Made by a program: the position numbers and the translations under genes
Shown here: one piece after another, positions 1 through 64,000 of the stretch
Position numbering within the stretch: position 1 is the stretch's first letter
How the letters are laid out: each line of letters begins with the position of its first letter
Assembly (NCBI GenBank): GCA_041675205.1
Contig: JBAYUF010000001.1
Location: 20,863-84,862 of the forward strand
Direction of reading: 5' to 3'
Length of the DNA stretch: 64,000 nt
Origin: Patescibacteria group bacterium
GTDB lineage: Bacteria > Patescibacteriota > Patescibacteriia > GWA2-46-9
The notes under the pieces: generated by a model
Told to the model about the DNA's origin: nothing
What the model saw: the letters and a program-made list of their open reading frames with translations, nothing else
The model's database searches: none

Positions 1-641
1 ATTTCGCTGTTAGGCTTTTTGAAGAGTGGGGCATTGGCGACAGTAAGAACGATAACGGCGTGCTGCTCCTCGTTAGTCGCGATGATCGCCAGGTGCGTAT
101 TGAGGTTGGCTACGGCCTAGAAGGCGCACTGACGGATATTCAGGCTAATGACATCATTCAAAACGACATCGTGCCAGCATTTCGGAATGAACTCTACGCA
201 GACGGTATCAACCGTGCGACGGACGACATCATGGCAGCGACGATTGGTGAATACCAGACCCAGGTAAAGCCGACCACGCTTTGGCAAGATATTGTGCAGT
301 ATGGAGAAGTCCTCTTCTTTTTTGGCTTCGTTCTTTTGCAGTGGTTAGCTGCAATTTTAGCGCGTTCAAAGTCGTGGCTGGGGGGCGGTATCGTTGGGGG
401 CTTACTCGGGGCACTCATCGGTTTCTTTCTCGGTTGGCTCTATTGGGGTCTCTTCGCCTTACTTTTCCTCGTTCCTTTGGGTTTACTGCTTGATTACGTT
501 GTTTCAAGTACGTATAAGAAAAAAGGGCGAGGTGAATCCTTGCCGTGGTGGACTGGTGGTGGTCGTGGTGGTTCAGGCTCAAGCTTTGGTGGTTTTGGCG
601 GAGGGAGTTCAGGCGGCGGCGGAGCCAGTGGCAGCTGGTAA
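1..641 (+). CDS. TPM-domain (TLP18.3/Psb32/MOLO-1 phosphatase-like) membrane protein, 5' end truncated by the window edge
   Basis: The reading frame is open from nt 3 (FAVRLFEEWGIGDSKNDNGVLLLVSRDDRQVRIEVGYGLEG), which matches the TPM-domain core. It is followed by a TM helix and a Gly-rich C-terminal tail (GGGRGGSGSSFGGFGGG) typical of YgcG-like proteins. Confidence 0.7.
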   Translation, partial: FAVRLFEEWGIGDSKNDNGVLLLVSRDDRQVRIEVGYGLEGALTDIQANDIIQNDIVPAFRNELYADGINRATDDIMAATIGEYQTQVKPTTLWQDIVQYGEVLFFFGFVLLQWLAAILARSKSWLGGGIVGGLLGALIGFFLGWLYWGLFALLFLVPLGLLLDYVVSSTYKKKGRGESLPWWTGGGRGGSGSSFGGFGGGSSGGGGASGSW

Positions 642-817
642 GTACCCATAACAAAATTATTTGCATGGAGTATGAAGTAAAGTTTTTTACTTCTGACCCG
701 GAAGTTATTGAAGTGAGTTGAGTAGGATTAAGCGCACGCATCATTTAGTCGGGCAGGGGCAGGACCTCTATTAAGAATGAGGTTCTGTGCTCGATGCTTA
801 GCCAGCCTACATTAAAA

Positions 818-850
818 GTGACCCCCACGAGGGGTCATTATTTTAATATT
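818..850 (+). terminator. Rho-independent terminator after the TPM gene
   Basis: Stem GTGACCCC / GGGGTCA with loop ACGA, followed by TTATTTTAATATTTT. Confidence 0.55.
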
Positions 851-886
851 TTAATTTGTGGCTGTACTGATTAAAAGCACGATTTT

Positions 887-1648
887 GTGTATGCTTACTT
901 TATGATTCCAATTATTGCCATCGCCAACTTAATAAATGGCATCCTTTCAGCATTTCTTACGTTGCGACTCTATATTCGCTATCGATTACGAGCGAGCGAA
1001 AACTATCCAACTGCGGGTGTCCGTTATTTTATAGCATTCTACGCTACATTAACCATTTTATGGTTGCTGTATGCTACTCCCGGTCTTGTCACAAATAATC
1101 TTACGCTCATAATGTTTTTTCAGTCGCTGGCAGACTTGGGCGTTCTCGTTGGTGCGATGATTGGCATTCAGATTGCCTGTTTTGCACTCAATAAAAAAAA
1201 TATAGGAATATTAGCCTCGATTGTTATCGTAACGTGTGGCCTGGTGTATGTTACTGGTCTGCTGTTTTCTCACCCGCCTTCAATTCAAGAGTTGGTTCCT
1301 CCATACGTCTATTGGCATCCAGCAACACCACAGTGGCTTCGCGTGATGAATGGAATCGTGGCAGCGTTTGGATCACTGACCTTCATTATTACCTTTGCAG
1401 TACTCGGTTTCAAAACAAAAACCAATGAACTTGTACGTCGTCGGTCTTTCTTGTTGGCGACTGGTATGTTCTTTTTATTTCTTGCGTCACTGGTATTTTT
1501 TGTTTTTGCGACGAGCGGATTCATGCTTACGTTTACAGCTTCAATATTGGGGATTGCTGGGCTGTTCTTCATGTTGCGGGGCATTCCATATCGTGATGAG
1601 TATAATGAACAGATGGCAACATACCGTAACGAAAACAGCATTAGGTAA
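887..1648 (+). CDS. Hypothetical polytopic membrane protein
   Basis: 253-aa ORF with a GTG start and about 7 predicted hydrophobic helices. No recognisable catalytic motif. Confidence 0.5.
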   Translation: MYAYFMIPIIAIANLINGILSAFLTLRLYIRYRLRASENYPTAGVRYFIAFYATLTILWLLYATPGLVTNNLTLIMFFQSLADLGVLVGAMIGIQIACFALNKKNIGILASIVIVTCGLVYVTGLLFSHPPSIQELVPPYVYWHPATPQWLRVMNGIVAAFGSLTFIITFAVLGFKTKTNELVRRRSFLLATGMFFLFLASLVFFVFATSGFMLTFTASILGIAGLFFMLRGIPYRDEYNEQMATYRNENSIR

Positions 1649-1711
1649 AACAGTCAGTCGTCGGTAAGCAGAAACGTACAGTATAAAAAATTCAGATTAA
1701 CAAAAGCCAGT

Positions 1712-2047
1712 ATGCTGAAAGAGTACAAAGCTTATTTGAAAGATAATCCGCAGGGATATTGGTTCAAAGCGAAGCTTTACGGCTGGGGTTGGACGCCTGC
1801 GAAGTGGCAGGGGTGGCTAACCATACTGGTGTTCACGGGACTCATTATTTTTAATGCGTACAGAATTGATTCTGATTTACGTTCGGCAAGCGATACATTT
1901 ATCAACTTTATTCTACAGACTGTCATTCTCGTTTTGTTGCTCATCCTCATTGGTTATAAGACAGGAGAGAAACCGCGGTGGCAGTGGGGCATTAAAAAAG
2001 AAAAGACGATTTTAGTTGAAAAGGCGGATACTGCAAAAGGCAACTGA
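1712..2047 (+). CDS. Small hypothetical membrane protein
   Basis: 111 aa with two hydrophobic segments (WLTILVFTGLIIF, ILVLLLILIGY). Confidence 0.4.
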   Translation: MLKEYKAYLKDNPQGYWFKAKLYGWGWTPAKWQGWLTILVFTGLIIFNAYRIDSDLRSASDTFINFILQTVILVLLLILIGYKTGEKPRWQWGIKKEKTILVEKADTAKGN

Positions 2048-2058
2048 GCAATACGACT

Positions 2059-3225
2059 TCATTCTTTAGAACCATTTCTAATTGAGTATCTCGGTTGAAC
2101 ATGAAGAAATTGTTTAATATCGTCTAAACTTTCTGGTTGTGAAATGGCTTTTTGTTCTAAGTAAAAGAATACTCGATCAATAGCATCTTCAGAGTTTCTT
2201 TGAAAGATGTCTTCAATTTCTTGATACGTAAACTGTTCAGCAACCTTTCGTACGTAGGGAACAATAAAAAGATTTTCGTTTGTTGCGTCCAGTATAGCTG
2301 TTCGAATAAGATGGCTCAGCATGGTTTCAAGTAGCGCTGAAGCAACAAGTTCTTTGCTGACACTCTTATGAAATAAAAAGCGACGTACGACTTCGTCATC
2401 ATAGCTATAAATTGTTGGCATTCCGGTGTGCGTCTGTTTCGTGTCTTGGTCTTTCCGTTTGAGTGCGTGAAAGATACCCGTGTGGAGCGAACCAATGGTT
2501 ATTAGCCCTCGGAGTGAAGGTTTTTCCTTTAAGTCTGGACGGTCAATAGTGGCATCTTCGATTGCCTCCTCAAGGTGGCTGAGCATATAGTCTTCACGAC
2601 GTTGTTGCAGGTCAGCAAGGGTTTTTAAGTGGGCCATTGCTTCAACAATTTTTTTATCAAAAGGCACTTCGCTCGTTGGACTGCAAGTCGATGCATCCAT
2701 TATGTTGTCATGGAGCTCCCACAGGTGCGGGTCGTCGTATGGATAGTCGGCAAATACAATAGGCTTATTTGAACCGTAGATTATTTTGAATAATTCAAGA
2801 AAGAATTCTTCAAAAGGAGTTTCGTCATCGTTTCCCATTGTTGAACGCAGCTCCGACAATGCTTGTTCGGGTGTAATACGCGCCAGAGACACATTTCGCC
2901 ACAAGCTCTTCAGGCTGGGTGTCCATCCAGCATTCTCAACTACAAATAGGTCGGCTTCATTGAATCGGTCTTGAACACCGTGTAAGTCTACCGCATTGAT
3001 ATGGGTAAGAAGAAACACCTCAAAATGGACAGGCGGAAGTTTTTTCTCTTTTCGTTCACTATTTATTGACTCTTCAATATTGTGCTGTATCTCTACTGCA
3101 TAGTTAACTTCGAGCTCGTCTACGCCAGCCGTGTCCTCCATTCTTCTAGGAGAAGCCTCTTCTTCCTGTCTTTGAGTGGTTTGTTGATTTATTTCTGGAT
3201 AAGTTTCTGGTCGTCGTTGAAGCAT
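2059..3225 (-). CDS. Hypothetical protein (388 aa), acidic, no firm family assignment
   Basis: Long ORF, divergent from the CYTH gene. No diagnostic motif recognised; TraB/erythromycin-esterase-like is only a guess. Confidence 0.45.
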   Translation of the reverse strand: MLQRRPETYPEINQQTTQRQEEEASPRRMEDTAGVDELEVNYAVEIQHNIEESINSERKEKKLPPVHFEVFLLTHINAVDLHGVQDRFNEADLFVVENAGWTPSLKSLWRNVSLARITPEQALSELRSTMGNDDETPFEEFFLELFKIIYGSNKPIVFADYPYDDPHLWELHDNIMDASTCSPTSEVPFDKKIVEAMAHLKTLADLQQRREDYMLSHLEEAIEDATIDRPDLKEKPSLRGLITIGSLHTGIFHALKRKDQDTKQTHTGMPTIYSYDDEVVRRFLFHKSVSKELVASALLETMLSHLIRTAILDATNENLFIVPYVRKVAEQFTYQEIEDIFQRNSEDAIDRVFFYLEQKAISQPESLDDIKQFLHVQPRYSIRNGSKE

Positions 3226-3280
3226 AGTAAGAGTATCCTAGCATCGAAATAGAGTACTGAAAATGTGAGTTTTTATGTTT

Positions 3281-3289
3281 TGCTATACT
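3281..3289 (+). promoter_or_regulatory. Extended -10 element TGcTATACT placed 6 nt before an ATG, consistent with a leaderless transcript
   Basis: TGCTATACT-gatgtt-ATG. The same TGCTATACT-N6-ATG arrangement recurs at 17762 and 56166. Confidence 0.5.
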
Positions 3290-3295
3290 GATGTT

Positions 3296-3868
3296 ATGGA
3301 ATACGAAGTGAAATTTCTCAATATTGACCCCGAGGCCATTCAAGAGAAACTGGCAGGAATTGGGGCAGAAAAGGTTGGTGAATTCTTTTATCGGCGCAGC
3401 GTGTTTGATTATCCAGATTGGCGACTTGATAAAGAAGCCTCATGGTTGCGGCTTCGCGACGAAGGCAATCAAGTTACTCTTACCTTCAAAAAACGCATTG
3501 GTGTCAAAGCGAGTGATGGCTCCACTCAAGATGAAGGTATGGAAGAGCTTGAGGTAGTGGTAAATGATTTTGCGGAAATGCATAACATACTTTTGCGTCT
3601 CGGCTTTATAGAGAAGCACTACGTTGAGAATCGGCGCATTCGGTGGCGCAAGGGCGATATAGAATTTGATATCGATACCTATCCCGCTATTGCTACGTAT
3701 TTAGAAATTGAAGGGAAGAGTTGGGAAGCAGTCGACGGTGCCATTCATGAACTTGGTCTTGACCCTAAAGACAAGAATATTTTTTCGGCGAACCAAGTAT
3801 ACGCATTGAATGGTATACAGGTTGCTGACTATACGCGGCTCACTTTTGACGAGCTTGTAAAGCGATAA
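3296..3868 (+). CDS. CYTH-domain protein (class IV adenylate cyclase / triphosphatase family)
   Basis: Begins MEYEVKFLNIDPEAIQEKL; the ExExK signature is the CYTH N-terminal motif. The ORF-track start at 3275 would overlap the -10 element, so the in-frame ATG at 3296 is preferred. Confidence 0.7.
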   Translation: MEYEVKFLNIDPEAIQEKLAGIGAEKVGEFFYRRSVFDYPDWRLDKEASWLRLRDEGNQVTLTFKKRIGVKASDGSTQDEGMEELEVVVNDFAEMHNILLRLGFIEKHYVENRRIRWRKGDIEFDIDTYPAIATYLEIEGKSWEAVDGAIHELGLDPKDKNIFSANQVYALNGIQVADYTRLTFDELVKR

Positions 3869-3941
3869 TTGGGTTACTTTTCAGTGGTACTTTTTTCGTT
3901 CTTAACAGTTGACACAGTGACACTACGGTAGTAGTGTACTT

Positions 3942-3970
3942 GAACCACGGCAGTTCGTGGTTTTTGTTTA
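3942..3970 (+). terminator. Rho-independent terminator after the CYTH gene
   Basis: AACCACG-gcagtt-CGTGGTT followed by TTTGTTTA. Confidence 0.6.
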
Positions 3971-3994
3971 CTTATTCATTATAGCGATAAAGCC

Positions 3995-4108
3995 ATGATG
4001 TATTCAGATGGTGACGAGACGACAGGAGACGAGAACGCAGTCGAGCCTGCTACTGAGGAAGTAACCGAAGCTGGTGCTGACTCAGCAGACGAAGCGGCAG
4101 CCGAGTAA
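3995..4108 (+). CDS. Possible 37-aa highly acidic small protein (MMYSDGDETTGDENAVEPATEEVTEAGADSADEAAAE)
   Basis: Short ORF absent from the 60-aa ORF track. It lies between two terminators and is followed at once by its own strong terminator. No Shine-Dalgarno sequence, so coding status is uncertain. Confidence 0.2.
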   Translation: MMYSDGDETTGDENAVEPATEEVTEAGADSADEAAAE

Positions 4109-4126
4109 AAGACTTTCAGTCTTGCA

Positions 4127-4161
4127 AAGACGGACCCATCGGGGTCCGTCTTTGTTTTATT
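4127..4161 (+). terminator. Rho-independent terminator
   Basis: AAGACGGACCC-atcg-GGGTCCGTCTT followed by TGTTTTATT. Confidence 0.7.
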
Positions 4162-4209
4162 GCTCGGCGAAGTTCAGCATGCTACGCTCTTCACTGCATG
4201 AATTAGTCT

Positions 4210-5229
4210 ATGGAAGAACGCCAAGTAGCCCCAGAAGAACACAATGAAGATGAATCTTTAGATAAGACGCTGCGACCTCGCGAGCTGAAGGATTATATTG
4301 GGCAAGAAAAGGTCAAAGATAATCTAGCGGTACTTATGGAGGCGGCCAAGAAGCGGCATGAGCCGGTTGAGCACATTCTTTTGTACGGTTCTCCCGGTTT
4401 GGGGAAGACAACGCTCGCCCACATTATTGCCCGAGAAATGTCGGCAGGCATTCGAGTAACCTCGGGTCCGGCGCTTACCAAAGCGGGTGACTTGGCTGCC
4501 ATTCTGACGAATCTTGAAGCCGGAGACATTCTTTTTATTGATGAAATACATCGACTAAATAAAACCATTGAGGAGGTGCTGTATCCAGCCATGGAGGAAT
4601 TTGCATTGGACGTTGTCCTCGGGAAAGGGCCAAGTGCGCGTACGCTACGATTAGATTTACCAAAGTTCACCATTGTTGGGGCTACGACGAAGGTTAGTTT
4701 ATTGTCTGCGCCCTTACGTGACCGGTTTGGAGCTACGTACCGACTTAATTTTTACGAACTCGGTGACATCGAACGCATAGTTGGTCGTTCTGCCCGGCTT
4801 TTGAATGTGGCCACTGACGACTTAGCGGTAACAGCAATTGCCGAGCGTTCACGCCGCACGCCCCGCATCGCAAATCGTTTATTAAAACGCGTGCGCGACG
4901 TCGCCGAGGTGCGTGGTACCGGCAGCATCACAGTGCCAATAACAGAAGTAACGTGGCAGATGCTCGACGTCGACCGCTATGGACTGGACGACGTTGACCG
5001 AAGAATTCTTCGAGCAATTATTGAAATATTTTCTGGTGGTCCGGTGGGGGTTACAACATTAGCAGCGGCCACAGCCGAAGAGGTCGCCACCATTGAGGAT
5101 GTCTATGAACCGTTCTTGATGCAAATGGGTTTTTTGCAGCGCACCCCTCGCGGTCGTGTTGCTACTGAACTTGCCTACAGGCATCTCAACCTTCCGCCGC
5201 CACCTGACCTACAGCAGCGACTTCTGTAG
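4210..5229 (+). CDS. ruvB: Holliday junction branch-migration ATPase RuvB
   Basis: [19 protein letters not shown], Walker [12 protein letters not shown], and the full RuvB N/C domain order. Confidence 0.95.
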
Positions 5230-5254
5230 CTATACGGCATACGCCGTAGGTTTA

Positions 5255-5340
5255 CGCCTTACGCAGTACGCTATACGGGGATAGAGGCTCGATAACACTA
5301 TGGGGCTGTACGGGAAGTCCCAGTCGTGCGTACTGCGTAC
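5255..5340. repeat. Palindromic MITE-like element: inverted copies of TACGCAGTACGC about 50 nt apart, between the convergent ruvB and SpoIID-like genes
   Basis: cttacgcagtacgctatacgggga ... gcgtactgcgtacg. The first arm closely resembles the left flank of the four-helix-bundle gene cassette at 46035-46060. Confidence 0.5.
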
Positions 5341-5344
5341 GTCT

Positions 5345-7300
5345 TTATTTATACCACTGCGCCACTTCAGTATTCACGTAGAAAAATTTTAGGATGTCGA
5401 TATATTTCCAGCCTTCTTTTGCCATATCATTTGCGGCAAGTTGTGAGAGGCCGACCGCATGGCCGAACTTTTGACGGTTTGCATCCCATGGCACTGCTTT
5501 CCGGGTGAGCCACGGTTTCGCACTTCCACCCCAAACATCTTCCCATGATTTAGTCATGCCACTGGTACTGGCTGAGTATGGTGTAACGACGACGTTGTTT
5601 TGGTAGGTGACAACCTGGCCACGAGTAGCGGCGACTGCTTCTGCAACTTTTGGTATACGTTTTTCCGATTCGTATCCTCGGTAGTACTGATCACCAACAG
5701 ACGCAACGACATCGAAGTAACGGGAACGATGTTTCGTGCCAGTGTCGTGGTGGTAGAGTGCGTAGCTTCTCGCTGCTACAATGAGCGCCTTTTGATACTC
5801 GGGTTGGGATGCATTTGAACTTTCGGCGAGACCCTTAAGGTAATCTTCCATGGGTAGTTCATTGATAATCCAGACCTTCTCATCCTTCTCAGACCAACGA
5901 ATTTCAATGACGCCACGGTAGGAATTATCATTCCAGCCAGCATTGTAAGCAACAGGATTTTTAAATGTAGGTAGCGTTATGATAGCTGCGGTATCGGCAC
6001 CACGGATACGAAGTGGTAATGGTGAACGCACCACTGGACCTAGCCCAATGGCCACGTACGTGCGGTCCGCTGGGCTGTAAGAGAAGTAGGTTGGTATTCC
6101 GGCCGTGAATCTGCCATAGCTGGTACCACCATTGTCTTCGACGATGTAATCAACATTCGCCGTGACACCAAGTTGTCCGTCAAGTTTTTCGATACCAACA
6201 CGCATAGTTGCCTCCTCGTGTTTCGGCTGACAAAATCCTGGTCCAACCCCTGGGTCTTGCACTTCATCAGCAGCAATGCAAACAATACTTGCTGCGGAGT
6301 TCGTAGGAGTTGTTGCTGGTAGTGCGGTTGGTGCTGGGCTAGCGACACCGACAGGAATACGGAAACGCCCACCATCCAGTAGTGTGGTTCCGTTCATGGC
6401 AAGGTAGAACTCTGGTTGGTACTGCCCACCTGTTTGTGGGGCCGTGATTCGAAAGGTAATGAAACTAATTTCACCAACGTTTACAAGGCTGGTTGCTTGC
6501 GTGCCGACAATGGTGTCACTTAACCATGATGGCGCACGAAATGTCGTCCCGCTAGTTGAAGCCGGGTCGAACATGAGCTGAACAAGACTGGGTGCAGTAT
6601 TTCTCCAACTTCTCTCGCCGGTATTTTTAAAACCGATAGTGAAGTCACTACTTTCCCCGGCCGCAAGCGTTAGTGATTGTGCGGATCGAATGAGGACGGT
6701 CGCTTTTAGTGAAGCGCTTCTTTGAGCTGTGGTGTTCGTGTTCGCCGCGCTCGTTATCGGAAGTATGGCTGGTGCGGGGGTGGGAGTGGTGGTTGAAACT
6801 TTCGTTTTGCCCGGAATAAATTTTTCTCCGGTAACGGTCGTAGAAATACTAAATTCGGTACCAGGAATCTTTTCTGCACCCGTGAATACCGCAAAGTACA
6901 TAGTAAATTTTGCCGCTCGCAGTGGTGCTTCGAGTGGTAAGTTGAAAAAACCAATTTCACCCGGGGCAACTGTACCAGGGGTTAGCGCCGTAACCGTGAG
7001 GCGGTCGAGCCATTTATCGCTCGTGAACCAGTGCTCGTACTTAATAGTCTCAGTTGTTTTGATTGTGACGTTACTTTTTCCAGTGCTGTACCAGACAGAT
7101 TTTCCCGCATTTTTAAAACCAATTCGATACGTCAGCGGCTCACCTTGTTTCAATGTCGTTGGTACTGCTGACACTAAGGTACGCTCACCTGCGTATTGTA
7201 TCGTTGGAGCAGCAGTGGCGATATTTGCGTACGAAAATACACCTGGTGACAGTAGCAAGAGAACCAACAAACGTATTACTATTTTTTTCATAGAGTTCAC
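5345..7300 (-). CDS. Secreted SpoIID/LytB-domain protein with N-terminal repeated beta-rich domains
   Basis: Signal peptide MNSMKKIVIRLLVLLLLSPGVFSYA. The C-terminal SpoIID region reads YYRGYESEKRIPKVAEAVAATRGQVVTYQNN...VPWDANRQKFGHAVGLSQLAANDMAKEGWKYIDILKFFY. Confidence 0.75.
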   Translation of the reverse strand: MNSMKKIVIRLLVLLLLSPGVFSYANIATAAPTIQYAGERTLVSAVPTTLKQGEPLTYRIGFKNAGKSVWYSTGKSNVTIKTTETIKYEHWFTSDKWLDRLTVTALTPGTVAPGEIGFFNLPLEAPLRAAKFTMYFAVFTGAEKIPGTEFSISTTVTGEKFIPGKTKVSTTTPTPAPAILPITSAANTNTTAQRSASLKATVLIRSAQSLTLAAGESSDFTIGFKNTGERSWRNTAPSLVQLMFDPASTSGTTFRAPSWLSDTIVGTQATSLVNVGEISFITFRITAPQTGGQYQPEFYLAMNGTTLLDGGRFRIPVGVASPAPTALPATTPTNSAASIVCIAADEVQDPGVGPGFCQPKHEEATMRVGIEKLDGQLGVTANVDYIVEDNGGTSYGRFTAGIPTYFSYSPADRTYVAIGLGPVVRSPLPLRIRGADTAAIITLPTFKNPVAYNAGWNDNSYRGVIEIRWSEKDEKVWIINELPMEDYLKGLAESSNASQPEYQKALIVAARSYALYHHDTGTKHRSRYFDVVASVGDQYYRGYESEKRIPKVAEAVAATRGQVVTYQNNVVVTPYSASTSGMTKSWEDVWGGSAKPWLTRKAVPWDANRQKFGHAVGLSQLAANDMAKEGWKYIDILKFFYVNTEVAQWYK

Positions 7301-7445
7301 AAAAACTAACTGAGACGAGTGAGAGATGAAGACGCCCCGTTCGTGCTAGTGCGTGAACAGGGCCTGAGAGCGAAAAATGAAATGTGGAATTGAACAATCT
7401 ACGTTTCTTTACTTGTCTCAGTATAGCATAAAAAATGCGCTTCGT

Positions 7446-8303
7446 CTATGCCGAATCACGCATTTTTTTTAAGAGTTTGAGTTCGCGAATAACTTCTGTT
7501 CCCTTTTCATCTCTCGGCGTTTCAAGAACACCAGGAATGGTGCGAAGACTCGGAGTTTTTAGTAATGCCGCAAAGGCAAGGCGGCCAAGTTTCCCTTGGC
7601 CAATATTTTCGTGTCGATCGACGTGCGAAGCAAAATCTGTTTTAGAGTCGTTGAGGTGTAAAAGTTTAATACGCCCCTTACCAATGGTTGCCGCACACAG
7701 TCGCAAGGTTTTAGTAATACCGGCAGTGGTGCGTACATCGTATCCTGAAGCAAAGGCGTGTTGCGTGTCCAGGCATACGCCAAGTCGGAGTGTTGGATGT
7801 GCCGCTTCAACAGCATGGATAATATCTCTTAGCTCCTCGAAGGTGTCGCCAATAGTTGCACCAGAGCCGGCGGAAAGCTCGAGGAGTAGCTGAGCCGTAC
7901 CCGTATAACCAGTCAGTAATTTTTTTATACCAGCGATAGTCATTGCTACACCAGCAGCTTCGCCAACCGCTTTCGCTGAACCAAGATGCGTTACAACACC
8001 CACGCACCCAAGCAAGCTGGCGCGCTCTAATTCTTCACGAATAATTGCTGACGAACCATTCGCAATGCGCGGTAGGGGTGAAGCGAAGTTGATGAAGTAA
8101 GGGCTGTGAATGTAGGCGGCACGAATGTTGTTTTCCTTCATTGCCTTCCGAAAGCTCGCAGCTAGTTCTGTTGTAATTTTTGGTGCTGGGCCACCTTGCG
8201 GCGGGCGAGAAAAAATTTGCATTACTTCGCACCCCCAAGCGGCCGCTCGAGCAGGCGCAAGCCCGACATTGCCAGCCGCGGAAACGTGCGCGCCCAGGTA
8301 CAT
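7446..8303 (-). CDS. nfo: Endonuclease IV (AP endonuclease, Nfo family)
   Basis: MYLGAHVSAAGNV start, TIM-barrel AP endonuclease 2 signature regions, 285 aa. Confidence 0.9.
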   Translation of the reverse strand: MYLGAHVSAAGNVGLAPARAAAWGCEVMQIFSRPPQGGPAPKITTELAASFRKAMKENNIRAAYIHSPYFINFASPLPRIANGSSAIIREELERASLLGCVGVVTHLGSAKAVGEAAGVAMTIAGIKKLLTGYTGTAQLLLELSAGSGATIGDTFEELRDIIHAVEAAHPTLRLGVCLDTQHAFASGYDVRTTAGITKTLRLCAATIGKGRIKLLHLNDSKTDFASHVDRHENIGQGKLGRLAFAALLKTPSLRTIPGVLETPRDEKGTEVIRELKLLKKMRDSA

Positions 8304-8308
8304 ACGTA

Positions 8309-9607
8309 TTATGTTTTTCCGCTGGCCAGTATCGACAGAAAGCTCATTACTTTGCGGGTGAGAATGAGGTGCTTCAAGTGGCTATCGTATTCAGGATTTT
8401 GAACCTCTTCTCGTAGGTGTGCTTCATCCTCATTTTTATAGTGCTCAAGAATAGTATTTCGCTCAGCCGAGATTTCTTCCTCACTGACGGTAATGTGTTC
8501 AGTGTCAGCAACAGCTCGGACAATTAAAGCGGCTTTGACTCGTATCTCCGCTTCGGGTAGCCACGTTTTTTTGAGCGCCTCAACGTTTGTGTTCAGGTGT
8601 TCTAGATAATTTGACCACTCAATACCCTGGGAAGCGGCGCGTTCTTTGGCACGAAATAATATTTTTTGTAATTCTGCTTCAACGAGCACATCCGGAATAT
8701 CACCAAAAGTTGTTTTTGTACTAATCGCTTCGATTATCGCTCGTTCTCGTCGGGTTGTTTCTTCGGTAGTTTTCATTTCACCAAGATTCATTCGCAGTTG
8801 GTCACGTAATGCGGCAATGGTTCCGAAATTGCCCAAAGATTTTACGAAAGCGTCATCAATTGGTGCTTTGACCCGTTCAATGACGGTCGTTATGGCGACG
8901 TCATAAGTGACGATTTGGCCAGCGAGGTTTTTATCAAAGTGGTCTTTTGGGAAAGGGAGTGAAAATGCTTTCTTTTCAGTTGCCTTGAGACCAACCAGCT
9001 CTTGGGTAAAGCCATCAATGAGGTACGGTTTGCCTAATTCAACACGGTGATCCTTAGCGCTGCCACCCTCAAGTGGAACGCCATCTTTGGAAATAGTTAA
9101 CGAGACGGTAACGATGTCGCCATCCTTCGCCGCTCGGTCGACGATTTTTTCTGTGGCGCGCATTTCTCGCAGATCTTCAATGACTTTGTCTACTTCTTCA
9201 TCAGTCACCGACGCATCCGTTTCGGGCACCCGAACAGCGTGGTAGTCGCCAAGCGTCACTGGCGGGAGAACAGCAACCGTCGCTGAGAAAATAATTGGCT
9301 GTCCTGGTATAAGCTTCGTTACCTGTATGTCAGGTTCGCCAATCGTTTGTAGATGTTCTGCGGCGACAATAGCCGCATACGAAATGGGTACTGCAAAACG
9401 AACTGCTCGCTCCAAGAGTGCCATTTCACCGTACGCATGGCGAACTTGTTCCACTGATGCCTTACCAGGTCGGAAGCCGGCTAGAGGACGACTTTGCTGC
9501 AGCTCTCTGGCAGCGCGTTCGAAGTGTGATGGTAATTCGTCAACGGGAATGAGAATGTCGAGCGTCAGTAGGCCCTTTGTTAATTGTTGTGAGTTTAGTG
9601 TTGCCAT
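8309..9607 (-). CDS. tig: Trigger factor
   Basis: N-terminal ribosome-binding region GFRPGKAS, central PPIase and C-terminal domain; 432 aa. Confidence 0.9.
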   Translation of the reverse strand: MATLNSQQLTKGLLTLDILIPVDELPSHFERAARELQQSRPLAGFRPGKASVEQVRHAYGEMALLERAVRFAVPISYAAIVAAEHLQTIGEPDIQVTKLIPGQPIIFSATVAVLPPVTLGDYHAVRVPETDASVTDEEVDKVIEDLREMRATEKIVDRAAKDGDIVTVSLTISKDGVPLEGGSAKDHRVELGKPYLIDGFTQELVGLKATEKKAFSLPFPKDHFDKNLAGQIVTYDVAITTVIERVKAPIDDAFVKSLGNFGTIAALRDQLRMNLGEMKTTEETTRRERAIIEAISTKTTFGDIPDVLVEAELQKILFRAKERAASQGIEWSNYLEHLNTNVEALKKTWLPEAEIRVKAALIVRAVADTEHITVSEEEISAERNTILEHYKNEDEAHLREEVQNPEYDSHLKHLILTRKVMSFLSILASGKT

Positions 9608-9837
9608 AATGAGTTGGTACTGTATAGAAAATTTATGTATTCCGCAACACTCCTTAATTTTTGCAATGCTCCATTTTTTACTGTGTGGTATACTCGCAAA
9701 TATAAATAAGTGCTACGTATATGCCGATTGTTATTGTTCCGAGCGCACCCGTTATTCTTTGTTTTCTTCTCTCGCTGGGGTCGGTTTGGCTGACCACGTT
9801 TCTTTACGCATTCTCATTCGCTTTTGTGTAGGTCAGT

Positions 9838-10554
9838 ATGTCCGGTCATTCGAAATGGGCGACAACCAGGCGTCAAAAAGCGGTGGTGGATGCGAAGCGA
9901 GGCATACAATTTACAAAATTATCACACGCCATCACTGTTGCTGCTAAGGAAGGCGGTGGTGATTTAGCTGCGAATACTCGATTACGCTTGGCAGTTGAAA
10001 CTGCCCGTGCGTCGAGTATGCCAAAAGATAATATTGAACGTGCCATTCATCGCGGCACCGGTGCACTCGCCGGCATGCATGTCGAATCGATTACCTATGA
10101 AGGTTTTGGACCAGGTAGCACGGCACTGTTTATTGAAGCGTTAACCGACAACAGAAATAGAACAGTTGCTGAAGTAAAAAATATTTTTTCAAAGCACTCA
10201 AGTACCCTAGGTAACCCCGGCAGCACGGCCTGGATGTTTTCGCGTTATGGCATGGTTACGTTGTCGCGACCCGAAGCCCTTATTGATGAGCTGGCCTTAA
10301 TCGACCTTGGGGCGGACGACCTCATGCTAGAAGACGAGGCAATTCTATTACTAACAACAGTCGAAGGTTTGGTGGCGCTTGCTGACCGAGCACGCTTAGC
10401 AGGATGGACCGTTACTGAGGCAACGTTGACCTACCTGCCAAAGATACCAACTGAGTTCCCAACCGGTAAAACAGGAGAGCAGTTACTTTCATTACTCACC
10501 ACCCTGGACGAGCATGACGATATTGTAAATGTCTACTGTGTCGCAACAGCGTAA
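9838..10554 (+). CDS. yebC: YebC/PmpR-family transcriptional regulator
   Basis: MSGHSKWATTRRQKAVVDAKRGIQFTKL is the canonical YebC N-terminus. Confidence 0.9.
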   Translation: MSGHSKWATTRRQKAVVDAKRGIQFTKLSHAITVAAKEGGGDLAANTRLRLAVETARASSMPKDNIERAIHRGTGALAGMHVESITYEGFGPGSTALFIEALTDNRNRTVAEVKNIFSKHSSTLGNPGSTAWMFSRYGMVTLSRPEALIDELALIDLGADDLMLEDEAILLLTTVEGLVALADRARLAGWTVTEATLTYLPKIPTEFPTGKTGEQLLSLLTTLDEHDDIVNVYCVATA

Positions 10555-11032
10555 CAACACAATTCTTGGCATAGACCCTGGCTATGGACGTTTGGGGTAC
10601 GCCGTTATTGCAGGGACAAGTAGTGCGCCCAGTTGTCAGATCTTTGGCTGTCTTGAAACCGACATGCACAGTAGTGTGCCCGAACGGTTACTTATGATTC
10701 AACAGCATTGTTTACACTTAATTAATCAGTATCAGCCGCGGGTACTTGCGATAGAAACATTAACCGCCAGAAAGAATGTGTCGACAGTTATCAATGTGGC
10801 AGCAGCTCGTGGCGTCGTTTTAGCAACGGCCGCTGCCGCCTCGCTGCTCGTTGTAGAGGTTACTCCAAATCAGGTAAAACAGGCGCTGACCGGTAATGGT
10901 GCTGCCAACAAATCACAAGTTCAGCGTATGGTGCAACGCATTCTAAAATTGCAACTGCCAATTACCTCAGATGATGCTGCTGACGCTCTCGCCGTTGCCT
11001 TAGCGGTGCAACCGCAGCTTCGTCGGTTGTAG
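10529..11032 (+). CDS. ruvC: Holliday junction resolvase RuvC
   Basis: ILGIDPGYGRLGYAVIA with catalytic Asp/Glu residues at conserved positions. Overlaps yebC by 26 nt in another frame, in the typical yebC-ruvC arrangement. Confidence 0.85.
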   Translation: MSTVSQQRNNTILGIDPGYGRLGYAVIAGTSSAPSCQIFGCLETDMHSSVPERLLMIQQHCLHLINQYQPRVLAIETLTARKNVSTVINVAAARGVVLATAAAASLLVVEVTPNQVKQALTGNGAANKSQVQRMVQRILKLQLPITSDDAADALAVALAVQPQLRRL

Positions 11033-11044
11033 GTAACGAACGCA

Positions 11045-12340
11045 CTAGCGAGTATACCCAAGAGGGTTCACTCGTTTACCTCGAGAAATTACTTCAAAGT
11101 GTAGGTGCGGGCCAGTAGAACGACCGGTTGAGCCCATGAGTGCAATAGTTTGCCCACGATCAACACGTTCGCCGGCTTTCACGAGATTCTTCGTGGCGTG
11201 TCCGTAGCGCGTAACGAGTCCGTTGTCGTGACGAATGAGCACCATGTTCCCGTACGCTCCTGCCCAACGTGATTCAATGACAACGCCACTTTCTGCTGCA
11301 TAAATAGGAACGCCGAGCTTCCCCTTAATATCGACGCCGGTATGACGGTAACCGAAGTATTGGTTGATGTGATGGTCGACAGTTGGCCAGAGGAGGTCAG
11401 CACCGTCGTCACTCGGCGCACGAGCGGGAACAGTGCCGGACGTTGTTGCTCGTGTTGTTGGTCGACGTACCACAACGGCTGCGGGTGGTGTGCCCCCGGG
11501 AATAATGAGTTGGTCACCCGGGCGCACGGTACTGGTGCTGGTAATGTTATTGAAAGAAAGTACCGCCTGTTCAGTTACGCTGTATTTTTTAGCAATGCCC
11601 GCCACCGTCTCTCCTTTTAGAACGGTGTGTGAAAGACCATCGACGGGTAGAATTGTAATTGTTTGGCCGGGTCGAATGAGAGAACGAGCGGTTAGAGAGT
11701 TTGTGTAGAGTAGGGTGGTTAATTTTAATCTAAATTTCGCGGCAATGCCTGCCAGCGTATCGCCATCAGCGACGGTGTACTTTTCTATGTGCGTACGGGT
11801 GGCAACGCTTTCTTCGGTGCCAACGATATATGGTTGAAAGATGGCTTCGCCAGTTGGGCTAGTGAATGTTCGGGCTGATGTTTCGTTTGTGTCGTCGCCG
11901 TCTGTTTCTAGTTCTGCAAGTAAGCTTTCTGGCAGCGCAGGGATACTGTTTAATTCTTCACCACTATCTGTTCCCACAATGTCGAGTATAATCCGTCCTT
12001 CACCATACTCAGCGGCGTTAGCAGAAGAGAAACGAAGATTACTATTTACTGCAGTAACGGCAATGAGCAGCAGTAAAGCATGGAGTAGGTAGCGGTGTGA
12101 AAATGGACGAAGCCAGCGCGAAGGGGCTGTGAGTAATACTCGTTCAACACCACGTCGTAAGCGACGATACCAACCATAGATTGGGGTGACGACGGTTAGG
12201 AAGCTCAAAAGGAGGCCTTCGGCAATCCTGGAAAAAGCGGGTAAGAGGAAAAAACTACTACTGCGACGACGAAAATAAACAAGGCTCTTGGTGGCCAAGA
12301 GCAGAAATCGCACGCCGAACGCTTTAAAGTTGCGGCTCAT
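11045..12340 (-). CDS. LysM-domain M23 family metallopeptidase
   Basis: N-terminal TM, two LysM motifs (GDTLAGIAAKF, GETVAGIAKKY), and the C-terminal M23 motif HTGVDI...GSTGRSTGPHLHFEV. Confidence 0.85.
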   Translation of the reverse strand: MSRNFKAFGVRFLLLATKSLVYFRRRSSSFFLLPAFSRIAEGLLLSFLTVVTPIYGWYRRLRRGVERVLLTAPSRWLRPFSHRYLLHALLLLIAVTAVNSNLRFSSANAAEYGEGRIILDIVGTDSGEELNSIPALPESLLAELETDGDDTNETSARTFTSPTGEAIFQPYIVGTEESVATRTHIEKYTVADGDTLAGIAAKFRLKLTTLLYTNSLTARSLIRPGQTITILPVDGLSHTVLKGETVAGIAKKYSVTEQAVLSFNNITSTSTVRPGDQLIIPGGTPPAAVVVRRPTTRATTSGTVPARAPSDDGADLLWPTVDHHINQYFGYRHTGVDIKGKLGVPIYAAESGVVIESRWAGAYGNMVLIRHDNGLVTRYGHATKNLVKAGERVDRGQTIALMGSTGRSTGPHLHFEVISRGKRVNPLGYTR

Positions 12341-12425
12341 ACTATTTCTGCAGTTTACATTGGCGAGAATTGAGGGTCAATGAAAACTGTTCGGTCCTAT
12401 ACGCTGATGCTACACTGTCCTGACT

Positions 12426-13373
12426 ATGGACCCACGCCTCGCACTCCTAATCATTGTCGTCGTTCTCGCCATCATCGGGCTCCTGCTTGATCGTCGATTA
12501 CGTTCGCTTGTGCAAACACAGAACAACGTCGCTGACCCAGCTATGATGCTGTTAAATCAAAATGTGCAAGGCATGCAGATGCGTATCGATGAATCGACTC
12601 GGGCGCTCAATACCCGGCTGGACCGTGCGGCCGAGGTTATTTCGGGTGTTGGCCAGGAGCTCGGTCATGTTAAAGAGATTGGTCGTTCAATGAAGGATCT
12701 GCAAGATTTTTTGCGATCACCGAAGTTACGCGGCAATATTGGCGAGCAGGTTATGAACGACCTGCTGGTACAATATTTTCCTAATGCTCATTTTGCGTTG
12801 CAGCATACGTTTCAAACAGGAGATCGGGTCGATGCTATTTTGAAGACAGCCAATGGACTCATCCCGCTTGATTCAAAGTTTCCTCTAGAAAATTTTCAAC
12901 GCATGCAACGAGCGCAGGAAGAAGTAGCGGCGGCAACATTTCGACGTGAATTTAGAAAAGATACAAAAAAACACATTTCAGACATCAGCCGTAAATATAT
13001 TCTACCGGCCGAAGGGACGACCGACTTTGCCATTATGTACGTTCCTTCCGAAGCTATTTACTATGAAATTATTCGAGACGACGAAGAGCTAAATGCGTTT
13101 GCTAATGAGAAACGAGTTTTTCTCGTTTCACCAAATAGCTTTTACTATTTTTTGAAAGTTATTTTGATTGGCTTAGAAGGAAAACGAGTGGAAGAGAACG
13201 CAAAACGTATTTTGGAAACAATGCGAGCGATTCAGCAGGATGCCGTTCGATTCGGGAGCGAGCTTCGAGTGCTCTCAACGCACGTGACGAACGCGAAGGC
13301 GACCATTGATCGAGCAAATATCGAGTACGGTAAATTGGCCGGTCGCATTGATGATGTTCGCCTGCTCAAGTAA
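12426..13373 (+). CDS. rmuC: DNA recombination protein RmuC
   Basis: N-terminal TM, coiled coil, and the RmuC C-terminal region LRGNIGEQVMNDLL...DAILKTANGLIPLDSKFPLE. Confidence 0.75.
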   Translation: MDPRLALLIIVVVLAIIGLLLDRRLRSLVQTQNNVADPAMMLLNQNVQGMQMRIDESTRALNTRLDRAAEVISGVGQELGHVKEIGRSMKDLQDFLRSPKLRGNIGEQVMNDLLVQYFPNAHFALQHTFQTGDRVDAILKTANGLIPLDSKFPLENFQRMQRAQEEVAAATFRREFRKDTKKHISDISRKYILPAEGTTDFAIMYVPSEAIYYEIIRDDEELNAFANEKRVFLVSPNSFYYFLKVILIGLEGKRVEENAKRILETMRAIQQDAVRFGSELRVLSTHVTNAKATIDRANIEYGKLAGRIDDVRLLK

Positions 13374-13375
13374 CT

Positions 13376-14293
13376 ATGATTGGCGAAACCAAGATAGCTC
13401 GTGCCGCCGTGCAGACGGTATCGTACTTACATCTATTCCACTATGCGCCAACCAGTACTGAAGTGTGGCAATTATTGTGGCGAACGCCGGCTGAACTTTC
13501 TGAGGTAGAGGCCGAACTATATGATCCAGCCACGGATCGTTTTTCTGTTGCGGGGGCTTTCGTGTCGCTCGTGGGTAATGAGTCTTTGCCTGCGATACGT
13601 TTGGCGCGCTACAGAATAGCAGAACTGAAGTTGGAACGCGCCCGACGGGCCGCTCGTTGGATTGGATTCCTCCCATGGGTCGAAGGAATTGCCGCTTGTA
13701 ATTCCTTGGGGTATCAAAACACAAAGAAAGAAAGTGATATTGATTTCTTTATCGTTGTTAAACCAGACGCATTGTGGTTGACGAGGTTCATTGTGGTCGG
13801 TATTGCAAAACTCATGGGGGTTCGTCCGACGGCGACACATGCGGCCGATACGCTCTGCTTTAGTTTTTGGACAACAACACGGCAATTAAATTTGTCGAAA
13901 CTGGCGCTACCGAGTGAGGACCCATACCTAACGTTTTGGGTTGCTCAGATAACCCCACTGTTCGGCCGAGGCGATATTTGGTCTCGATTTTGGCTGGCGA
14001 ATAATTGGGTAAAAGAATTGTTGCCGAACGCAAGTGGTTATACGACATTGCCGCATGCTCTTTATAGGGCTGCTGGCGTTACGCGGCCCGTGAGTCGTTT
14101 GGTGCAGTGGCTAAACGAAAAAGTAGGTGTGTGGCAACGACATCACCTTCCCGAGTCGATACGAACAGCGGTACCAGATGATTCGCATGGTGTTGTTATT
14201 GAGGATAATATACTTAAGTTCCATACACATGATCGCCGTGCGCAGTATCGAGATGAATGGCATAGTGAGCGGCAGGCGCTCGGTGTTGACTAG
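13376..14293 (+). CDS. Hypothetical protein with a possible nucleotidyltransferase-fold motif
   Basis: NSLGYQNTKKESDIDFFIV resembles the hG[GS]...DxD minimal NTase motif. Family unknown. Confidence 0.4.
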   Translation: MIGETKIARAAVQTVSYLHLFHYAPTSTEVWQLLWRTPAELSEVEAELYDPATDRFSVAGAFVSLVGNESLPAIRLARYRIAELKLERARRAARWIGFLPWVEGIAACNSLGYQNTKKESDIDFFIVVKPDALWLTRFIVVGIAKLMGVRPTATHAADTLCFSFWTTTRQLNLSKLALPSEDPYLTFWVAQITPLFGRGDIWSRFWLANNWVKELLPNASGYTTLPHALYRAAGVTRPVSRLVQWLNEKVGVWQRHHLPESIRTAVPDDSHGVVIEDNILKFHTHDRRAQYRDEWHSERQALGVD

Positions 14294-14298
14294 ATTTT

Positions 14299-15642
14299 AT
14301 GAAACTAAAAATGCAACAACTTGTCGCCGTCCTTACCGTACTGTTACTTCCTTGGCAGACAGTATGGCTGCTGTCGCCTGTCGTTTTTGGTGTCGGTTCG
14401 TCATTCATGACGCTCAGCATTTATCTGGTCGATGTACTTCTCTTTGTGTGTTGCCTACTGCTGCTTCGTCGAACTACTTTTTCGTTTGCTAGACCAGCGC
14501 AGGAACGTTGGTTATTCGGTATCGCCTTCATCGCTCTTTTTATCGGAACTTTCCTTTCACCCGTCCCTATACTTGCCGTGCAAAAATTTGTATCTTTTTT
14601 TCTTGTCGGATTCTTCACATGGTTTGCCATTCGAATTTTGCCTAGAAATCTTATATTCGTCACGGTCAGTGTCGCTGGCGTCGTCGCTGCGGTTCTCGGC
14701 ATTGGCCAATTTTTACTCCAGACAATTCCGGGCAGTAGTATTCTCGGCATCGCATCGCAGTCGGCGTCGATTCTTGGTACGGCAGTTGTTGAAACAGTGC
14801 AAGAAAGGTTTTTGCGAGCGTATGGTCCATTTCCTCACCCGAATATTCTTGGGGGGTACCTAGCCCTAACGCTCGTGTTTACAGTCGCATACTACTTTCA
14901 GTTGTATGAAAAATTTCAACCGTGGTGGAATACCATTGGTCAAACGGTATCGAAAAAAAAACTTTGGCATCAGCCGATAGTTCGACAAACTGCACTTGCA
15001 GCCGCGTTTAGCTTGGCGACGTTTGTGCTCCTTATCACCGGTTTACTTGTGTCGTTTTCTCGCTCGGCAATGCTCGGCGCGGTAGTGGGTGTTGGATCGT
15101 TTCTTAATAAAAAAATTCATCAGAACCCAATTCGTGGTGGCGTATTAAGCGGAAAGCTTTTTCTTATCGCCTGCCTCACTATTACGGTTTGGGTACTGAG
15201 CGTGCCAGGACTTTTCCAGGGTCGGTTAACGGCGAGTGGTCGACTGGAAGCGTATTCCGTTGCTAGCCGTTTAACGCAATATAAAGAAGCGAACACTTTA
15301 TTTATGAGCAATGCATTGTTTGGCGTTGGCGTTGGCAACTACGTTCCGGCACTCATGCAAACGTTTCCAGGTCGCGCGGTCTACGATTATGAACCAGTTC
15401 ATAATGTCCTCGTACTTGCTGTTGTAGAAGTTGGAGCAATTGGTAGTCTGGCTGTTTTGCTACTCCTTTATCGTAAACGAGAAATGCTGCGGCAATTGCT
15501 CCTAACACCAACTGGTGCTGGGGTGATGTATACCTTGCTTCCGCTTATGTTGCTCGACCATTATATATGGTCGCTCCATGCCGGTATTGTGCTCTTAGTT
15601 TTGGTCGGTCTGGGTCTTAGTAGTAAGGAAACGGTATCTTGA
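14299..15642 (+). CDS. O-antigen ligase (Wzy_C)-family polytopic membrane protein
   Basis: About 10-12 TM helices; central LVSFSRSAMLGAVVGVGSF loop typical of O-antigen ligase/WaaL-like proteins. Confidence 0.55.
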   Translation: MKLKMQQLVAVLTVLLLPWQTVWLLSPVVFGVGSSFMTLSIYLVDVLLFVCCLLLLRRTTFSFARPAQERWLFGIAFIALFIGTFLSPVPILAVQKFVSFFLVGFFTWFAIRILPRNLIFVTVSVAGVVAAVLGIGQFLLQTIPGSSILGIASQSASILGTAVVETVQERFLRAYGPFPHPNILGGYLALTLVFTVAYYFQLYEKFQPWWNTIGQTVSKKKLWHQPIVRQTALAAAFSLATFVLLITGLLVSFSRSAMLGAVVGVGSFLNKKIHQNPIRGGVLSGKLFLIACLTITVWVLSVPGLFQGRLTASGRLEAYSVASRLTQYKEANTLFMSNALFGVGVGNYVPALMQTFPGRAVYDYEPVHNVLVLAVVEVGAIGSLAVLLLLYRKREMLRQLLLTPTGAGVMYTLLPLMLLDHYIWSLHAGIVLLVLVGLGLSSKETVS

Positions 15643-15646
15643 CACG

Positions 15647-15673
15647 TTAGCACTCGCTTTTGTAGAGTGCTAT
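15647..15673 (+). promoter_or_regulatory. CIRCE operator (HrcA binding site) with an overlapping sigma70-like promoter for groESL
   Basis: TTAGCACTC-N9-GAGTGCTAT matches the TTAGCACTC-N9-GAGTGCTAA consensus. A TTGACA-N18-TAGAGT promoter at about 15639-15668 overlaps it. Confidence 0.7.
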
Positions 15674-15684
15674 CACGGTCGACG

Positions 15685-15709
15685 ACACCACATACCTGTG
15701 GTGTTTTCC
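15685..15709 (+). terminator. Hairpin plus U-tract between CIRCE and groES (terminator of the upstream gene or a 5'-UTR attenuator)
   Basis: ACACCACA-tacc-TGTGGTGT followed by TTTCC. Confidence 0.4.
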
Positions 15710-15746
15710 GACAGCCGTAACTATCGTTATTAATACATCATTCATT

Positions 15747-16040
15747 ATGAAGCTAAAACCATTAGCTGATCACGTAATAGTGAAACCAGCGAAGGAGGAA
15801 GAAGTAACCAAGTCGGGTATTGTTTTGCCAGATACCGCAAAAAGCGAAAAGCCAGAACAAGGTGAGGTGCTGGCGGTTGGTCCAGGGAAGCTTTTAGAAA
15901 ACGGTACTCGTGCACCGATGACTGTCAACGTTGGCGACAAAATTGTTTTTAAGAAATACAGCCCCGACGAAGTAAAGATTGATGGTGAAGAGTATTTGGT
16001 GGTCAGTGAGTCAGACATCATCGCCGTGGTAGCCGCGTAA
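15747..16040 (+). CDS. groES: Co-chaperonin GroES
   Basis: [29 protein letters not shown], 97 aa. Confidence 0.95.
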
Positions 16041-16058
16041 CATAACTCAATTCATTAA

Positions 16059-17699
<1,641 letters not shown>

Positions 17700-17717
17700 C
17701 GCGCACCGTTTTGTGCC

Positions 17718-17754
17718 AAAAAATCCTCCGCCCACACGGAGGATTTTTTGTTTA
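17718..17754 (+). terminator. Rho-independent terminator after groEL
   Basis: AAAATCCTCCG-cccaca-CGGAGGATTTT followed by TTGTTTA. Confidence 0.75.
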
Positions 17755-17761
17755 TGTGTCG

Positions 17762-17770
17762 TGCTATACT
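17762..17770 (+). promoter_or_regulatory. Extended -10 TGcTATACT placed 6 nt before an ATG (leaderless start)
   Basis: gTGCTATACT-ttttct-ATG. Confidence 0.45.
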
Positions 17771-17776
17771 TTTTCT

Positions 17777-18208
17777 ATGCGTTTTGTACCAAGGGTCCCA
17801 AAGATAATCATTCAAGATCTGGGAAGGTCGCGCATCGCGCCTGTGGTTATTTTGATAGTAGTGCTCTGTGCTGCTGAGTATGGCTTTCGGTATTACTTTT
17901 CAGTGCCGGCGATTATTGGCTACCTGACGTACTGGCTTGGCTTAAGTTTCTTTTTTTACGTTGTTACGAAAAATCTTGTCGTCAGAGAGCACGATGATAT
18001 GCTGCTCTTCGTTACCATAGGAATGACAGGTGCGGTGACGGGTCTTTTTTTGGCACTTTGGAAAGTGTATTTGTATCAAGAACTTTGGACAGCGTTTAAT
18101 TTGATCGCTGAACCTGTTCGTACTGGCCTCTATGGGTTTATGATTGCCTGGCTTTTCGTGCGAGCGCAATCAAACGTTCGGCAAGCAACATTTTCATCCC
18201 CGAATTAA
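17777..18208 (+). CDS. Hypothetical membrane protein
   Basis: Four predicted TM helices. The start is moved to the ATG at 17777, because the ORF-track start at 17711 lies inside the groEL terminator. Confidence 0.45.
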   Translation: MRFVPRVPKIIIQDLGRSRIAPVVILIVVLCAAEYGFRYYFSVPAIIGYLTYWLGLSFFFYVVTKNLVVREHDDMLLFVTIGMTGAVTGLFLALWKVYLYQELWTAFNLIAEPVRTGLYGFMIAWLFVRAQSNVRQATFSSPN

Positions 18209-18223
18209 TAGCATAATGCTTCT

Positions 18224-18580
18224 ATGACCAGTAAGACGTCCAAGCGTGAACAACGCGAAAAAATAACCGACGTAGCCCCAGCCCAGGCAGACAGAGTGTT
18301 GGCTGTCTTGTCGTACCTCTGGATTTTCTTTGTCGTTCCTTTGGTGTTGCGTCCGGAAAGTGCCTTTATACAGTTTCATGCTAAGCAAGGAATTGTTGTT
18401 GCGCTTGCCTGGTTCATGCTTTGGGTAATCGGTATTGTGCCACTCCTTGGTTGGCTACTATTCCCCGTTGGGAGTCTTCTTCTTTTGGCTGTTAACGTGC
18501 TTGCCATTGTAAAAGCATGGCAAGGCGAGATGTGGAGAATTCCTTATTTGCATCAATACGTTGCTAGACTTGGTTTATAA
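18224..18580 (+). CDS. DUF4870-like small membrane protein
   Basis: RVLAVLSYLWIFFVVPLV...HAKQGIVVALAWFML...IPYL matches the DUF4870/YvlC-like topology. Preceded by CATAAT-N6-ATG. Confidence 0.5.
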   Translation: MTSKTSKREQREKITDVAPAQADRVLAVLSYLWIFFVVPLVLRPESAFIQFHAKQGIVVALAWFMLWVIGIVPLLGWLLFPVGSLLLLAVNVLAIVKAWQGEMWRIPYLHQYVARLGL

Positions 18581-18678
18581 AAATTTTAACTTCAGATTTT
18601 GTCGTTTTTGTGTTATAAAATAGGTAGTAAATTTTAATTCGTCGTGGTTACGGCGTACGTACTGCAAGCATAGAAAAC

Positions 18679-21600
18679 GTGCATTTTTTTCTGATAAGAA
18701 AGCAAGCTGGTATAAGGAGAAGGATTTCGTCCTTTGTGATTGTTGTTGCGCTTGTGGTAACTGGTTTTACGCCAGGGAACATTCTTGCGGCAACAGGGGT
18801 ACCGAACATTATTAATCATCAAGGGAGGTTACTTGACGCAAGTAGCAACCTCATTGGCGGCTCGGGGACAAATTATTGTTTCCGCTTCTCTTTATATTCA
18901 GATACAACGGTTGGTGCGCCTGATACAAAATTGTGGCCATCCGGCACCCCCTCGACCATGACGGTTGAAGTAAAGAATGGCATTTTCAACGTTGGTATTG
19001 GCGACACGGCAGCCGGCGGCGACACGTTAGATTTTGATTTTCAGACAACAGACACAAGCTACTTGAACGTTGAGGTTGCGCCACAAGTTTCAAGTTCTTG
19101 TGTCGGTGTTAGTTTTGAAACGCTTAGCCCTCGGCAACGGGTGGTTGCTTCAGGCTACGCCATCAACGCAGAAACTGTTGGTGGTTTTACTCCCGCGCAG
19201 TCCGCCACAGGCAGTCAAATTCCTGTGCTCACCTCCGGCAATCTATTTCTTGGTGGCACAAACCCGCAATTAAATGTTACTGGTGCGAACACGCTCACGT
19301 TGCAAGGTGGTGCCGGGACTGGTGCCATTCAATTTTTTTCTTCCTCAAACGCCATCACGTCGGCTGGTGCGCTAACTATTGCGGGGGTCTTTGATACCGC
19401 GAGTACTCTGCAAGCCGGTTCCAGTAACGTAACACTTACCCTCGCAACCGGTTTTATCGATGCCGACGCATTAACACTGTTCGCCGGTGCAGATGGAGCA
19501 AGCGCAACAACGTCTACTGGTTCAGGCCTCGAAGCGGCTGCTGATGGGCTTAGCTTATTGCAAGGGTGTAGTGATTCTGAGGTATTGAAATGGAATGAGA
19601 CGACCGATGTCTGGGCGTGTGCGGTTGACGCTACTGGCGGTTCAGCGTCACTCCAAGGAGCGTACGATGGCGGTGCCGCCATTACCTCTTCAAACGCTCG
19701 TGACCTGGCCTTTACTCTGGCCAACACAGCAACTGATTCTAATTTTGCAATTTCTATTGCCGCCGATTCAACCTCAACCGTATCAATTAGCCGTGCCGAT
19801 GGTGGCGCCACAAGCCCCGCCCAGCTTTTCTTACTTGATAATCTTGACACCGATACCGCGCAACCCATTGCTCTTAAAATTCAGTCCTTGGCTGGAACTA
19901 TCACTACTGCCCTCGATGTATCTGACGCCGAGATTGGTACTGCTCTGGCAATTGGGTCAAATAGTATCACGACGAGTAGCGGCACTATTGCAGCAACCGA
20001 ACTTGATCGTCTAACAGGCAAAGACGCACCACTCGTTGACACCAATGATGCAGTTGCCACCGCCATCACTGGCACAGGCACCATCACTTCCGGCATCTGG
20101 AACGCCGGGGCGGTGACATCTTCGGGCGCCATTCAGGGCACCACGCTGACCGCCACTGCTGCTGGTGGCGTTATTCTGCAGAACGCAGAAACCATTACGA
20201 ACGCCATTGATGGCCTCATCACCTTCACTCGTACAGACGCCAACGCCGACACCATCAGCATTTCCCCAGCAACCGGTGGCGCCGCGACGTTTGCCGGTAT
20301 CTTCACCTCTGCCGACCTCACTGCTGACCGAACATGGACTCTGCCAAACGTTTCTGGCACGGTCATCACCACTGGCGACACCGGCTCAGTGACGAGCGCC
20401 ATGATTCTAGACGGCACCGTAGCAAACGGTGATCTCGCCGCTGGTACGTTCACCAACATCACTGGCACGGGCGCCTTAGATGCTGGTTCCATCACTGCTA
20501 ACTTTGGTGCCATTAACGTTGGTGCCGACAGCATCACCGGCGGCGCTATGCAAGGAACATTCCTCACCGCCACAACCGCTGCTTTCGGCCTCGTCATTGG
20601 CACTGGAGTGAACGCCACCACGCTTTCCTCCACCGCTAGCGCCGCCCGTGCCATCTCTTTCCCGGATGTGGCCGGCACACTCATTAGTACTGGTGACACC
20701 GGCACCGTCACGAGCACTATGATTCTGGATGGCACCGTGGCGAACGGCGACTTAGCCGGCTCCATTGCCGCTTCTAAACTTGTGGGTTCCGATATCGCCG
20801 CCGTTGGCACCATCACCTCCGGCATCTGGAACGCCGGGGCAGTGACATCTTCGGGTAACATTGATGCCACCGGCACACTGCAAGCTGGGTCATCGAACAT
20901 TACTATCACCGTTGCGGCTGGGTATCTTGATGGTGATGCTCTGCAACTTACCAATGCTGGTGCCGGTGCCACCTCCTCTAATTCAGGACTTGAAGTTATT
21001 TCTGATAAGATCGGGCTCCTCCAAGGTTGTTCTGACGGAGAGATATTAAAATGGACAGAAGGCACGGGGGTCTGGGCGTGCGCAGTGGATGGTGGTGGAG
21101 CTGCTGGAGATAGCGTTTCAATTAATGGTTCGGCAACGACCGACAGTAATTTTATTGATGTGGTTGCTTCAGCGACTGCCGCGGCTATCAATTGGAGTTT
21201 GAATACAGTACCAGCTCCAGACGAAATTTCTTTAGCGATTGGTGCTGCTTCCGGTACTGACGCTGGTATAGTAACCGCCAACGCTCAAACACTTGGTGGA
21301 ACAAAAACATTTGCTAATGGCCTCACCATCACTGCCGGCCAAACATTCACCATGAACAGTGATGCATTCACCGACCTCACTGGCACAAATCTTGAAGTTG
21401 CGTCAAACGCGCTTCGTGTCATTGCTAATCCTACGTTTTCAACCTCAGTTACAACTCCTCTACTGCAGTCGGCCGATAATGGTTCGACATTAACACTTAA
21501 CATGCCGGTAAGCGGGGCTGATGCTGGTGCACACACACTTGCTCTTCAAGTTGATGGGAACACCGCTATCTCGGTAGCGGCGACGGGGGACGGCGCCGGT

Positions 21601-24231
21601 GCAGTTGGTGCTCGAACGATTCAAGTTGGTGTTTCGTCTGCTGCGGACACCATTACCATTGGCGACGCCAATGCAGACGTTTCACTAACTGATGCCAACT
21701 GGTCGGTCAGCGCCGCTGGTGCCGCCAGTTTTACTTCGGCCCTCGTGAACGGCACGCTCACGCTGCAAAATAGTGAAACACTTTCTACCGGTACTGACGC
21801 CACATTCCTCTTTGGTCGAAATGATACCGGCACCGTAACCATAACTGCAGCTGACGACGACAGCACGGCTGCGCTCACCATTCTCTCTGGCGGCGCTGCC
21901 GCACTTGGACTCGACACTGGCGGCGCTGCTGCGGTGAATATTGGTAACACGAACGCTACATCAGTATCGCTCTGCAACAGTGCTGCTTGCGACACAATTG
22001 AAATTGGCACCAACACCGACGCCGATACCATTACCATTGGTGAGGCTAATGACAACGTTGCTATAACTGATGCCCAGTGGAGCATCAACGGGAGTGGCGC
22101 CGCGAGTCTCGTTACTGTAGTTGGCTCGACCTCAGTTAGCTCTCCAATTTTCACGTCAACCGGCTCCATCGCGATTAAGCCTGGCGCAAATGCCGTAACG
22201 GCAATCCAAATTCAGCAGACGGATGGTACGAATATTTTGAACGTTGACACCACCAATAAACGTATTGGCATCGGTAATGCGGCCCCTGATTCCGTGCTCC
22301 ACATTACTGGCTCAACGGCCGGCAATGGTGCCACAGCCATAGCGGGCATGAAGTCATCGCTCACCATTAACCCTTCGGGTGGCGGTTATCAATTTGGTAA
22401 TCGTATGGAAGTGTCGGTGGCGAACACCTCGACCGCCACAACTGCTGATGGTCAATTTATTCGTATGACCGACAATACGGGCCTCGCCAATACGGTTCGT
22501 GCCCTTGAAGTTCAAGCTGATGGCGGCACCAACACGACGGGCGTAAACACTGGTGTCATTGCCTTTGGAAAAACGTTTGGTATTCAGGGCGTTACCTACG
22601 GTTCAGCCGCCGGTGTTTCGGTGCCGGCCGGCGTGTATGCGGAAACCGCCGGGACGGCGAATGGAAATGCGCTCAGAGCCTATAGCGCCACCATTACTTC
22701 TGCCGATCTTGTTAGTTTTTATACCCAAAGCAGCGTGTTAACCGGCAATGGTTTAACCATGGACTTAGGGAATGTTGGAACTGGCTCAGGTAGCTTTTCC
22801 GGTAATTTTGTCAGCTTAAAAAATGCGAGTGTTAGTAAATTTACCGTTGATGACGACGGCAGCACTTTTGTTAGCTTGACCGGTACGGCTACCACGAATG
22901 GGCTTTGTCACACCTCTGCTGGTGACGCGACAAATGACGAAATCGTTGATTGCTCAGGCGCCCCTTCAGACTTAGCCGAAAATTTTGGTACCACTGACCC
23001 AACGATTACCGCCGGAGATGTCGTTGTCGTAACTGGTACGGCAACTGTCGCAACGGTTGACGGTCTGTTTACCACAAAGGCATGGGTGGAGAAGTCGACC
23101 GCTGCGTATGCCCGTTCGGTCATCGGCGTCATCTCGACACAACCAAACCAACTGTATGCAGACAATGTATTTTCGGAAGCAGAAAATCCACGCCCGGTAA
23201 CCTTGGCTGGTCGAGTGCCAGTTAAGGTGAGCACACAAAATGGGGCAATCCAAACTGGCGATCTCCTGACGTCTTCATCGATTCCCGGTGTGGCCATGAA
23301 AGCCACGCAACCGGGCATGGTGCTTGGGCAAGCGTTGTCAGGGTTTGACGGTAGCGACATCGGAACAGTCATTACTTTTATTGCTCCGTTCTATTTTGAC
23401 CCCACAACGGTTGTTGATCCGGATGGTAATGTGACCGTGCAGCGCGGTGCAGCAACGACAACGTTGTTGGTTGATGCAGTGACAACCGCTTCCATTATTA
23501 ATCAACAAGGAAGCGGGGACTTGCTGCAGTTGCAGACTGACGGGGTAAATCGCTTACTCGTACAAAATGATGGCGCGTTTTCGTTAAATGTTCTGACGAC
23601 CGATATGACCCTTCCGGTCTTTAGTGTTCAGAATGCCGACACAACGTTACTGACATTGAACGCCCAAGGGGATCTGGCACTCCGCGGCGTACTCGTTATC
23701 GAGAACGATAGTTTCGCTGGCAGCATTGACACCGATGCCACTGGCGAAGCTCGCATTGATTTTGAATACTCGCTTGGTACTGGTAAGCCAGTGGTGCAAT
23801 TAACCGCCGAGGGCGAAATGCCAGTTCACGCGCAGGTGCTTCGTTTACTGCAAGATGAACAGGAAAATTATACAGGGTTCGTACTACGCACTACGTCGCT
23901 TGACGGGGCATTAGTAAGCGGCGCCACGGTGCACTATTTGGTTATTGCTAAACCGGCTGACTATGCGCCCGTGGGCATAAATGAGAGTACGTCGATTGTT
24001 GTCTATGATGCGCCAGCGACTAGTCAAGAAATTACCAACGTCCCGCCAGTAGAAGAAAGTGTAGTGGTGGAGAATGAAGAGGCGGTTACCGATGTTGAAT
24101 CGGTCGAATCAGTAGAGGGTACGGATACTGTTACTCCCGAGAGTGTAGCGACAGTCGAACCAGAAGTTCCGAGTGCAGAAATTGTGGCACCAGCAGATGA
24201 ACCAGTTGTCGAAATAGTTCCCGAAAGTTGA
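18679..24231 (+). CDS. Giant secreted/surface protein (1850 aa): T/G/S/A-rich, N-terminal anchor, internal duplication, acidic C-terminus
   Basis: N-terminal hydrophobic segment ISSFVIVVALVVTGF. Repeated motifs GTITSGIWNAGAVTSSG (x2), GDTG(S/T)VTS(A/T)MILDGTVANGDLA (x2) and LLQGCSD(S/G)E(V/I)LKW.E.T.VWACAVD (x2). The C-terminal 60 aa are rich in E and V. The antisense ORFs inside are low-complexity artefacts. Confidence 0.7.
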   Translation: MHFFLIRKQAGIRRRISSFVIVVALVVTGFTPGNILAATGVPNIINHQGRLLDASSNLIGGSGTNYCFRFSLYSDTTVGAPDTKLWPSGTPSTMTVEVKNGIFNVGIGDTAAGGDTLDFDFQTTDTSYLNVEVAPQVSSSCVGVSFETLSPRQRVVASGYAINAETVGGFTPAQSATGSQIPVLTSGNLFLGGTNPQLNVTGANTLTLQGGAGTGAIQFFSSSNAITSAGALTIAGVFDTASTLQAGSSNVTLTLATGFIDADALTLFAGADGASATTSTGSGLEAAADGLSLLQGCSDSEVLKWNETTDVWACAVDATGGSASLQGAYDGGAAITSSNARDLAFTLANTATDSNFAISIAADSTSTVSISRADGGATSPAQLFLLDNLDTDTAQPIALKIQSLAGTITTALDVSDAEIGTALAIGSNSITTSSGTIAATELDRLTGKDAPLVDTNDAVATAITGTGTITSGIWNAGAVTSSGAIQGTTLTATAAGGVILQNAETITNAIDGLITFTRTDANADTISISPATGGAATFAGIFTSADLTADRTWTLPNVSGTVITTGDTGSVTSAMILDGTVANGDLAAGTFTNITGTGALDAGSITANFGAINVGADSITGGAMQGTFLTATTAAFGLVIGTGVNATTLSSTASAARAISFPDVAGTLISTGDTGTVTSTMILDGTVANGDLAGSIAASKLVGSDIAAVGTITSGIWNAGAVTSSGNIDATGTLQAGSSNITITVAAGYLDGDALQLTNAGAGATSSNSGLEVISDKIGLLQGCSDGEILKWTEGTGVWACAVDGGGAAGDSVSINGSATTDSNFIDVVASATAAAINWSLNTVPAPDEISLAIGAASGTDAGIVTANAQTLGGTKTFANGLTITAGQTFTMNSDAFTDLTGTNLEVASNALRVIANPTFSTSVTTPLLQSADNGSTLTLNMPVSGADAGAHTLALQVDGNTAISVAATGDGAGAVGARTIQVGVSSAADTITIGDANADVSLTDANWSVSAAGAASFTSALVNGTLTLQNSETLSTGTDATFLFGRNDTGTVTITAADDDSTAALTILSGGAAALGLDTGGAAAVNIGNTNATSVSLCNSAACDTIEIGTNTDADTITIGEANDNVAITDAQWSINGSGAASLVTVVGSTSVSSPIFTSTGSIAIKPGANAVTAIQIQQTDGTNILNVDTTNKRIGIGNAAPDSVLHITGSTAGNGATAIAGMKSSLTINPSGGGYQFGNRMEVSVANTSTATTADGQFIRMTDNTGLANTVRALEVQADGGTNTTGVNTGVIAFGKTFGIQGVTYGSAAGVSVPAGVYAETAGTANGNALRAYSATITSADLVSFYTQSSVLTGNGLTMDLGNVGTGSGSFSGNFVSLKNASVSKFTVDDDGSTFVSLTGTATTNGLCHTSAGDATNDEIVDCSGAPSDLAENFGTTDPTITAGDVVVVTGTATVATVDGLFTTKAWVEKSTAAYARSVIGVISTQPNQLYADNVFSEAENPRPVTLAGRVPVKVSTQNGAIQTGDLLTSSSIPGVAMKATQPGMVLGQALSGFDGSDIGTVITFIAPFYFDPTTVVDPDGNVTVQRGAATTTLLVDAVTTASIINQQGSGDLLQLQTDGVNRLLVQNDGAFSLNVLTTDMTLPVFSVQNADTTLLTLNAQGDLALRGVLVIENDSFAGSIDTDATGEARIDFEYSLGTGKPVVQLTAEGEMPVHAQVLRLLQDEQENYTGFVLRTTSLDGALVSGATVHYLVIAKPADYAPVGINESTSIVVYDAPATSQEITNVPPVEESVVVENEEAVTDVESVESVEGTDTVTPESVATVEPEVPSAEIVAPADEPVVEIVPES

Positions 24232-24263
24232 GTTTCGCCAGAGCGTATACTAGTTGCGTTAGA

Positions 24264-24288
24264 AAGACGGCAGCCAGCCGTCTTTTTT
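24264..24288 (+). terminator. Rho-independent terminator
   Basis: AGACGGC-agcca-GCCGTCT followed by TTTTTTG. Confidence 0.7.
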
Positions 24289-24370
24289 GCTATTGAAAAA
24301 AGTTGAGAAACGTGTTACAATGTATGCAGAAAATCAAAAAAATAAAGAAAAAATCAATATTATTACTTTT

Positions 24371-27300
24371 ATGATACAACGTTTTCTTGGCGGTCACCTT
24401 TTTCATACAGCAGAGGAGTTGGCGGTAGGCCGAAAAGTTTCGGCTAGAAATTTTGAAAATTCAGTAACGGCTAAATCTTACTTAGCTCGTTCGTTTTTTG
24501 TCGTTGGGTTACTTGTGGGTCTGGGTTTTATTTTTGCCGCGCCGACGCCAACCTATGCCGCAGCAAAAACATGGGATGGTGGCGGTGGTTGTGGCTCCGG
24601 CACGAACAGGTACGCATCCTGCGCAGGCAACTGGAATAGCAACACACTCCCAGTAGACGGGGATTCAATTAATTTTACCGATACAAATGGGTCGCAAGAA
24701 TTCTTATGGGACAATAATACATACGGGACCCTGCCAACAACGGTTGCCTCCTTTACTACCAACTACTATGGCTCAACAAACACCCTAACATTTCAGAAGT
24801 CATTAACAGTTACCGATGAATATCACGCCACGTCTAGTGCAGATAATGTAACGATTAATAGCGGGGTTACGCTAACGGCCGGTTATTTTTTTATAACAGA
24901 TGCAACGGTTACAAATAATGGAACGATTAAATTTACTTGTACCTACGGCACCACCTGTGGCGGGACTAGCCATGACGCTGCATTTTATGGTTCTGGCGCA
25001 CTTGCCTCATCAGCTTCAACTTCAATTGCTGAATATGCAGGTACAAATCAACCCGTATATAACGCCAATTATTACCATCTAAAAATATCTGGAACAGCCG
25101 TTAACTACGGTTTTCAAATTGCAAGTAATGGTCAAATATCAGGGAGCGGGACACTAACAGCTGGTACGGGGACAACCACGTTTAGTGGTAGCGGTACCAT
25201 CAATCTTCCTAACGCTGGATTTACAACGTTGTGGGTAGGTACCAGCGGTACGTTAACAGTTAATCAGAATATTTCAGTGTCAACTAGCATTGGTGCGGGT
25301 CCGTTTACTAGTGGGAATACAATCACCTACGGGGGTACTCCGACCCTCACTATGACCGGCGGTACAATTGCCGCAGCTTCTGTGGCAACCATGAATCTTT
25401 ATAATGTAACCATCGCTGGTGCCGGAGTGACCAGCACAGGGACCCCTAACATTGCAAACGCGTTTGTAGTTAATTCTGGAGCGACCTTTAGTGGTTCTAT
25501 GGCGAAGACCGGTGGTTCAATAACGAACAATGCTGCGACATCGAGCGCCCTAACGATTACGACCCTAGCGCTTACTTCAGGCACGATAACCACTGGTTCC
25601 AATTTTGATTTGTCGACGAGTATTTCTGGGGCGGGGAATTTCACTGCCTCGGCAGGTACCATTACCATGACCATGACAAGTGGCACGGCGATAGCAGCGG
25701 GTGCCGGCACACTGACATTCAATAGCGTTGCTATTGCTTCTGGCGCCACCGTTGCAACAGGTCGTAATTTTAGTGTGGCCGGTAACTGGACGAATAGCGG
25801 CGGAACATTTACGCCAAGCACGTATACCGTTACGTTGAGTGGGGCGGGCGGTTCTACCCAAGTCATCGCAGGTAATACAACCTTTTATAACCTTACGGCG
25901 ACAGCTGCTGCGGCTCGCACCATTCGATTTACCGCTGGCACTACCACTACAGTAACTGGCACGTGGACTGTCACTGGTTCAGCTTCTCAGTTAATAACTT
26001 TACAGTCTTCAACGACGAGTGCTTGGACTATTAACCCCACTGCGGCAAGCGTAAGTTACGCAAGCATTTCTTATTCGACCAATACCGGCGTGGCATTTTG
26101 CGCTACCTATTCTACCGACGGCGGCAATAACACAAGCTGGTCAATTGGAAGTGCCGCCAGTTGCGGCGCAACGATATCTGGTACGGTGTATTCGACCGAA
26201 GGTGGAGCAGGCATCACCGGCACACCAACGGTGCGTATTAAAGTAAATGGTGCTGGCACGTATAGCACAACGGCTAGTAGTGGCGTATTTAGCGTTTCTT
26301 CTGTCGTTGTAAATTCAGGCGATGTAATCACTGTCTATTTGGACACTAACGGTGGTAGCTCAGCAGCCCTCGTTACGGTTTCTGATGGTAGTAATACGTC
26401 GAGCCTCTCCCTCTATCAAAATCAGTTGGTCGTTCGTTATGAAACTGGTTCATCCATAACGAATACGAATCTTGGGCAATACGACAAGGATAACGATTCA
26501 GACATTCATTTTACTTCCAATGCCGGTGTACTGACCGTTGATAGCGATTACGAGTTGCATATTTGGACGGGTAAGACATTTGCACCAGGTGGCACCGTCA
26601 CGGCTAATGGCGATGTGCACATTATGGGTACCTATACCGCACCAGCGACTACGACCGTGGCTGGCAGCTTCACTAACGCTGGTACTTTTACTCCCGGCAC
26701 GGGAACACTGACCTTGTCTGGTACGAGTAAACAAATTACTGGTACCCCAACCAGTGAATCGTTCTATGACCTAACCATTTCAGGCACTGTAGCAAGTACT
26801 CGTAGTTTCACTGTTTCGCACACCATGACCGTAAACGGCACCTTTACACCAGGAGCAAGCGACGTTGTTACCTTAACGGGGGCAACGCTCACGGGGTCGG
26901 GGACAGTTAAAGTTACAAGAACGACAACTATCCCAGCATTCGTTAATCAATATGCCTACACCACCCCAGCGCCAACCTTAACAAATTTGACGGTTGACTA
27001 CAGTGGTACTAGTCAAATAGTAACGAACCTAACGTATTCGAACCTCATCGTTTCCGGAACTATTACAACAGGAACGCAAACAGCAACAGTGAGTGGACTC
27101 TTTACTGTTTCGGGTACGTTTACTCCATCAGCCGGAACGATAACGTTAAGTGGGACAAGCGGCACTGTTTTAACCGTCAGTGGTACACATGCACCAACCG
27201 GCACGGCTACGACCGTCTACAGTGGCGCCAATGCTGGCGGCAATACAAACGTTGCAGCGGCTACCTACAACAACCTTCAGGTGACCGGCGCTGACACCTA

Positions 27301-29998
27301 CGACCTCGCTGGGGACACAACTGTTTCGGGTGTCCTTACTATCGGCGGCTCAGCTACGCTCGACGGAAAGACTCGTACCATCACCCTCTCCGGCACTTCT
27401 GGTACACCCTTCGTCAAAACTGGTACCTTCACTCCTTCAACCTCAACCGTTGTCTACAGTGGTGCCAATGCTAGCAGTAACACCAACGTTGCAGCGGCCA
27501 CGTACAACAACCTCCAGGTTACTGGTAGCGACACCTACGACGTAGCAGGAGACACAACTGTTTCGGGGGTCCTTACTATTGGCGCAAACGCCACCCTAGA
27601 CGCCCAAACATACACAGTAACGCTATCTGGTTCTGGTACACCACTTGTAAAGACAGGTACATTTACCGCTTCAACCTCAACCGTAACGTATAGCGGTAGT
27701 TCACCTACCATTGCAGCGACTACGTATAACGTCTTGAATCTGTCTGGCTCTGGCACAGCAGTATTGCCGAGCGGTACCCTGGCAGTACTAGACTTAAATG
27801 TAACTACTGGAACAGTTTCTGCCGCGAGCAATAACCCAACCATTAACGTCAGTGGAAACATTGCATTGTCGAGTGGTGTTACCTATACAAAAGGTTCTGG
27901 TACTACGACGTTTTCTGGTGCCTCGAAGACAATTACTGACAGTACGGCTAGCGCACAGGATTTGGGTGTAGTTTCAATTTCTGGGACCTATGCTCTCTCG
28001 TCGAATGCTAAAATGACCAGCGTAGCCGGAGCCGGAGCATTAACAACGAATGCCAATACCCTAACGTTGACCGGTTCTGGTACCGTTTTGTCTGTTACGA
28101 CATTTACCGCTTCGACTGGTTCTACGGTTACCTATACCAGCGGAAGCGGTGCTTCTGTTGGTGCAAGGACCTACTACAATCTGACCATCAATGGTACGGG
28201 TACGTTCGCTGCGGCGGGTGCTATCATTGTGAATAACGATCTGACGGTGACCAGTGGAACCTTGGCCATGGATACGAGTAACCTACAAGTTGGTTTATCG
28301 AGTATCTCAAGTTCTGGTAGCGTTAAGGTTGCGGCAAGTCAATCGCTCACTCAATCAGCCAGTGGGACCACAACAATTCTTAGTTCGTCAGCCGGAGCAA
28401 ATTGTATTGGCTCCAATGGCTCCAATTGCAGTGGGACGGCAGGAACAATTACTCTTGGTGGCTTGTCGATTGGGGATGGAGTGTCAGGCAACTTCACAAC
28501 AACTCTTGCCGGAGATGTCACTATTGCTGGTGTCCTCACTATTGCTAGTACAAACACGCTCGACGGTTCGACTCGCACCATAACCCTCTCTGACACCTCT
28601 GGTACACCGTTCGTGAAAACCGGTACCTTCACCCCTTCAACCTCAACCGTTGTCTACAGTGGTGCCAATGCTGGCGGCAATACAAACGTTGCAGCGGCCA
28701 CGTACAACAACGTCCAGGTTACTGGTAGCGACACCTACGACGTAGCAGGAGACACAACTGTTTCGGGTGTCCTTACTATCGGCGCCTCGGCCACGCTCGA
28801 CGGTTCGACTCGCACTATCACTCTCTCCGGCACCTCCGGTACACCTCTTGTCAAAACCGGTACCTTCACCCCTTCAACTTCGACCGTTGTCTATAGTGGT
28901 GCCAATGCTAGCGGTAACACCAACGTTGCAGCGGCTACGTATAATAACCTCCAGGTTACTGGCAGCGACACTTACGACGTAGCAGGGGACACAACTGTTT
29001 CAGGGGTCCTTACCATTGGCGCCTCAGCCACGCTCGACGGTTCGACTCGCACTATCACTCTCTCCGGCACTTCTGGTACACCGCTTGTCAAAACCGGAAC
29101 CTTCACTCCTTCAACTTCGACCGTTGTATTTACTGGTGACAATGGTGGTGGAACAACAACCATTCCAACAGCAACCTACTACAATCTTACAGTGAACAAT
29201 GCGAGCGAAACGTATGCGCTTGGTTCGGGGAGTCCAGTGGTGAACAATGATTTAACTATTACTGCCGGTACCCTTGACCTCGACGCAAGTGACCCGTCGC
29301 TCTCAGTAAAGGGAGACGTGGTAATTGCCGGTACGCTCCTTGGTTCGGCTAGTAGCCCCCTCAATGTTGATGGTGACTGGACCAACAATGGTACATTCAC
29401 TCATTCAAACGGTACCGTTGCATTTACGAACAGTGCGGGGTTACTGGAAACGTCAAATATTGGTGGCTCAAACGGTACGAACTTCTACTCACTCAGCGTC
29501 ACTGCGAATGGAAAGTATCTTCGATTTGCGGCCGCCAAAACGTTTGGGGTTGCTGGTGTGCTGACGATTACGGGTGGTCAAGCTATTCCCGACAACATTC
29601 GTATTTTCTCAAGTACTGTCGGGGCTGGTTCAAGTAGTGATCAGTGGCTGCTTAATCTCACTGGTTCCTCGAATGTTCTCTTCGCGATTGTTCAGAACGC
29701 TGGCTGTGCGCCAGGGTCAAGTTCTGTGGCCTCGCACTCAACGAATACAAACGCCGGGAATAACAGTGCGTGTTGGCCCTTTGGTGTTCCTGGAGCGCCT
29801 GATGTGACTGGTGGTCGTTTTGATCAACCCGGCGGGGGTACGGCTACAACCGGCGGTACAAGCCTTAGTGGAGGTATTAGTGGTGGCGGAGGCGGTGGCG
29901 GAGCACCAAGTCCTGACCGACTTGATGAACCGGGTGGTGGCGCACCGACAACGGGTGGAACTGATCAAGGAAGTGGTGGTGGAGCACCTGCTCCGTAG
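24371..29998 (+). CDS. Giant surface repeat protein (about 1875 aa) with an N-terminal anchor and at least 5 copies of an 80-aa T/S/G-rich module
   Basis: Hydrophobic SFFVVGLLVGLGFIFAA. Repeated module TRTITLSGTSGTP(F/L)VKTGTFTPSTSTVVYSGANA..NTNVAAATYNN.QVTG.DTYD.AGDTTVSGVLTIG. Gly-rich C-terminus. The start is uncertain: the ORF-track 24287 and the ATG at 24320 both overlap the upstream terminator and a TGtTACAAT -10, so 24371 is plausible. Confidence 0.65.
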   Translation: MIQRFLGGHLFHTAEELAVGRKVSARNFENSVTAKSYLARSFFVVGLLVGLGFIFAAPTPTYAAAKTWDGGGGCGSGTNRYASCAGNWNSNTLPVDGDSINFTDTNGSQEFLWDNNTYGTLPTTVASFTTNYYGSTNTLTFQKSLTVTDEYHATSSADNVTINSGVTLTAGYFFITDATVTNNGTIKFTCTYGTTCGGTSHDAAFYGSGALASSASTSIAEYAGTNQPVYNANYYHLKISGTAVNYGFQIASNGQISGSGTLTAGTGTTTFSGSGTINLPNAGFTTLWVGTSGTLTVNQNISVSTSIGAGPFTSGNTITYGGTPTLTMTGGTIAAASVATMNLYNVTIAGAGVTSTGTPNIANAFVVNSGATFSGSMAKTGGSITNNAATSSALTITTLALTSGTITTGSNFDLSTSISGAGNFTASAGTITMTMTSGTAIAAGAGTLTFNSVAIASGATVATGRNFSVAGNWTNSGGTFTPSTYTVTLSGAGGSTQVIAGNTTFYNLTATAAAARTIRFTAGTTTTVTGTWTVTGSASQLITLQSSTTSAWTINPTAASVSYASISYSTNTGVAFCATYSTDGGNNTSWSIGSAASCGATISGTVYSTEGGAGITGTPTVRIKVNGAGTYSTTASSGVFSVSSVVVNSGDVITVYLDTNGGSSAALVTVSDGSNTSSLSLYQNQLVVRYETGSSITNTNLGQYDKDNDSDIHFTSNAGVLTVDSDYELHIWTGKTFAPGGTVTANGDVHIMGTYTAPATTTVAGSFTNAGTFTPGTGTLTLSGTSKQITGTPTSESFYDLTISGTVASTRSFTVSHTMTVNGTFTPGASDVVTLTGATLTGSGTVKVTRTTTIPAFVNQYAYTTPAPTLTNLTVDYSGTSQIVTNLTYSNLIVSGTITTGTQTATVSGLFTVSGTFTPSAGTITLSGTSGTVLTVSGTHAPTGTATTVYSGANAGGNTNVAAATYNNLQVTGADTYDLAGDTTVSGVLTIGGSATLDGKTRTITLSGTSGTPFVKTGTFTPSTSTVVYSGANASSNTNVAAATYNNLQVTGSDTYDVAGDTTVSGVLTIGANATLDAQTYTVTLSGSGTPLVKTGTFTASTSTVTYSGSSPTIAATTYNVLNLSGSGTAVLPSGTLAVLDLNVTTGTVSAASNNPTINVSGNIALSSGVTYTKGSGTTTFSGASKTITDSTASAQDLGVVSISGTYALSSNAKMTSVAGAGALTTNANTLTLTGSGTVLSVTTFTASTGSTVTYTSGSGASVGARTYYNLTINGTGTFAAAGAIIVNNDLTVTSGTLAMDTSNLQVGLSSISSSGSVKVAASQSLTQSASGTTTILSSSAGANCIGSNGSNCSGTAGTITLGGLSIGDGVSGNFTTTLAGDVTIAGVLTIASTNTLDGSTRTITLSDTSGTPFVKTGTFTPSTSTVVYSGANAGGNTNVAAATYNNVQVTGSDTYDVAGDTTVSGVLTIGASATLDGSTRTITLSGTSGTPLVKTGTFTPSTSTVVYSGANASGNTNVAAATYNNLQVTGSDTYDVAGDTTVSGVLTIGASATLDGSTRTITLSGTSGTPLVKTGTFTPSTSTVVFTGDNGGGTTTIPTATYYNLTVNNASETYALGSGSPVVNNDLTITAGTLDLDASDPSLSVKGDVVIAGTLLGSASSPLNVDGDWTNNGTFTHSNGTVAFTNSAGLLETSNIGGSNGTNFYSLSVTANGKYLRFAAAKTFGVAGVLTITGGQAIPDNIRIFSSTVGAGSSSDQWLLNLTGSSNVLFAIVQNAGCAPGSSSVASHSTNTNAGNNSACWPFGVPGAPDVTGGRFDQPGGGTATTGGTSLSGGISGGGGGGGAPSPDRLDEPGGGAPTTGGTDQGSGGGAPAP
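27211..27710. repeat. Tandem array of about 240-bp units (2+ copies) inside the giant gene
   Basis: Direct repeats at about 90% nucleotide identity that encode the 80-aa module. They are related to the second array at 28520-29140. Confidence 0.8.
28520..29140. repeat. Second tandem array of about 240-bp units (about 2.5 copies) inside the giant gene
   Basis: Near-identical units starting near 28560, 28800 and 29040. Confidence 0.8.
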
Positions 29999-30019
29999 AA
30001 GGTATAAAGAGTAGACGAA

Positions 30020-30056
30020 GAAGTTGGGTGCCAGTGGCACCCAACTTCGTTTTTTG
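30020..30056 (+). terminator. Rho-independent terminator
   Basis: GAAGTTGGGTGCC-agt-GGCACCCAACTTC followed by GTTTTTTG. Confidence 0.75.
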
Positions 30057-30108
30057 AAAAAGAAATGCTACACTTTCTTTACATTATTAATTTTTTGCTA
30101 CTTGAATT

Positions 30109-30582
30109 ATGCCGATTTTACGAACGGCGCCAATGAGCAGTGACGATAGTCAGCAGCGCCAATTATCGCGGCGAGGATTGCGTTCACTATTCACAACATT
30201 TTTACTCGTCATAGGTGTGTTGGTTGCTGGCTACGCCGCCTACGCAGTGAATGCAACGGGTCCATTCCCGAGTCGCGGCAAATGGCAAGCCGTCTTTTTG
30301 GCCAACGGCCAAGTGTATTTTGGAAAGTTGTCTGGGATAAATCGTCGTTACGTCACCCTTTCCGATATCTACTACTTACAGGTATCACAGGGGTTGCAGC
30401 AGGCAGCCACACCGGAAGGTGCGCCACCACAAGGACAGCCAAACATAAACTTGATTAAGCTTGGTCAGGAGCTTCACGGACCGGAAGATGCCATGCACAT
30501 TGAACGAAGTAAAGTTTTGTTTTGGGAGAATTTGAAAGACGACAGTCGGGTGGTCGAGGCAATTTCCCAGACCAAGCAGTAA
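30109..30582 (+). CDS. Hypothetical membrane-anchored protein (157 aa)
   Basis: Single N-terminal TM helix LFTTFLLVIGVLVAGYAAYAV followed by an extracytoplasmic domain with no recognised motif. Confidence 0.45.
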   Translation: MPILRTAPMSSDDSQQRQLSRRGLRSLFTTFLLVIGVLVAGYAAYAVNATGPFPSRGKWQAVFLANGQVYFGKLSGINRRYVTLSDIYYLQVSQGLQQAATPEGAPPQGQPNINLIKLGQELHGPEDAMHIERSKVLFWENLKDDSRVVEAISQTKQ

Positions 30583-30618
30583 GCGGTTTGCCAGAACGGC
30601 AGCCGGGGCTAAGGTAGT

Positions 30619-33600
30619 ATGAACAGGCAGTATGGTAAGCCGCTGTTTCTGTTGCTCTCAGCGGTGTTTACTGTCTGTACTACAAGTGCTGCCCTTGGGA
30701 TTGATTACAGTAGTACCAGTTTTATATTGCGCGATCCTGTCGTGAGTGTTGGTGGTGGATATTCCTCTTCTTCTAGTTTCCAGTACACCAGCGTTCTTGG
30801 CCAAACAGTTATTGGTGAAAGCACCGCCGCGTCTACGATTGGTCGGTTTGGTTTTTTGTACTTCCCTTCGTTTATAACCGCCCCTCTCGTAACGCCAGTG
30901 GCTGGAGTTGAAGAAGTGGTGCTCTCATGGACGGCAGCTTCAGGAACGGTGGCCGTAGACCACTATGAACTTGGCACAGGAACTATTTCCGGTAGTGAAA
31001 CGTATCAGAACGTAGGGAGTGTGCTTACGTTCACAAAAACTGGACTCACTGGTGGTACGCTCTACTATTTTACCGTTCGAGCAGTGGATGCTACGGGCGA
31101 GGTACTGCTTACCTCGTCTGAGGTAAGTGCCACGCCCACCGCAACGACGACTCCACCGCCTTCGACTCCGACCGGTGGTGGAGGCGGTATTATTCCGTCA
31201 ACAGTAGGTGATGCGGCGCTTCCAGCTGCACCCCGCGCACAATTTGGTGAAGCGTTGGATACGGAAACTATTCGTTGGTATTTTTTTGATAGAGCAAATA
31301 ACGAAACTGGTTTTCAAATTCGAGACAGTGACGCCAACATCCGTGCCACGACACCACCGTGGGTAACAGAAGACAGTACGTATCTTGATGAAACTAGTTT
31401 AGCGGCAAACGTCGTGGCGGCAGGTCGGCGAGCGTATGCTACCAATGTGGCTGGGGTATCCGCCCCCTCAGACGTCTATGCTCCAGTGTATACGGCAATA
31501 GAAAGACCAGTGGCGCTCGAAAGTATCCTTACTGACGGCGTCCTCTACCTACGAGCCTCTTCAGAAGGGTACAGTGGTGGGTTCAGTAATATGAGTAGCG
31601 GCCGTTCAGGGTTACTGTTTGAAGATGAGACGCACGGCATTGCTTCGGGCTGGGTAAAGGCTGAGACATTCGCCTTTGCAAGTTTACCGAGCGGTACGTA
31701 TCAGTTTCGGGTTCGAGCTCGGAATGGTGACGGCATAGAAACGAATACGAGCGCTTCCATTGCAGTAGTCGTGCCCCCGTATACTCCGCCAGTGGATGCC
31801 GAAAAACCAATCATAGAAATTGTATCGCCTGCGAACGGCGCAACGATTACCACCGATACGCTCACTATTACTGGACGAACAAAGCCCGGGGCACGAGTAA
31901 CGCTTCGGTATGGAAATGTGGAAACCTTTACTGTTGCAGGAAGTAACGGTATTTTCCGTTTCACTTTAGCGAATCTAAAAAATGGTACACAGCTGGTGCG
32001 TTTCATGGCACGAGCGCAGAATGGTGCAATGAGCGATAGTGTTTCTCTTACCTTTGTGGTAGCGCTCCTTGATGATGAACCGGAAGTACCAACGGTAGTT
32101 ACGCCTGAACCGCCAACAGAAGTACCCCCTGGTGTCATCATTCCGCCTCGTGTTCCAGTGGAGCTGCCTGGACTGCCAACCCTGCCGCGTATAGAAGGAT
32201 TGCCTGAAAATATTGTCGACGGTAGTAAGGTAGTTACTGGGGCTATTAAGGCGGTACGTGATTTTCTTAATGTCGAAGCTCCGGCCGCAGTCGCTCAGCT
32301 AGGTAGCGATGTTCGTTCCTTGGCGTCACGGGTAACAAGACCAACCTTGGCGCCGGTTGTTGCATTAGCTCGTTCTGTTGCTGCATCGGTCCGCGCTCGA
32401 GTGGCACTGGTGGCTGGTGAATTCCGTATTGGAGTTCGCTTGGTTACACGCGACGCGCCACGGGCATTCAGTAGTGCTTTCCGTACCTTTGCCGAGTCGA
32501 CAGCGAATATATCCTTCTTCAAGAGCACTCAACCACCATATCTTGCCCGACTTTTTTTCTTCGCTCGCGCCGAGACTATACGTTCTATCGCGCAGCTCCG
32601 CGCATTCCGAGGGGTCTTCGTCCAGGGACTGCCAACGTTCGGTCGTGAGGTGCGGCAGCTCATTGTCGCCGTCAGTAAGCGTCTCCCCCCTGAAGAAACT
32701 AGTGCTGACCCCCTTATTGTGATGGTAATGCGCACTATTCGTGAAGATGTGCTCGTTGCTAGTACTGTTGCTCGTATGGTCGGTTCTCGAGCGGTAGTGC
32801 AAGTACCGGTGGCGCTGTCTGTTGCGCAGACGACGGTGCGTTCACTCTCTCCCGCACCGTACCTTCGTCAGGCATTTGAGCAAGGAACCCAAGATTTCTT
32901 GGCTGTTATCAGTGCCGCATTGCGAGCTGGCGATACTGCTCGTGAACGGCTGATTCTTTTGGCACGAGCATTGTCACCAGTACCTGCCGTGCGGCAGACC
33001 GTGGCACAGCTGCGACTTGATGCCGTTGCCTTGGCAGATGCCTTTGCCGTTAGTACGCGTAGCATCGTTACTGATACGAGAACGACAATTGGAGAATATC
33101 AGACAGCCGCGCAAGCTTTGGCCGCCGCCGTCACCCTACCGGATGTCGTAATTGATACGGAACAATTCCAAACCATCATTGCTTCTTATCTGACTGCGGG
33201 CACGGAAGCAATCACTCGAACGGGTACCTTTTTCACTACCGACGTTCCGAATATTGCCCGTACCTTTGTGGGTGATGTGCGGGTAGCTATTCGTCCGCCA
33301 AGTCGGGAGTCAATTATCGGATCCGGGCCGGACTCAGCTTCGCCGTTGGTTGCCCTGGTTCGTCCTCGACCAACCGAGGTGCCGTCAGCGCTTCCCGTTG
33401 ACAGTGTCGTGGCAAAATCAAATTTTGGAAACGTGACGTTATTGGCAGCAGAAGATACGGCTTTGCGACTTCCGGCTGGGTATAGTTTTAAATTATTTGT
33501 TCGTCCGTCGAAGCCAGTTACGGAGATTACCGGTGAACTTATTTTGACCGCAGCGCAGGGGAGTACAGACGTAGAGGATGTACCAAGCAATCTATTCTTA

Positions 33601-34155
33601 CGTATTCCCGCTGCCCAAGCAGCGGTCATAGCCCCCGTTGAGGCCCTGGCTTTGTCGGTCGCAACGTTTCCATACCGCCGTACAGAAACGGGTATTTATG
33701 CCGCCTATGCGAGTGTCCCCCCGCTTATTGGTAGTTATCAACTACTGACGCATCTGGCGTATGCTGATGGCACAGAGCGGACCATTGCTCGTGAAATTGA
33801 AACCGAGAGTTCAGGGTATCTCTATGCCATAACCGATCGCGGTCAACAAGAACGTATTCGTGGGGCCGTCGTTTCACTTCGAGTTGAACGTGAAGATCAA
33901 TCAGGTTTTGTTTTGTGGCCCGGCCCACTGTTTGATCAAAAGAATCCAGTCAAAACTGATGAAACCGGTGCCTATCAGTTTTTGCCGCCACCAGGGACGT
34001 ATCAACTACGTATTGAGCATCCAGATTATGAGTCTTATGAATCGGAGGTTATTAGTCTCGAATTTACCTCGCCGATTGCTCGCCCGATTGCGCTTACCCC
34101 GAAGCCACGAGGTTTCCTTGAGATTATCTCAGGGGCCATTCGCGATAGTCGCTAG
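30619..34155 (+). CDS. Large secreted protein (1178 aa) with a fibronectin-III-like domain and a C-terminal carboxypeptidase-regulatory-like (CarboxypepD_reg) domain
   Basis: Signal peptide KPLFLLLSAVFTVCTTSAA. FN3-like region VLSWTAASGTVAVDHYELGTG...LYYFTVRAVD. C-terminal ETGAYQFLPPPGTYQLRIEHPDYESYESEV in a CarboxypepD_reg-like fold. Confidence 0.6.
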   Translation: MNRQYGKPLFLLLSAVFTVCTTSAALGIDYSSTSFILRDPVVSVGGGYSSSSSFQYTSVLGQTVIGESTAASTIGRFGFLYFPSFITAPLVTPVAGVEEVVLSWTAASGTVAVDHYELGTGTISGSETYQNVGSVLTFTKTGLTGGTLYYFTVRAVDATGEVLLTSSEVSATPTATTTPPPSTPTGGGGGIIPSTVGDAALPAAPRAQFGEALDTETIRWYFFDRANNETGFQIRDSDANIRATTPPWVTEDSTYLDETSLAANVVAAGRRAYATNVAGVSAPSDVYAPVYTAIERPVALESILTDGVLYLRASSEGYSGGFSNMSSGRSGLLFEDETHGIASGWVKAETFAFASLPSGTYQFRVRARNGDGIETNTSASIAVVVPPYTPPVDAEKPIIEIVSPANGATITTDTLTITGRTKPGARVTLRYGNVETFTVAGSNGIFRFTLANLKNGTQLVRFMARAQNGAMSDSVSLTFVVALLDDEPEVPTVVTPEPPTEVPPGVIIPPRVPVELPGLPTLPRIEGLPENIVDGSKVVTGAIKAVRDFLNVEAPAAVAQLGSDVRSLASRVTRPTLAPVVALARSVAASVRARVALVAGEFRIGVRLVTRDAPRAFSSAFRTFAESTANISFFKSTQPPYLARLFFFARAETIRSIAQLRAFRGVFVQGLPTFGREVRQLIVAVSKRLPPEETSADPLIVMVMRTIREDVLVASTVARMVGSRAVVQVPVALSVAQTTVRSLSPAPYLRQAFEQGTQDFLAVISAALRAGDTARERLILLARALSPVPAVRQTVAQLRLDAVALADAFAVSTRSIVTDTRTTIGEYQTAAQALAAAVTLPDVVIDTEQFQTIIASYLTAGTEAITRTGTFFTTDVPNIARTFVGDVRVAIRPPSRESIIGSGPDSASPLVALVRPRPTEVPSALPVDSVVAKSNFGNVTLLAAEDTALRLPAGYSFKLFVRPSKPVTEITGELILTAAQGSTDVEDVPSNLFLRIPAAQAAVIAPVEALALSVATFPYRRTETGIYAAYASVPPLIGSYQLLTHLAYADGTERTIAREIETESSGYLYAITDRGQQERIRGAVVSLRVEREDQSGFVLWPGPLFDQKNPVKTDETGAYQFLPPPGTYQLRIEHPDYESYESEVISLEFTSPIARPIALTPKPRGFLEIISGAIRDSR

Positions 34156-34158
34156 GAA

Positions 34159-35211
34159 CTAGGTTAGTTCTTCTCCTTCAGTTGTTTCAATGGCTGCAAC
34201 GAGGGCACGAACATCTTGAGTCGCATTAGCATCGCAAATCAGCAAGGCGTCACCAGTGTCGATGATGATGAGATTATCAACACCAACAGTTGTTACCAGA
34301 CGATTCGATCGATTGATAACAAGACTGCGTGTTGTATTAACGCCAATGTGGCGGCCTTCGATGGTGTTCGATTCAGTAGCTGTTCGTTGCCAATCGCGAA
34401 CCGCCTGCCAGTGCCCGATGTCAGTCCAGGTAATTGGTGTGGGAAGAACGGCGAGCTTTATGTCGCGCTCGAGCACTGCTTTATCAATAGACTCAACCGC
34501 CGCCGCAGCATACGTTTGAGCGGTTACTGTACCTTGGAGTGTTGCGGCGATAATAGCACCTAAGTCTGGATTACAAGCAGCGATTCTTTCTAAAATAGTT
34601 TCAGCATGCCAGAGAAACATGCCGCTATTCCAAAGTGCGTTTCCCGCAGTTACGTAGCCAATTGCTGCATCTTTGTCAGGCTTTTCGTGGAATCGTCGAA
34701 CAGATAGCACGCCAGGCGCTAGTTCAGCACCAACTTCAATGTAGCCGTAGCCTGTTTCTGGATAGGTGGGAACAATGCCTAGGGTGAGAAGATAGTCAGG
34801 ATACGTAGCAAGAAAATCAAGGCCAACGAGAATTTTTTCTGCCAAGATTTCTGGGTTACTAATCAAATGGTCGGCGGAGAGAACCAAAACTGATTCGTTC
34901 GCAGGTACGCCACCACGAACCATAGAAGCCACACCGAAGCTTATTGCAGCTGCGGTCCCCCGTCCTTCGGGTTCTTGAAAAATGTGTTCTGGCCGCAGCC
35001 GTGGGAGTTGCTCGCGCACTTCAGTAAGCTGAAACTCATTAGAAACAACTACAAATATATTCGCAGCAGAAGTAAAAAGTTCAGCTCGCTCCGCTGTTGC
35101 CTGTAGGAGGCTCTGGTCTGATAAAATTCGTTGTAGCTGCTTAGGACTCTTTTTTCTAGAGAGTGGCCATAGACGAGTCCCTTTTCCGCCAGCGAGAATG
35201 AGAATTTGCAT
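34159..35211 (-). CDS. Mannose-1-phosphate guanylyltransferase-type sugar nucleotidyltransferase
   Basis: MQILILAGGKGTRLWPLSRKKSPKQL is the G-loop of NTP-transferases, and the C-terminal left-handed beta-helix region is present. The ORF-track start at 35238 is probably 9 codons too long. Confidence 0.8.
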   Translation of the reverse strand: MQILILAGGKGTRLWPLSRKKSPKQLQRILSDQSLLQATAERAELFTSAANIFVVVSNEFQLTEVREQLPRLRPEHIFQEPEGRGTAAAISFGVASMVRGGVPANESVLVLSADHLISNPEILAEKILVGLDFLATYPDYLLTLGIVPTYPETGYGYIEVGAELAPGVLSVRRFHEKPDKDAAIGYVTAGNALWNSGMFLWHAETILERIAACNPDLGAIIAATLQGTVTAQTYAAAAVESIDKAVLERDIKLAVLPTPITWTDIGHWQAVRDWQRTATESNTIEGRHIGVNTTRSLVINRSNRLVTTVGVDNLIIIDTGDALLICDANATQDVRALVAAIETTEGEELT

Positions 35212-35350
35212 AGATATGCAAGAGTATAACATAGCCATTAGAATTGCCGATGTGATACTAATGACGTATAGTTTTGGGGCTTACAATAGTCCGGTTTGTT
35301 CCGATAATTGGCAGTTACTGTACTGCCCTACACCGAGGAAGTGACACCAC

Positions 35351-35425
35351 GGCGCCGTGGTGAAGTGGTAACACTGCGGTCTGCAAAACCGCGATGCGGG
35401 GGTTCGATTCCCCCCGGCGCCTCCA
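35351..35425 (+). tRNA. tRNA-Cys (GCA)
   Basis: Acceptor GGCGCCG/CGGCGCC, anticodon stem GCGGT/ACCGC with loop CTGCAAA, T-arm GGGGG-TTCGATT-CCCCC, CCA encoded. Confidence 0.85.
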
Positions 35426-35449
35426 GCTAATAATTCCAACAAAATAGGT

Positions 35450-38164
35450 ATGTCATTTGAGAAGCCGCGTAGTCTAGTTATTTTTGACGGTAACGCGCTC
35501 TTACATCGGGCGTGGCACGCTTTGCCGCCACTCATGACTACCGACGGTCGCCTTGTGAACGCCGTTTACGGCTTCCTCCTCGTCTATTTGAAAGTCATAC
35601 GGGAGTTAAAACCAAGTCATCTGGTTGTGGCATTTGATCGGCCTGAACCAACTTTTCGACACGAGGCCTACGAGGCCTATAAAGCAACTCGCGAAAAGCA
35701 GCCGGATGAGCTGTATGACCAATTGCCAATTTTGAAACAGGTGTTAGCGGCGATGCGAGTTACGGTACTTGACGCAGTCGGTTTTGAGGCAGATGACGTG
35801 ATTGGTACTGTGGTAACGACGGCAAAGCGAGCAGGGTTAGCGAGTATCATTGTAACGGGAGATATGGACGAACTGCAGCTCGTTGACGAGCAGGTGCGTG
35901 TTTACACACTGCGTCATGGTTTGAGCGATACAATCCTCTATGACGTGCCAACAGTTCAGAGGCGCTACGGATTAGCGCCCAGTCAGCTTATTGATTATCG
36001 GGGATTAAAGGGAGACCCGTCGGACAATTTGCCAGGGGTGAAGGGTGTTGGTGAAAAAACAGCCACGTTACTTATTCAGAAGTTTCAAACCTTGGAAGGT
36101 TTATATGATGCACTAGAACGTGGTGAGCATGATGCGCCACTAAAACCAAAATTGATTGAACGTTTAGTCGAGCATAAGGCTGACGCTTTAATGACTCGTA
36201 AACTCTCAATTATTCGTTGTGATGTACCAGTTTCTTTTTCACTTGACGAGCTTGTTGTAGAAGCGCCTGATACAGCAACTGTTGTGGCGCTCTTTCAAGA
36301 GTTACAATTTTCTTCCCTCATCGCCAAATTACCAGGAGTGAATGATGCAGTTGTGATGGCGGCAGCGCGCGACAGCAAAGCCACTATCCCTGTCCAGTAT
36401 AAAACAATAACCGATGACCAATCGTTGCAAACGTTAGTAGCAGTACTCTGCCAGGAGTCTTGTTTAGCCATTGCCACAGTTACTAGTGGTGATGAGGATG
36501 ACTCAATTTTGCTTGGCATAAGTTTTTCCTGGGGGCCTGGTCTGGCGGCATATGTGGTGCTCCACGATGCGGCTCATCGGCTCGATGCATTGGCACCACT
36601 GTTAACAAATTCTGCACTTGCAAAGTGGGGTCATAATGTGAAGGATCAGTATAAAGTTTTAGAGCGGGCGGGGGTAACGTTGGCGGGCTTGGCTGGCGAT
36701 ACCATGCTGGCGGCATACCTTATTAATCCAGGCGTACGTGCCTACGACCTCAGTGCTCTGAGTTTTACTGAATTTGGTCATCGTCGAAGTCGAGCAGCTA
36801 TAGCCAAGAAGAGCAAAGCGTCCGTTGTGCCAGAAGTTTCACTGGCCGAGCTCTCAATAAATGCGTGTGAAGACGCTGACTATACCTGGCGTCTTCAGGA
36901 GCAATTTTTGCCAAAGTTGAAAGCGCATAATTTACAGGCTTTGTTTGATACCATCGAAGTGCCACTCGTTCCGGTGTTAGTTTCTATGGAGCAAGCAGGC
37001 GTTAAAATTGATGTGGCAGTCTTAAAAGCATTAGAAGATAGAGTAGCTGCGCAGATAGGAAAACGAGAAAAAGAAATATTCGCACTAACGAAAACAACGT
37101 TTAATATTGATTCTCCGCGTCAACTTGCAACAGTCTTGTTTGAAACTCTTAAACTGCCAACGGCTGGCATTGGTCGAACGAAGTCTGGTTACTCAACTGC
37201 GGCGCCAGAGTTAGAAAAATTAAAAGGGACGCACGAAGTTATTGCAGCGCTACTAGATTATCGCGAGCTTACGAAGTTGCAGTCTACGTATATCACCGCC
37301 TTACCTAAAATGGTGTCTCCTAAGAGTGGCCGGTTGCACACGACGTTCAGTCAAGTAGTCGCTGCTACTGGTCGATTGTCTTCTTTAAATCCGAATTTAC
37401 AAAATATTCCTGTGCGGAGTCCCTTGGGGGCACAGGTGCGTTCAGCGTTTGTTGCTGAGCCAGGAAATATACTTATTTCGGCTGACTATTCCCAAATTGA
37501 ATTACGTATTGCAGCGTCATTGTCTAAAGATCCAGTCATGCTTGCTATTTTTCAGGACGGAAAGGATATTCACCAGGCAACAGCGGCACGTATCCATGGC
37601 ATATCGGAAGCTGAGGTAACGAAAGAAATTCGTGCCACAGCGAAAGAGGTGAATTTTGGCGTGCTGTATGGTATGGGGGCGTGGGGGTTGGCAGCCCGAA
37701 CAGGGTTGTCGCCCGCCGCAGCTCGGGAGTTCATTGATCGCTACTTCACAACCTTCGCAGGATTACGAACCTACCTAGACGAGTTACTGGTGACAGCCAA
37801 GAAGCAAGGGTTTGTTGAAACACTGTACGGTCGTCGGCGATACGTACCTGAATTGTCTTCGGGTGCCGTCATGGTGCGGCAGGCCGGTGAACGAATAGCG
37901 GTCAATATGCCTATTCAAGGGACCGCAGCTGACATGATGAAACTGGCTATGATTGCCGTGTGGAAAGGGCTACCCAGTATTTCCCCGGCAGCGCGTCTGG
38001 TACTCCAAGTGCACGACGAATTAATTATTGAAGCACCTATTGCAAGTGTTGGAGCCGTTGGAGCGTTTCTTCATGATGAAATGATTGCTGCGGCCAAGCT
38101 CAGTGTGCCGGTGGTTGTTAACGTGGCCGCCGGACATTCCTGGGGGTCGCTAGAGGCGCAGTAA
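35450..38164 (+). CDS. polA: DNA polymerase I
   Basis: 5'-3' exonuclease N-terminus LVIFDGNALLHRAWHA, 3'-5' exonuclease-like middle region, and polymerase motifs RRxxKxxNFGxxYG (KEVNFGVLYG) and QVHDELIIE. Confidence 0.95.
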   Translation: MSFEKPRSLVIFDGNALLHRAWHALPPLMTTDGRLVNAVYGFLLVYLKVIRELKPSHLVVAFDRPEPTFRHEAYEAYKATREKQPDELYDQLPILKQVLAAMRVTVLDAVGFEADDVIGTVVTTAKRAGLASIIVTGDMDELQLVDEQVRVYTLRHGLSDTILYDVPTVQRRYGLAPSQLIDYRGLKGDPSDNLPGVKGVGEKTATLLIQKFQTLEGLYDALERGEHDAPLKPKLIERLVEHKADALMTRKLSIIRCDVPVSFSLDELVVEAPDTATVVALFQELQFSSLIAKLPGVNDAVVMAAARDSKATIPVQYKTITDDQSLQTLVAVLCQESCLAIATVTSGDEDDSILLGISFSWGPGLAAYVVLHDAAHRLDALAPLLTNSALAKWGHNVKDQYKVLERAGVTLAGLAGDTMLAAYLINPGVRAYDLSALSFTEFGHRRSRAAIAKKSKASVVPEVSLAELSINACEDADYTWRLQEQFLPKLKAHNLQALFDTIEVPLVPVLVSMEQAGVKIDVAVLKALEDRVAAQIGKREKEIFALTKTTFNIDSPRQLATVLFETLKLPTAGIGRTKSGYSTAAPELEKLKGTHEVIAALLDYRELTKLQSTYITALPKMVSPKSGRLHTTFSQVVAATGRLSSLNPNLQNIPVRSPLGAQVRSAFVAEPGNILISADYSQIELRIAASLSKDPVMLAIFQDGKDIHQATAARIHGISEAEVTKEIRATAKEVNFGVLYGMGAWGLAARTGLSPAAAREFIDRYFTTFAGLRTYLDELLVTAKKQGFVETLYGRRRYVPELSSGAVMVRQAGERIAVNMPIQGTAADMMKLAMIAVWKGLPSISPAARLVLQVHDELIIEAPIASVGAVGAFLHDEMIAAAKLSVPVVVNVAAGHSWGSLEAQ

Positions 38165-38167
38165 TTT

Positions 38168-39106
38168 ATGGTGTTTCTCATTAGCGGTCCTGATACATTG
38201 CGAGCCCGCCGTAAGGTGTCAGAGATAAAGGCGAAATTTATACATGATGTTCCGAATGGCGCCGTCACCCGTATTGCTGGTGAGGGTATTACTGTTCGCA
38301 GTGTCCAAGAAAACTTTGGGGCTGCGCCGCTTCTCGCCCGTCGGCAACTCGTCATTGTGTCGGACCTCCTGCTCGTGAAAGAAGTAGCCGTTCATAGTGC
38401 GGTTGCTGCGTTTTTGGAGCGATTACAGCAAGCGAATGACAGCAATGTCATTGTTTTTTTTGAAACTGAAATAAAACAGGCCGGGCCACTCCTCAATTGG
38501 TTGAAAGCGAATGCGCTGTGCCAGGCGTTCCCAGTGCTAGATAGTCGGCAGATTGCTGCGTGGGTCGTGGCAGCCTGCAAAGAACGAGGACGAGCAATTA
38601 CCCCTGGTGCTGTGGCGCAACTTGTTACCGGTAGTGGTGGTGACAATTGGCGGTTGCTGAATGAAATAGAAAAATTGCATGCCTATGTACCAGTCAACGC
38701 GCCGATTACGGAAGACGTTGTTGCAATTCTCTTTACGCCTACGGGCGAAGACAAAATTTTTGCAATGATTGACGCCGTCATCCGAGGAGAAACCGATACC
38801 GCAAGCTCGCTCCTCAATCGGCTCCTCGCCGATGGCGCCGCCGCAGAGAACATCGTAAGCCTGCTCGAGCAGCAGTTACGTACCGTGCTTCTCTTGCAGC
38901 TTGATGCCTCTGGGTCGGCATTACGTGGTGTGCATCCGTATGTAATACAAAAACTTCTTCCCGTCGCTCGACGGTCAGGAATGCTGGAAATTAGAAACGC
39001 CTACGCGGCATTAGCCGAGGTAGACGTTTCTATTAAGCAGGGGACAGTTGACGCAAAGACAGGATTGCTGCAGTTCGCTATGACGTCTTTTGCCAAAGTT
39101 TCATAA
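38168..39106 (+). CDS. holA: DNA polymerase III delta subunit (HolA-like)
   Basis: Size, position directly after polA, and delta-subunit-like N-terminal region. Moderate sequence signal only. Confidence 0.65.
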   Translation: MVFLISGPDTLRARRKVSEIKAKFIHDVPNGAVTRIAGEGITVRSVQENFGAAPLLARRQLVIVSDLLLVKEVAVHSAVAAFLERLQQANDSNVIVFFETEIKQAGPLLNWLKANALCQAFPVLDSRQIAAWVVAACKERGRAITPGAVAQLVTGSGGDNWRLLNEIEKLHAYVPVNAPITEDVVAILFTPTGEDKIFAMIDAVIRGETDTASSLLNRLLADGAAAENIVSLLEQQLRTVLLLQLDASGSALRGVHPYVIQKLLPVARRSGMLEIRNAYAALAEVDVSIKQGTVDAKTGLLQFAMTSFAKVS

Positions 39107-39338
39107 GGCGAGATTTTGTTCTCGCTGCCGCATTTTTTTTGAGCACCTTTTTCTTCACTGATTTATCAAGCATTTGAACAGTTGCTTTCAGCAGACTTTC
39201 TGCCTCGGCACTTTTTGTGCTCGCCGCTTTGCGTGCATTTTTCAACGTACGCTTTAGGGTCTCTCGAACAATCTTATTTTGTGCGGTGCGCTTCTTCGTT
39301 TGTCGCAACGCCTTCATTGCATTCGGTTTTCGAGGCAT
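39078..39338 (-). CDS. rpsT: 30S ribosomal protein S20
   Basis: MPRKPNAMKALRQTKKRTAQNKIVRETLKRTLK. Its 3' end overlaps the holA 3' end in a convergent arrangement. Confidence 0.9.
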   Translation of the reverse strand: MPRKPNAMKALRQTKKRTAQNKIVRETLKRTLKNARKAASTKSAEAESLLKATVQMLDKSVKKKVLKKNAAARTKSRLMKLWQKTS

Positions 39339-39398
39339 GTGTTTGTTGGGAAGTAAGATTCAATAAGTAGCGCTAGCATAGCAGTTTCCTTTGGAACG

Positions 39399-40151
39399 TC
39401 AACACTTTTTCTTATCTAACGTCCCTCGTTCGTTTTGAACGGCTGTTGTTGGGAGTAATCGTTCCAGAATGGTTCGCTCCGTCAGTTCAGTCACAGTAAC
39501 CGCATTTTTCACTGAAAAAGGTCCAATTTCTGTACGACGAAGCTCTATAATGTAGCCACCCGTGCCAAGCGCTACCCCCAGATCGCGCCCTACTGCTCGT
39601 ACGTATGTTCCAGATGAGCACGTCAGACTGATTTTTACGTCGTTATTGCTGTAGGTAATAAGTGCCAAGGCAGTAATCGTAACCGGCACGGGTCGAAGTG
39701 TCACTGGTTTACCTTGGCGTGCGTGAATGTAACTTGCGACCCCGTTAATTTTCTTAGCAGAAAATGGCGGCGGAAGCTGCATGGTGGTGCCGATAAATTT
39801 TTCGAGCGCTTTACGGACGGTTTCTTCCTTTGGTGGGGTAAACCCAGCCGTTGGTATTGGCGTCGCCTCGGCGTCGTCGGTGGCTGTAGTTGCCCCAAGC
39901 CGGATAGTTGTTTCGTAAGATTTAGTAAGTCCCAAAAGTTGTCCGAGTGCTTTTGTTGACGAACCAATACCGAGGATGAGGAGACCACTCGCATAGGGAT
40001 CAAGCGTGCCAGCGTGACCAACCTTTATTTTTTTCCCATATGGGCGGAGCAGGCGTCGTACCGTGGCGACAACATCATGCGACGTCGGCCCGACCGGCTT
40101 ATCGACCAGCAAGAATCCACTCGGTTGATTGTTTGAGGTCATGGTAGTCAT
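39399..40151 (-). CDS. truB: tRNA pseudouridine(55) synthase TruB
   Basis: GFLLVDKPVGPTSHDVV...KVGHAGTLDPYASGLLILGIG. The start is trimmed to MTTMTSNNQ, because the longer ORF-track N-terminus overlaps infB on the opposite strand. Confidence 0.85.
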   Translation of the reverse strand: MTTMTSNNQPSGFLLVDKPVGPTSHDVVATVRRLLRPYGKKIKVGHAGTLDPYASGLLILGIGSSTKALGQLLGLTKSYETTIRLGATTATDDAEATPIPTAGFTPPKEETVRKALEKFIGTTMQLPPPFSAKKINGVASYIHARQGKPVTLRPVPVTITALALITYSNNDVKISLTCSSGTYVRAVGRDLGVALGTGGYIIELRRTEIGPFSVKNAVTVTELTERTILERLLPTTAVQNERGTLDKKKC

Positions 40152-40191
40152 TGTTGACGAAAAGGGTAATTTCTCGTATATTGAAGACCCT

Positions 40192-42177
40192 ATGAACTTA
40201 TCAGAGCTGGCTCGCCGCCTCAAGGTCTCTCCTAACGAGCTTCGGGAAAATTTACCCAGGCTCGGTTTTGATATTGGGCGGAAAGCAATTAAAGTTGACG
40301 ATCGTGTTGCCACAAAAATTTTGCGCTCCTACGCACAGGCAAAACGGGAAATGGAGCAGCGCGACAAAGAGAATCGTAAGCAGCAAGAACTACAGACGGC
40401 AGTGGCCGCCGCCAGCACTGGCGTGGAGTTACCAGCCGAGGTAACGGTTCGCGAATTGGCGCAGATGCTTGGTATTAGTGTGCCGTTACTCATGACTGAA
40501 CTTTTGAAGAACGGCATACTTTCATCATTGAATGATCGGCTTGATTTCTCTACCGCGGCAGTGGTCGCAGAAGATCTCGGTTTCACGGTAAAAGCAAAAG
40601 GTGAGAGTGGCTCAGGCGAGGGTACGGTTGGTGCCGCTGAAATGCTAAAAGAGGCGCTTTTGAATATCGAAACGCAGCCTCGCCCGCCGGTGGTTGTTGT
40701 CATGGGGCACGTTGATCACGGCAAAACAACACTGCTCGATACCATACGAAACACCAGCGTTGCCAAGAGTGAAAGTGGTGGAATTACGCAACACATTGGA
40801 GCCTACCAAGTAGAGCATAATGGTAAGTTGCTGACCTTCATTGATACCCCGGGCCACGAAGCGTTTCGAACCATGCGTTCTCGTGGCGCCAAGGTGGCCG
40901 ACATTGCCGTACTTGTTGTAGCGGCCGATGATAGTTTGAAACCACAAACCCACGAAGCGCTCGCCATGATTCGTGGTGCCAATCTACCGTTTATCGTGGC
41001 TATAAATAAAATAGATAAGCCGGAGGCCAACATTGAACGGGTGAAACAGGATTTGGCTTCGATTAGTTTGCTGCCAGAAGATTGGGGCGGTAGTACTATT
41101 TGTGTACCAATCTCAGCAAAAAGTGGTGAGCATATTGATAAATTGCTTGAGATGGTGCTCCTTGTTGCCGATGTGAATGCCGAGCGGATTGTGGCGAACC
41201 CTGATGGTCGCGCTTTGGGCTCAGTTATTGAAGCTCGGGTTGATACCAGTGAGGGGCCAATTGCCACACTACTCGTGCAGAATGGCACCTTACGTCGCGA
41301 TGACGTACTTGTGCACGGTGACACGTTAATTGGTAAGGCTCGACTATTAAAGTCTCACCTAGGCGTCACCATTGAGTCGGCAGGACCATCAACTCCTGTG
41401 CGAATTCTTGGGCTGAAAGAGGCTCCTGAGGTGGGGGATGTTTTAGAGGTTGCTGATAGCGACACGGAATATCGTACAGCGAAAAAGGTAAAACGGCAGC
41501 GTCAAATCATGGATGCCTTGCCAGCCATGCGCTCAGAAAATCAAGAAACACCAACCATTCTTCTGCCAGTGCTTCTTAAGGCTGACGTTTTGGGCTCGCT
41601 GGAGGCCATTGTTGAGGCGATTGAAAAAATGAGCACGAGTCAGGCTCGGGTTCAGGTGATTGGTCGCGGGTTGGGTCACATTACTGAGGGGGATATTGCT
41701 CGCGCGGCCGCTACCTCAGAAACGCTGGTGGCAGGTTTTCGTGTTCAGGCAACTCGTGAGGCTCGCGATGCCGCTGACGAACAGGGTGTTGCGGTCAAAA
41801 CCTATGAAGTAATTTATGACCTCATTCGTGACATTAAAGAGCAGCTTTCGGGCAAGTTAAAACCTGAGATTGTTCGTAGCGATGTTGGTCTGGGCATGAT
41901 TTTAAAGATTTTCCGCCAAGAGCCGAAACGGCAGGTTGTTGGTATGCGTATCACCGCAGGTCTTGTTACCGCTGGCGCGCTTTTTGAACTTGTTCGTGGT
42001 GGTGAAATTGTTGGGCGCGGTACGGTGAGCCGCCTGCAAGCGGGTAAGGAAGAAATTCGAGAAGCGGCCAGTGTTACAGAGTGTGGCGCAGAATTAACCG
42101 GTAGTGTGCCAAAATTTGTCGAACAAGATGCGTTGCGGTTTTACACTGAAGTTGAAGAGCGGCGTGCTATTGCCTAG
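40192..42177 (+). CDS. infB: Translation initiation factor IF-2
   Basis: G-domain VVVVMGHVDHGKTTLLD, DTPGHEAF, NKIDK. The start is set at MNLSELARRL; the ORF-track start at 40129 would overlap truB. Confidence 0.95.
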   Translation: MNLSELARRLKVSPNELRENLPRLGFDIGRKAIKVDDRVATKILRSYAQAKREMEQRDKENRKQQELQTAVAAASTGVELPAEVTVRELAQMLGISVPLLMTELLKNGILSSLNDRLDFSTAAVVAEDLGFTVKAKGESGSGEGTVGAAEMLKEALLNIETQPRPPVVVVMGHVDHGKTTLLDTIRNTSVAKSESGGITQHIGAYQVEHNGKLLTFIDTPGHEAFRTMRSRGAKVADIAVLVVAADDSLKPQTHEALAMIRGANLPFIVAINKIDKPEANIERVKQDLASISLLPEDWGGSTICVPISAKSGEHIDKLLEMVLLVADVNAERIVANPDGRALGSVIEARVDTSEGPIATLLVQNGTLRRDDVLVHGDTLIGKARLLKSHLGVTIESAGPSTPVRILGLKEAPEVGDVLEVADSDTEYRTAKKVKRQRQIMDALPAMRSENQETPTILLPVLLKADVLGSLEAIVEAIEKMSTSQARVQVIGRGLGHITEGDIARAAATSETLVAGFRVQATREARDAADEQGVAVKTYEVIYDLIRDIKEQLSGKLKPEIVRSDVGLGMILKIFRQEPKRQVVGMRITAGLVTAGALFELVRGGEIVGRGTVSRLQAGKEEIREAASVTECGAELTGSVPKFVEQDALRFYTEVEERRAIA

Positions 42178-42194
42178 CCGCTTATAAAGTTGTT

Positions 42195-42566
42195 ATGACT
42201 CGTCGGACTGAGCAAGTAAGTGCAGAGTTAGCAACACTTATTGGTCGCTACCTCCTTGAGCAACCCGACGAATTAGATGGGGCATTGTGCACTATTACAC
42301 GGGTGGAAACCACGCCGGACTTAGCGCATGCACTCGTTTTTGTGAGCATTTTACCGGATCAGCGGCGAGGAAGTGCGTTGGCGGTACTACGGCATTTTCA
42401 GCGACCATTTGCGAAACGACTCTTTCATGATTTGACCATGAAAGTAATTCCACGAATTCATTTTCATATTGACGACGTCTTCGTGCGAGCGAATGCAATG
42501 GAGACGTTACTAAATCAAGTAGCGGCTGAGCTTCCTCCACTTGAAGATGTCGCAGAGAAGCCATGA
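42195..42566 (+). CDS. rbfA: Ribosome-binding factor A
   Basis: RTEQVSAELATLIGRYL and a KH-like fold, in the conserved position after infB. A TATAAA-N6-ATG lies directly upstream. Confidence 0.8.
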   Translation: MTRRTEQVSAELATLIGRYLLEQPDELDGALCTITRVETTPDLAHALVFVSILPDQRRGSALAVLRHFQRPFAKRLFHDLTMKVIPRIHFHIDDVFVRANAMETLLNQVAAELPPLEDVAEKP

Positions 42567-43534
42567 CCTTTAATGCTTTTCGAGAAGCGGCCGATACCCT
42601 TCGCGCCTCGCGTAATCCGCTTATCATTCTTTTGCGGGATGTCGATGCGGATGCGCTCGGCACCAGTATGGCGGTGGCCCGGGCAGTTGCCCAGCAGGGT
42701 GCCCACGTTACGCTCTACTGTGGTGAACCTATCCCGGCCAATTTAGCTTTTCTGTTAGACGCTGCATTCCCTATTTCGACGACGTTGTCGCAGAGTGTCT
42801 TGGCGGCAACTGATGCGATAGTCGTTGCTGATGCCGGCGCTTTAGAAAGAACGGGTGTGGCCGAGGAAGTACGCGCATGTGTTGCACGGGGGGTTCCACT
42901 AATCAATATCGATCACCACCAAGTCGCGGCTGCGTTTGGCACCATCAATCTCGTTGATGCTGGCGCGTCTGCCGCTGCGGTTTTAGCCTACGACCTCATT
43001 AAACTTGGTGGGTGGATTATTGATCGTGATATGGCCACGGCAATATTGGCTGGAATCGTTGCTGACACCGGTAATTTTTCGAATGGCGGCACCACTATCC
43101 GCGCATTGGAAGTGGCGGCGCACTGTTACGCAACTGGTGCCGAATCACGATTAGTCATTCGCGCGCTCTACAATTCAAAACCGGTGAATGCTTTGAAGCT
43201 GTGGGGAGAAATTCTCTCACGGCTGACAAAGCATGAACGTCTTGGCATAGCGAGCACGGTAATTCTTGATGACGACTTTGAAAAGTACGCTATTGATGAA
43301 GAGTCTACCGAAGGGCTCGCTAATTTTTTGAATGGTCTTAGTGACGTGAAAGCCGCACTTATTTTAAAGCAGCTACCGAATAACGAGATTCGTGGCAGCC
43401 TGCGTACAACCAGAGACGATGTTAATGTGGGTAAATTAGCACAGGCCCTTGGTGGTGGCGGTCATCGAAAGGCTGCCGGATTTACTATACCAGGTCGCAT
43501 AGTTCGTTTTAAAAATGGTTGGAAAGTTGTTTAA
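42563..43534 (+). CDS. DHH/DHHA1 phosphoesterase (NrnA-like oligoribonuclease / pAp phosphatase)
   Basis: DHH N-domain (DVDADALGTSMAV, IDHH) and DHHA1 GGGHRKAAGF. ATGA overlap with rbfA. Confidence 0.8.
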   Translation: MTFNAFREAADTLRASRNPLIILLRDVDADALGTSMAVARAVAQQGAHVTLYCGEPIPANLAFLLDAAFPISTTLSQSVLAATDAIVVADAGALERTGVAEEVRACVARGVPLINIDHHQVAAAFGTINLVDAGASAAAVLAYDLIKLGGWIIDRDMATAILAGIVADTGNFSNGGTTIRALEVAAHCYATGAESRLVIRALYNSKPVNALKLWGEILSRLTKHERLGIASTVILDDDFEKYAIDEESTEGLANFLNGLSDVKAALILKQLPNNEIRGSLRTTRDDVNVGKLAQALGGGGHRKAAGFTIPGRIVRFKNGWKVV

Positions 43535-43569
43535 AAGTTGCCACGGGCAGAAGAGCGGACTATCCTAGT

Positions 43570-43632
43570 AGCCATTAGCCATTAGCCATTAGCCATTAGC
43601 CATTAGCCATTAGCCATTAGCCATTAGCCATT
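43570..43632. repeat. Perfect heptanucleotide microsatellite (AGCCATT)x9 that ends 5 nt before the clpP ATG
   Basis: Nine uninterrupted copies, 63 bp, in the nrnA-clpP intergenic region. Confidence 0.9.
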
Positions 43633-43637
43633 CTATT

Positions 43638-44228
43638 ATGGTTCTTATTCCAACGGTCATAGAAAAATCAAATTTTGGTGAGCGAGCATATGATATTTAC
43701 TCTCGTTTACTAAAAGAGCGAATTATATTTCTTGGAGATGTTATTGATGATCACGTTGCCAATACGGTCATCGCGCAACTTTTATTTCTAGATTCGGATA
43801 ATTCAAAGAAGGATATAAAATTGTATATCAATTCACCTGGTGGCTCGGTAACGGCTGGGCTCGCAATATACGACACGATGCAGTACGTCAAAGCAGATGT
43901 CTCCACCATTTGTATAGGGTTGGCGGCGAGTATGGGGGCGGTACTGCTTGCGTCAGGCGCTAAAGGGAAGCGTTACATTTTACCTAATGCCGAAGTGATG
44001 ATTCATCAAGTGATGGGGGGTGCTGAAGGTCAGGCATCGGACGTTAAAATTCGAGCTGAGCATATCGTCCGAATCAAAGATCGTCTCAACGCTATTTTGG
44101 CAGGCCACACGAATCAACCAGTAAAGAAGGTGGAGCAAGATACGGATCGTGATCGATTCATGACAGCCAAGGATGCACATCAGTATGGCATTGTCGACAA
44201 AATAATTACTTCATCGCCGAAAGCGTAG
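43638..44228 (+). CDS. clpP: ATP-dependent Clp protease proteolytic subunit
   Basis: [19 protein letters not shown]...[19 protein letters not shown] with the catalytic Ser/His/Asp context. Confidence 0.95.
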
Positions 44229-44497
44229 AGTGGCTAGTAGGGTGTATTGTTAAGGCATCTGGAGCACTTGGGGCCTTGCGATAATGGTATTTTGGTGGTA
44301 TAGTTTCGCCGCAACGTTTCCTTTACCTATCCTCGAACATTCATTCGTTCCGAAACGGAATTGGTGATCGGCAGATTCATTTTCATGGCTTCTATTCCTG
44401 TTGTACGTGATTGATTGCCACCGACGCATCGTGCGCTTCGGTCTTGTGTGCACCAACTAAAAAGTTCGGTACGGGGGTGTTCGTTTACGAACACACT

Positions 44498-46024
44498 ATG
44501 TCTGTAACTGTGGTTATTATTTCGTCTATCCTCGCGCTTGGCGTTGGGGCTGCTTTTGGTTACCTGGCTCGTCGTTTAGTTGGGTCGCGGACCGTTAATT
44601 CAGCTGAAGCTCGTGCGGAAAGTATTCTCGAAGAAGCGAAACGTCGAGAGAAGGATACTGTCCTTGGGGCAAAGCAAGAAGCTTTAAAAATTTTAGACGA
44701 AGCGAAGCAAGAGATTGCAGGTGAGCGACGGGAGCTAAAAGAACAAGCCCAAAAAGTAGAGAAGCGAGAAGGGTTGTTTGAGAAGAAGTTACTAGAAGTT
44801 GACGACCATGAAAAACAGATTGAAAAGGACAAGCAACGGGTCGAAGAACAGTTGAAGCAGGCAACGGAAGCGCACGCCGCAGCCGTAACGAAGCTTGAGT
44901 TGTCAGCCGGTTTGAATCGTGACCAGGCTCGCACTGAGCTTTTTGCCGCTGTTGAAGCAGATGCCAAAGAAGATATCGTATCTCGAATTCGTAAAGTACA
45001 AGATGAGGGGGCGACTGAAATCGAAGAAAAGGCCAAGCGAGTGTTGGCCATGGTCATTCAGCGCTGCGCCATATCACACGCCGCTGACACCATGACGACA
45101 ACCGTTGATTTGCCGTCTGACGACATGAAGGGTCGCATCATTGGAAAAGAAGGTCGTAACATCAAAGCCCTCGAGCAACTTACCGGTGTTGAAATTGTTG
45201 TTGATGAGACGCCCGGGAGCATCATGATTACGGGTTTTAATCTGGTGCGTCGTCACTTAGCGAAGCGAGCCCTAGAGCGGTTAATGCTTGATGGTCGGAT
45301 TCATCCGACCCGAATTGAAGAATCAGTGCTGGAAGCAAAAAGAGAGTTAGCCCTTGAAATGAAAAAAGAAGGTGAGGCTGCTATGTATCAGCTCGGGCTC
45401 ACCGGGGTGGATCCTAAATTAGTGCAGATTCTTGGTCGGCTAAAATTTCGTACCAGCTTCGGACAGAACGTACTCCAGCACTCATTGGAAGTCGGTACAC
45501 TGGCCGGATTATTAGCAGAAGAATTAGGGGCAGATGTTCCAGCGTGTAAGAAGGGCGGGCTTTTCCACGATATTGGAAAAGCGGTTGACCACGAAGTGCA
45601 GGGTGCCCATACAGAACTTGGTTACCGACTGATGAAGAAGTACGGCATGCCAGAGCATATCGCCTACATGGCAATTGCCCACCATGAAGATCGCCCTTCT
45701 ACGTTAGAGGGTGTCATCGTTCGCACAGCTGATGCTATTTCTGGTTCTCGGCCAGGAGCGAGACGGGACAGCGTGGAGCGGTACATTCAGCGACTAGAAG
45801 AAATTGAAAAAGTTTCTTTGGCGGTTCCTGGTGTCACAAAAGCGTACGCCATTCAAGCTGGCCGCGAAGTGCGGGTCTTCGTGACGCCGACTGAAGTAGA
45901 CGACCTTGGCATGATTAAAGTTGCGCAGCTCATTGCTAGAAACATTGAGAAGGAACTCAATTACCCAGGTGAAATTAAAGTGAATTGTATTCGGGAAAGT
46001 CGTGTTATCGAGTACGCTCGTTAG
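44498..46024 (+). CDS. rny: Ribonuclease Y
   Basis: N-terminal TM (VVIISSILALGVGAAFGYL), coiled coil, KH domain (IIGKEGRNIKALE), HD domain (HSLEV...HDIGK). The ORF-track start at 44411 is probably too far upstream. Confidence 0.9.
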   Translation: MSVTVVIISSILALGVGAAFGYLARRLVGSRTVNSAEARAESILEEAKRREKDTVLGAKQEALKILDEAKQEIAGERRELKEQAQKVEKREGLFEKKLLEVDDHEKQIEKDKQRVEEQLKQATEAHAAAVTKLELSAGLNRDQARTELFAAVEADAKEDIVSRIRKVQDEGATEIEEKAKRVLAMVIQRCAISHAADTMTTTVDLPSDDMKGRIIGKEGRNIKALEQLTGVEIVVDETPGSIMITGFNLVRRHLAKRALERLMLDGRIHPTRIEESVLEAKRELALEMKKEGEAAMYQLGLTGVDPKLVQILGRLKFRTSFGQNVLQHSLEVGTLAGLLAEELGADVPACKKGGLFHDIGKAVDHEVQGAHTELGYRLMKKYGMPEHIAYMAIAHHEDRPSTLEGVIVRTADAISGSRPGARRDSVERYIQRLEEIEKVSLAVPGVTKAYAIQAGREVRVFVTPTEVDDLGMIKVAQLIARNIEKELNYPGEIKVNCIRESRVIEYAR

Positions 46025-46029
46025 GCTGC

Positions 46030-46062
46030 TTGCCATACGCAGTACGCTTTACGATATACGGG
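46030..46062. repeat. Left inverted repeat of the four-helix-bundle gene cassette
   Basis: CATACGCAGTACGCTTTACGATATACGGGG. Its imperfect reverse complement lies at 46495-46525. Confidence 0.5.
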
Positions 46063-46114
46063 GGAGGTGATAGTGGGTAGTGGAAGAAATGTTACTCAGT
46101 GTAGCTTATAGAAT

Positions 46115-46498
46115 ATGAACGCGACGCATCTTGCAACAGAGGAAAAATTTAAAGATTTGCGGGTGTGGCAGCAAGCCCACGAGTTAACACTTTTGGTGTA
46201 TAAGATAACAAAAAGTTTCCCTGACACGGAGCGTTTTGCCTTAGTAAGCCAAATGCGTCGTGCAGCAATCTCAGTGGTTGCCAATATTGTCGAAGGGTCT
46301 AAACATCGTACAACGAAGGATCGTATTCATTTTCACGTTATAGCAAATGGCTCGCTCGAAGAGTTAAAATACTACTTCATTTTATCGTTAGATCTCGGAT
46401 TCATTAACCAGAAAGAGCAGGAAGACTTACTTGATTTGGCGAGAGGCGTTGGTGCTATGTTACATGGTCTTACTAATGCTCTGCGCAGTGGCGTATAG
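46115..46498 (+). CDS. Four-helix-bundle protein of the TIGR02436 family (23S rRNA intervening-sequence protein type)
   Basis: LRVWQQAHELTLLVYKITKSFPDTERFALVSQMRRAAISVVANIVEGS is the family signature; 127 aa. Confidence 0.85.
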   Translation: MNATHLATEEKFKDLRVWQQAHELTLLVYKITKSFPDTERFALVSQMRRAAISVVANIVEGSKHRTTKDRIHFHVIANGSLEELKYYFILSLDLGFINQKEQEDLLDLARGVGAMLHGLTNALRSGV

Positions 46499-46525
46499 CG
46501 TAAAGCATATAGCGTATGGGTTTAG
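46495..46525. repeat. Right inverted repeat of the four-helix-bundle gene cassette
   Basis: GGCGTATAGCGTAAAGCATATAGCGTATG. Its reverse complement matches the left repeat at about 24 of 30 positions. Confidence 0.5.
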
Positions 46526-47316
46526 CCATTCTTTTCCTGGGTGACGTTGTAGGGCGAGTTGGCCGTACTGGTGTTGCGAAAGTTTTAAAGCACTGGAAGA
46601 CCCAACTGCAGCCAGATGTCATTATCGCGAACGCTGAAAATATTGCGCATGGGAAGGGCATTACCCGGGCGACCATCGAGGAATTACGTGTCGCTGGTGT
46701 CGATGCTTTTACTAGTGGGAACCATGTTTTCCGAAAGCCAGAGATTTACGATTTTATTGAGGACCCGAAATTGCACATTACTCGGCCGGCGAATTATCCG
46801 CCCGGCGTCGCTGGTAGTGGCGCCACCTTGGTGCCCACCCCACATGGTGACCTACTCCTCATAAACACGATGGGACGAGTTTTCATGCATGAAACATTGG
46901 ATTGCCCGTTTCAGGCGGTCGATTCGGTTCTGGCGGATTACCAAAATCGCCCGCACGTCGCCACCTTTGTTGATATGCATGCTGAAGCGACCAGCGAAAA
47001 GATAGCCTTCGGTCACTACCTTGATGGTCGGGTTAGTGCTGTTGTTGGCACCCACACGCACGTAGCGACGGCTGACGCAGAGATTTTACCTGGTGGCACG
47101 GCGTACATTACTGATGTTGGTATGTGCGGCTATAAAGGTGGTGTGCTTGGCGTTGATAAAGCTAACGTACTACATGCCTTTTTAACGCAAGAGCCAGTTC
47201 GTCATGAAATTCCAGAAGCTGGTTTGTGTGCTGTAAACGGCGTGCTCGTTGTTATTGATGCCTCTAACGGCAAGGCAATTTCTATTCGGCAACTGCACGA
47301 AGAAGTGATGGTGTAG
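46516..47316 (+). CDS. ymdB: YmdB-family metallophosphoesterase (2',3'-cyclic-nucleotide phosphodiesterase, TIGR00282)
   Basis: MGLAILFLGDVVGRVGRTGV...DVIIANAENIAHGKGIT...GNHVF. Confidence 0.85.
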   Translation: MGLAILFLGDVVGRVGRTGVAKVLKHWKTQLQPDVIIANAENIAHGKGITRATIEELRVAGVDAFTSGNHVFRKPEIYDFIEDPKLHITRPANYPPGVAGSGATLVPTPHGDLLLINTMGRVFMHETLDCPFQAVDSVLADYQNRPHVATFVDMHAEATSEKIAFGHYLDGRVSAVVGTHTHVATADAEILPGGTAYITDVGMCGYKGGVLGVDKANVLHAFLTQEPVRHEIPEAGLCAVNGVLVVIDASNGKAISIRQLHEEVMV

Positions 47317-47340
47317 TGCCTGGGGGGTGCGACATTTAGC

Positions 47341-47369
47341 AAAAACCCAGCCTGGCGGCTGGGTTTTTT
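47341..47369 (+). terminator. Rho-independent terminator after the ymdB-like gene
   Basis: AAAA-CCCAGCC-tggc-GGCTGGG followed by TTTTTTG. Confidence 0.8.
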
Positions 47370-47376
47370 GTACTCT

Positions 47377-48480
47377 CATGGGGCACGCAGGAGGAGAGAG
47401 ATTTTCTCGCGGCAAACGCTTCTTTTTGAAGAGAGGCGTCTACGTTTGAGATCTGCGTACCCCATGAGAGTGGGCGAGGGTGAAGAGGAAAACGGTTGAA
47501 GATACAATTTTCTTTCTTCACCCTCGCCCGGCGCTGAAGGAGGCTCTTCGGCGCCCTTTGAAGATAATGCAAAGTCGCAGTATCGGCAAAGGGCAACGCA
47601 CCTCATTATTATATGGGAAGAGGCGGAAAACGAGTGCTGTCGTTTTTCCGCCCCGAAGAACGTGGAGTGGGTGCATTTAGGTGCACAACCACTCCGCATC
47701 GACCGGGTTGACGCTCATTGATGAGCCTTTTTCCACGGTCTGGAGAAAGACGGAGGGGGTAGAAGGAAAGTACCACCACACCTCCGCAGCGCGCACAAAT
47801 GAGCCAAAGAGTGACCGGACGGTTTTTTCCGTAGTCGTTTTCTCTTTTTGTGCACATTCCGCGCGCTAAAGAAACTAGGGTGGGAGAATCGTGGAGCGTT
47901 GCGCTCCGGAAGGAATTCTCTTGGTGGACATCCACCCTAGGGTCCACAAGGGACCAGTTCTTTGTGAGTATTTTTACCCACGGACCTTGGGATTAGAAGC
48001 TGGAAGTATTGATCCAAGGGATCACTTCCGAAAGAGTAGTTTCAAAGAAGTGGCGCAGGATAAGCCGAACCAAATCTTTTCTCTACCGCCTTGGCTCTAT
48101 AGCGAGCACAAGTCTAACCCCGAAGTCCGTAGGCAGCTCTGATAACAGAGCACCCACGGATGTTGGCCTTGTTAGAGACTCCCACCACCCTCCGGGCTAA
48201 GCGCTGGCGTGACCCGAAGGTTGCCGGCGTAATGATCTTTTAGCAGGGACTCGCGAGTTTGCACCAGCGAAAGCCTTGCTTTGAAATCTGCCCGTCCACG
48301 AAACGTGGAACAGGTTTAGCCCTTAAGGGTGGTAGGAACCTCACGCGATAACAAAACGGCGCAGCCGCTTTTGAAAGAGACTGCGCCGTTTTGGCGTACA
48401 CCAACTAACCCTAACGGGTTTGTTGGCGAGTCTCTCTCCTCGCGTTTTGACTGAGGTTAAATTCAAAGAGCACGGTTTGT
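47377..48480. ncRNA. Candidate large structured non-coding RNA of unknown family (or an array of structured elements)
   Basis: 1.1 kb at GC of about 55% with no ORF above 112 aa in any frame, in an otherwise 90%-coding genome. Several perfect stem-loops: a 15-16 bp stem at 47472-47487 / 47515-47529; an 11-bp stem at 47622-47632 / 47641-47652; nested helices at 47875-47940 (CTAGGGTGG...CCACCCTAG enclosing GGAGCGttGCGCTCC); and long-range pairing 47377-47390 with 47453-47466. Confidence 0.3.
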
Positions 48481-48677
48481 TCCATTTAAGGAACTAAGTA
48501 GCATAGCGCAGCTTAGGGAATATGTCAAGACTTAACAAGAAAAGAGCTGTATTTACTAAGAAAATAGGAGTTTTTGGTCATTTGTGGAAACTAAATCTAT
48601 CGGTTAGAGTACTTGTGTATAGAGTAAAAGCACGTTTTTTGAGGCCTTAATAGAATCATCCTTGAACCAGGAACGCC

Positions 48678-50231
48678 TTGAATTTTAAGTATAGGAAGAG
48701 AAGTAAATTGGTACGATTTATGACACCACATTATTTAAATGACAAAGATCCCTGGTTACTGGGAGAGAATATTCCTGACTCAGATATTTTCTTTTTTCAA
48801 ATTGTCTTCTCGTCATTTACAAACGACAGAAGTTACTCGTTCATTAAAAAGTACAAGAAAGTAATAGCTCCGTACGATAAATTTAATATGAGTTTCTATT
48901 TTGGAGAGAGAGATTCGTATCTTGTTGCGGAGAGCGTATTAAGGGCTTTGATAGAGCGTCCAAAGTTTGCCACAGAGCTAAATCGTAATATTGTTGCCTG
49001 GTCCAAAAAACTTATGCTATTTGCGCGTAGGGTAGCAAGAAAACCTTTGCATAAATTTTCAAATACGGCATTGTGGCGGTTATATGATGAACATGATCGT
49101 GTGCATACCAAGCTATACACGTATGGATGGTTGCCAGTGTCGGTCGATATGTTTCACAACAATATGACCACTGAGCTAAAGCGACGCTTGGCAAAAGTCT
49201 GTACATCGAGTCAAGAAGTCAACGAAGCTTTTGTTTTACTTACGACTCCTTCACAAAAAACAATTATTGCCAAAGAGCGTGAAGAGTTTTTGGCGATTTA
49301 TACTAAAGCAAAACCATATCTAAGAAAGAGTGTTACTGCTGTTGCATTTCCGCTAAGCCTTCAGAGACTCTGTCGTCGACATCAGCAGCGCTGGGGGCAT
49401 CTTGGATATATTTACGCCGGTAATGTAGAGCCGTTTTCGGTGCAATATTATATTCAAGAGATGGTTGATCTTAAGCGAAGCAACATAGAGGTAAGTAGTT
49501 TATTGATAAAAGAAAAAAGCCAATTGCTGGAAGCAGTGCGTAAGCAAAAAGCATTTTATAAAAAAAATAAGATGTCTCCTGAAGATGTGCGTTTATTTGC
49601 CGCCGCGAGAGATTTTTCAATAAGTAAACTTTTTCGCCGCCACGCCCAGCTGCTTGATCTTTATCTTCTGCACAAAAGCTTATTATCAGAAATTGCTCAG
49701 CGCCTTAGCCTGACACGTTTTCAGGTCCAGTTTATGTTGAAAGACGAAATAAAGGCGGCGCTTATCAATGGCAAAGTTGATGACTCCTTGTTGTCTGAGC
49801 GTTTAAAACAGGGCGTTTATTATACGGAGCCGGGTCTTGAAACTGTTTACACGGGCCGCAAGGCACGAGTCTTGGCTAAGGCGCTTGCTAGTGTTGGCAT
49901 TGGTGAAGGGGACGAAGTTACTGGTCAAACGGCCCAACCGGGTTATGCAAAAGGTGTTGTGAAAATTATTATTCGGGCGAAGGATATCGCAAAGATGAAT
50001 AAAGGTGACATTTTGGTGTCTATCGCTACTGACCCTGATATTGTGCCAGCCATGAAAAAAGCCGGAGCGATTGTTACTGATCAGGGCGGCATAACGTCGC
50101 ATGCCGCAATTGTAAGTCGAGAGCTAAATAAGCCGTGCGTGATAGGAACTAAATATGGCAGTAAGATTTTTAAAGACGGCGATATTGTTGAAGTAGATGC
50201 AACGAACGGGATTGTAAGAAAAGTTACTTAA
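48678..50231 (+). CDS. PEP-utilizing-enzyme swivel (phospho-His) domain protein, paralog A: unknown 400-aa N-terminal domain plus C-terminal mobile His domain
   Basis: C-terminal GDILVSIATDPDIVPAMKKAGAIVTDQGGITSHAAIVSRELNKPCVIGT is the PEP-utilizers (PF00391) signature with the catalytic His. TTG start (alternative ATG at 48720). AT-rich. Confidence 0.65.
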   Translation: MNFKYRKRSKLVRFMTPHYLNDKDPWLLGENIPDSDIFFFQIVFSSFTNDRSYSFIKKYKKVIAPYDKFNMSFYFGERDSYLVAESVLRALIERPKFATELNRNIVAWSKKLMLFARRVARKPLHKFSNTALWRLYDEHDRVHTKLYTYGWLPVSVDMFHNNMTTELKRRLAKVCTSSQEVNEAFVLLTTPSQKTIIAKEREEFLAIYTKAKPYLRKSVTAVAFPLSLQRLCRRHQQRWGHLGYIYAGNVEPFSVQYYIQEMVDLKRSNIEVSSLLIKEKSQLLEAVRKQKAFYKKNKMSPEDVRLFAAARDFSISKLFRRHAQLLDLYLLHKSLLSEIAQRLSLTRFQVQFMLKDEIKAALINGKVDDSLLSERLKQGVYYTEPGLETVYTGRKARVLAKALASVGIGEGDEVTGQTAQPGYAKGVVKIIIRAKDIAKMNKGDILVSIATDPDIVPAMKKAGAIVTDQGGITSHAAIVSRELNKPCVIGTKYGSKIFKDGDIVEVDATNGIVRKVT

Positions 50232-50236
50232 ATAAT

Positions 50237-51709
50237 GTGACTCAAAAAGGAAAACAAGAGTGGATACTAGGAAACGAGGAGGAGGGCGTTAGCCCGTGGT
50301 CCTTGGGTGTTTTTACGCCAGCCTTTCGTTTTGGTGTTGCTCGTCGCGCTCAATATTCCATCCCACACTTCATTGTGTTTGAAGGTACTCATATGCGTTG
50401 GATACCTAGTAAAAAAGATACAGAACAACTCTCAGAAAGGTTATTGAAGAAACAAATAAAAAATCAAAATTACCTTACGTTTGTGAGCCATCAATCGGTC
50501 AAATCTTGTGATAGATTGTATGACTTTTCTGATAAATGTTTAGAATATAATTACAGCCCTCTTAGCAATAAAGAGTTCGCCAACTTTTTTATCAATCACG
50601 AAAAGTTAGTTAGGGATGTTCTTGGTTGGGGCGTACTCCCGGCCTTAATGGATATTCCGCGCCCGGTGCTTTCCGATTACGCTACAGAGCTGCTATCTAA
50701 AAGAATTCGCCAGTTAAAGTTAATGGATTCTTCGGCCGATTGTTTTGCCAGCTTAACTGCGGATATTGATAATAATATTCAACGGCAAGAACGGTTAGCT
50801 TTAAAACGATTGGCCGTTGTGATTTACAAAAATCAGAAAAATGTAGAGGAGCGAATAAAAAAACATATAGCCAAATTTTCTTGGGCTTACTACGGATATA
50901 TTGGGCCAATACTTAATGCTGGCCATGTAAAAAAGGAACTTAAAAGGTTGTTTAAAGAAATTAAAAAAACAGAAAAAGAATTAAAACAATTGCCACACGA
51001 AAAAAGACAAATCAAAAAAAAGCGATTGGAAATGGAACGTAAGTTAAAATTGACCACAGCCGAGCGTAAACTTTTTGAAGGAATGAGAGAAGTGATGATT
51101 ATGAAGGCTGCTCGTCGTGATGCCTTGTCTTATTCTTTTTATGCTATGCAAGGCGCACTTCAAGAGCTTGCTCGGCGGTCTGGTGTGTCAATTAATCATA
51201 TTCAAAACGTAGCTCCTTGGGAGCCGTCGTTACTGCTTCAAGGTAATTCTGATTTAAAAAAGGAATTACCAAAACGAAGTAAGATTTGTATTCTCGATGG
51301 AACTACTGTTAAACTTCGCGTTTTGTCTGGTGTCAAAGCAAAACAGTTTTTAAAGCAAAATTATAAGTCTGAAGTAGTAAAAAACAGTAAGGAGTTAAAA
51401 GGTCAGGTTGCCTGTGTAGGTATGGCTAGAGGTAAGGTAAAAATTGTTAATACGCCGTCTGACATGGTCAAGATGAAGCAAGGGGACATTCTTGTTTCTA
51501 TTGCCACCACACCGGATATTGTGAGTGCTATGCGTAAAGCGGGAGCCATTGTAACGAATACTGGGGGTATTACCTCTCATGCGGCAATTGTGTCTCGGGA
51601 GCTTAATGTTCCCTGCGTGATAGGTACGAAGTTTGCAACCCAGGTATTTAAAGATGGTGATATGGTTGACGTGGATGCAAACAAGGGAATCGTGAGACGG
51701 ATTAAATAA
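50237..51709 (+). CDS. PEP-utilizing-enzyme swivel-domain protein, paralog B
   Basis: C-terminal GDILVSIATTPDIVSAMRKAGAIVTNTGGITSHAAIVSRELNVPCVIGT. The N-terminus aligns with paralogs A and C (K.EWILGNEEEG..PW.LGVF). GTG start. Confidence 0.65.
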   Translation: MTQKGKQEWILGNEEEGVSPWSLGVFTPAFRFGVARRAQYSIPHFIVFEGTHMRWIPSKKDTEQLSERLLKKQIKNQNYLTFVSHQSVKSCDRLYDFSDKCLEYNYSPLSNKEFANFFINHEKLVRDVLGWGVLPALMDIPRPVLSDYATELLSKRIRQLKLMDSSADCFASLTADIDNNIQRQERLALKRLAVVIYKNQKNVEERIKKHIAKFSWAYYGYIGPILNAGHVKKELKRLFKEIKKTEKELKQLPHEKRQIKKKRLEMERKLKLTTAERKLFEGMREVMIMKAARRDALSYSFYAMQGALQELARRSGVSINHIQNVAPWEPSLLLQGNSDLKKELPKRSKICILDGTTVKLRVLSGVKAKQFLKQNYKSEVVKNSKELKGQVACVGMARGKVKIVNTPSDMVKMKQGDILVSIATTPDIVSAMRKAGAIVTNTGGITSHAAIVSRELNVPCVIGTKFATQVFKDGDMVDVDANKGIVRRIK

Positions 51710-51719
51710 CTAGCAGTTT

Positions 51720-53240
51720 ATGGCATCAAAAAAAGATTGGTATGTTTGGGGTGAGTGGCCAGGAATTCCCTGGTTCAATAGTTGTTATATGTACACTCTT
51801 TCGTTAGATCTTTCAAAACGTACTGGTATACCAATTACACATTTTGCGACTGATTATAAAGAAGGGGTTCAACGCGTTTATTTGTTACGGCATGAATGGG
51901 AAAATGGTGGATTTTTGTATCTCAAAAAAATTCTCAGGAATCCTAATAGTTTAATCAAAGCGTTGGAGTCTATTGAGAGTAATGCAAAGAAATTAAAAGA
52001 GTTTAATAGCGAGGTACGGAAAATTGCAGTGGAAGCTTGCACATTGAATGAGTTGGCAACATTGTGTCATCGGTTTCACAAAATTAACCATGAATTATGG
52101 TCTGCGGGGATGGTTCCCAATTTATTAGAATTAAACCAAGCGCACCTTTCGGGTTATTTGCGCGGGTATATTAACAAACAAACTAAATCAGATATTTCTG
52201 CAGATGACTGGCAAATTTTGATTACGCCAACTAAAAAGTCGGCGGCCCAACAGGAAGAACTTTCGTTACTCTTGCTTGCTAATAAGATTTCAAAGAACAT
52301 CAAGTTGAGACAGTTGTTTGAACGCAAGCAAAATGACGTTTCTGAAGCAATCGAGCTTTTACATTTTCCAAAGATTAAACAAGAAATTCGTCAGCATTAC
52401 CAGAAATATAAATGGTTACAATTTGGATGGACTGGCCCAGATTCTACTCCTGAACAACTAATCGGACGATTGGCGGCCCTACTTCACGAAGGTTATGTTT
52501 CAACCTGCCTTCAGGACAAAATTCAGGCGGAACAAGTAGTAGCAAGGAAACAAAAATCATTGCTGTCGTCGATTGGCGTTGATAGAGAACATCGACAGTT
52601 GTTACAGTTACTTCAACGAATATTATTTGTAAAGACAGTACGCATGGATGCGCTTTACGAAGGTTACTCAGCCTTTCATCCGGTAGTACAGGAGATTGCT
52701 AAGCGTTTTTCACTTTCCTTGAATCAGCTTTATATGGTGTACCTTGGTGATTTAGAACATGCGGTGAGAACAAAATCCTTTGACCATGAAAAATTAAATG
52801 CACGTTCCCGTTATTCTGCGTGTATTAAACAGAACGATCGTCTTGTATTTTACAGTGGTGAGCAAGCCCATAAGAAAATGAGCTTAATAATTTCAAGTTT
52901 ACCCAAGGTTAAAAAAACCCATACAGTTAGTGGTGAGTGTGGGTATCCGGGGAAGATCAGTGGTGTAATTAGGTTCGTTCCGACATCGAAGGATATGTAT
53001 AAAGTAAAAAAGGGAGATATTTTATTATCCCAAGCAACTGACCCGTCTTTTTTGCCGGCCATGGAAAAGGCTGCTGGCTTTGTTACGGATTTGGGTGGCT
53101 TAACAGCTCATGCCGCTATTGTCGCTCGTGAAATGAAAAAACCTTGCGTGGTTGGTACAAAAATTGCCACAAAGATTTTTAAGGATGGCGATATAGTTGA
53201 AGTGGACGCAAGTAGGGGGATTGTTAAGAGAATAAAGTAG
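51720..53240 (+). CDS. PEP-utilizing-enzyme swivel-domain protein, paralog C
   Basis: C-terminal GDILLSQATDPSFLPAMEKAAGFVTDLGGLTAHAAIVAREMKKPCVVGT. Confidence 0.65.
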   Translation: MASKKDWYVWGEWPGIPWFNSCYMYTLSLDLSKRTGIPITHFATDYKEGVQRVYLLRHEWENGGFLYLKKILRNPNSLIKALESIESNAKKLKEFNSEVRKIAVEACTLNELATLCHRFHKINHELWSAGMVPNLLELNQAHLSGYLRGYINKQTKSDISADDWQILITPTKKSAAQQEELSLLLLANKISKNIKLRQLFERKQNDVSEAIELLHFPKIKQEIRQHYQKYKWLQFGWTGPDSTPEQLIGRLAALLHEGYVSTCLQDKIQAEQVVARKQKSLLSSIGVDREHRQLLQLLQRILFVKTVRMDALYEGYSAFHPVVQEIAKRFSLSLNQLYMVYLGDLEHAVRTKSFDHEKLNARSRYSACIKQNDRLVFYSGEQAHKKMSLIISSLPKVKKTHTVSGECGYPGKISGVIRFVPTSKDMYKVKKGDILLSQATDPSFLPAMEKAAGFVTDLGGLTAHAAIVAREMKKPCVVGTKIATKIFKDGDIVEVDASRGIVKRIK

Positions 53241-53248
53241 TATTTAGT

Positions 53249-53277
53249 TTGACAAATCACTAATAAAAGGGTATAAT
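53249..53277 (+). promoter_or_regulatory. Perfect-consensus sigma70 promoter TTGACA-N17-TATAAT upstream of the histidine-phosphatase-like gene
   Basis: TTGACA aatcactaataaaaggg TATAAT, 29 nt before the ATG at 53306. Confidence 0.6.
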
Positions 53278-53305
53278 TGCTTTATTAAATTTAAATAAGA
53301 TTATT

Positions 53306-54193
53306 ATGTTTCACGAAAATTCATTTTCCGAGGCGCACAGAGAAGCAAAAGATGAAGGGAGAGAAAAAGGGAAAAATGTTTCTGTACAGTTTGTTTTTAG
53401 ACGTCATGAGGAGCCAGGAAAGACTCCAACAGGTATGTCAGCAGATTTTTTAACTGAGAAAGGAATCGCTGGTGCGAAGCAGCGTGGACATGACTTAGCA
53501 AACAGTGGTGAGTACGTAATGTTTTTTGGTAGTAAAGGTGTTCAACGGGCACGTGAGACCGCGGGGCATATGATTGGCACATTTCGTGATGAAGCAGGGG
53601 CTGCTGCACTTATTAATAAGCCAATGACAGCAGAGGATCAGCAACGTGCAGGTCATGGTGAATTACCGCCCGGAGACGTTGCTATTTATCGATCGAGTGA
53701 TCTTAATCCTGTTCCTAATTTTGCCAAAATAAATGAAGCAGCAAAAGCTGAGGGGGCAAAGACGATAGATGAGAGCGTGCAGTACTGGTTGGATAATCCT
53801 GAAAAGGCAAAAGAGTTGGCTGCGGGAACCCCAGAGGAAACGGCTGCTGAGTTGGCACACCGATTGGGTCTTGGTATAAAAATGTCGGGGAAATTATACG
53901 AAGACACGAACTTAAGAGTGGAGAATTTGACTCATGGTCCGAAGCTCGAAGCGTTACTACATGAAGTAATGATTGATGATACTGGCAAACGGGGGTTTGG
54001 CCGACTCGAAGAGATGGGAGGAATGTTTCAACCAGGTGAAGATGTAAATTTGGCAATTCATCGTAATGATGAAGGGGAACTAGATCTAGGTGGTATAGAC
54101 TTTCGTGGAAAACACTATGGTGTAGATATGGAGCGTCTTGATGAGTTGCGAGACCTTTACAGGAAAATGCAGGAAGAAAAACGTAAAAAGTAA
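53306..54193 (+). CDS. Histidine phosphatase superfamily (PGM/SixA-like branch) protein, divergent
   Basis: FVFRRHEEPGKT resembles the RHG[EQ] catalytic motif with G replaced by E. FFGSKGVQRARETAG resembles the SPLxRAxQTA motif, and a later AGHGE region is present. Confidence 0.45.
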   Translation: MFHENSFSEAHREAKDEGREKGKNVSVQFVFRRHEEPGKTPTGMSADFLTEKGIAGAKQRGHDLANSGEYVMFFGSKGVQRARETAGHMIGTFRDEAGAAALINKPMTAEDQQRAGHGELPPGDVAIYRSSDLNPVPNFAKINEAAKAEGAKTIDESVQYWLDNPEKAKELAAGTPEETAAELAHRLGLGIKMSGKLYEDTNLRVENLTHGPKLEALLHEVMIDDTGKRGFGRLEEMGGMFQPGEDVNLAIHRNDEGELDLGGIDFRGKHYGVDMERLDELRDLYRKMQEEKRKK

Positions 54194-54209
54194 CAATTAA
54201 TTTCGAATC

Positions 54210-55181
54210 ATGTTCAGTAAGGTATTTGAGGAGATAACAAAAAAAAACGTTAAAGAAGCCGGAGGCAAAGGTGCATCATTGGGTGAAATGACCCACCTTC
54301 TCCAAGGATTCGGCGGGCAAGCCCACGGAGTGGTGCCGCCGGGTTTTGTTGTTCTGGCCGGTGCCTTTGATAGATTTCTGAAAGAAACTAATCTGAATCT
54401 TAAGATTGAAGCTGTTCTCAAAAAAGTAAAATCTAAGGATTTAAATTCAGTTGAAGTTGCCTCAGAAAAAATCAGAGCTCTGATGGAACGGGAGAAAATA
54501 CCAAAAGATATTCAGGTAGAAATTAAGGAATCATATCAAACGTTGAGCAAAGGAAGGGCTATGTTTGTGGCAGTTCGCTCGTCTGCCACCGCGGAAGATT
54601 CTAAGGCTGCTTCTTGGGCAGGGGAACTCGAAACGTATTTGAACGTCACAGAGAAAAATCTCATGCAGTCGGTCATGAAATGCTGGTCGTCATTATTTAC
54701 GCCGCGAGCTATTTTTTATCGCTTTGAGAAAAAGCTTCATCGTACCCCTGTTTCAGTCGCTGTTGTGGTGCAGCAAATGGTTCAGTCTGAAGTGTCAGGC
54801 ATTGCGTTTACTGTTCATCCAGTAACAAAGGATTACAACCAAATGGTTATAGAAGCGGGGTTTGGTCTTGGTGAGGCAATTGTATCTGGGCAAGTAACGC
54901 CAGATACGTATGTCATAGACAAAAAGAAATTTGGTCTTCTTGATATCAATGTATCAACACAAAAATTTAAAATTGTGAGAGGGCCGAAAGGCAACAGTGA
55001 TAAAAAATTGAGTGAGGCCGCGGGTAGTAAACAAAAACTAACTGGTAAAGAAATTATTGAGTTAGCTAAACTGTGTGTAGCTATTGAGAAGCATTATAAA
55101 CATCCGCAAGACATCGAGTGGGCTTTTGTAAAAGGAAAATTTTACATTACGCAGTCGAGGCCGATTACGACGCTCGGTTAA
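54210..55181 (+). CDS. Stand-alone PPDK_N (PEP synthase / rifampin phosphotransferase-type ATP-binding) domain protein
   Basis: KEAGGKGASLGEMTHLL...VPPGFVVLAGAFDRFLKE and later AVRSSATAEDSKAASWAGELETYLNV match Pfam PPDK_N (PF01326). There is no fused His or PEP-binding domain. Confidence 0.75.
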   Translation: MFSKVFEEITKKNVKEAGGKGASLGEMTHLLQGFGGQAHGVVPPGFVVLAGAFDRFLKETNLNLKIEAVLKKVKSKDLNSVEVASEKIRALMEREKIPKDIQVEIKESYQTLSKGRAMFVAVRSSATAEDSKAASWAGELETYLNVTEKNLMQSVMKCWSSLFTPRAIFYRFEKKLHRTPVSVAVVVQQMVQSEVSGIAFTVHPVTKDYNQMVIEAGFGLGEAIVSGQVTPDTYVIDKKKFGLLDINVSTQKFKIVRGPKGNSDKKLSEAAGSKQKLTGKEIIELAKLCVAIEKHYKHPQDIEWAFVKGKFYITQSRPITTLG

Positions 55182-55196
55182 TTGTCAGTAAACGTT

Positions 55197-55243
55197 AACG
55201 ACCCCCTTGCTTCTCCTTGCAAGGGGGTCGTTCGTTATTTCTT
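55197..55243 (+). terminator. Rho-independent terminator after the PPDK_N gene (end of the island operon)
   Basis: AACGACCCCCTTGC-ttctcctt-GCAAGGGGGTCGTT followed by CGTTATTTCTT. Confidence 0.75.
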
Positions 55244-55268
55244 GCCAGTTGGTTGAGGCGCAGCCGTT

Positions 55269-55808
55269 TCAGCTGAGCAAGGACCACGCTTCGCGAAATT
55301 TCGCGTATTTCCCGCGATACGGTCGTTCTCTGGTCGACCGCGTGATGTAGGCACTCTTTTTCCCTGCAAGTGCATCCCAGGGTATAACGTATATCCGGTC
55401 TATGATTCGACCCTGGTTATTGGTCGGCACACAGACGAAGAAGTCGGTATACTCCTTCAGATGTTTTCTTGTTCTTCTCCTGCATGGGCCGAGGTTGAAG
55501 AAAGCGGCTTCATAGTGGTATCGGTATTCCCAGTTACCACTTTTCGTCCAACTAGACCGCTTTTTCATCCAGCCCGTTCGAACTGCTATGCGCTGAGTTC
55601 GTCCACCTACCTGGACAGTAAAATCGTAGCAGCATTGCCAGTCGCTATATCCGTAGACCTGATGGTACGAAATACCCAGGTCAGCGAACAATGTTGCCAT
55701 CCTCGCGACGGTCGCCGCGTGCACCATATGAGGTGCTTTTTTATTTTTCATCGGTGACACCCTCTTCAGTTGCTGGCCGTATCTTAGTTGATGCTCGTTT
55801 TGTGTCAA
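55269..55808 (-). CDS. Hypothetical protein (179 aa), possibly nuclease-like, next to tRNA-His
   Basis: GC-normal ORF. Weak resemblance to restriction-endonuclease-like folds (YDF...EYRYHYE...FFVCVP) is speculative. Confidence 0.35.
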   Translation of the reverse strand: MTQNEHQLRYGQQLKRVSPMKNKKAPHMVHAATVARMATLFADLGISYHQVYGYSDWQCCYDFTVQVGGRTQRIAVRTGWMKKRSSWTKSGNWEYRYHYEAAFFNLGPCRRRTRKHLKEYTDFFVCVPTNNQGRIIDRIYVIPWDALAGKKSAYITRSTRERPYRGKYAKFREAWSLLS

Positions 55809-55867
55809 TCTTTACATACTAACGCCCGAAACGTTATGATGAGCGCACTTCCAAAAGGCACTAGTGG

Positions 55868-55943
55868 GGCGGCCATGGTGTAGTGGTTAGCACAAGAGGT
55901 TGTGGACCTCTCGGTGAGGGTTCAATTCCCTCTGGCCGCCCCA
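55868..55943 (+). tRNA. tRNA-His (GTG) with encoded G-1 and CCA
   Basis: G-1 pairs with C73. Acceptor GCGGCCA/TGGCCGC, D-stem GTGT/GCAC, anticodon stem AGAGG/CCTCT with loop TTGTGGA (anticodon GTG), T-arm GAGGG-TTCAATT-CCCTC, CCA encoded. Confidence 0.85.
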
Positions 55944-56165
55944 GTGGTGCTTTTTGTACTTTAAGGACAACCCTTCGGGTTTTCCTTAATATTCCTTTCC
56001 TTCAGCAAAGGCCGTTCGTTTCTTCTTCCGCGCGACAACGAGCAGAGCTCTACGGTCGCCGTGCTCAGAAGAAACTCACTATGATTTGATAAAAGCTAGC
56101 TGAGAAAGACTTACATCGAGTAAAGAGGCGACTAGAGATTTTTTTGAATACAGGTTTGGTCAATT

Positions 56166-56174
56166 TGCTATACT
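56166..56174 (+). promoter_or_regulatory. Extended -10 TGcTATACT placed 6 nt before the ATG (leaderless), with TTGAAT at -35 (N18)
   Basis: TTGAAT-N18-(tgc)TATACT-gacggt-ATG. Confidence 0.5.
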
Positions 56175-56180
56175 GACGGT

Positions 56181-58820
56181 ATGCAAGATACGAAACATAT
56201 TGCCTGGCATGCTGAGCCGGTTCGATTAGTGCTTGAACATTTTAATGTAGTGCCAGCGACCGGCTTACCAGTCGGGGCGGTTTCAAAACAGCGGTTGGTC
56301 GATGGTATGAATGAGTTGCCATTTCGTTCTGGCCCACGATGGTGGCAACTTGCCCTCCATCAGCTGACGAGCCCGCTCATTTTTATTTTATTATTGGCCG
56401 CTATTTTGACGGCATGGCTCGGCGAGACGGTTGATACAACCGTCATTCTCACCGTTGTTACTATCAATGCCGCCATTGGTTTTTTCCAAGAGTATCGATC
56501 ACAGCGAATGATGGAAGCGCTGCGACGAATCGTTCGCGTGACGACGATTGTTTTGCGCGATGGTACGCCGAAGCAGGTAGATGCGAGTGAGCTTGTGTGC
56601 GGGGATATCGTACTTTTGAAGACGGGGAGCAAGGTGCCAGCTGACGTTCGTCTTATTGAGACTACGGACTTTGCCGTAAATGAGGCACTGCTGACAGGTG
56701 AATCCGTTGCCGTGAAGAAACATACCGACCCAGTTGTTGAAGCGGCTGTTTTGGCAGACAGAACCAGCATGGTATGGATGGGAACAACCGTCGAACGCGG
56801 CGCAGCTAGTGGTGTTGTGGTGGCTACGGGATTGTTAACTGAAATGGGCAGAATTGCGGCGCTTTCCTCTTCGGAGGTGAATAGCAAAACACCACTGCAG
56901 CAACGGTTGCAGCAATTGGCTCGTACTATCGGTTGGGTCGTCTTTGCGGTTGGTGGCTTACTCATGGTGCTTGGGGTCATTAACGACATTCCTTTTACCA
57001 TTGCCTTTAAAACCGCTGTGGCTGTGGCAGTTGCTGCAATTCCGGAGGGCCTGGTGGCAGCACTCTCCGTTGTATTGGCCGTTGCGACGACGCGTATTTT
57101 GCGACAGCGCGGTCTTGTACGAACACCGTTGGCTGCTGAAACCTTGGGTTCTACAACGGTCGTGTGCACAGACAAGACCGGAACATTGACGGAAGGCATA
57201 ATGCAAGTACAAAGCGCCCATATTGTAGGTTCAAATACAGTGCCGCTTCTTACTTTGGCACTTGCGAACGAAGCCGTTATTGAACAGCAAGAAGTCGGTA
57301 CGGTTATTCGTGGTGAATCGACAGATCAAGCAAAACTGAATTACGCAATTTCTCAAAATAGTGAATTGACGAATGCACGATTACACTATCTTGAGCAATT
57401 TTTTTTACCTTTTGATTCAACCGCTAAATACATTGCCACGTTTGTGACTGATCCGGCTGACCCTGGTGTTTTGCGGATACTTGTTTGTGGGGCACCCGAA
57501 GTACTGCTCGCTTCGTCATCGGTACTTGGAAACGGTGAGGTATTAGGTACTTCTCAGCAGATTTCATTAAAAGCCGAGCACGATACGCTTGCGAGAAAAG
57601 GGTTGCGGGTAATCGCAGTCGCTGACCGTACAGTTTCGATCAAAGAAGCGCCTCATGACATTGCGGCCGCACGTGTGCTGATTCACGACTTAACGTTCCG
57701 TGGGGTATATACGTTGGCTGACCCAATTCGGTCAGACGTTATCGAGACATTACAAGAAACACGGGCTGCTGGACTGCGAGTGGTCATGGTGACTGGAGAT
57801 CATCTCCTTACCGCCAGTGCGATTGGTGCAACTTTAGGGTTTCGAACAGCGCATGAGTTTATTGCCGATGGATTATATCTTGATACGTTGGATGATGACG
57901 CATTGCGTCGTGCGGTGTCTCGCATTGAAATTTATTGCCGCGTTACACCAGAGCATAAAATGCGAATCGTGCAGGCTTTTCTGGCAAATGGCGAATCAGT
58001 CGCCATGACCGGGGACGGCATCAATGATGCCCCTGCATTACGTGCGGCGGATATTGGTATCGCCACAGTTTCCGCGACGGACGTAACAAAGGAGGCGGCT
58101 GACCTCGTGCTGCTTACGAATGGACTGGGTACGATTGCCGCGGCCATTCGTGAAGGGCGAATTGCTTTTGATAATATCAAGAAGGTGGCACTGTTTCTTT
58201 TTTCGGCGTCGTTTACTGAGCTTATCTTGATTTTAGCCGCAATTTTCGTTGCTGCACCACTACCACTAACGCCCGTCATGATTCTTTGGGCAAATGTTAT
58301 TCAGGATGGGCTGCCGACTTTTTCATTGGCGTTTGAGCGAGGCGAACAGGATGTTATGCGTCGTCCACCCGTGCCTCGTCGTGCGCCAATCTTAGATTCT
58401 GACGGTCGTATTATCATATTCGGCACTGCGGTTATTCGCGACGGGCTGCTGGTTGGCGTCTACTTCTTCTTTCTTTGGGGGTTGTCGTATCCCTTACTGT
58501 ACGCCCAGACGATCATGTTTGCCGCTATTGCCATTAATCCACTCCTGTATATTTTTGCTCTGCGCTCTTTCCGCCAACCCATTTGGCGGACGGGCCTCCG
58601 GGGTAATTGGTTCCTATTGGTGGCGAGCGCATTCGGTCTGCTTCTGGCTGGCGTTGCCATCTATCATCCTCTGTTCCAGCGTTATCTTGGTACAACAGCG
58701 CTTCTGCCACGTCATCTCGGTGTCATCCTTGTAGTTGCACTTTTTAATGTCGTGGTGATTGAACTTGTAAAGTACGTCGCTCGTAATCGCACCAATCCGT
58801 TGCGCACGGCAAGTGCCTAG
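56181..58820 (+). CDS. P-type cation-transporting ATPase (type II, Ca2+/Mg2+-like)
   Basis: CTDKTGTLTEG phosphorylation motif, TGDH, MTGDGINDAPAL, and 10 TM helices; 879 aa. Confidence 0.9.
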   Translation: MQDTKHIAWHAEPVRLVLEHFNVVPATGLPVGAVSKQRLVDGMNELPFRSGPRWWQLALHQLTSPLIFILLLAAILTAWLGETVDTTVILTVVTINAAIGFFQEYRSQRMMEALRRIVRVTTIVLRDGTPKQVDASELVCGDIVLLKTGSKVPADVRLIETTDFAVNEALLTGESVAVKKHTDPVVEAAVLADRTSMVWMGTTVERGAASGVVVATGLLTEMGRIAALSSSEVNSKTPLQQRLQQLARTIGWVVFAVGGLLMVLGVINDIPFTIAFKTAVAVAVAAIPEGLVAALSVVLAVATTRILRQRGLVRTPLAAETLGSTTVVCTDKTGTLTEGIMQVQSAHIVGSNTVPLLTLALANEAVIEQQEVGTVIRGESTDQAKLNYAISQNSELTNARLHYLEQFFLPFDSTAKYIATFVTDPADPGVLRILVCGAPEVLLASSSVLGNGEVLGTSQQISLKAEHDTLARKGLRVIAVADRTVSIKEAPHDIAAARVLIHDLTFRGVYTLADPIRSDVIETLQETRAAGLRVVMVTGDHLLTASAIGATLGFRTAHEFIADGLYLDTLDDDALRRAVSRIEIYCRVTPEHKMRIVQAFLANGESVAMTGDGINDAPALRAADIGIATVSATDVTKEAADLVLLTNGLGTIAAAIREGRIAFDNIKKVALFLFSASFTELILILAAIFVAAPLPLTPVMILWANVIQDGLPTFSLAFERGEQDVMRRPPVPRRAPILDSDGRIIIFGTAVIRDGLLVGVYFFFLWGLSYPLLYAQTIMFAAIAINPLLYIFALRSFRQPIWRTGLRGNWFLLVASAFGLLLAGVAIYHPLFQRYLGTTALLPRHLGVILVVALFNVVVIELVKYVARNRTNPLRTASA

Positions 58821-60073
58821 AGTCCACCAACAAACTCTTCGAACGTTGTTTCCTTTTGAGGAATTTTTTCAGCCGATAATGGTAGGGTAAAAATCATTCG
58901 AGTTCCTTTTCCTTCGTCTGACTCGGCATGGATGTCGCCGCCGTGGTTCTTGACGATGTTTTTCACAATGAAAAGTCCTAAGCCAGAACCCTCTGTTTGC
59001 ATTCGCACGACGTTGTCACCTCGAAAGAATTTGGTGAAAAGTCGATGCATCTGGTGTTTCGGAACCCCAACGCCGTGGTCTTCAATCGTAATCTCCGCAT
59101 GATCGGTATACTTCTTTACGCGGACATCAATTAATCCGCCCGGCTGAGAGTATTTGATTGCGTTCTCAATGAGGTTTTGCAGTACGAGCTCCATTTTTGC
59201 TGGATCAATCTGTAGGGGCGGGAGGGTGAAGTTCGGCTTGTCGTAGGCAAGGCTTACCCCGTGCGCGGCTGCCTCAACACGGAACCGCTCAATAGCCTTT
59301 TCGAGGTAGTCGAGCATATCAGTTGCTTGGAAAACATAACCGAAACGTCCTTCTTCAATACGGGCGACGTTGAGTAGATCACCAACGAGCCGAATCATTC
59401 GCTCATTTACTTTGTATCCACGATCGAGAAAGTCACGCTGTTCTTGACTAAGTGGGCCAATATCTCCATCACCGAGCATTTTCATTGTCCATTTTACTGC
59501 TGACAGTGGGGTGCGCAATTGGTGAGCCGCAATCGAGATGAATTCTGATTTCATTTGGCTAATGAGCTGTTCGCGTCGACGTTGGACTTCCAGTCGATCA
59601 ATCATGACGTTAAAGGCCTCGGTTAATTCAGCGATTTCATCTCGCGACGTCGGCTTTAGTCGATACTGCAGATCGCCCTCACCAACCAGGTGCGTCAGAC
59701 GGACGAGTCGTTTGAGTGGGCGAACGAGAGAAGCAGAAATAATACTTCCAGCAAAAATGACCATAATAACCACAAGCACCAGAATAAGTATGTTCTGGGC
59801 CAAGAGTACTTGTTCGATTTGGCTGACACTGCTCTCTGGCAAGAATTGGCGAATGGAGCTTTGGTAGATGGTAACGGTTAACCCCGCAGAAATTGCGATT
59901 GGTGTTACCGATAGCATGAAAAAAGTTATGAGGATGCGCAAAAAAACAGAGCGTCGGCTCACGCCGAGCGTTGGCGTTGCCGGTAGTTTGGGCAGCGGTA
60001 CTTCTGCGCTCAGGTCAACCGTGAACGGGTTTTTTAGTGCTTCCGTTTTTGGTATCACTTCATTGGTTGGCAT
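58817..60073 (-). CDS. Sensor histidine kinase (2 TM, HAMP, HisKA, HATPase_c)
   Basis: H-box SIAAHQLRTPLSAV. N, G1 and G2 boxes (NLIENAIKYS, DHGVGV, GSGLGLFIVKNIV). No response regulator gene in the window. Confidence 0.9.
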   Translation of the reverse strand: MPTNEVIPKTEALKNPFTVDLSAEVPLPKLPATPTLGVSRRSVFLRILITFFMLSVTPIAISAGLTVTIYQSSIRQFLPESSVSQIEQVLLAQNILILVLVVIMVIFAGSIISASLVRPLKRLVRLTHLVGEGDLQYRLKPTSRDEIAELTEAFNVMIDRLEVQRRREQLISQMKSEFISIAAHQLRTPLSAVKWTMKMLGDGDIGPLSQEQRDFLDRGYKVNERMIRLVGDLLNVARIEEGRFGYVFQATDMLDYLEKAIERFRVEAAAHGVSLAYDKPNFTLPPLQIDPAKMELVLQNLIENAIKYSQPGGLIDVRVKKYTDHAEITIEDHGVGVPKHQMHRLFTKFFRGDNVVRMQTEGSGLGLFIVKNIVKNHGGDIHAESDEGKGTRMIFTLPLSAEKIPQKETTFEEFVGGL

Positions 60074-60821
60074 ATGACCCTTCAGACTGTGTTACAAAAA
60101 GTTGGCTTTCATCCTTCGCCTCGTCATGAGTGATGATAATGTACACAAACAGGAAACCAGCAACGTATAACAGCCGGAAAACAACAAGTGGCCAACTAGT
60201 GATGACTTTTGATTCGTCTATACTGCCCAGGAGTAAGTAAAGCAGTAGAGGAGCAGCTAGCAGTGCTTGATAGACGTCGCCATTTGTTGCCCGGTTTCTT
60301 AAGCGATGAACGATATCATAGATGGCAAGCGCAGCGAGTATTATTACTTCAATGCCGAAAATGCGAAATGAGTATATATTCACCGTTGCCTCGGCAGAAA
60401 AGCTCGTCACGTCATTTAAAGGGATTCCGCCTGGCCGTAACACGAAAGCCAAAGCGGCAATACCCATACAGAACGAAAGTAACGCCGCTATAGTGCTGAA
60501 CAATTGAGAGTTTGTCACTCGTAAAACAAGAAAAGCGAACAAGGCAGGACCACCAAAAAAAACAGATGCTTGCACAAGCATGTCGGCGTAACCAATCCAT
60601 TCCCCAGCGTATCCTAAACCTGCCGCCACATAGCGCACCGCAGAGCAGCCCCACACAAGGGTTGTAAACCACCAGAACCACGTATACGACTCAAGCGCCG
60701 GTGTAGACCAGGTGTGCCGGCGGGTCAAACGTATCGTTAGAGCCAATGATGCTAATGCAACCGTGGCGCTTACAAATGCGTTCACCATTATGCCGATGTT
60801 GACGATAGTCCCTGAAAGCAT
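60060..60821 (-). CDS. Hypothetical 7-TM membrane protein, translationally coupled upstream of the histidine kinase
   Basis: 253 aa, about 7 hydrophobic helices, 14-nt overlap with the kinase start. Confidence 0.5.
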   Translation of the reverse strand: MLSGTIVNIGIMVNAFVSATVALASLALTIRLTRRHTWSTPALESYTWFWWFTTLVWGCSAVRYVAAGLGYAGEWIGYADMLVQASVFFGGPALFAFLVLRVTNSQLFSTIAALLSFCMGIAALAFVLRPGGIPLNDVTSFSAEATVNIYSFRIFGIEVIILAALAIYDIVHRLRNRATNGDVYQALLAAPLLLYLLLGSIDESKVITSWPLVVFRLLYVAGFLFVYIIITHDEAKDESQLFVTQSEGSYANQ

Positions 60822-60939
60822 GAGGAAATTGTACCATAGCTGGCTTAAAATATAGCCGTAGATTCCTCGACGAGACTCTGAGCATTCTTTATACTGACAG
60901 CTAGTTAAGGTGCGCTCGCTTCATACTAGTTAATAACGC

Positions 60940-63147
60940 ATGTACCTCGAGAAATTAGAAATTCAAGGATTTAAAACCTTCGTTCGTAAAACTACCCTTA
61001 CGTTCCCTCAGCCAAAAACTGGTGAGCGTCGTGGCGTTGCTGGAATTGTCGGCCCTAATGGTTCCGGTAAGTCAAACTTTGCCGATGCCTTGCGATGGGT
61101 GATGGGAGAGCAAAGTTTAAAATCTCTACGGGGTAAAAAGTCTGAGGATGTTATTTTTTCTGGAACCGAGAAACTGCCGCGGGTTGGCATGGCCGAGGTG
61201 TCTCTTTTTTTGAATAACGAGGATCGACAAGCGCCAATCGATTTTAGTGAAGTCGTAATTACTCGACGATTGTATAGGAGCGGTGAATCTGACTACCTCA
61301 TTAATAATAAAAAAGTTCGTTTGCAAGATGTCACCCTCCTGCTCGCTGAGGCCAGCTGCGGACAGAAAACCTACAGTATTATAGGGCAGGGTATGGTCGA
61401 CGCCATTTTAATGGCCACACCACTTGAACGGAAGGCCTATTTTGACGAAGCATCTGGTACCCGACCCCTACAGTTAAAACGTGAAGAAGCAGAGCATAAG
61501 TTGCGACAAACTGAAGATAATTTGCGACAGGGCGACGTACTCATTGAGGAAATTGCTCCACGACTTCGTTCATTAACAAGACAGGTTCGAAGATTAGAGC
61601 GGCGGGAGGAGGTTGAAAAAGAACTTATCGAGCTGCGACATCATTTTTATGGTTCCGCCTTGTTCCAGAGTCAGCAAGCTATGCGCAGAAGTGAAGCAGA
61701 GCTGAATGCAGCTGCGGCACTGAGAGAAACAGCCACAAAGACGTTACAAACACTTGAAGAACAATTTGGCACACTGGAACGAACTGTTGGGGACGGCGAA
61801 GGATACCAACGCTTAACAGCCGAGTATCAACGTATTTGGGATGCCCGAGCGGCGGTTAGTGAGAATATTTTACGGTTGAAAAGTCAACTGGCGGCGAGTA
61901 GCGCAGCCGTAAACCAGGCAGTATCGGTGCCAGCATTAACTGAAGTTTACCATGCGCTGGAACGAACGGTGGGTGCTTTACTCGATGCAGTAGAGGGACA
62001 AAAGCAACTAGATAGCGTAGCTATTCAAGCGCACAGCAATTCGCTGCGAGAGCATCTTGTTGTTTTTCGAGGCCATTTATTTGGGGCTACAGAGGACGAT
62101 ACAGAAAACACTACGTTTACTGCTGAATTAGAACAGTTTGAGAATGAGGCCACACATCTCGCTAAGTCGCTTGATGCGGCTCAGCAGCAAATGCAGCAGT
62201 TCCACGAAAAAGAGCGAGAGAAAAATAAAACTATTTTTGACCTCGAACGCAGTGTTCGCACGGCTCGTGAACACGTAAGTGGTTGCGTTGAGAAAGAACA
62301 TGAACATCAAATTACACTCGCTCGATTAAGTGCGACTCGTGAAGCGTTGAATCGAGAAATTGCGGAAGAGTTGAATGGCGCAACACCACGACCCGAGACA
62401 ACACTATTTTCTGAACCAGAGCAAAGTGAGATGCGGCACCGCATGGAGGGGCTAAAGCGCCGCCTGGCAGAAATTGGAACGATAGACGAAGAAACAGCAA
62501 AAGAGTACGAAGAGACAAAGACACGGTTTGAATTTTTAACTGGTGAAGCCGAGGATCTTCGCAAGGCAACGCATGACCTTCGGCGTGTGGTGCGGGAGCT
62601 TGATGAAACGATTGCCCGACAATTTACAGAGTCTTTTCAACGCATCAGCAAAGATTTTGAAAAGTTTTTTACCGTACTTTTTAATGGTGGTACGGCAAAA
62701 TTAGTGGCGGTGGCGGTTGACGACCCTGGGGTGAGCGACGAGGGTGGTATGGACTCGACCGGGTTTGAAGCGTCACGAGAACGAACCGGCATTGATATTC
62801 AGGTGACCCCGCCAGGGAAGCGATTGAAACACATTAGTATGCTTTCGGGTGGTGAACGTGCGCTGACATCTCTCGCGTTAATTTGTGCCATTATCTCTTC
62901 CAATCCATCGCCGTTTGTGGTGCTTGATGAAGTTGATGCTGCGCTTGATGAAGCGAACTCTGTGCGGTTCGCAGAAATCATTGATCAACTTTCTCATCGA
63001 ACGCAGTTTGTCGTTATCACCCATAACCGAGCCTCCATGCATCAGGCAAATATTCTCTATGGCATTACCATGAGTGATGATGGGGCATCAAAAGTACTAT
63101 CATTGAAGCTAGAGGATATTGAACGAACACTGCCCGAGACGGCTTGA
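60940..63147 (+). CDS. smc: SMC-family ATPase, unusually short (735 aa)
   Basis: N-terminus MYLEKLEIQGFKTF and Walker A GPNGSGKSNFADAL. C-terminus LSGGERALTSLALICAI and Walker B/D-loop FVVLDEVDAALD. Long coiled coil in between, with no obvious hinge. Confidence 0.7.
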   Translation: MYLEKLEIQGFKTFVRKTTLTFPQPKTGERRGVAGIVGPNGSGKSNFADALRWVMGEQSLKSLRGKKSEDVIFSGTEKLPRVGMAEVSLFLNNEDRQAPIDFSEVVITRRLYRSGESDYLINNKKVRLQDVTLLLAEASCGQKTYSIIGQGMVDAILMATPLERKAYFDEASGTRPLQLKREEAEHKLRQTEDNLRQGDVLIEEIAPRLRSLTRQVRRLERREEVEKELIELRHHFYGSALFQSQQAMRRSEAELNAAAALRETATKTLQTLEEQFGTLERTVGDGEGYQRLTAEYQRIWDARAAVSENILRLKSQLAASSAAVNQAVSVPALTEVYHALERTVGALLDAVEGQKQLDSVAIQAHSNSLREHLVVFRGHLFGATEDDTENTTFTAELEQFENEATHLAKSLDAAQQQMQQFHEKEREKNKTIFDLERSVRTAREHVSGCVEKEHEHQITLARLSATREALNREIAEELNGATPRPETTLFSEPEQSEMRHRMEGLKRRLAEIGTIDEETAKEYEETKTRFEFLTGEAEDLRKATHDLRRVVRELDETIARQFTESFQRISKDFEKFFTVLFNGGTAKLVAVAVDDPGVSDEGGMDSTGFEASRERTGIDIQVTPPGKRLKHISMLSGGERALTSLALICAIISSNPSPFVVLDEVDAALDEANSVRFAEIIDQLSHRTQFVVITHNRASMHQANILYGITMSDDGASKVLSLKLEDIERTLPETA

Positions 63148-63223
63148 CGTGGCCAGTCTTTTTACCTATACTCAGTCGACGCTCTGAATGGGGCGCAATT
63201 AAATTTACTTTTGTCATTTTGCC

Positions 63224-63649
63224 ATGGTAACTATTCGTTTAAGTCGTGTCGGCAAGCGCAAGCAGCCAACGTACCGATTTGTCGTTCAAGAAAAAGGCCG
63301 AGATCCGTGGGGAAGCCACATTGAAATTGTTGGTCATTGTAACCTGCGCTCTACCCCAACATCGGTAGTATTAAAGACCGATCGTGTGCAGTACTGGCTG
63401 TCGCAGGGAGCGCAACCATCAGATACAGTTTGGAACATGCTTCTTGACCAGAAGCTTGTGACGGGTGACAAGCGGAAGACAGTTGTGGTGAGTAAAAAGA
63501 AGAAGGCCAAGATGGCCGAAGTGGTTGCCAAGGCTGCCGCCGAGAAGAGTAAGGAAGAAGAGAAGGTAAAAGCCGCAGAAGCAGCGAACGCAGCTGAGGC
63601 AACTCCTGAAGTAACTTCTGAAGCCCCAACAGAGCCGGTTGCGGAGTAA
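63224..63649 (+). CDS. rpsP: 30S ribosomal protein S16 with a Lys/Ala/Glu-rich C-terminal extension
   Basis: MVTIRLSRVGKRKQPTYRFVV...GHCNLR, then a 60-aa low-complexity tail. Confidence 0.9.
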   Translation: MVTIRLSRVGKRKQPTYRFVVQEKGRDPWGSHIEIVGHCNLRSTPTSVVLKTDRVQYWLSQGAQPSDTVWNMLLDQKLVTGDKRKTVVVSKKKKAKMAEVVAKAAAEKSKEEEKVKAAEAANAAEATPEVTSEAPTEPVAE

Positions 63650-63676
63650 CAGTTGCTCGTACATTTAAAGGCCAAC

Positions 63677-63709
63677 AAAACCCTCACGAGCGTGAGGGTT
63701 TTGTTATTA
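63677..63709 (+). terminator. Rho-independent terminator after rpsP
   Basis: AAAACCCTCA-cgagcg-TGAGGGTTTT followed by GTTATT. Confidence 0.7.
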
Positions 63710-63837
63710 AGATTCGTTGACAGGCCGTGCGGAGGTTGCTACCTTTCAGCAAAGCCCCATAAGGGGTTCCAGGCTGCAATTAATACCCAAGGTCGACAGT
63801 ACTGGATGTAATGAAGTAAAGATAGTAACTAAAAACA

Positions 63838-64000
63838 ATGGAAAAAGATCAAGAGTTTGTTGAGTATGTTGTTCGTGGTTTAGTGAATAGTCCTGACGAA
63901 GTTCGCACTGAGCGAACCGTTGACGAAATGGGTGTGCTCATTACCGTTTTTGTCGCACAGGACGATAAGCGATATGTGATTGGTCGAAAGGGTCAGAACG
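63838..64000 (+). CDS. KH-domain RNA-binding protein (KhpA/YlqC-like), 3' end truncated by the window edge
   Basis: MEKDQEFVEYVVRGLVNSPDEVRTERTVDEMGVLITVFVAQDDKRYVIGRKGQN, a canonical KH GxxG core, in the conserved position after rpsP. Missing from the ORF track because it runs off the end. Confidence 0.7.
   Translation, partial: MEKDQEFVEYVVRGLVNSPDEVRTERTVDEMGVLITVFVAQDDKRYVIGRKGQN

Follow-up and report, generated by a model that had tools for sequence, protein, structure and literature searches.

Four forward-strand genes, p1 to p4, which occupy positions 18679-34155 according to the list of open reading frames, are reasonably likely to form a cell-surface adhesion-fibre locus for sticking to other cells. 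The window, that is, the whole stretch of 64,000 nucleotides that was analysed, is a chromosomal piece of a metagenome-assembled genome of the Patescibacteria (CPR) related to Candidatus Uhrbacteria. An earlier note on this DNA had singled out three giant same-strand genes with a 157-aa protein among them in a reduced-genome organism, and indeed the organism is a Patescibacterium, an ultra-small bacterium of a reduced-genome lineage, and the genes lie where they had been placed, with giant products of 1850, 1875-1903 and 1178 aa. As judged from sequence, the three giant products are secreted and the fourth is a short protein of the membrane (Table 1). Surface attachment or host interaction is the best reading of this locus because it belongs to a Patescibacterium, the N-termini are of the Sec type, no enzyme was matched, adhesin and tail-fibre modules occur in the family, p4 contains FN3/Ig domains, and the gene order is syntenic in relatives.

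Table 1. Genes, protein modules and transcription signals of the locus, in window coordinates
Feature	Positions	Strand	Description
p1	18679-24231	+	1850 aa, GTG start; ORF
p1 signal peptide (predicted)	18679-18792	+	basic n-region, hydrophobic core, then ..ILA/ATGVP
p1 family-defining N-terminal domain	18793-19398	+	aa 39-240; beta-sandwich core ~aa 44-154
p1 Cys-motif module, copy 1	19555-19629	+	aa 293-317; LLQGCSDSEVLKWNETTDVWACAVD
p1 Cys-motif module, copy 2	21016-21090	+	aa 780-804; LLQGCSDGEILKWTEGTGVWACAVD
p1 conserved C-terminal block	22261-22968	+	aa 1195-1430; common to ~30 relatives
p1 'D-L-A-E' (DLAE) module	22969-23394	+	aa 1431-1572; in ~84/118 relatives
p1 distal beta-sandwich (predicted)	23710-23946	+	aa 1678-1756; AF2 pLDDT ~54-80 per 10-residue block
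p1 acidic low-complexity tail	23986-24228	+	aa 1770-1850, rich in V, E, P, S
Intrinsic terminator after p1	24261-24289	+	GC-rich stem, then six U; -17.7 kcal/mol, z -3.3
p2 promoter-like site	24293-24321	+	TTGAAA-17-TACAAT, TG extension; 10/12 consensus positions
p2	24371-29998	+	~1875 aa; maximal ORF from 24287
p2 repeat block 1	27032-27757	+	aa 916-1157; units ~79 aa, 57-84% identity (self-comparison)
p2 repeat block 2	28481-29326	+	aa 1399-1680; units ~79 aa, up to 96% identity
p2 conserved C-terminal module	28964-29995	+	aa ~1560-1903; Cys pair (NAGC...CWPF), Gly-rich tail
Intrinsic terminator after p2	30020-30056	+	13-bp stem, 8 G-C pairs, six U; -24.2 kcal/mol, z -5.9
p3	30109-30582	+	157 aa; one membrane helix, aa 23-49
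p4	30619-34155	+	1178 aa; predicted secreted FN3/Ig-type protein
p4 N-terminal module	30697-30888	+	aa ~27-90; SSTSF..GGG.SSSSSFQY..GQ..G....GFLYF
p4 divergent central region	32116-33318	+	aa ~500-900, rich in A, R, V, L

The cluster is genuine and related genomes share it; the families to which its proteins belong are uncharacterised. The exact proteins have been deposited in ENA, NCBI, JGI and Logan, an independent JGI contig bears p3 and the beginning of p4, and protein-level homologues exist for each of p1 to p4, which dispels the concern that the ORFs could be artefacts of low-complexity sequence. The flanking genes are core genes, including groEL, polA and infB, and the Wzy_C-like and ManC-like flanking genes are retained in synteny. 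The comparison with relatives that the earlier note had recommended revealed the full order groEL-DUF4870-p1-p2-p3-p4-manC-tRNA-Cys-polA again in Ca. Uhrbacteria GCA_002793855.1, with identities of 56% for the C-terminal part of p1, 52% for p2, 69% for p3, 44% for p4 and 58% for PolA, and the upstream order rmuC...groEL-DUF4870-p1 is likewise kept there. A third genome, a JGI metagenome-assembled genome, has the part from p2 to polA. Because the gene order recurs in relatives with divergent PolA (57-58% identity among the genomes that share it), the locus is neither an artefact nor a prophage. Its GC content resembles that of the remainder of the window, and the locus is stable and not an island. 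The middle regions of the orthologues cannot be aligned with one another.

Each of the four proteins has exactly one hydrophobic segment, located at the N-terminus, as the earlier note had expected for the giant proteins, and these N-termini are of the Sec type, from which export is predicted. The extreme bias towards T, G, S and A that had been ascribed to all three giants is found in p1 (48%) and p2 (55%), but p4 reaches only 37%. The claim that enzymatic domains are absent was borne out: for p1, p2 and p3 nothing reaches the curated cut-offs in Pfam or NCBIfam and there is no PHROGs family, PDB sequence searches with p1 and p2 gave no match and those with p4 only FN3-type matches, and neither a catalytic nor a toxin domain was detected in p1, p2 or p4 with Pfam, NCBIfam, PHROGs and PDB. 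Features for retention at the cell (membrane-anchoring helix, LPXTG, SLH, dockerin, cohesin) were not found in the window, and p1, p2 and p4 have neither a C-terminal membrane helix nor LPXTG.

The family of p1 is, by the matches obtained, large and CPR-restricted. All 229 homologues at E<=1e-5 are giant Patescibacteria proteins, and relatives are present in 156 species genomes, whose titles nearly all name Patescibacteria or bacteria without a taxon name, a minority being other taxa. Family members range from ~1000 to 3200 aa and are laid out as a conserved N-terminal domain, a variable mosaic middle and a conserved C-terminal module. As the homologues align from residue 1, the GTG at 18679 is supported as the start of p1. 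The hydrophobic segment covers aa 18-38, and in 94 family members an A-x-A-like site is followed by a conserved GVPxxxNxQGRL at median residue 41. A C-terminal membrane helix is found in 0/120 relatives and an LPXTG-like motif in 1/120. The family-defining domain (~60% identity) is N-terminal without exception in more than 100 relatives, and its AF2 model is a beta-sandwich with pLDDT ~85-93, for which a fold search returned weak Ig-like or macroglobulin-like matches and a search of PDB with the alignment profile returned nothing.

An internal duplication in p1 (aa 226-343 and 716-828, 50-54% identity) contains the first copy of the Cys motif, which is modelled as short beta-hairpins with pLDDT 52-76. 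That this motif occurs twice in p1 had been recognised before; it is no peculiarity of p1 but a recurrent module of the shaft in this family, found in 37 of 120 relatives, of which some contain as many as 10 copies at a spacing of ~289 aa. Further towards the C-terminus, AF2 confidence is low for the conserved block, and the last 656 aa as a whole were poorly modelled, with a mean pLDDT of 45. The models of p1 parts contain all-beta structure only, and the beta-helix modules named in the earlier note are putative. The DLAE module is predicted to be a conserved all-beta domain (pLDDT ~50-84 per 10-residue block) with D, A, E and GRV.V invariant in the alignment; it matched no Pfam family above cut-off and nothing in PHROGs or PDB, and it is also part of a stand-alone 274-aa protein at locus L005. 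For the distal beta-sandwich, the top Foldseek matches are phage tailspike, tail-fibre and pyocin fibre tips and the Helix pomatia H-type lectin, all of them sub-threshold, and this domain may tentatively be regarded as a candidate binding tip on such weak evidence. Fold searches with p1 parts gave zero matches at E<=1e-3.

The affinity to adhesins and tail fibres that the earlier note had suspected is found in the relatives of p1. Among proteins with its N-terminal domain, Peptidase_S74 and Gly_rich_2 score above the Pfam cut-offs and H_lectin below, and precomputed Pfam assignments add Laminin_G_3, collagen, YadA head and beta-helix domains, with Beta_helix/NosD in one relative. The protein p1 itself has no S74 domain, and no homology of p1 or p2 to characterised adhesins or fibres was detected in Pfam, NCBIfam, PHROGs, PDB sequences or PDB searched through alignment profiles.

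The second giant protein, p2, is a member of another large repeat-protein family that is unrelated to p1, with 1516 representative clusters of relatives at E<=1e-3 (221 at E<=1e-30) and lengths from 400 to 7700 aa. Its maximal ORF encodes 1903 aa, the ATG at 24320 used by ENA gives 1892 aa and the ATG at 24371 used by NCBI (MFA7286088.1) 1875 aa; the last fits best because of the promoter-like sequence listed in Table 1. T, G and S are strongly enriched in the protein, its hydrophobic segment spans aa 65-89 as numbered on the maximal ORF, and the predicted signal peptide ends near ..PTYA/AAKTW (24542-24562). At 28555-29144, a tandem repeat with a period of 237 bp, 2.5 copies and 89% matches was detected by Tandem Repeats Finder, and the C-terminal module, which is 58-63% identical to two syntenic relatives, is frequently aligned with the C-termini of other proteins in the family. 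We regard p2 as probably a beta-solenoid rod or adhesin, and by its sequence pattern it may resemble autotransporter-type or PATR repeat proteins with their beta-solenoid passenger domains, given its great length, the T/G/S richness, a W-D-G-G-G...N-W pattern after the signal peptide and the tandem units of ~79 aa. It differs from these in having no match to a PATR, autotransporter or pectate-lyase family and no beta-barrel anchor.

The small protein p3 has a conserved C-terminal domain of ~100 aa (WQAVFL.NGQVYFG...LHGPED...FWE) and relatives in 4189 clusters at E<=1e-3, of which the named ones are all Patescibacteria; no Pfam family was found among these relatives, and searches with p3 gave nothing below E 0.4 in PDB and nothing below E 0.008 in NCBIfam. 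A homologue in Saccharimonadales adjoins the ATP synthase operon with giant genes absent nearby, and p3 is a CPR-wide protein that is not specific to giant-protein loci. The third giant, p4, had been described as a combination of FN3 and carboxypeptidase-regulatory-like folds, in agreement with its Pfam domains, all above cut-offs (fn3 aa 99-168, Y_Y_Y 350-385, Big_6 408-478, CarboxypepD_reg 1072-1147), and with its NCBI product name 'fibronectin type III domain-containing protein'. Only two syntenic relatives match p4 over its full length, with identities of 52-78% in the N-terminal part, 8-40% in the centre and 48-66% in the C-terminal part, and the central region has no Pfam family match.

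The linkage of these genes across CPR was assessed at 34 loci in which a p1-like ORF ends within the locus, and the downstream neighbours were counted. A p3 gene follows at 6 of the 34 loci and a different small membrane protein of ~140 aa at 12. Proteins bearing the p4 N-terminal module at their N-terminus, ~175-450 aa long, follow at 11 loci, and 7 of these 11 have a dockerin-like tail (Dockerin_1 below the Pfam cut-off); a cohesin-like protein with a C-terminal membrane helix is encoded downstream at 6/34 loci, and a protein combining a weak Ig/fn3-like match with such a helix also at 6/34.

In the model that we favour, the Sec pathway would export all four products. After cleavage of the signal peptide p1 would be displayed as a long mosaic fibre, possibly a trimer, with its N-terminal beta-sandwich nearest the cell, followed by a variable, all-beta, T/G/S/A-rich shaft with interspersed Cys-hairpin modules, and the C-terminal block with DLAE module and distal beta-sandwich would form the far end that binds a ligand on another cell, conceivably a host. 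For this proposed polarity and ligand binding, the MAT fibres of Bdellovibrio and the tail fibres of phages serve as the analogy. As a second, unrelated giant, p2 would stand beside p1, whereas p3 and p4 could reside at the membrane or wall and help to keep the fibres in place or in order; p4 has a counterpart in other CPR lineages that may be tethered through its dockerin to the membrane-anchored cohesin.

In the MAT (mosaic adhesive trimer) fibres of Bdellovibrio bacteriovorus, a signal peptide precedes an N-terminal domain of ~130 aa that is conserved and beta-rich, the shaft is trimeric and the tips vary, and there are subfamilies with and without S74 (PMC10769870). Likewise, p1 has a conserved beta-rich domain directly after the signal peptide, its family shows a long, predicted beta-rich shaft and variable, swappable distal domains, and it also divides into members with and without the Peptidase_S74 chaperone; moreover, Bdellovibrio and a Patescibacterium must both recognise other bacteria. 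This likeness is one of architecture, as p1 has no sequence similarity to the MAT fragments in PDB, is about twice as long and contains the Cys-hairpin and DLAE modules in addition. Patescibacteria are taken here to lack an outer membrane, in contrast to the setting of Bdellovibrio MAT fibres and autotransporters. A comparison for p4 is offered by a Saccharibacterium, in which surface proteins with FN3, VCBS and dockerin domains are essential for epibiotic growth according to Tn-seq and were speculated by the authors to target host-cell glycans (PMC10633639). The arrangement of N-terminal module, FN3 and Big_6 in p4 is common to CPR proteins with dockerin-like tails encoded beside a membrane-anchored cohesin, but p4 has no dockerin, the window has no cohesin, and a 400-aa divergent A/R/V-rich region and CarboxypepD_reg are found instead.

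The earlier note had also considered an S-layer-like apparatus, and p1 and/or p2 could form an outer coat, S-layer or wall-associated, with p3 and p4 as its anchors. Secreted, T/S/G/A-rich proteins without a detected enzyme domain would suit a heavily glycosylated coat, the Wzy_C-like and ManC-like flanks are syntenic and the locus is stable. However, neither SLH nor another known S-layer anchoring domain was found with Pfam and NCBIfam, no positive evidence for an S-layer emerged, and the wide length ranges, the freely swapped modules such as lectins and S74 chaperones and the non-alignable middle regions of orthologues follow the pattern of adhesins or fibres and not that of a lattice, which is why we regard a coat as rather unlikely. 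Also unlikely, in our view, is an accessory of a Pam-like CPR pilus assembled by donor-strand exchange, in which p1 would be the pam-adjacent 'tail fibre-like protein' and p4 a PamR-like FN3 terminator or anchor whose N-terminal module acts as donor strand. Pam comprises CPR-specific surface-filament genes that rely on Sec export and no dedicated secretion machine; its operons are reported to be consistently accompanied by genes for ATP synthase and for a tail-fibre-like protein, PamR to contain FN3 and one additional strand at its N-terminus, and the chaperones PamC and PamD to have a C-terminal membrane helix as their anchor (bioRxiv 10.64898/2026.03.03.709456). Comparable-looking proteins lie near some p1-like genes: at some CPR loci p3, a p4-module protein and tandem proteins of ~340-350 aa that have a C-terminal membrane helix and weak Ig/fn3-like or WxLIP_PGBD matches follow downstream, and the ATP synthase operon of Saccharimonadales is bordered by genes for a DLAE-module protein and a p3 homologue. 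Against this, neither pilin-like nor chaperone-like genes occur in the window, p4 lacks a membrane helix at its C-terminus, PDB sequence searches gave no match for the chaperone-like and pilin-like proteins of locus L076, and most reports of Pam pilins concern Saccharimonadia and Microgenomatia, not Uhrbacteria; the two systems are likened by description.

Secreted degradative or toxic effectors against host cells, such as beta-helix polysaccharide lyases or polymorphic toxins, would also be giant and secreted, one p1 relative has Beta_helix/NosD domains, and a study on predatory Omnitrophota is reported to link their giant proteins to cell-wall degradation (bioRxiv 10.1101/2023.11.21.568195); yet the absence of catalytic or toxin domains from p1, p2 and p4 in the Pfam, NCBIfam, PHROGs and PDB searches and C-terminal ends that are low-complexity tails and not toxin modules make this quite improbable. 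Most remote, and already largely refuted, is a phage origin, be it as the tail fibres of a prophage, as a tailocin-like system or as a decoy. Tail fibres and tailspikes of phages that end in the intramolecular chaperone Peptidase_S74 and R-pyocin fibres are, like p1, modular and all-beta with exchangeable tips. S74, Gly_rich_2 and sub-threshold H_lectin domains occur in p1 relatives, the weak fold matches of the distal beta-sandwich of p1 are to such tips, and p4 has, through its FN3 domain, a match to the PHROG family 'central tail fiber J'. But the locus is chromosomal, with no further phage gene nearby and its groEL, polA and infB flanks and order kept at 57-58% PolA identity, its GC content is that of the window, PHROGs is empty for p1 and p2, and no relative emerged when 2.9 million viral contigs were scanned, in a pattern-seeded search, with the p1 N- and C-terminal alignments.

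As to transcription, the strong terminator that had been claimed for every giant gene is present after p1 and p2, whereas the hairpin 3' of p4 is weak (z -0.6) and adjoins the stop codon of the convergent manC. The putative p2 promoter is a match to consensus only. As no terminator was found between p3 and p4, these two genes are probably co-transcribed.

ORF calling placed the four same-strand genes p1 to p4 exactly at the positions that had been read from the sequence, and together they occupy 15.5 kb of the 64-kb window (see table). Three of them encode giant proteins (p1, p2 and p4) and one a small membrane protein (p3), and each of the four proteins has a single hydrophobic segment, which is N-terminal in every case. 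Thr, Gly, Ser and Ala together make up 48% of p1, 55% of p2 and 37% of p4. The start of p2 is ambiguous: besides the maximal ORF, the ATG codons at 24320 and 24371 would give proteins of 1892 and 1875 aa, and the latter is the NCBI start call and fits a promoter-like site at 24293-24321. The overall picture of a giant-gene cluster was confirmed with one correction. The earlier note had given each giant gene a strong terminator of its own, which applies to p1 (-17.7 kcal/mol, z -3.3) and p2 (-24.2 kcal/mol, z -5.9), whereas p4 is followed by a weak hairpin only. As no terminator separates p3 from p4 in the gap between them, the likely transcription units are p1, p2 and p3-p4.

The GC content of the locus is unremarkable, and its flanks consist of core genes, namely rmuC, a Wzy_C-like gene, groEL and DUF4870 upstream, and a convergent manC-like gene, tRNA-Cys, polA, holA and infB downstream. 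The Wzy_C-like and ManC-like genes near the locus are both syntenic in the Uhrbacteria genome described below, an arrangement compatible with a glycosylation of the Thr/Ser-rich giant proteins, although such a link is speculative. Two secreted wall-remodelling proteins are encoded further upstream, a SpoIID-domain protein and a LysM-LysM-M23 peptidase, the latter again syntenic in the Uhrbacteria genome.

Positions of the features discussed, in the window or in loci of relatives (L numbers)
Feature	Sequence	Position	Strand	Description
p1	window	18679-24231	+	ORF, 1850 aa
p2	window	24287-29998	+	maximal ORF, 1903 aa
p3	window	30109-30582	+	ORF, 157 aa
p4	window	30619-34155	+	ORF, 1178 aa
Cys motif, two copies	p1 protein	aa 293-317 and 780-804		within internal duplication, 50-54% identical
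SpoIID-domain protein	window	5345-7300	-	651 aa, secreted
LysM-LysM-M23 peptidase	window	11045-12340	-	secreted
Wzy_C-like gene	window	14299-15642	+	O-antigen ligase/polymerase-like
ManC-like gene	window	34159-35238	-	GDP-mannose pyrophosphorylase
tRNA-Cys	window	35351-35425		one clean copy
Three tandem paralogous ORFs	window	48678-55181	+	517, 490 and 506 aa
Repeats before tRNA-Cys	L003	10462-10812		~100-bp repeats
Stand-alone DLAE-module protein	L005	4212-5036		274 aa
p3-family copy	L005	10001-10450
p3-family copy	L006	10001-10489
Dockerin-like/cohesin set	L006	10507-14031		adjoins p3 homologue
Cassette downstream of p1-like giant	L061	16877-19561
Cassette downstream of p1-like giant	L011	17146-19862
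Partner set of p1-like gene	L076	13150-16569

The proteins of the locus are also found in other public records. The exact p3 protein is present on a 213-kb ENA metagenome contig with a gene order that matches the window, and an NCBI contig of 246 kb with the label 'Patescibacteria group bacterium' encodes the exact p2, p3 and p4 proteins. NCBI names p2 (WC052_00240) and p3 (WC052_00245) 'hypothetical protein' and p4 'fibronectin type III domain-containing protein'. The junction of p3 and p4 is covered once more by an independent JGI contig of 967 bp, which contains p3 and the beginning of p4.

The order of the locus is kept in two relatives. In Candidatus Uhrbacteria bacterium CG10_big_fil_rev_8_21_14_0_10_48_11 (GCA_002793855.1), contig PFET01000001.1 has the same order from the C-terminal part of p1 to polA, with identities of 56% for this part of p1, 52% over 1060 aa for p2, 69% for p3, 44% for p4, 56% for manC and 58% for polA. 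The end of another contig of this genome, PFET01000008.1, carries M23/LysM, rmuC, a ~305-aa ORF, wzy, groEL (78%), a ~165-aa ORF, DUF4870 and the N-terminal part of p1 (67-73%) in this order. As both contig ends match the window, the whole neighbourhood is conserved. The p1 orthologue of this genome is split over the two ends (L007 on PFET01000008.1 and L004 on PFET01000001.1), its repetitive middle having broken the assembly; since short-read assemblies break in such gene middles, the family lengths and repeat copy numbers in the databases are lower bounds. The second relative, JGI Ga0376277_0001943, keeps p2 (63% in the C-terminal part), p3 (64%), p4 (44%), manC, tRNA-Cys and polA (57%). Between its manC and polA genes, the tRNA-Cys is preceded by repeats that hold an extra partial copy of the tRNA 5' end, GGCGCCGTGGCGAAGTGGTAACGC.

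The conserved modules of the giant proteins diverge at about the rate of PolA, and the central parts are unalignable between orthologues. In p4, for example, aa 51-400 are 52-78% and aa 901-1150 are 48-66% identical to the orthologues, and a central stretch rich in Ala, Arg, Val and Leu only 8-40%. This pattern argues against an artefact as well as against a mobile element. That the ORFs could be frameshifted artefacts of low-complexity sequence, a concern raised in the earlier note, is ruled out by the protein-level homologues, the exact proteins in several sources, the independent p3-p4 contig and the syntenic orthologues. A prophage was rejected on the core-gene flanks, the conserved synteny and pattern-seeded scans of 2.9 million viral contigs, which found no relative.

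A search of 5.8 billion proteins (E<=1e-5) returned 229 matches to p1, the best 120 of which measure 1000-3200 aa, and the named matches are Patescibacteria (Paceibacterota, Nomura-, Peregrini- and Parcubacteria, Minisyncoccia). Residues 1-240 are common to more than 100 relatives with ~60% identity and are N-terminal in all of them, residues ~1430-1570 are common to ~84 relatives and residues 1200-1430 to ~30, and the 950 aa between the conserved zones are largely private to p1. When a collection with a single genome for each species was scanned in a pattern-seeded way, 156 genomes proved to contain relatives of the N-terminal region, and almost all of these are titled Patescibacteria or unnamed bacterium. 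A minority bears the names of other taxa ('uncultured Gammaproteobacteria' several times and, on short contigs, Vicinamibacterales and Acutalibacteraceae); these records appear to be mislabelled or mis-binned. Searches of the literature turned up no account of the family.

In 94 sequences of the p1 family, basic residues at the N-terminus precede a hydrophobic run of about 20 residues and an A-x-A-like site, after which comes an invariant G-V-P-x-x-x-N-x-Q-G-R-L at a median residue of 41. None of the 120 relatives has a C-terminal membrane helix, and one of the 120 has an LPXTG-like motif. Judged by inspection, the A-x-A-like site and the absent C-terminal helix predict that p1 is secreted and that its signal peptide is cleavable and not an anchor. 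An AF2 model based on a 32-sequence alignment shows a confident beta-sandwich at aa ~44-154 (pLDDT ~85-93), for which Foldseek returned only weak Ig-like or macroglobulin-like similarity in the PDB and nothing significant among viral models. The shaft regions are of low confidence in the monomer models. The C-terminal 656 aa (aa 1195-1850) were modelled poorly (mean pLDDT 45), with moderate block means in an all-beta 'D-L-A-E' domain at aa 1431-1572 (the DLAE module, ~50-84) and in a beta-sandwich at aa 1678-1756 (~54-80). In Foldseek searches of the PDB and of viral structures, no p1 model had a match at E<=1e-3; the best sub-threshold matches of the C-terminal model were mostly phage tailspikes, tail fibres and R-pyocin fibre tips, together with the H-type lectin of Helix pomatia. 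The p1 alignment profiles had no match in the PDB, PHROGs or viral contigs. The DLAE module was also considered as a diverged S74 or phage decoration domain, a reading that was rejected with sub-threshold Pfam hints only (Phage_cement_2, 0.0085; XM1_gp53, 6e-4) and nothing in PHROGs or the PDB.

No curated Pfam or NCBIfam cut-off was reached by p1, p2 or p3, none of them has a PHROGs family, and p1 and p2 have no PDB sequence match. An enzymatic nature of the giant proteins is unsupported: in agreement with the earlier note, which saw no enzymatic domains, sequence searches of Pfam, NCBIfam, PHROGs and the PDB revealed no homology to intracellular enzymes.

A Cys-containing motif in the p1 shaft, which had been noticed as occurring twice, is indeed present in two copies, and it turned out to be a module of the family rather than a peculiarity of p1. 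Its pattern, LLQGC-x(4)-[IV]LKW-x(7)-W-x-C-x-x-D, occurs at least once in 37 of the 120 relatives, two of which have 9-10 copies spaced ~289 aa apart. The motif forms short beta-hairpins in the AF2 model, and its two Cys residues, which no listed copy lacks, are probably joined by a disulfide. Other modules are combined with the same N-terminal domain in further relatives. Three of them (P0030, P0078 and P0113) contain Peptidase_S74, which in endosialidases and tail fibres is an intramolecular chaperone, others contain DUF5907 or Gly_rich_2, with H_lectin below the cut-off, and precomputed Pfam annotations of relatives add Laminin_G_3, LVIVD, collagen, YadA head, Kelch and beta-helix/NosD. Protein p1 would be a member without S74 of this mosaic family.

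A comparison of the C-terminal 1200 aa of p2 with 1.84 billion cluster representatives gave 1516 matches with E<=1e-3, of which 221 reach E<=1e-30; among the top 150, lengths are ~400-7700 aa and the median T+G+S+A content is 50%. The last ~340 aa often align to the C-terminal end of the matches, are 58-63% identical in the two syntenic relatives, and have a Cys pair (NAGC...CWPF) and a tail rich in Gly at their end. The protein contains ~79-aa units in two blocks (DNA period 237 bp), with neighbouring units up to 96% identical. No meaningful Pfam match was found in p2 or in five scanned relatives, and from the sequence a beta-solenoid fold is plausible. The p2 family has neither the N-terminal motif of p1 nor the Cys motif. 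A paralogy of p1 and p2 was rejected, as their 22-24% 'similarity' is seen only with the composition correction switched off.

The small protein p3 has one membrane helix preceded by basic residues, a predicted topology that would place the N-terminus inside and a conserved domain of ~100 aa outside the cell. It represents a very large, unannotated, CPR-wide protein family of 4189 clusters (E<=1e-3), in which no match has a Pfam family and all named ones are CPR, among them Uhr- and Liptonbacteria and Saccharimonadales. Invariant are 26 positions, including QAVFL.N.QVYFG, KLG.ELHGP and FWE; the PDB gave nothing below E 0.4 and NCBIfam nothing below E 0.008. The genomic context of p3 varies. 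Giant surface genes adjoin it in Uhrbacteria and in several Paceibacteria-type loci, whereas on a Saccharimonadales contig (L005) it comes directly after the ATP synthase operon, in surroundings free of giant genes. Its place there shows that p3 is not a dedicated component of this locus, and the idea of a dedicated giant-gene partner is only partly true. On the same contig, a stand-alone DLAE-module protein is encoded immediately upstream of the ATP synthase operon, which is thus flanked by the two genes.

The FN3 and carboxypeptidase-regulatory-like folds that the earlier note had seen combined in p4 both stand above their Pfam cut-offs, with scores of 33.6 bits for fn3 (cut-off 25) and 49.7 for CarboxypepD_reg (32.3), beside Big_6 (28.1; 27.6) and Y_Y_Y (29.6; 26.6). 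With these domains and an export signal (hydrophobic segment at aa 8-28), p4 qualifies as an FN3/bacterial Ig-like multidomain surface protein, and its PDB sequence matches are of FN3 type only. Full-length matches are limited to the two syntenic orthologues, whereas the first ~135 aa, which comprise the signal peptide, an S-S-T-S-F...G-G-G...F-Q-Y...G-F-L-Y-F module and the start of FN3, recur widely.

Gene linkage was counted in 34 loci in which the p1-like ORF ends inside the locus. Downstream of it, a protein with the p4 N-terminal module is encoded in 11 of the 34 loci, seven times with a dockerin-like tail (Dockerin_1 below the Pfam cut-off), and a small membrane protein of ~140 aa different from p3 in 12. 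Counted separately, p3 occurs in six loci, a ~300-aa cohesin-like protein with a C-terminal membrane helix (Cohesin 32.4 bits in the reference copy against a cut-off of 24.1) in six, and a ~340-aa protein with a C-terminal membrane helix and weak Ig/fn3-like matches only in six. In L049 and L058, p3 is found together with both the 140-aa and the C-terminally anchored protein, and L058 also has a p4-module protein. If p3 is assumed to be single-copy in a genome of ~1 Mb, it would be expected within 7 kb downstream of a given gene in less than 1% of cases, so that its linkage to p1-like genes is unlikely to be chance. Small membrane proteins and FN3 proteins that are tethered thus recur as companions of the p1-like fibres. 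In the window, the set takes its Uhrbacteria-type form, in which p2 is inserted and p4 lacks a dockerin, and a search of the window found no cohesin-like or chaperone-like gene.

Several loci show individual sets of such partners. In L061 and L011, the order is the ~140-aa membrane protein, a protein with p4 module, FN3, Big_6 and dockerin-like tail, and a ~300-aa cohesin or cohesin-like protein with a C-terminal helix. The related set of L006 encodes a dockerin-like protein, and the second gene after it encodes a Cohesin-domain protein. These three sets suggest a cohesin-dockerin tethering of CPR surface proteins. Locus L076 has a p1-like gene of 944 aa, and after it come p3, a gene for a 450-aa protein whose N-terminal module is p4-like, and a tandem pair for similar proteins of 340 and 350 aa, each with a membrane helix at the C-terminus and with weak matches to Ig/fn3-like domains or WxLIP_PGBD.

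The observed genes, export signals, families, modularity, synteny and linkage are best explained by a conserved, Sec-dependent surface-fibre or adhesin locus, and several known systems can be set beside it. The mosaic adhesive trimer (MAT) fibres of Bdellovibrio have trimeric beta-helix shafts (intertwined, of beta-helix or beta-prism type), variable adhesive tips and subfamilies with and without S74 (PMC10769870). The mosaicism of the p1 family follows the logic described for them, and in layout p1 and more than 100 relatives resemble them, with a signal peptide and, directly after it, a conserved beta-rich N-terminal domain (~130 aa in MAT fibres). However, neither p1 nor the profiles of two alignments of its parts had a PDB sequence match, MAT fragments included, one of them (A1) even at E<=10. 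From phage tail fibres and tailspikes, p1 differs in having no C-terminal S74 with its SDxxxK motif (no Pfam match at E<=0.1), a domain found in some relatives only, and the locus differs in its core-gene flanks, its conserved synteny and the absence of relatives from viral contigs. Unlike YadA-type trimeric autotransporters, which have head and stalk repeats and a C-terminal beta-barrel anchor, p1 and p2 have no Pfam or NCBIfam match and end in low-complexity tails, and unlike sortase-anchored adhesins, p1, p2 and p4 have neither LPXTG nor a C-terminal hydrophobic segment. No SLH or other wall-anchoring module known from S-layer proteins was matched in Pfam or NCBIfam; among the known anchoring means sought (LPXTG, C-terminal membrane helix, SLH, dockerin), none was found. 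A cohesin-dockerin system does not fit the window, where p4 has no dockerin match and no cohesin-like gene is present, but it resembles L061 and L011, where the p4 counterparts with dockerin-like tail stand beside a cohesin or cohesin-like protein.

A rival, or possibly an extension, of the surface-fibre reading is a link of p1-like loci to the CPR-specific Pam pilus system, which we keep as a lead. Its pilins are Sec-exported and assembled by donor-strand exchange, its PapD-like chaperones are anchored by a C-terminal membrane helix, and PamR is an FN3 anchor protein with an extra N-terminal strand (bioRxiv 10.64898/2026.03.03.709456). Set beside Pam by description only, the cassette proteins next to p1-like genes resemble what was published, and the L005 and L076 sets resemble the described pam-operon neighbours and the PamC/PamD chaperones. 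The window contains nothing that resembles the chaperone-like or pilin-like cassette proteins of the other loci.

Within a surface-fibre or adhesin locus, p1, which belongs to an undescribed CPR-restricted family, would act as a mosaic fibre comparable to those of the MAT and tail-fibre type, p2 would be a giant repeat protein of a second large family, and the conserved p3 and p4 would be partners in the envelope, close to the membrane; the fibres would presumably trimerise, be displayed on the surface, bind ligands and be retained on the cell. A more far-reaching reading, which we put forward tentatively and would sooner doubt than accept, is that the p1 family is an undescribed CPR-wide superfamily of mosaic, probably trimeric host-recognition fibres, a counterpart of Bdellovibrio MAT and phage tail fibres, which together with recurrent partner genes forms a conserved Sec-dependent attachment cassette. 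Its swappable distal modules would set the host range of episymbiotic CPR, and its Cys-hairpin and DLAE modules would add new building blocks to those known from fibres. Partners in the cassette would be p3, the second small membrane protein, p4-module proteins tethered by dockerin/cohesin, and C-terminally anchored helpers.

Attachment to other microbes is the presumed way of life of most Patescibacteria, and to our knowledge almost nothing is known of the means of attachment outside Saccharibacteria. As giant secreted proteins are familiar in CPR genomes, their mere presence here is unsurprising; what is of value is that a family and a cassette are defined, and that a parallel with the recognition fibres of predators and phages is drawn. 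One candidate attachment factor is the secreted fibre family itself, which has a single conserved 'base' domain and occurs in the genomes of over 150 species; its variable distal modules and recurrent partner genes are further candidates. In a cultivated Saccharibacterium, surface-associated proteins with FN3, VCBS and dockerin domains are essential for epibiotic growth (PMC10633639). If the fibres set partner choice, their tips could predict or capture the hosts of uncultivated CPR, the conserved N-terminal domain could serve as a metagenome marker for the apparatus, and the unannotated p3 family would gain a context; if they are only generic coat proteins, the finding is an ordinary one.

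Elsewhere in the window, three tandem paralogous ORFs lie in a stretch of low GC content (39-43%, against ~49% elsewhere). Each encodes only a C-terminal PEP-utilizers mobile domain besides an unannotated N-terminal part of ~400 aa, and after them come a 295-aa ORF without annotation and a gene for a PPDK_N (ATP-grasp) protein that stands alone. The set looks like a split or expanded PEP-synthase/PPDK-like system.

Follow-up and report, generated by a model that had tools for sequence, protein, structure and literature searches.

A perfect AGCCATT microsatellite in the presumed 5′ leader of a patescibacterial clpP gene

Introduction

A perfect heptanucleotide tract that ends 5 nt before the start codon of clpP raises the question of whether the repeat controls this gene or is simply tolerated in front of it. 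Heptamers are an over-represented class of long simple sequence repeats (SSRs) in bacteria, and their copy number differs between close species (PMC4692102). Intergenic heptameric SSRs have been described as the cyanobacterial STRR, as GGGAATC in Xanthomonas and as GGGGAYT in Nostoc (Rehm 2015, PMC4692102). In H. influenzae, the (ATCTTTC)n tracts of hmw1A and hmw2A start at the P2 −10 element and are transcribed in the 5′ UTR (PMC8262952), and adding units gradually lowers transcript and protein (PMC8262952; PMC2651432). Direct TAACTGA heptamers are found in marine Beggiatoaceae, cyanobacteria and some Bacteroidetes (MacGregor 2015, PMC4679880), and their arrays were proposed to act in translation (PMC4679880).

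The original prediction for the AGCCATT tract saw in it a candidate phase- or rheostat-variable control of clpP, or alternatively a binding-site array. Here, we analyzed the tract in the window, which is the whole 64-kb stretch of DNA that contains it, in relatives of the organism and in sequence collections.

Results

A heptanucleotide SSR between nrnA and clpP

The features of the locus are listed in Table 1. The array is intergenic: it follows the nrnA stop (43534) and precedes the clpP ATG (43638). The spacer reads nrnA TAA (43532-43534), aagTTGCCAcgggcagaagagcggacTATCCTagt, (AGCCATT)x9, ctatt, ATG 43638. TRF reported the tract at 43569-43632 with period 7, 9.1 copies, 100% matches and a score of 128. 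Thus, the predicted perfect array of nine units ending 5 nt before the clpP ATG was exact according to both TRF and the reading of the sequence, and Pfam confirmed the flanking genes as nrnA and clpP. That the array fills almost the whole intergenic space was overstated: it covers 63 of the 103 nt, and 35 nt lie 5′ of it. The five nucleotides that separate the array from the ATG, together with the following AT, resemble a degenerate unit (CTATTAT vs CCATTAG, 5/7).

Table 1. Positions of the locus features and of genes with a clear −10-like hexamer close to the start in the window
Feature	Position	Strand	Basis
nrnA-type DHH/DHHA1 phosphoesterase gene	42563-43534	+	Pfam DHH 4e-12, DHHA1 7e-11; TAA 43532-43534
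−35 hexamer TTGCCA of the inferred clpP promoter P1	43538-43543	+	Promoter scan; position as in relatives
−10 hexamer TATCCT of P1	43561-43566	+	Promoter scan, direct reading
(AGCCATT)x9, perfect heptanucleotide microsatellite	43570-43632	+	TRF, sequence, shuffles, RNA folds, relatives
CTATT, 5-nt spacer between array and start codon	43633-43637	+	Direct reading
clpP, ATP-dependent Clp protease proteolytic subunit, 196 aa	43638-44228	+	Pfam CLP_protease 2.2e-84
TATACT-6-ATG, clear case of a close −10-like hexamer	Gene at 56181		
TACAAT-6-ATG, clear case of a close −10-like hexamer	60060-60821	−	
CATAAT-6-ATG, clear case of a close −10-like hexamer	18224		
TAGGAT-9-ATG, clear case of a close −10-like hexamer	2059-3225	−	

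The tract was the single period-7 array detected by TRF in the 64-kb window, and a separate period scan of the same 64 kb found no other array of at least three units with a period of 5 to 12. The AGCCATT dimer (14-mer) had eight overlapping matches, all of them within the array, while 0.47 were expected from shuffles; this count was matched in 0 of 100 shuffles. With its nine head-to-tail 7-nt copies, above the minimum of three and far above chance, the tract is a true heptanucleotide SSR without imperfections. As such it is a plausible substrate for slipped-strand mispairing, as had been proposed.

The local gene order is infB-rbfA-nrnA-clpP-rny. The nrnA gene, whose relatives are named NrnA by NCBI, is the last gene of the infB-rbfA-nrnA run. 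The closest ClpP proteins in reference genomes (identity of at most 79%) all belong to Patescibacteria (CPR) MAGs, and among the nearest relatives by NrnA is a Candidatus Uhrbacteria MAG. The GC content of the window is 0.48. An Rfam search of the whole window revealed two tRNAs at gathering score and nothing near the tract.

We consider ATG 43638 to be the true clpP start, because an in-frame TAG is located upstream of it (43611-43613) and the ClpP N terminus aligns with its relatives from residue 1, residue for residue. A translated N-terminal extension of ClpP was also considered and was rejected, since the in-frame TAG is followed by ATT codons only and the N terminus is conserved.

The clpP promoter and leader

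A candidate sigma70-type promoter, P1 (TTGCCA-17-TATCCT, 43538-43566), is located wholly 5′ of the array. Its 9/12 match is weak, and promoter-like matches in the region are not above chance (7 sites vs 5.4 expected). P1 is nevertheless supported, because TTTACC-17-TAGGAT occupies the equivalent position in two relatives (L086 and L087). The −35 element of P1 begins 3 nt past the nrnA stop and that of L087 1 nt past it, and the −10 element of P1 ends at 43566, 3 nt before the array at 43570. Assuming the usual distance of ~7 nt from the −10 element, transcription would start at ~43571-43574, in the first repeat unit. If clpP is transcribed from its own P1, the whole array would become part of a ~65-nt leader made up nearly entirely of (AGCCAUU)n. 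By this positional reading, the array very probably forms the 5′ UTR of clpP.

These data differ from the original view that there is no room for a conventional promoter outside the repeat, since P1 fits in the 35 nt 5′ of the array and is placed as in the relatives. It had further been argued that the repeat forms the promoter, the 5′ UTR or both; the 5′ UTR part agrees with the position of the array 3′ of the P1 −10 element, while the promoter part was not borne out. Alternatively, clpP could be read through from the infB-rbfA-nrnA operon, as there is no terminator between nrnA and clpP. In that case the array would separate two cistrons and would still be present in the mRNA.

The clpP leader was predicted to be unstructured (fold z = +0.66 and +0.67 vs shuffles), and the array was without base pairs in the centroid of a 100-nt fold. 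A structured leader or a terminator was rejected on the basis of these z values and of a spacer that holds no terminator-like site. Direct reading of the array gives the triplets AGC, GCC, CCA, CAU, AUU, UUA and UAG. Hence, AUG, GUG and UUG are missing from every frame of the array, and UAG is present in all three.

No SD-like motif precedes clpP, as originally noted. The significance given to this absence did not hold, since an SD-like motif (4 or more bases of AGGAGGT in a row, no further than 20 nt from the start) was found at only 4 of the 48 window genes, as delimited by crude gene calls. For the same reason, the missing SD sequence at clpP is unremarkable and not specific to this gene. 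The organism appears to use essentially no Shine-Dalgarno pairing. In the window, the stretch 0-12 nt before a start has −10-like hexamers at about double the frequency found further upstream, with four genes as clear cases (Table 1). Judging from these motif positions, many genes of this organism seem to have a very short leader or none. In such an SD-independent organism, the repeat leader should not prevent initiation at the AUG that follows it. We infer that the tract is tolerated because starts are SD independent and because the unit is harmless, being unstructured, free of start codons and provided with UAG in every frame.

Comparison with the nearest relatives

For comparison, we used the six nearest relatives, with ClpP 84-88% and NrnA 55-65% identical. 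The order infB-rbfA-nrnA-clpP-rny is kept in all six, and in none of them does the nrnA-clpP spacer (23-76 nt) contain a repeat (Table 2). Copy number in related strains had been put forward as a comparison, and the nearest relatives carry no such array.

Table 2. The nrnA-clpP spacer in the window and in the six nearest relatives
Locus	Spacer (nt)	Repeat	Promoter-like element	Distance to ATG (nt)
L088	27	None	TGcTATAAT	6
L087	39	None	TTTACC-17-TAGGAT	9
L086	76	None	TTTACC-17-TAGGAT	9
L213	23	None	CATACT	9
L214	59	None	TATAAT	12
L212	51	None	TATACT	22
Window	103	(AGCCATT)x9	TATCCT	71 (8 without the array)

In the relatives, the −10-like hexamer is located 6-22 nt from the ATG, a range that includes the 8 nt left in the window when the array is removed. 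The comparison shows an ancestral clpP layout that would have been leaderless or near-leaderless. Since the relatives have the same layout without the repeat, the array most probably is a lineage-specific insertion between promoter and ATG. All nine units (9/9) are identical, which points to recent or ongoing expansion; the arrays of other lineages are 69-85% identical.

Period-7 arrays at other patescibacterial clpP genes

Period-7 repeats with quite different units were observed just upstream of clpP in many lineages. They include TTTTAAC/TTTTGAC x8, followed by 8 nt to the ATG (L017), AGAAGTA x3.6 with an inverted TAACTTC x5 (L018), and GAATTNN arrays with inverted TAATTCN arrays (L004, L025). 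Further units are TTAGAAA (L016, L055), TTTTGAC (L023), GCTARNN (L067), TTTACTN (L030) and CAAAATT (L032), and those of L037 and L077 are A/T-rich. The inverted array pairs (L004, L018, L025) fold into long hairpins that are interrupted at each seventh base (z −4 to −5). The direct arrays of L017 (MFE 0) and of the window (z +0.67) are unstructured, and both abut the start codon.

These lineages belong to a set of 80 Patescibacteria clpP loci for which protein similarity was the sole basis of selection. Of the 80 clpP-upstream 90-nt segments, 10 showed a lag-7 excess of 0.15 or more, compared with 4 of the 252 non-coding segments taken from elsewhere in these loci (Fisher p = 1.7e-4), a comparison to be read with its small numbers, non-independent lineages, crude gene calls and a clpP spacer longer than that of most genes in mind. 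At the other lags from 4 to 12, there was no comparable enrichment at clpP. The clpP promoter region may be a slippage hotspot, or heptad periodicity may be used at clpP. The enrichment is a hint at something beyond neutral slippage at this gene, and the clustering could point to proteolysis regulation that is new to the CPR.

The AGCCATT unit in other sequences

In a viral collection, three tandem AGCCATT units were found in 3 contigs. The composition-matched control heptamers ACTGCAT, ATCGACT and CATCGTA, also as three tandem units, were found in 5, 15 and 1 viral contigs, respectively, and the recognised family TAACTGA in 107. A special AGCCATT family was rejected on the basis of these counts, because 3 contigs are within the range of the controls (1-15).

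In metagenomes, AGCCATT arrays of at least four units were present in more than 120 contigs, with a GC content of 0.32-0.69 and 4-17 copies among the matches listed. With respect to ORF starts, as defined by a crude ORF caller, 15 of the 83 arrays listed were forward and 25 reverse, and placement was not consistent. AGCCATT has expanded independently many times, as expected for this SSR class. Together with the over-representation of heptamers in bacteria (PMC4692102), these contigs contradict the assumption that such tracts are rare. We file the tract under a known class, the heptanucleotide SSRs in promoter-proximal leaders, and outside the named hmw and TAACTGA families.

Discussion

We propose that the heptamer microsatellite arose recently, by replication slippage within a very short clpP 5′ leader, and that the array, being perfect, can probably still change its length by 7 nt at a time. 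If this has an effect, ClpP output would shift gradually with leader length, and the promoter would not be turned on and off. The reading we prefer, with a probability of roughly 60%, is that slippage has recently expanded the leader of clpP, that this is tolerated, and that expression changes gradually at most. Our best estimate is that the array would be neutral or mildly modulating. Since a leader added to a leaderless-type gene is expected to alter translation, "neutral" is an assumption here. The locus would show that the short stretch separating a promoter from its start codon can give birth to a microsatellite. It would also show the conversion of a leaderless-type essential gene to a leadered one, a change that the cell evidently tolerates.

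Mechanistically, hmw seems to be the closest precedent. Both are perfect 7-nt arrays, whose length would change in 7-nt steps that cannot shift the reading frame. The hmw array is located at or next to the −10 element and in the 5′ UTR, and the AGCCATT array would occupy a similar position relative to the inferred P1, with the −10 ending at 43566 and the array starting at 43570. However, the hmw tracts have 13-38 units, lie 69-106 bp upstream of the gene and are followed by the RBS, whereas the AGCCATT tract ends 5 nt from the ATG without an RBS. Furthermore, hmw encodes a surface adhesin under immune selection and clpP a housekeeping protease. Length polymorphism and an effect on expression were demonstrated for hmw and are putative for the present tract.

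By this analogy, the array could plausibly be an adaptive contingency locus or rheostat, in which slippage is frequent, leader length sets the ClpP dosage and selection keeps the tract. The predicted geometry is like that of hmw1A, whose SSR comes directly after the −10 element of the driving promoter, is part of the 5′ UTR and lowers expression as units are added (PMC8262952, PMC2651432). In addition, a perfect nine-unit tract is within the mutable range, and period-7 arrays recur before patescibacterial clpP genes at the frequencies given above. Nevertheless, we regard such a rheostat as unlikely. As a housekeeping gene, clpP is outside the surface, restriction-modification and host-interaction class of contingency loci, and the six nearest relatives cope with no repeat of any kind. 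Moreover, one SSR in 64 kb argues against a genome organised around SSR switching. The SSR is located neither in an ORF nor between the −35 and −10 elements, and this last point makes on/off phase variation by promoter spacing unlikely. The original idea that unit number changes the spacing of promoter elements therefore does not suit an array situated 3′ of the P1 −10 element and 5′ of the ATG.

The exact NrnA forms a one-member cluster, with the next relative 65% identical, and the species appears once among 5.8 billion proteins. Accordingly, no second copy number was seen, and a junction pattern covering any allele of the locus had 0 matching contigs in the metagenome collection, a result that says little about the stability of the tract. 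If the tract length varies, this uncultivated bacterium with its reduced genome would offer a natural experiment on how SD-independent translation responds to leader length. The tract would then be the second 5′-UTR heptamer rheostat after hmw, and one acting on a housekeeping protease.

In our view it is rather doubtful that selection repeatedly favours period-7 arrays in the clpP 5′ region throughout the Patescibacteria, in direct unstructured and inverted hairpin forms. Were this the case, either ClpP would be controlled by a heptad-reading regulator that has yet to be described, or slippage would serve as a conserved dosage control of the main protease in these reduced genomes. Among such arrays, that of the window would be the youngest and the cleanest.

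Two types of reader can be imagined for a binding-site array: a DNA-binding, CtsR-like repressor of clpP that reads the heptads, or an RNA-binding factor that controls translation. In Firmicutes, clpP is a classic target of the heptad-reading repressor CtsR, whose box consists of two (A/G)GTCAAA heptads, 3 nt apart, that overlap the promoter. HutP, in turn, recognises a UAG-N4 spacing, and as RNA the unit is UAG-N4 repeated nine times. RNA-binder candidates would be a HutP-like UAG-N4 reader or, as was proposed for TAACTGA, S1, Csp or CsrA. With TAACTGA arrays (PMC4679880), the tract shares a distance of only a few nucleotides to the start codon. TTTGACT/AGTCAAA-like units are present in some relatives, and period-7 elements are enriched at clpP.

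Despite these similarities, we consider a binding-site array improbable. Outside the array, single heptamers occur in the window at chance level (9 vs 9.35 expected), as do dimer-like sites with up to 3 mismatches (5 vs ~4 expected). The units differ completely among lineages, and the nearest relatives have none. Like the CtsR operator of Firmicutes clp genes, the tract consists of direct heptads immediately upstream of clpP. However, only 4 of the 7 positions of AGCCATT agree with the CtsR half-site, and the period of the tract is 7 instead of 10. A CtsR operator was thus rejected for nine abutting units of this kind, located 3′ of the −10 element. Genes for CtsR, HrcA, HutP and ClpX family proteins were not detected in the 64-kb window by Pfam, and no link between CtsR and the CPR was found in the literature.

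In contrast to clpP, groESL, the second stress operon of the window, has a canonical CIRCE operator and no heptads. The operator is located upstream of groES at ~15648-15674 and reads TTGACA-cg-TTAGCACTC-N9-GAGTGCTA. This suggests that heat-shock control in this organism is exerted via HrcA/CIRCE and that heptads are not involved. The CIRCE inverted repeat TTAGCACTC-N9-GAGTGCTAA is absent from the clpP spacer, and a CIRCE operator at clpP was rejected for this reason. Altogether, the binding-site array offered in the original prediction remained unsupported, with the heptamer at chance elsewhere in the window and CIRCE serving groESL instead.

Anatomically, the TAACTGA arrays appear to be the closest precedent. 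They too are forward, direct arrays that end a few nucleotides before an SD-less start codon. No RNA structure is predicted for them, each frame contains stops, and they are also found at essential genes. In contrast, one TAACTGA unit is used at ~170 loci per genome with 2-6 copies each, whereas AGCCATT has nine copies at one locus in 64 kb and single copies at chance. Even when up to 2 mismatches were allowed, AGCCATT dimers were not found elsewhere in the 64 kb, unlike the many-locus reuse of TAACTGA. In the viral collection, TAACTGA arrays are ~35 times more common than AGCCATT arrays.

That the tract or its length was made by the assembler, a possibility raised together with the original prediction, is very unlikely. 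Tandem repeats easily collapse or expand in short-read assemblies, and the figure of nine units comes from the source assembly alone. Exact-protein look-ups led to this source contig and to the Logan assembly of SRR6484325 only. The latter, an independent assembly with k=31, contains identical nrnA and clpP genes on two contigs, and both contigs stop within the repeat, 29 nt and 28 nt in. The repeat is thus entered from both unique flanks before the assembly breaks, which is the pattern that a real tract longer than k gives. Since both k=31 contigs break inside the repeat, the tract must exceed k and comprise at least five units. Furthermore, its 63 nt are within the span of ordinary 100-150-nt reads. 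As a practical consequence of the tract, short-k assemblies break exactly at clpP.

Very improbable as well is that the repeat itself is the promoter, with a −35-like TAGCCA in the array, a −10 TATTAT over the ATG and a geometry set by copy number: the scan does list TAGCCA-17-TATTAT (43611-43639, 9/12) as the sole promoter-like site using repeat sequence, but we rejected it because its −10 overlaps the ATG, so that the transcript would begin ~7 nt into the ORF (~43646) and miss the ATG, with no in-frame ATG, GTG or TTG nearby and ClpP conserved from residue 1, because such matches are at chance level in the region, and because a −35 that is itself a repeat unit would keep a constant spacing to the −10 at four or more copies, and thus no spacing effect.

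The tract can also be compared with the STRR, Xanthomonas and Nostoc SSRs, which are likewise intergenic heptamers and vary in length between close species. Those SSRs are G-rich, quadruplex-prone and distributed genome-wide, with roughly 90-190 arrays per genome, whereas the AGCCATT unit contains a single G, lacks G4 potential and forms an array at only one locus of the window. Patescibacteria are not among the taxa for which heptameric SSRs are described in PMC4692102. Some of the SSRs described there form inverted pairs, as do the arrays of several patescibacterial relatives, and one Nostoc heptamer array adjoins clpP (PMC4692102).

Period-7 arrays recur upstream of clpP in Patescibacteria

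We analyzed 90-nt segments of 80 Patescibacteria clpP loci fetched by protein similarity (L003-L082). A period-7 excess was detected upstream of clpP in 10 of the 80 segments, compared with 4 of 252 other non-coding segments, and in the clpP-upstream segments it was confined to lag 7. Tandem arrays with this period recurred across Patescibacteria with lineage-specific units, and they fell into two classes. In the first, inverted pairs form heptad-interrupted hairpins (z of -4 to -5), whereas the second comprises direct, unstructured arrays.

Features in the window and in compared clpP loci
Feature	Sequence	Position	Context
CIRCE operator, canonical, TTAGCACTC-N9-GAGTGCTA, with preceding TTGACA	window	15641-15674	upstream of groES-groEL
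groES-groEL	window	15747-17699	
Two giant ORFs, 1850 and 1903 aa	window	18679-29998	neighbouring
rny promoter, TTGCGA-17-TGgTATAGT	window	44276-44304	clpP-rny spacer
23S rRNA-intervening-sequence-protein gene (four-helix bundle, bAvd-like)	window	46115-46498	between rny and ymdB
Three paralogous ORFs, ~500 aa each, PEP-utilizers mobile domain at end	window	48678-53240	tandem
Unannotated ORF	window		between 53240 and 54210
Separate PPDK_N (AMP/ATP-binding) protein	window	54210-55181	
Period-7 array	L017	2441-2495	upstream of clpP
Period-7 array	L018	2429-2494	upstream of clpP
Period-7 array	L004	2432-2495	upstream of clpP
Period-7 array	L025	2406-2482	upstream of clpP

Heptad arrays were also observed elsewhere in the compared loci. 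Two lie within long ORFs whose frame is open throughout the array, AAGTTAA x4.9 in L055 (5446-5479) and GTTATGT x4.7 in L018 (3869-3901). The C-terminal region of the L055 ORF is S4-like, and the product is possibly a tyrosyl-tRNA synthetase. In L006 (5493-5525), the abutting heptads AGTCAAA, GGTCAAA and AATCAAA, which are equal to the CtsR half-site consensus, immediately follow the rny stop, and a GC-rich hairpin lies 3' of them.

AGCCATT arrays in a metagenome sample

In sample Ga0114939, at least 12 contigs of low GC (0.33-0.41) carried (AGCCATT) arrays of 5-17 units (L107, L112, L113, L116, L125, L130, L132, L147, L152, L153, L170 and L171), with two arrays each in L113 and L125. The sample data suggest that Ga0114939 holds an organism with AGCCATT as a genome-wide repeat family.

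Gene starts and heat-shock control

Across all gene starts of the window, a Shine-Dalgarno-like motif was found in 4 of 48 genes; the genome is essentially Shine-Dalgarno-free. In many window genes, a -10-like hexamer precedes the start codon by 6-10 nt, suggesting that leaderless or near-leaderless mRNAs are widespread. Since a canonical CIRCE operator, with a -35 element immediately 5' of it, precedes groES-groEL, HrcA-type heat-shock control is present in this CPR genome; it is absent at clpP.

Surroundings of clpP and unusual ORFs

A weak 11-nt periodicity (TTTAAAAGTTG x3, 72% matches; 43508-43540) covers the final nrnA codons and the start of the spacer, overlapping the inferred clpP promoter -35. 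Both the rny promoter and the adjoining downstream GGTAYAGTTKCGCCGC are conserved in L086 and L087, two close relatives. The gene call in the independent Logan assembly places the rny ATG at ~44498, which gives rny a long, conserved leader (~190 nt). Because ymdB lies directly 3' of rny in L087, with no gene between, the 23S rRNA-intervening-sequence-protein gene looks like an insertion.

Judged from its ORFs, the 48678-55181 region is an unusual arrangement of a PEP-utilising enzyme, split and multiplied. Within the second giant ORF (1903 aa), a 237-nt tandem repeat lies at 28555-29144 (2.5 copies, 89% identity).

Follow-up and report, generated by a model that had tools for sequence, protein, structure and literature searches.

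What kind of genetic unit is formed by a small four-helix-bundle (4HB) gene and the inverted repeats on either side of it, and how could such a unit settle between rny and ymdB? To our knowledge, the 4HB ("S23p") family has a very large membership, some of it with solved structures, and neither its function nor its scattered distribution has been explained since the 1990s. The locus studied here lies in a 64-kb stretch of DNA, the whole of which was analysed and is called the window. The ORF list and profile searches place a gene for a 127-aa protein of the PF05635/TIGR02436 family between rny and ymdB (Table 1), as the first-pass annotation had proposed. The protein scores 121.5 bits against PF05635 (cut-off 33.8) and 110.1 bits against TIGR02436 (cut-off 24). 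Its best solved match is Xanthomonas campestris XCC0516 (PDB 2GSC, E = 1.8e-19, residues 12-124), a pentameric "S23p" four-helix bundle.

The gene is flanked by two inverted arms of 28 nt each, CCATACGCAGTACGCTTTACGATATACG on the left and CGTATAGCGTAAAGCATATAGCGTATGG on the right, which are separated by 431 nt and are complementary at 24/28 positions (86%). These arms came from a repeat search and agree within 2-4 nt with the imperfect inverted repeats described earlier. The Smith-Waterman score of the arm alignment is 36, which is ~10 sd above the window background. Across 1553 equally spaced placements elsewhere in the window, the mean score is 13.2, the sd is 2.2, and the maximum is 26, with none at 36. 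The flanking similarity is therefore significant against this background. No further match to the left arm is found in the window at ≤3 mismatches. Each arm is composed of four tandem heptamers with the pattern NNTACGN. The TACG core is present in 4/4 left units and 3/4 right units, the remaining one having TATG, and the other three positions are variable. The order of the variable positions is mirrored between the arms (CA/AG/TT/TA and CA/TA/TT/TA). The first-pass annotation described these repeats as terminal inverted repeats, and the inverted ends are indeed real, but they are built from tandem heptamers that keep a common core and are not unique termini.

The arms are closely fitted to the coding sequences around them. 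The 3' arm overlaps the stop codon of the 4HB gene (46496-46498) and holds the ymdB ATG (46516-46518). The inner 5' spacer contains GGAGG and a short GTG-type stretch with 7-nt periodicity, and no clear Shine-Dalgarno sequence adjoining the 4HB ATG was seen when this spacer was read directly. The spacer is ~77-81% identical to that of a relative, L001. A second relative, L002, lacks it, and the array there runs directly up to the ATG. The predicted fold adds five further pairs on the outside of the stem, which accordingly starts from the final base of the rny stop codon. The predicted stem appears in both the MFE and the centroid folds of the cassette, and the folding energy of the whole cassette is marginally below that of shuffled sequences (z = -1.9). 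The cassette is co-directional with its neighbours inside the operon and has no room for a promoter of its own. A promoter and terminator scan of 45800-46800 gave sites no commoner than in shuffled sequences. Rfam yielded zero matches in the window at gathering thresholds, with only chance-level hairpin hits downstream of ymdB, and the PADLOC defence-system models gave no match.

Table 1 Features of the 4HB cassette and of other heptamer arrays in the window.
Feature	Position	Strand	Basis and remarks
ORF-less TACG-type repeat locus	5230..5343	+	Pattern scan and fold; directly after the ruvB stop, between convergent genes
Perfect direct array (TAGCCAT) x 9.1	43569..43632	+	Ends 5 nt before the clpP start codon
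rny (RNase Y), upstream, co-directional	44411..46024	+	ORF and domain matches
Outer stem extension GGCUG	46024..46028	+	Pairs with UAGCC at 46523-46527; MFE fold, prediction only
5' arm: CATACGC AGTACGC TTTACGA TATACGG	46033..46060	+	Starts 9 nt past the rny stop; conserved in L001 and L002
Inner 5' spacer, from array to 4HB start codon	46061..46114	+	Direct reading
4HB gene (127 aa; PF05635/TIGR02436)	46115..46498	+	Profile matches; homologue of XCC0516, PDB 2GSC
3' arm: GCGTATA GCGTAAA GCATATA GCGTATG, inverted heptamer array	46492..46519	+	Arm identical in L001
ymdB-family metallophosphoesterase, downstream, co-directional	46516..47316	+	ORF and domain match
Intrinsic terminator after ymdB	47341-47370		

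The same architecture is found around 4HB genes in general. With an alignment of 27 family members as the query, species-representative genomes yielded 80 loci, from Bacteroidota, Acidobacteriota, Chloroflexota, Planctomycetota, Verrucomicrobiota, Nitrospirota, Bacillota, Patescibacteria, and others. At each locus, the 150 nt upstream of the 4HB gene were aligned with the reverse complement of the downstream flank. An inverted flank repeat (score ≥25) is present at 70/81 distinct 4HB loci, compared with 5/122 control ORFs from the same loci, and the median scores are 38 and 16, respectively (Mann-Whitney p = 1.5e-24). An independent sample from viral contigs behaves in the same way, with 17/20 4HB loci scoring ≥27. 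The arms consist of short, lineage-specific units, such as AGTAGCC, GTAGACA, AGAATTC, AGGAGCT, and GAAGTTAA. Each lineage has its own unit, mostly of 7-9 nt, and the best-fitting period among the 70 loci is 7 in 47, 8 in 14, 9 in 7, and 6 in 2. The median arm is 32 nt long (~4.6 units), and over all arms 2084/2360 positions (88%) are complementary. At 62/70 loci the 5' arm is rich in purines, to which the TACG units of the window are an exception. As a rule, the arms adjoin the start and stop codons or extend over them. The neighbouring genes are co-directional with the 4HB gene upstream in 66/75 loci, downstream in 59/73, and on both sides in 48/69, and the median gaps to them are ~50 nt and are filled by the arrays. 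In Uhrbacteria (L003), for example, the cassette lies between argS and lgt, and the lgt ATG is within the 3' array. None of 111 loci (81 distinct 4HB loci) contains any of four conserved 23S motifs, that is, no 23S rRNA context was found among them. The anatomy of the cassette and the family-wide association, taken alone, are firm. Together, the gene and the repeats have the look of a single genetic unit, ancient and self-contained, of a kind known from rRNA intervening sequences.

Variation within the units is not spread evenly. It clusters at certain positions (statistic 425.7 versus a null of 303.8, sd 18, 0/500), and the units are thus a conserved core with variable spacers. Such position-specific variation is predicted by recognition with a 7-nt periodicity and not by slippage with uniform decay. 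The similarity of the units also correlates with the identity of the 4HB proteins (Spearman -0.375, Mantel 0/2000). AGAATTC-type units, for instance, accompany 61-69% identical proteins in six phyla (Acidobacteriota, Verrucomicrobiota, Bacteroidota, Bacillota, Dadabacteria, and Planctomycetota). Since the unit type tracks the 4HB protein across phyla, the gene and the arrays appear to travel or co-evolve as one unit. Heptanucleotide repeat arrays are, as far as we know, a separate unexplained oddity of bacterial genomes, and if the gene and the arrays do co-evolve as a unit, both puzzles become testable together. The arrays would then supply a putative nucleic-acid ligand for a protein whose crystal structures are known, and a diagnostic signature by which the elements and the derivatives without an ORF could be annotated. 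They would also suggest how rRNA and tightly coupled operons can accommodate such insertions.

Arrays of the local unit occur without the gene as well. In the window, the pattern TACG-N3-TACG-N3-TACG is matched 8 times, compared with 0.28 expected. The matching sites are in both cassette arms and in a locus after ruvB (5230-5343), and there is one single-mismatch site (23878), which leaves two TACG-type copies within the 64 kb. The ruvB-side locus contains ~7 TACG-type heptamers followed by a perfect 12-bp stem, UACGCAGUACGC/GCGUACUGCGUA, with a loop of ~45 nt. It shares TACGCAGTACGCTNTACG with the 5' arm of the cassette at 17/18 positions, and the surrounding sequence (5225-5350) folds better than shuffled sequences (z = -3.0). 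In the wider sample, ORF-less convergent pairs of the local unit are found within ±2.5 kb at 4/44 loci, versus 0/220 with foreign units. The ORF-less copies are nearly always convergent pairs and fold well, with a z of -5.7 at locus L071. A further array in the window, (TAGCCAT) x 9.1 near clpP, two genes upstream of rny, has a different heptamer in the same gene cluster and is without an inverted partner.

Among relatives, the same junction is filled, reduced to a hairpin, or empty. The gene is located between rny and ymdB in L001 and L002, whose 4HB proteins are 90% and 63% identical to that of the window, and TACG-type arrays lie on either side in both. No relative was seen with the same gene at the same site but without repeats. 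The left arm of L001 equals the window arm plus exactly one 7-nt unit, and the right arms are identical. The dN/dS of the 4HB gene between the window and L001 is 0.10; the protein is under purifying selection. The tblastn identities to L002 are 63% for the 4HB protein and 58% for YmdB, and by this comparison the divergence of the 4HB gene is commensurate with that of its neighbours. A metagenome scan with YmdB returned only distant relatives (37-51% identity), and closer ones were obtained by protein search followed by contig look-up. These closer relatives retain the synteny DHH-clpP-rny-ymdB and differ at the junction. The spacer between rny and ymdB is empty in L111 (1 nt), in L105/L106 (24 nt, with a terminal CGTATATCGTATG that resembles two right-arm units), and in L095 and L103 (~35 nt). 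It holds an inverted array pair of unit TCAAAAG without an ORF in L104 (169 nt) and in L108-L110 (101 nt), and a hairpin of CGTCAAT-type units in L093 and L101 (~120 nt). Because rny and ymdB are directly adjacent in L111 and L105, the 4HB gene is an insertion between normally neighbouring genes, as had been proposed, and the relatives provide its empty site.

The insertion does not appear to be recent. In a neighbour-joining tree of YmdB, the window and L001 are sister to a clade of L002, L104, L105, L108, and L111, so that the cassette either stood in the common ancestor and later shrank or disappeared on several occasions, or entered this junction repeatedly. The same-site cassette spans a clade with 56-81% YmdB identity, and one common 4HB cassette site is shared by several Bacteroidales families. 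This residence at the same site points to long stability. Judged from these comparisons, the insertion is old and vertically inherited in the clade, with no recent hop. We note that the identity between the window and L001 at third codon positions is 0.78 for the 4HB gene, 0.52 for rny, and 0.39 for ymdB, and that nucleotide identity peaks at 92-96% in the 3' half of the ORF and the right arm and is ~70% at the ymdB start. This excess of silent identity means either that the cassette was exchanged after the lineages split or that there is nucleotide constraint beyond coding. The other alignable pairs share their flanks at 65-75% or are 99.9% identical (L058/L059), so the excess between the window and L001 is a single observation. 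The 11 Uhrbacteria copies of the cassette (L003-L013) are all identical and offer no strain polymorphism of the arrays to compare.

Could the cassette be a DNA transposon, as the earlier description of a MITE-like cargo cassette implied? The arrays would then be multi-site terminal inverted repeats, comparable to the repeats clustered subterminally in Ac/Ds or at the ends of Tn7, and a recombinase encoded elsewhere would bind them and move the cassette and its MITE-like copies. Short repeated sites are inverted at both ends, ORF-less copies in the same genome share the unit, and one junction is filled, hairpin-only, or empty among relatives, all of which would fit such an element. The host contexts vary by lineage (argS-lgt in L003; the accB side in Xanthomonas), and cassettes are found on viral contigs. 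The arm mismatches are without wobble bias, as expected of symmetry at the DNA level, and the silent-site identity of the cassette above its flanks is compatible with recent exchange. However, the target-site duplications that a transposon should leave are absent. The outer flanks of the cassette, GGCTGCTTG / GTTTAGCC, and those of the ORF-less copy after ruvB, CTTCTGTAG / TCTTTATT, are not direct repeats when read directly. A crude regex scan of the window found no transposase-like gene, and no transposase is present among the Pfam-labelled called genes of L001-L012 and L104-L111. The units differ by lineage and track the 4HB protein rather than a separate enzyme, and the long stability of the site across the YmdB clade and the shared Bacteroidales site also speaks against a transposon. 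We therefore consider this explanation quite unlikely. What remains of the MITE comparison is the small size, the inverted ends, the presence or absence between relatives, the behaviour of gene and ends as one unit, and the ORF-less copies that share the ends of the gene-carrying copy. Unlike a MITE, the element has no target-site duplication or known transposase partner, its ends are tandem short units, its residence is ancient, and its main copy carries a conserved 127-aa gene, which the copy after ruvB lacks.

The hairpins that persist in gene-less relatives (L104, L108, and L093), with heptamer-like arms at the junction, raise another explanation, in which a structure native to rny-ymdB, such as an attenuator, a processing site, or a device for translational coupling, was there before the 4HB gene landed in it. 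That the arms reach the stop codon of rny and the start codon of ymdB would agree with this. Yet 4HB genes of other phyla and in unrelated contexts have the same layout around them, and two relatives have no structure at all at the junction (spacers of 1 and 24 nt). The junction heptamer also varies by lineage (TACG, TCAAAAG, or CGTCAAT), and the TACG unit recurs in the ORF-less hairpin after ruvB. A native host hairpin is thus very improbable.

If the arrays belong to the 4HB gene, they may be sites that its protein binds. TRAP is a ring-shaped protein that binds 11 (G/U)AG repeats with variable spacers. A ring oligomer reading tandem short cores with variable spacers resembles the heptamer pattern, and we use TRAP only as a functional analogy, since its fold is unrelated and binding by the 4HB protein is putative here. 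Nucleic-acid binding has also been reported for bAvd, the accessory protein of diversity-generating retroelements (DGRs). The 4HB protein shares with this Avd protein (bAvd, PDB 4DWL) a homologous pentameric four-helix-bundle fold. The gene could be a DGR remnant, an Avd gene whose reverse transcriptase was lost, and weak matches to bAvd PF22296 (41.4 bits) and to NF033474 Avd (45.4 bits) would agree. The NF033474 score is, however, below its cut-off of 80, while the TIGR02436 score is 110. The crude motif scan of the window detected no reverse transcriptase, a YxDD motif is absent from all ORFs of ≥150 aa in the window, and the direct repeats showed no template/variable pair near the gene. 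Among the viral loci, only 3/21 have a YxDD ORF nearby. We give this origin almost no credence.

Another account of the arrays keeps only the binding. They would be tandem sites for the 4HB ring or for a host factor, for example in autoregulation, on DNA or RNA, without a stem or RNase III, and the inverted layout would be a by-product. The core-and-spacer structure of the units and their co-variation with the 4HB protein are what this account predicts, and the lack of G.U bias in the arm mismatches agrees with it. Direct-only arrays do exist, such as (TAGCCAT) x9 before clpP and an unpaired GGGAATC array at XCC0516. Against it, the mirrored variable positions and the 88% arm complementarity exceed what a shared unit type requires, the ORF-less copies are mostly convergent pairs that fold well (z = -5.7 at L071 and -3.0 for 5225-5350 in the window), and homologous rRNA elements have been experimentally cut in the stem. 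We regard binding without pairing as unlikely.

The closest known systems are the 23S rRNA intervening sequences that carry an S23p ORF in Coxiella burnetii, Leptospira, and Brucella, whose protein family is common to the cassette. The Coxiella element is 428-444 nt long, with a 28-bp terminal stem and the S23p ORF in the loop (PMC4990558). Three to four GACAGAT heptamers, whose copy number varies between strains, lie just before the start codon, and RNase III cuts at the first repeat (PMC4990558). The cassette is similar in its size (~430-490 nt for these units), in the ~28-bp inverted-repeat stem that closes a loop with an S23p-family ORF, in its predicted dependence on host read-through, and in the tandem heptamers of variable copy number in the 5' arm before the ORF. 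The extra 7-nt unit of L001 is the same kind of change as is seen between Coxiella strains. The host site is different. The window is without rRNA, and the cassette joins the rny stop to the ymdB start instead of interrupting a 23S helix. Moreover, the Coxiella ORF is described as decaying (PMC4990558), while the 4HB protein here is under purifying selection, as the dN/dS of 0.10 indicates. Cutting by RNase III has been demonstrated for Coxiella and is only predicted for this cassette. In the sense RNA, the arm mismatches of the family comprise 56 of G.U type and 78 of A.C type. A G.U preference is absent, and for this reason we infer RNA pairing only from the precedent of the intervening sequences.

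We propose that the cassette is of the intervening-sequence type and resides in a protein-coding operon by a composite mechanism of read-through, a stem cut by RNase III, cognate sites, and spread. We hold this proposal, as a whole, to be about evenly poised between right and wrong. The unit would consist of a lineage-specific heptamer array, the 4HB gene, and the array inverted. Read-through from rny would transcribe the cassette, and the arms probably pair in the transcript, as they do in the 23S intervening sequences cut by RNase III. The pairing would form an imperfect stem of ~28-33 bp with the 4HB ORF looped out. This stem would set the stop codon of rny beside the start codon of ymdB, which would make the insertion tolerable, and by analogy with the heptamer stem of the Coxiella element, it may be a substrate of RNase III. 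The arms probably also serve as putative cognate sites for the ring-shaped protein, with about one heptamer per subunit of the pentameric 4HB ring; the equation of five units with one pentamer is numerology at this stage. The predicted targets of the 4HB protein are the flanks of its own gene and, in trans, ORF-less arrays of the matching unit. Over evolutionary time, the gene and the arrays would spread horizontally together, with phages among the routes. In the clade of the window, descent would have been vertical, and the cassette would now and then have shrunk to a hairpin or been lost entirely.

Several points count against the composite mechanism. The stem, once formed, hides the start codon of ymdB, whose message could also be damaged by cleavage. 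The crude regex scan did not find an RNase III-like motif in the 64-kb window. The excess silent-site identity of the 4HB gene to L001 is not predicted by the model. The TACG units are not purine-rich, unlike those of 62/70 loci. Finally, the arms show no G.U preference, and the z of the cassette fold is only -1.9.

The arrays also resemble heptanucleotide repeats described in other bacteria. In Xanthomonas, 186 GGGAATC arrays are known, about 70 of them in convergent pairs, and the GGGAATC x4 array #15 begins six nt past bccP and overlaps the start codon of XCC0516 (PMC4692102 and its supplementary table), the gene of the best solved match. TAACTGA arrays occur in Beggiatoaceae, Cyanobacteria, and Bacteroidetes (PMC4679880). 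Like GGGAATC, TAACTGA, and the cyanobacterial STRR arrays, the arrays of the cassette are intergenic tandems of 7-nt units, often before start codons. They share frequent hairpin-capable convergent pairs and one dominant unit per genome, and both the position near start codons and the convergent pairs are found in the window. The studies of these arrays propose G-quadruplex or translational roles (PMC4692102, PMC4679880), and text searches of both papers for S23 and four helix gave 0 matches, i.e., the four-helix-bundle family is unmentioned in them. By contrast, the arrays studied here are statistically tied to a specific gene family. In openly searchable full texts, we found no literature linking the whole 4HB family to inverted heptamer arrays, only a Coxiella-specific note on heptamers.

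These likenesses allow a wider reading, which we offer tentatively and think more doubtful than the mechanism at this junction: PF05635 4HB genes may be the signature of a ubiquitous, unrecognised element of bacteria and phages, composed of a ring protein and inverted arrays of its cognate heptamer. If this were true, the ORF-bearing 23S intervening sequences would merely be copies that landed in rRNA, and the excess of heptanucleotide arrays (STRR, GGGAATC, TAACTGA, and solo hairpins) would be ORF-less progeny of such elements or their targets in trans. The arrays also matter for gene annotation, because the start codons of downstream host genes can fall inside the 3' array, as for ymdB here and lgt in Uhrbacteria.

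Window 46115-46540, which holds the 127-aa four-helix-bundle (4HB) gene between rny and ymdB, was aligned with positions 1631-2056 of L001, a locus with the same gene order in another genome. Third-position identity was 0.78 for the cassette, 0.52 for rny, and 0.39 for ymdB, and the identity between the window and L001 falls sharply at the ymdB start. The silent sites of the cassette are much closer to L001 than those of the flanking genes. Downstream of ymdB, window 47337-47514 is 92-97% identical to L001, a conservation exceeding that of the adjacent genes, and no Rfam family scored above threshold in the gene-poor stretch that contains it. We note that a long gene-poor stretch is likewise present 3′ of ymdB in L105 and L106, two relatives whose rny-ymdB junction lacks the 4HB gene.

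In L105, the 'empty' rny-ymdB spacer (2477-2503, 24 nt) ends at its 3′ side with CGTATATCGTATG, which matches the window's right arm beside the ymdB ATG at 10 of 13 positions. Two units of a lost cassette of the TACG type, whose arms are tandem NNTACGN heptamers, may persist here as CGTATATCGTATG.

Six 4HB cassettes (L055, L056, L057, L065, L072, and L076) have flanks that align with one another on both sides at 65-75% nucleotide identity, so a single cassette site has been retained across several families. Their hosts are Prevotella, Muribaculaceae, Parabacteroides, Phocaeicola, and other Bacteroidales. The array field in L088 is located 1.1 kb 3′ of a 4HB cassette, and the CAGGTGT-type unit is common to both.

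Features of the window and of one compared locus
Feature	Location	Description
Gene-poor stretch 3′ of ymdB	window 47320-48670	~1.3 kb, no convincing ORF
Intrinsic terminator	window 47341-47370	inside the gene-poor stretch
Long hairpin	window about 47466-47530	inside the gene-poor stretch
Heptamer-array field	L088 3940-4560 (Candidatus Chloroploca)	600 nt, CAGGTGT-type arrays, several short hairpin modules in tandem
Inverted heptamer-array hairpin	window 5230-5343	ORF-less, TACG type like the cassette; starts directly 3′ of the ruvB stop codon, convergent genes on either side
Tandem repeat	window 28555-29144	237-nt unit repeated 2.5 times with 89% matches (Tandem Repeats Finder)
(TAGCCAT) array	window 43569-43632	perfect, 9.1 copies; ends 5 nt 5′ of the clpP start codon

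The hairpin after ruvB could additionally act as a bidirectional terminator-like structure. The array before clpP is direct only: an inverted partner was not found in the window, nor was the array found in the compared loci. A single base distinguishes its unit from that of the ATAAGCC type, which flanks the 4HB gene in L003, an Uhrbacteria locus. The 237-nt tandem repeat probably encodes repeated protein domains. At its 5′ end (window 44411-44500), the mechanically called rny ORF starts with TTG at 44411; homology and a predicted membrane helix (MSVTVVIISS...) set in at an internal ATG ~29 codons further on, more likely the true start.
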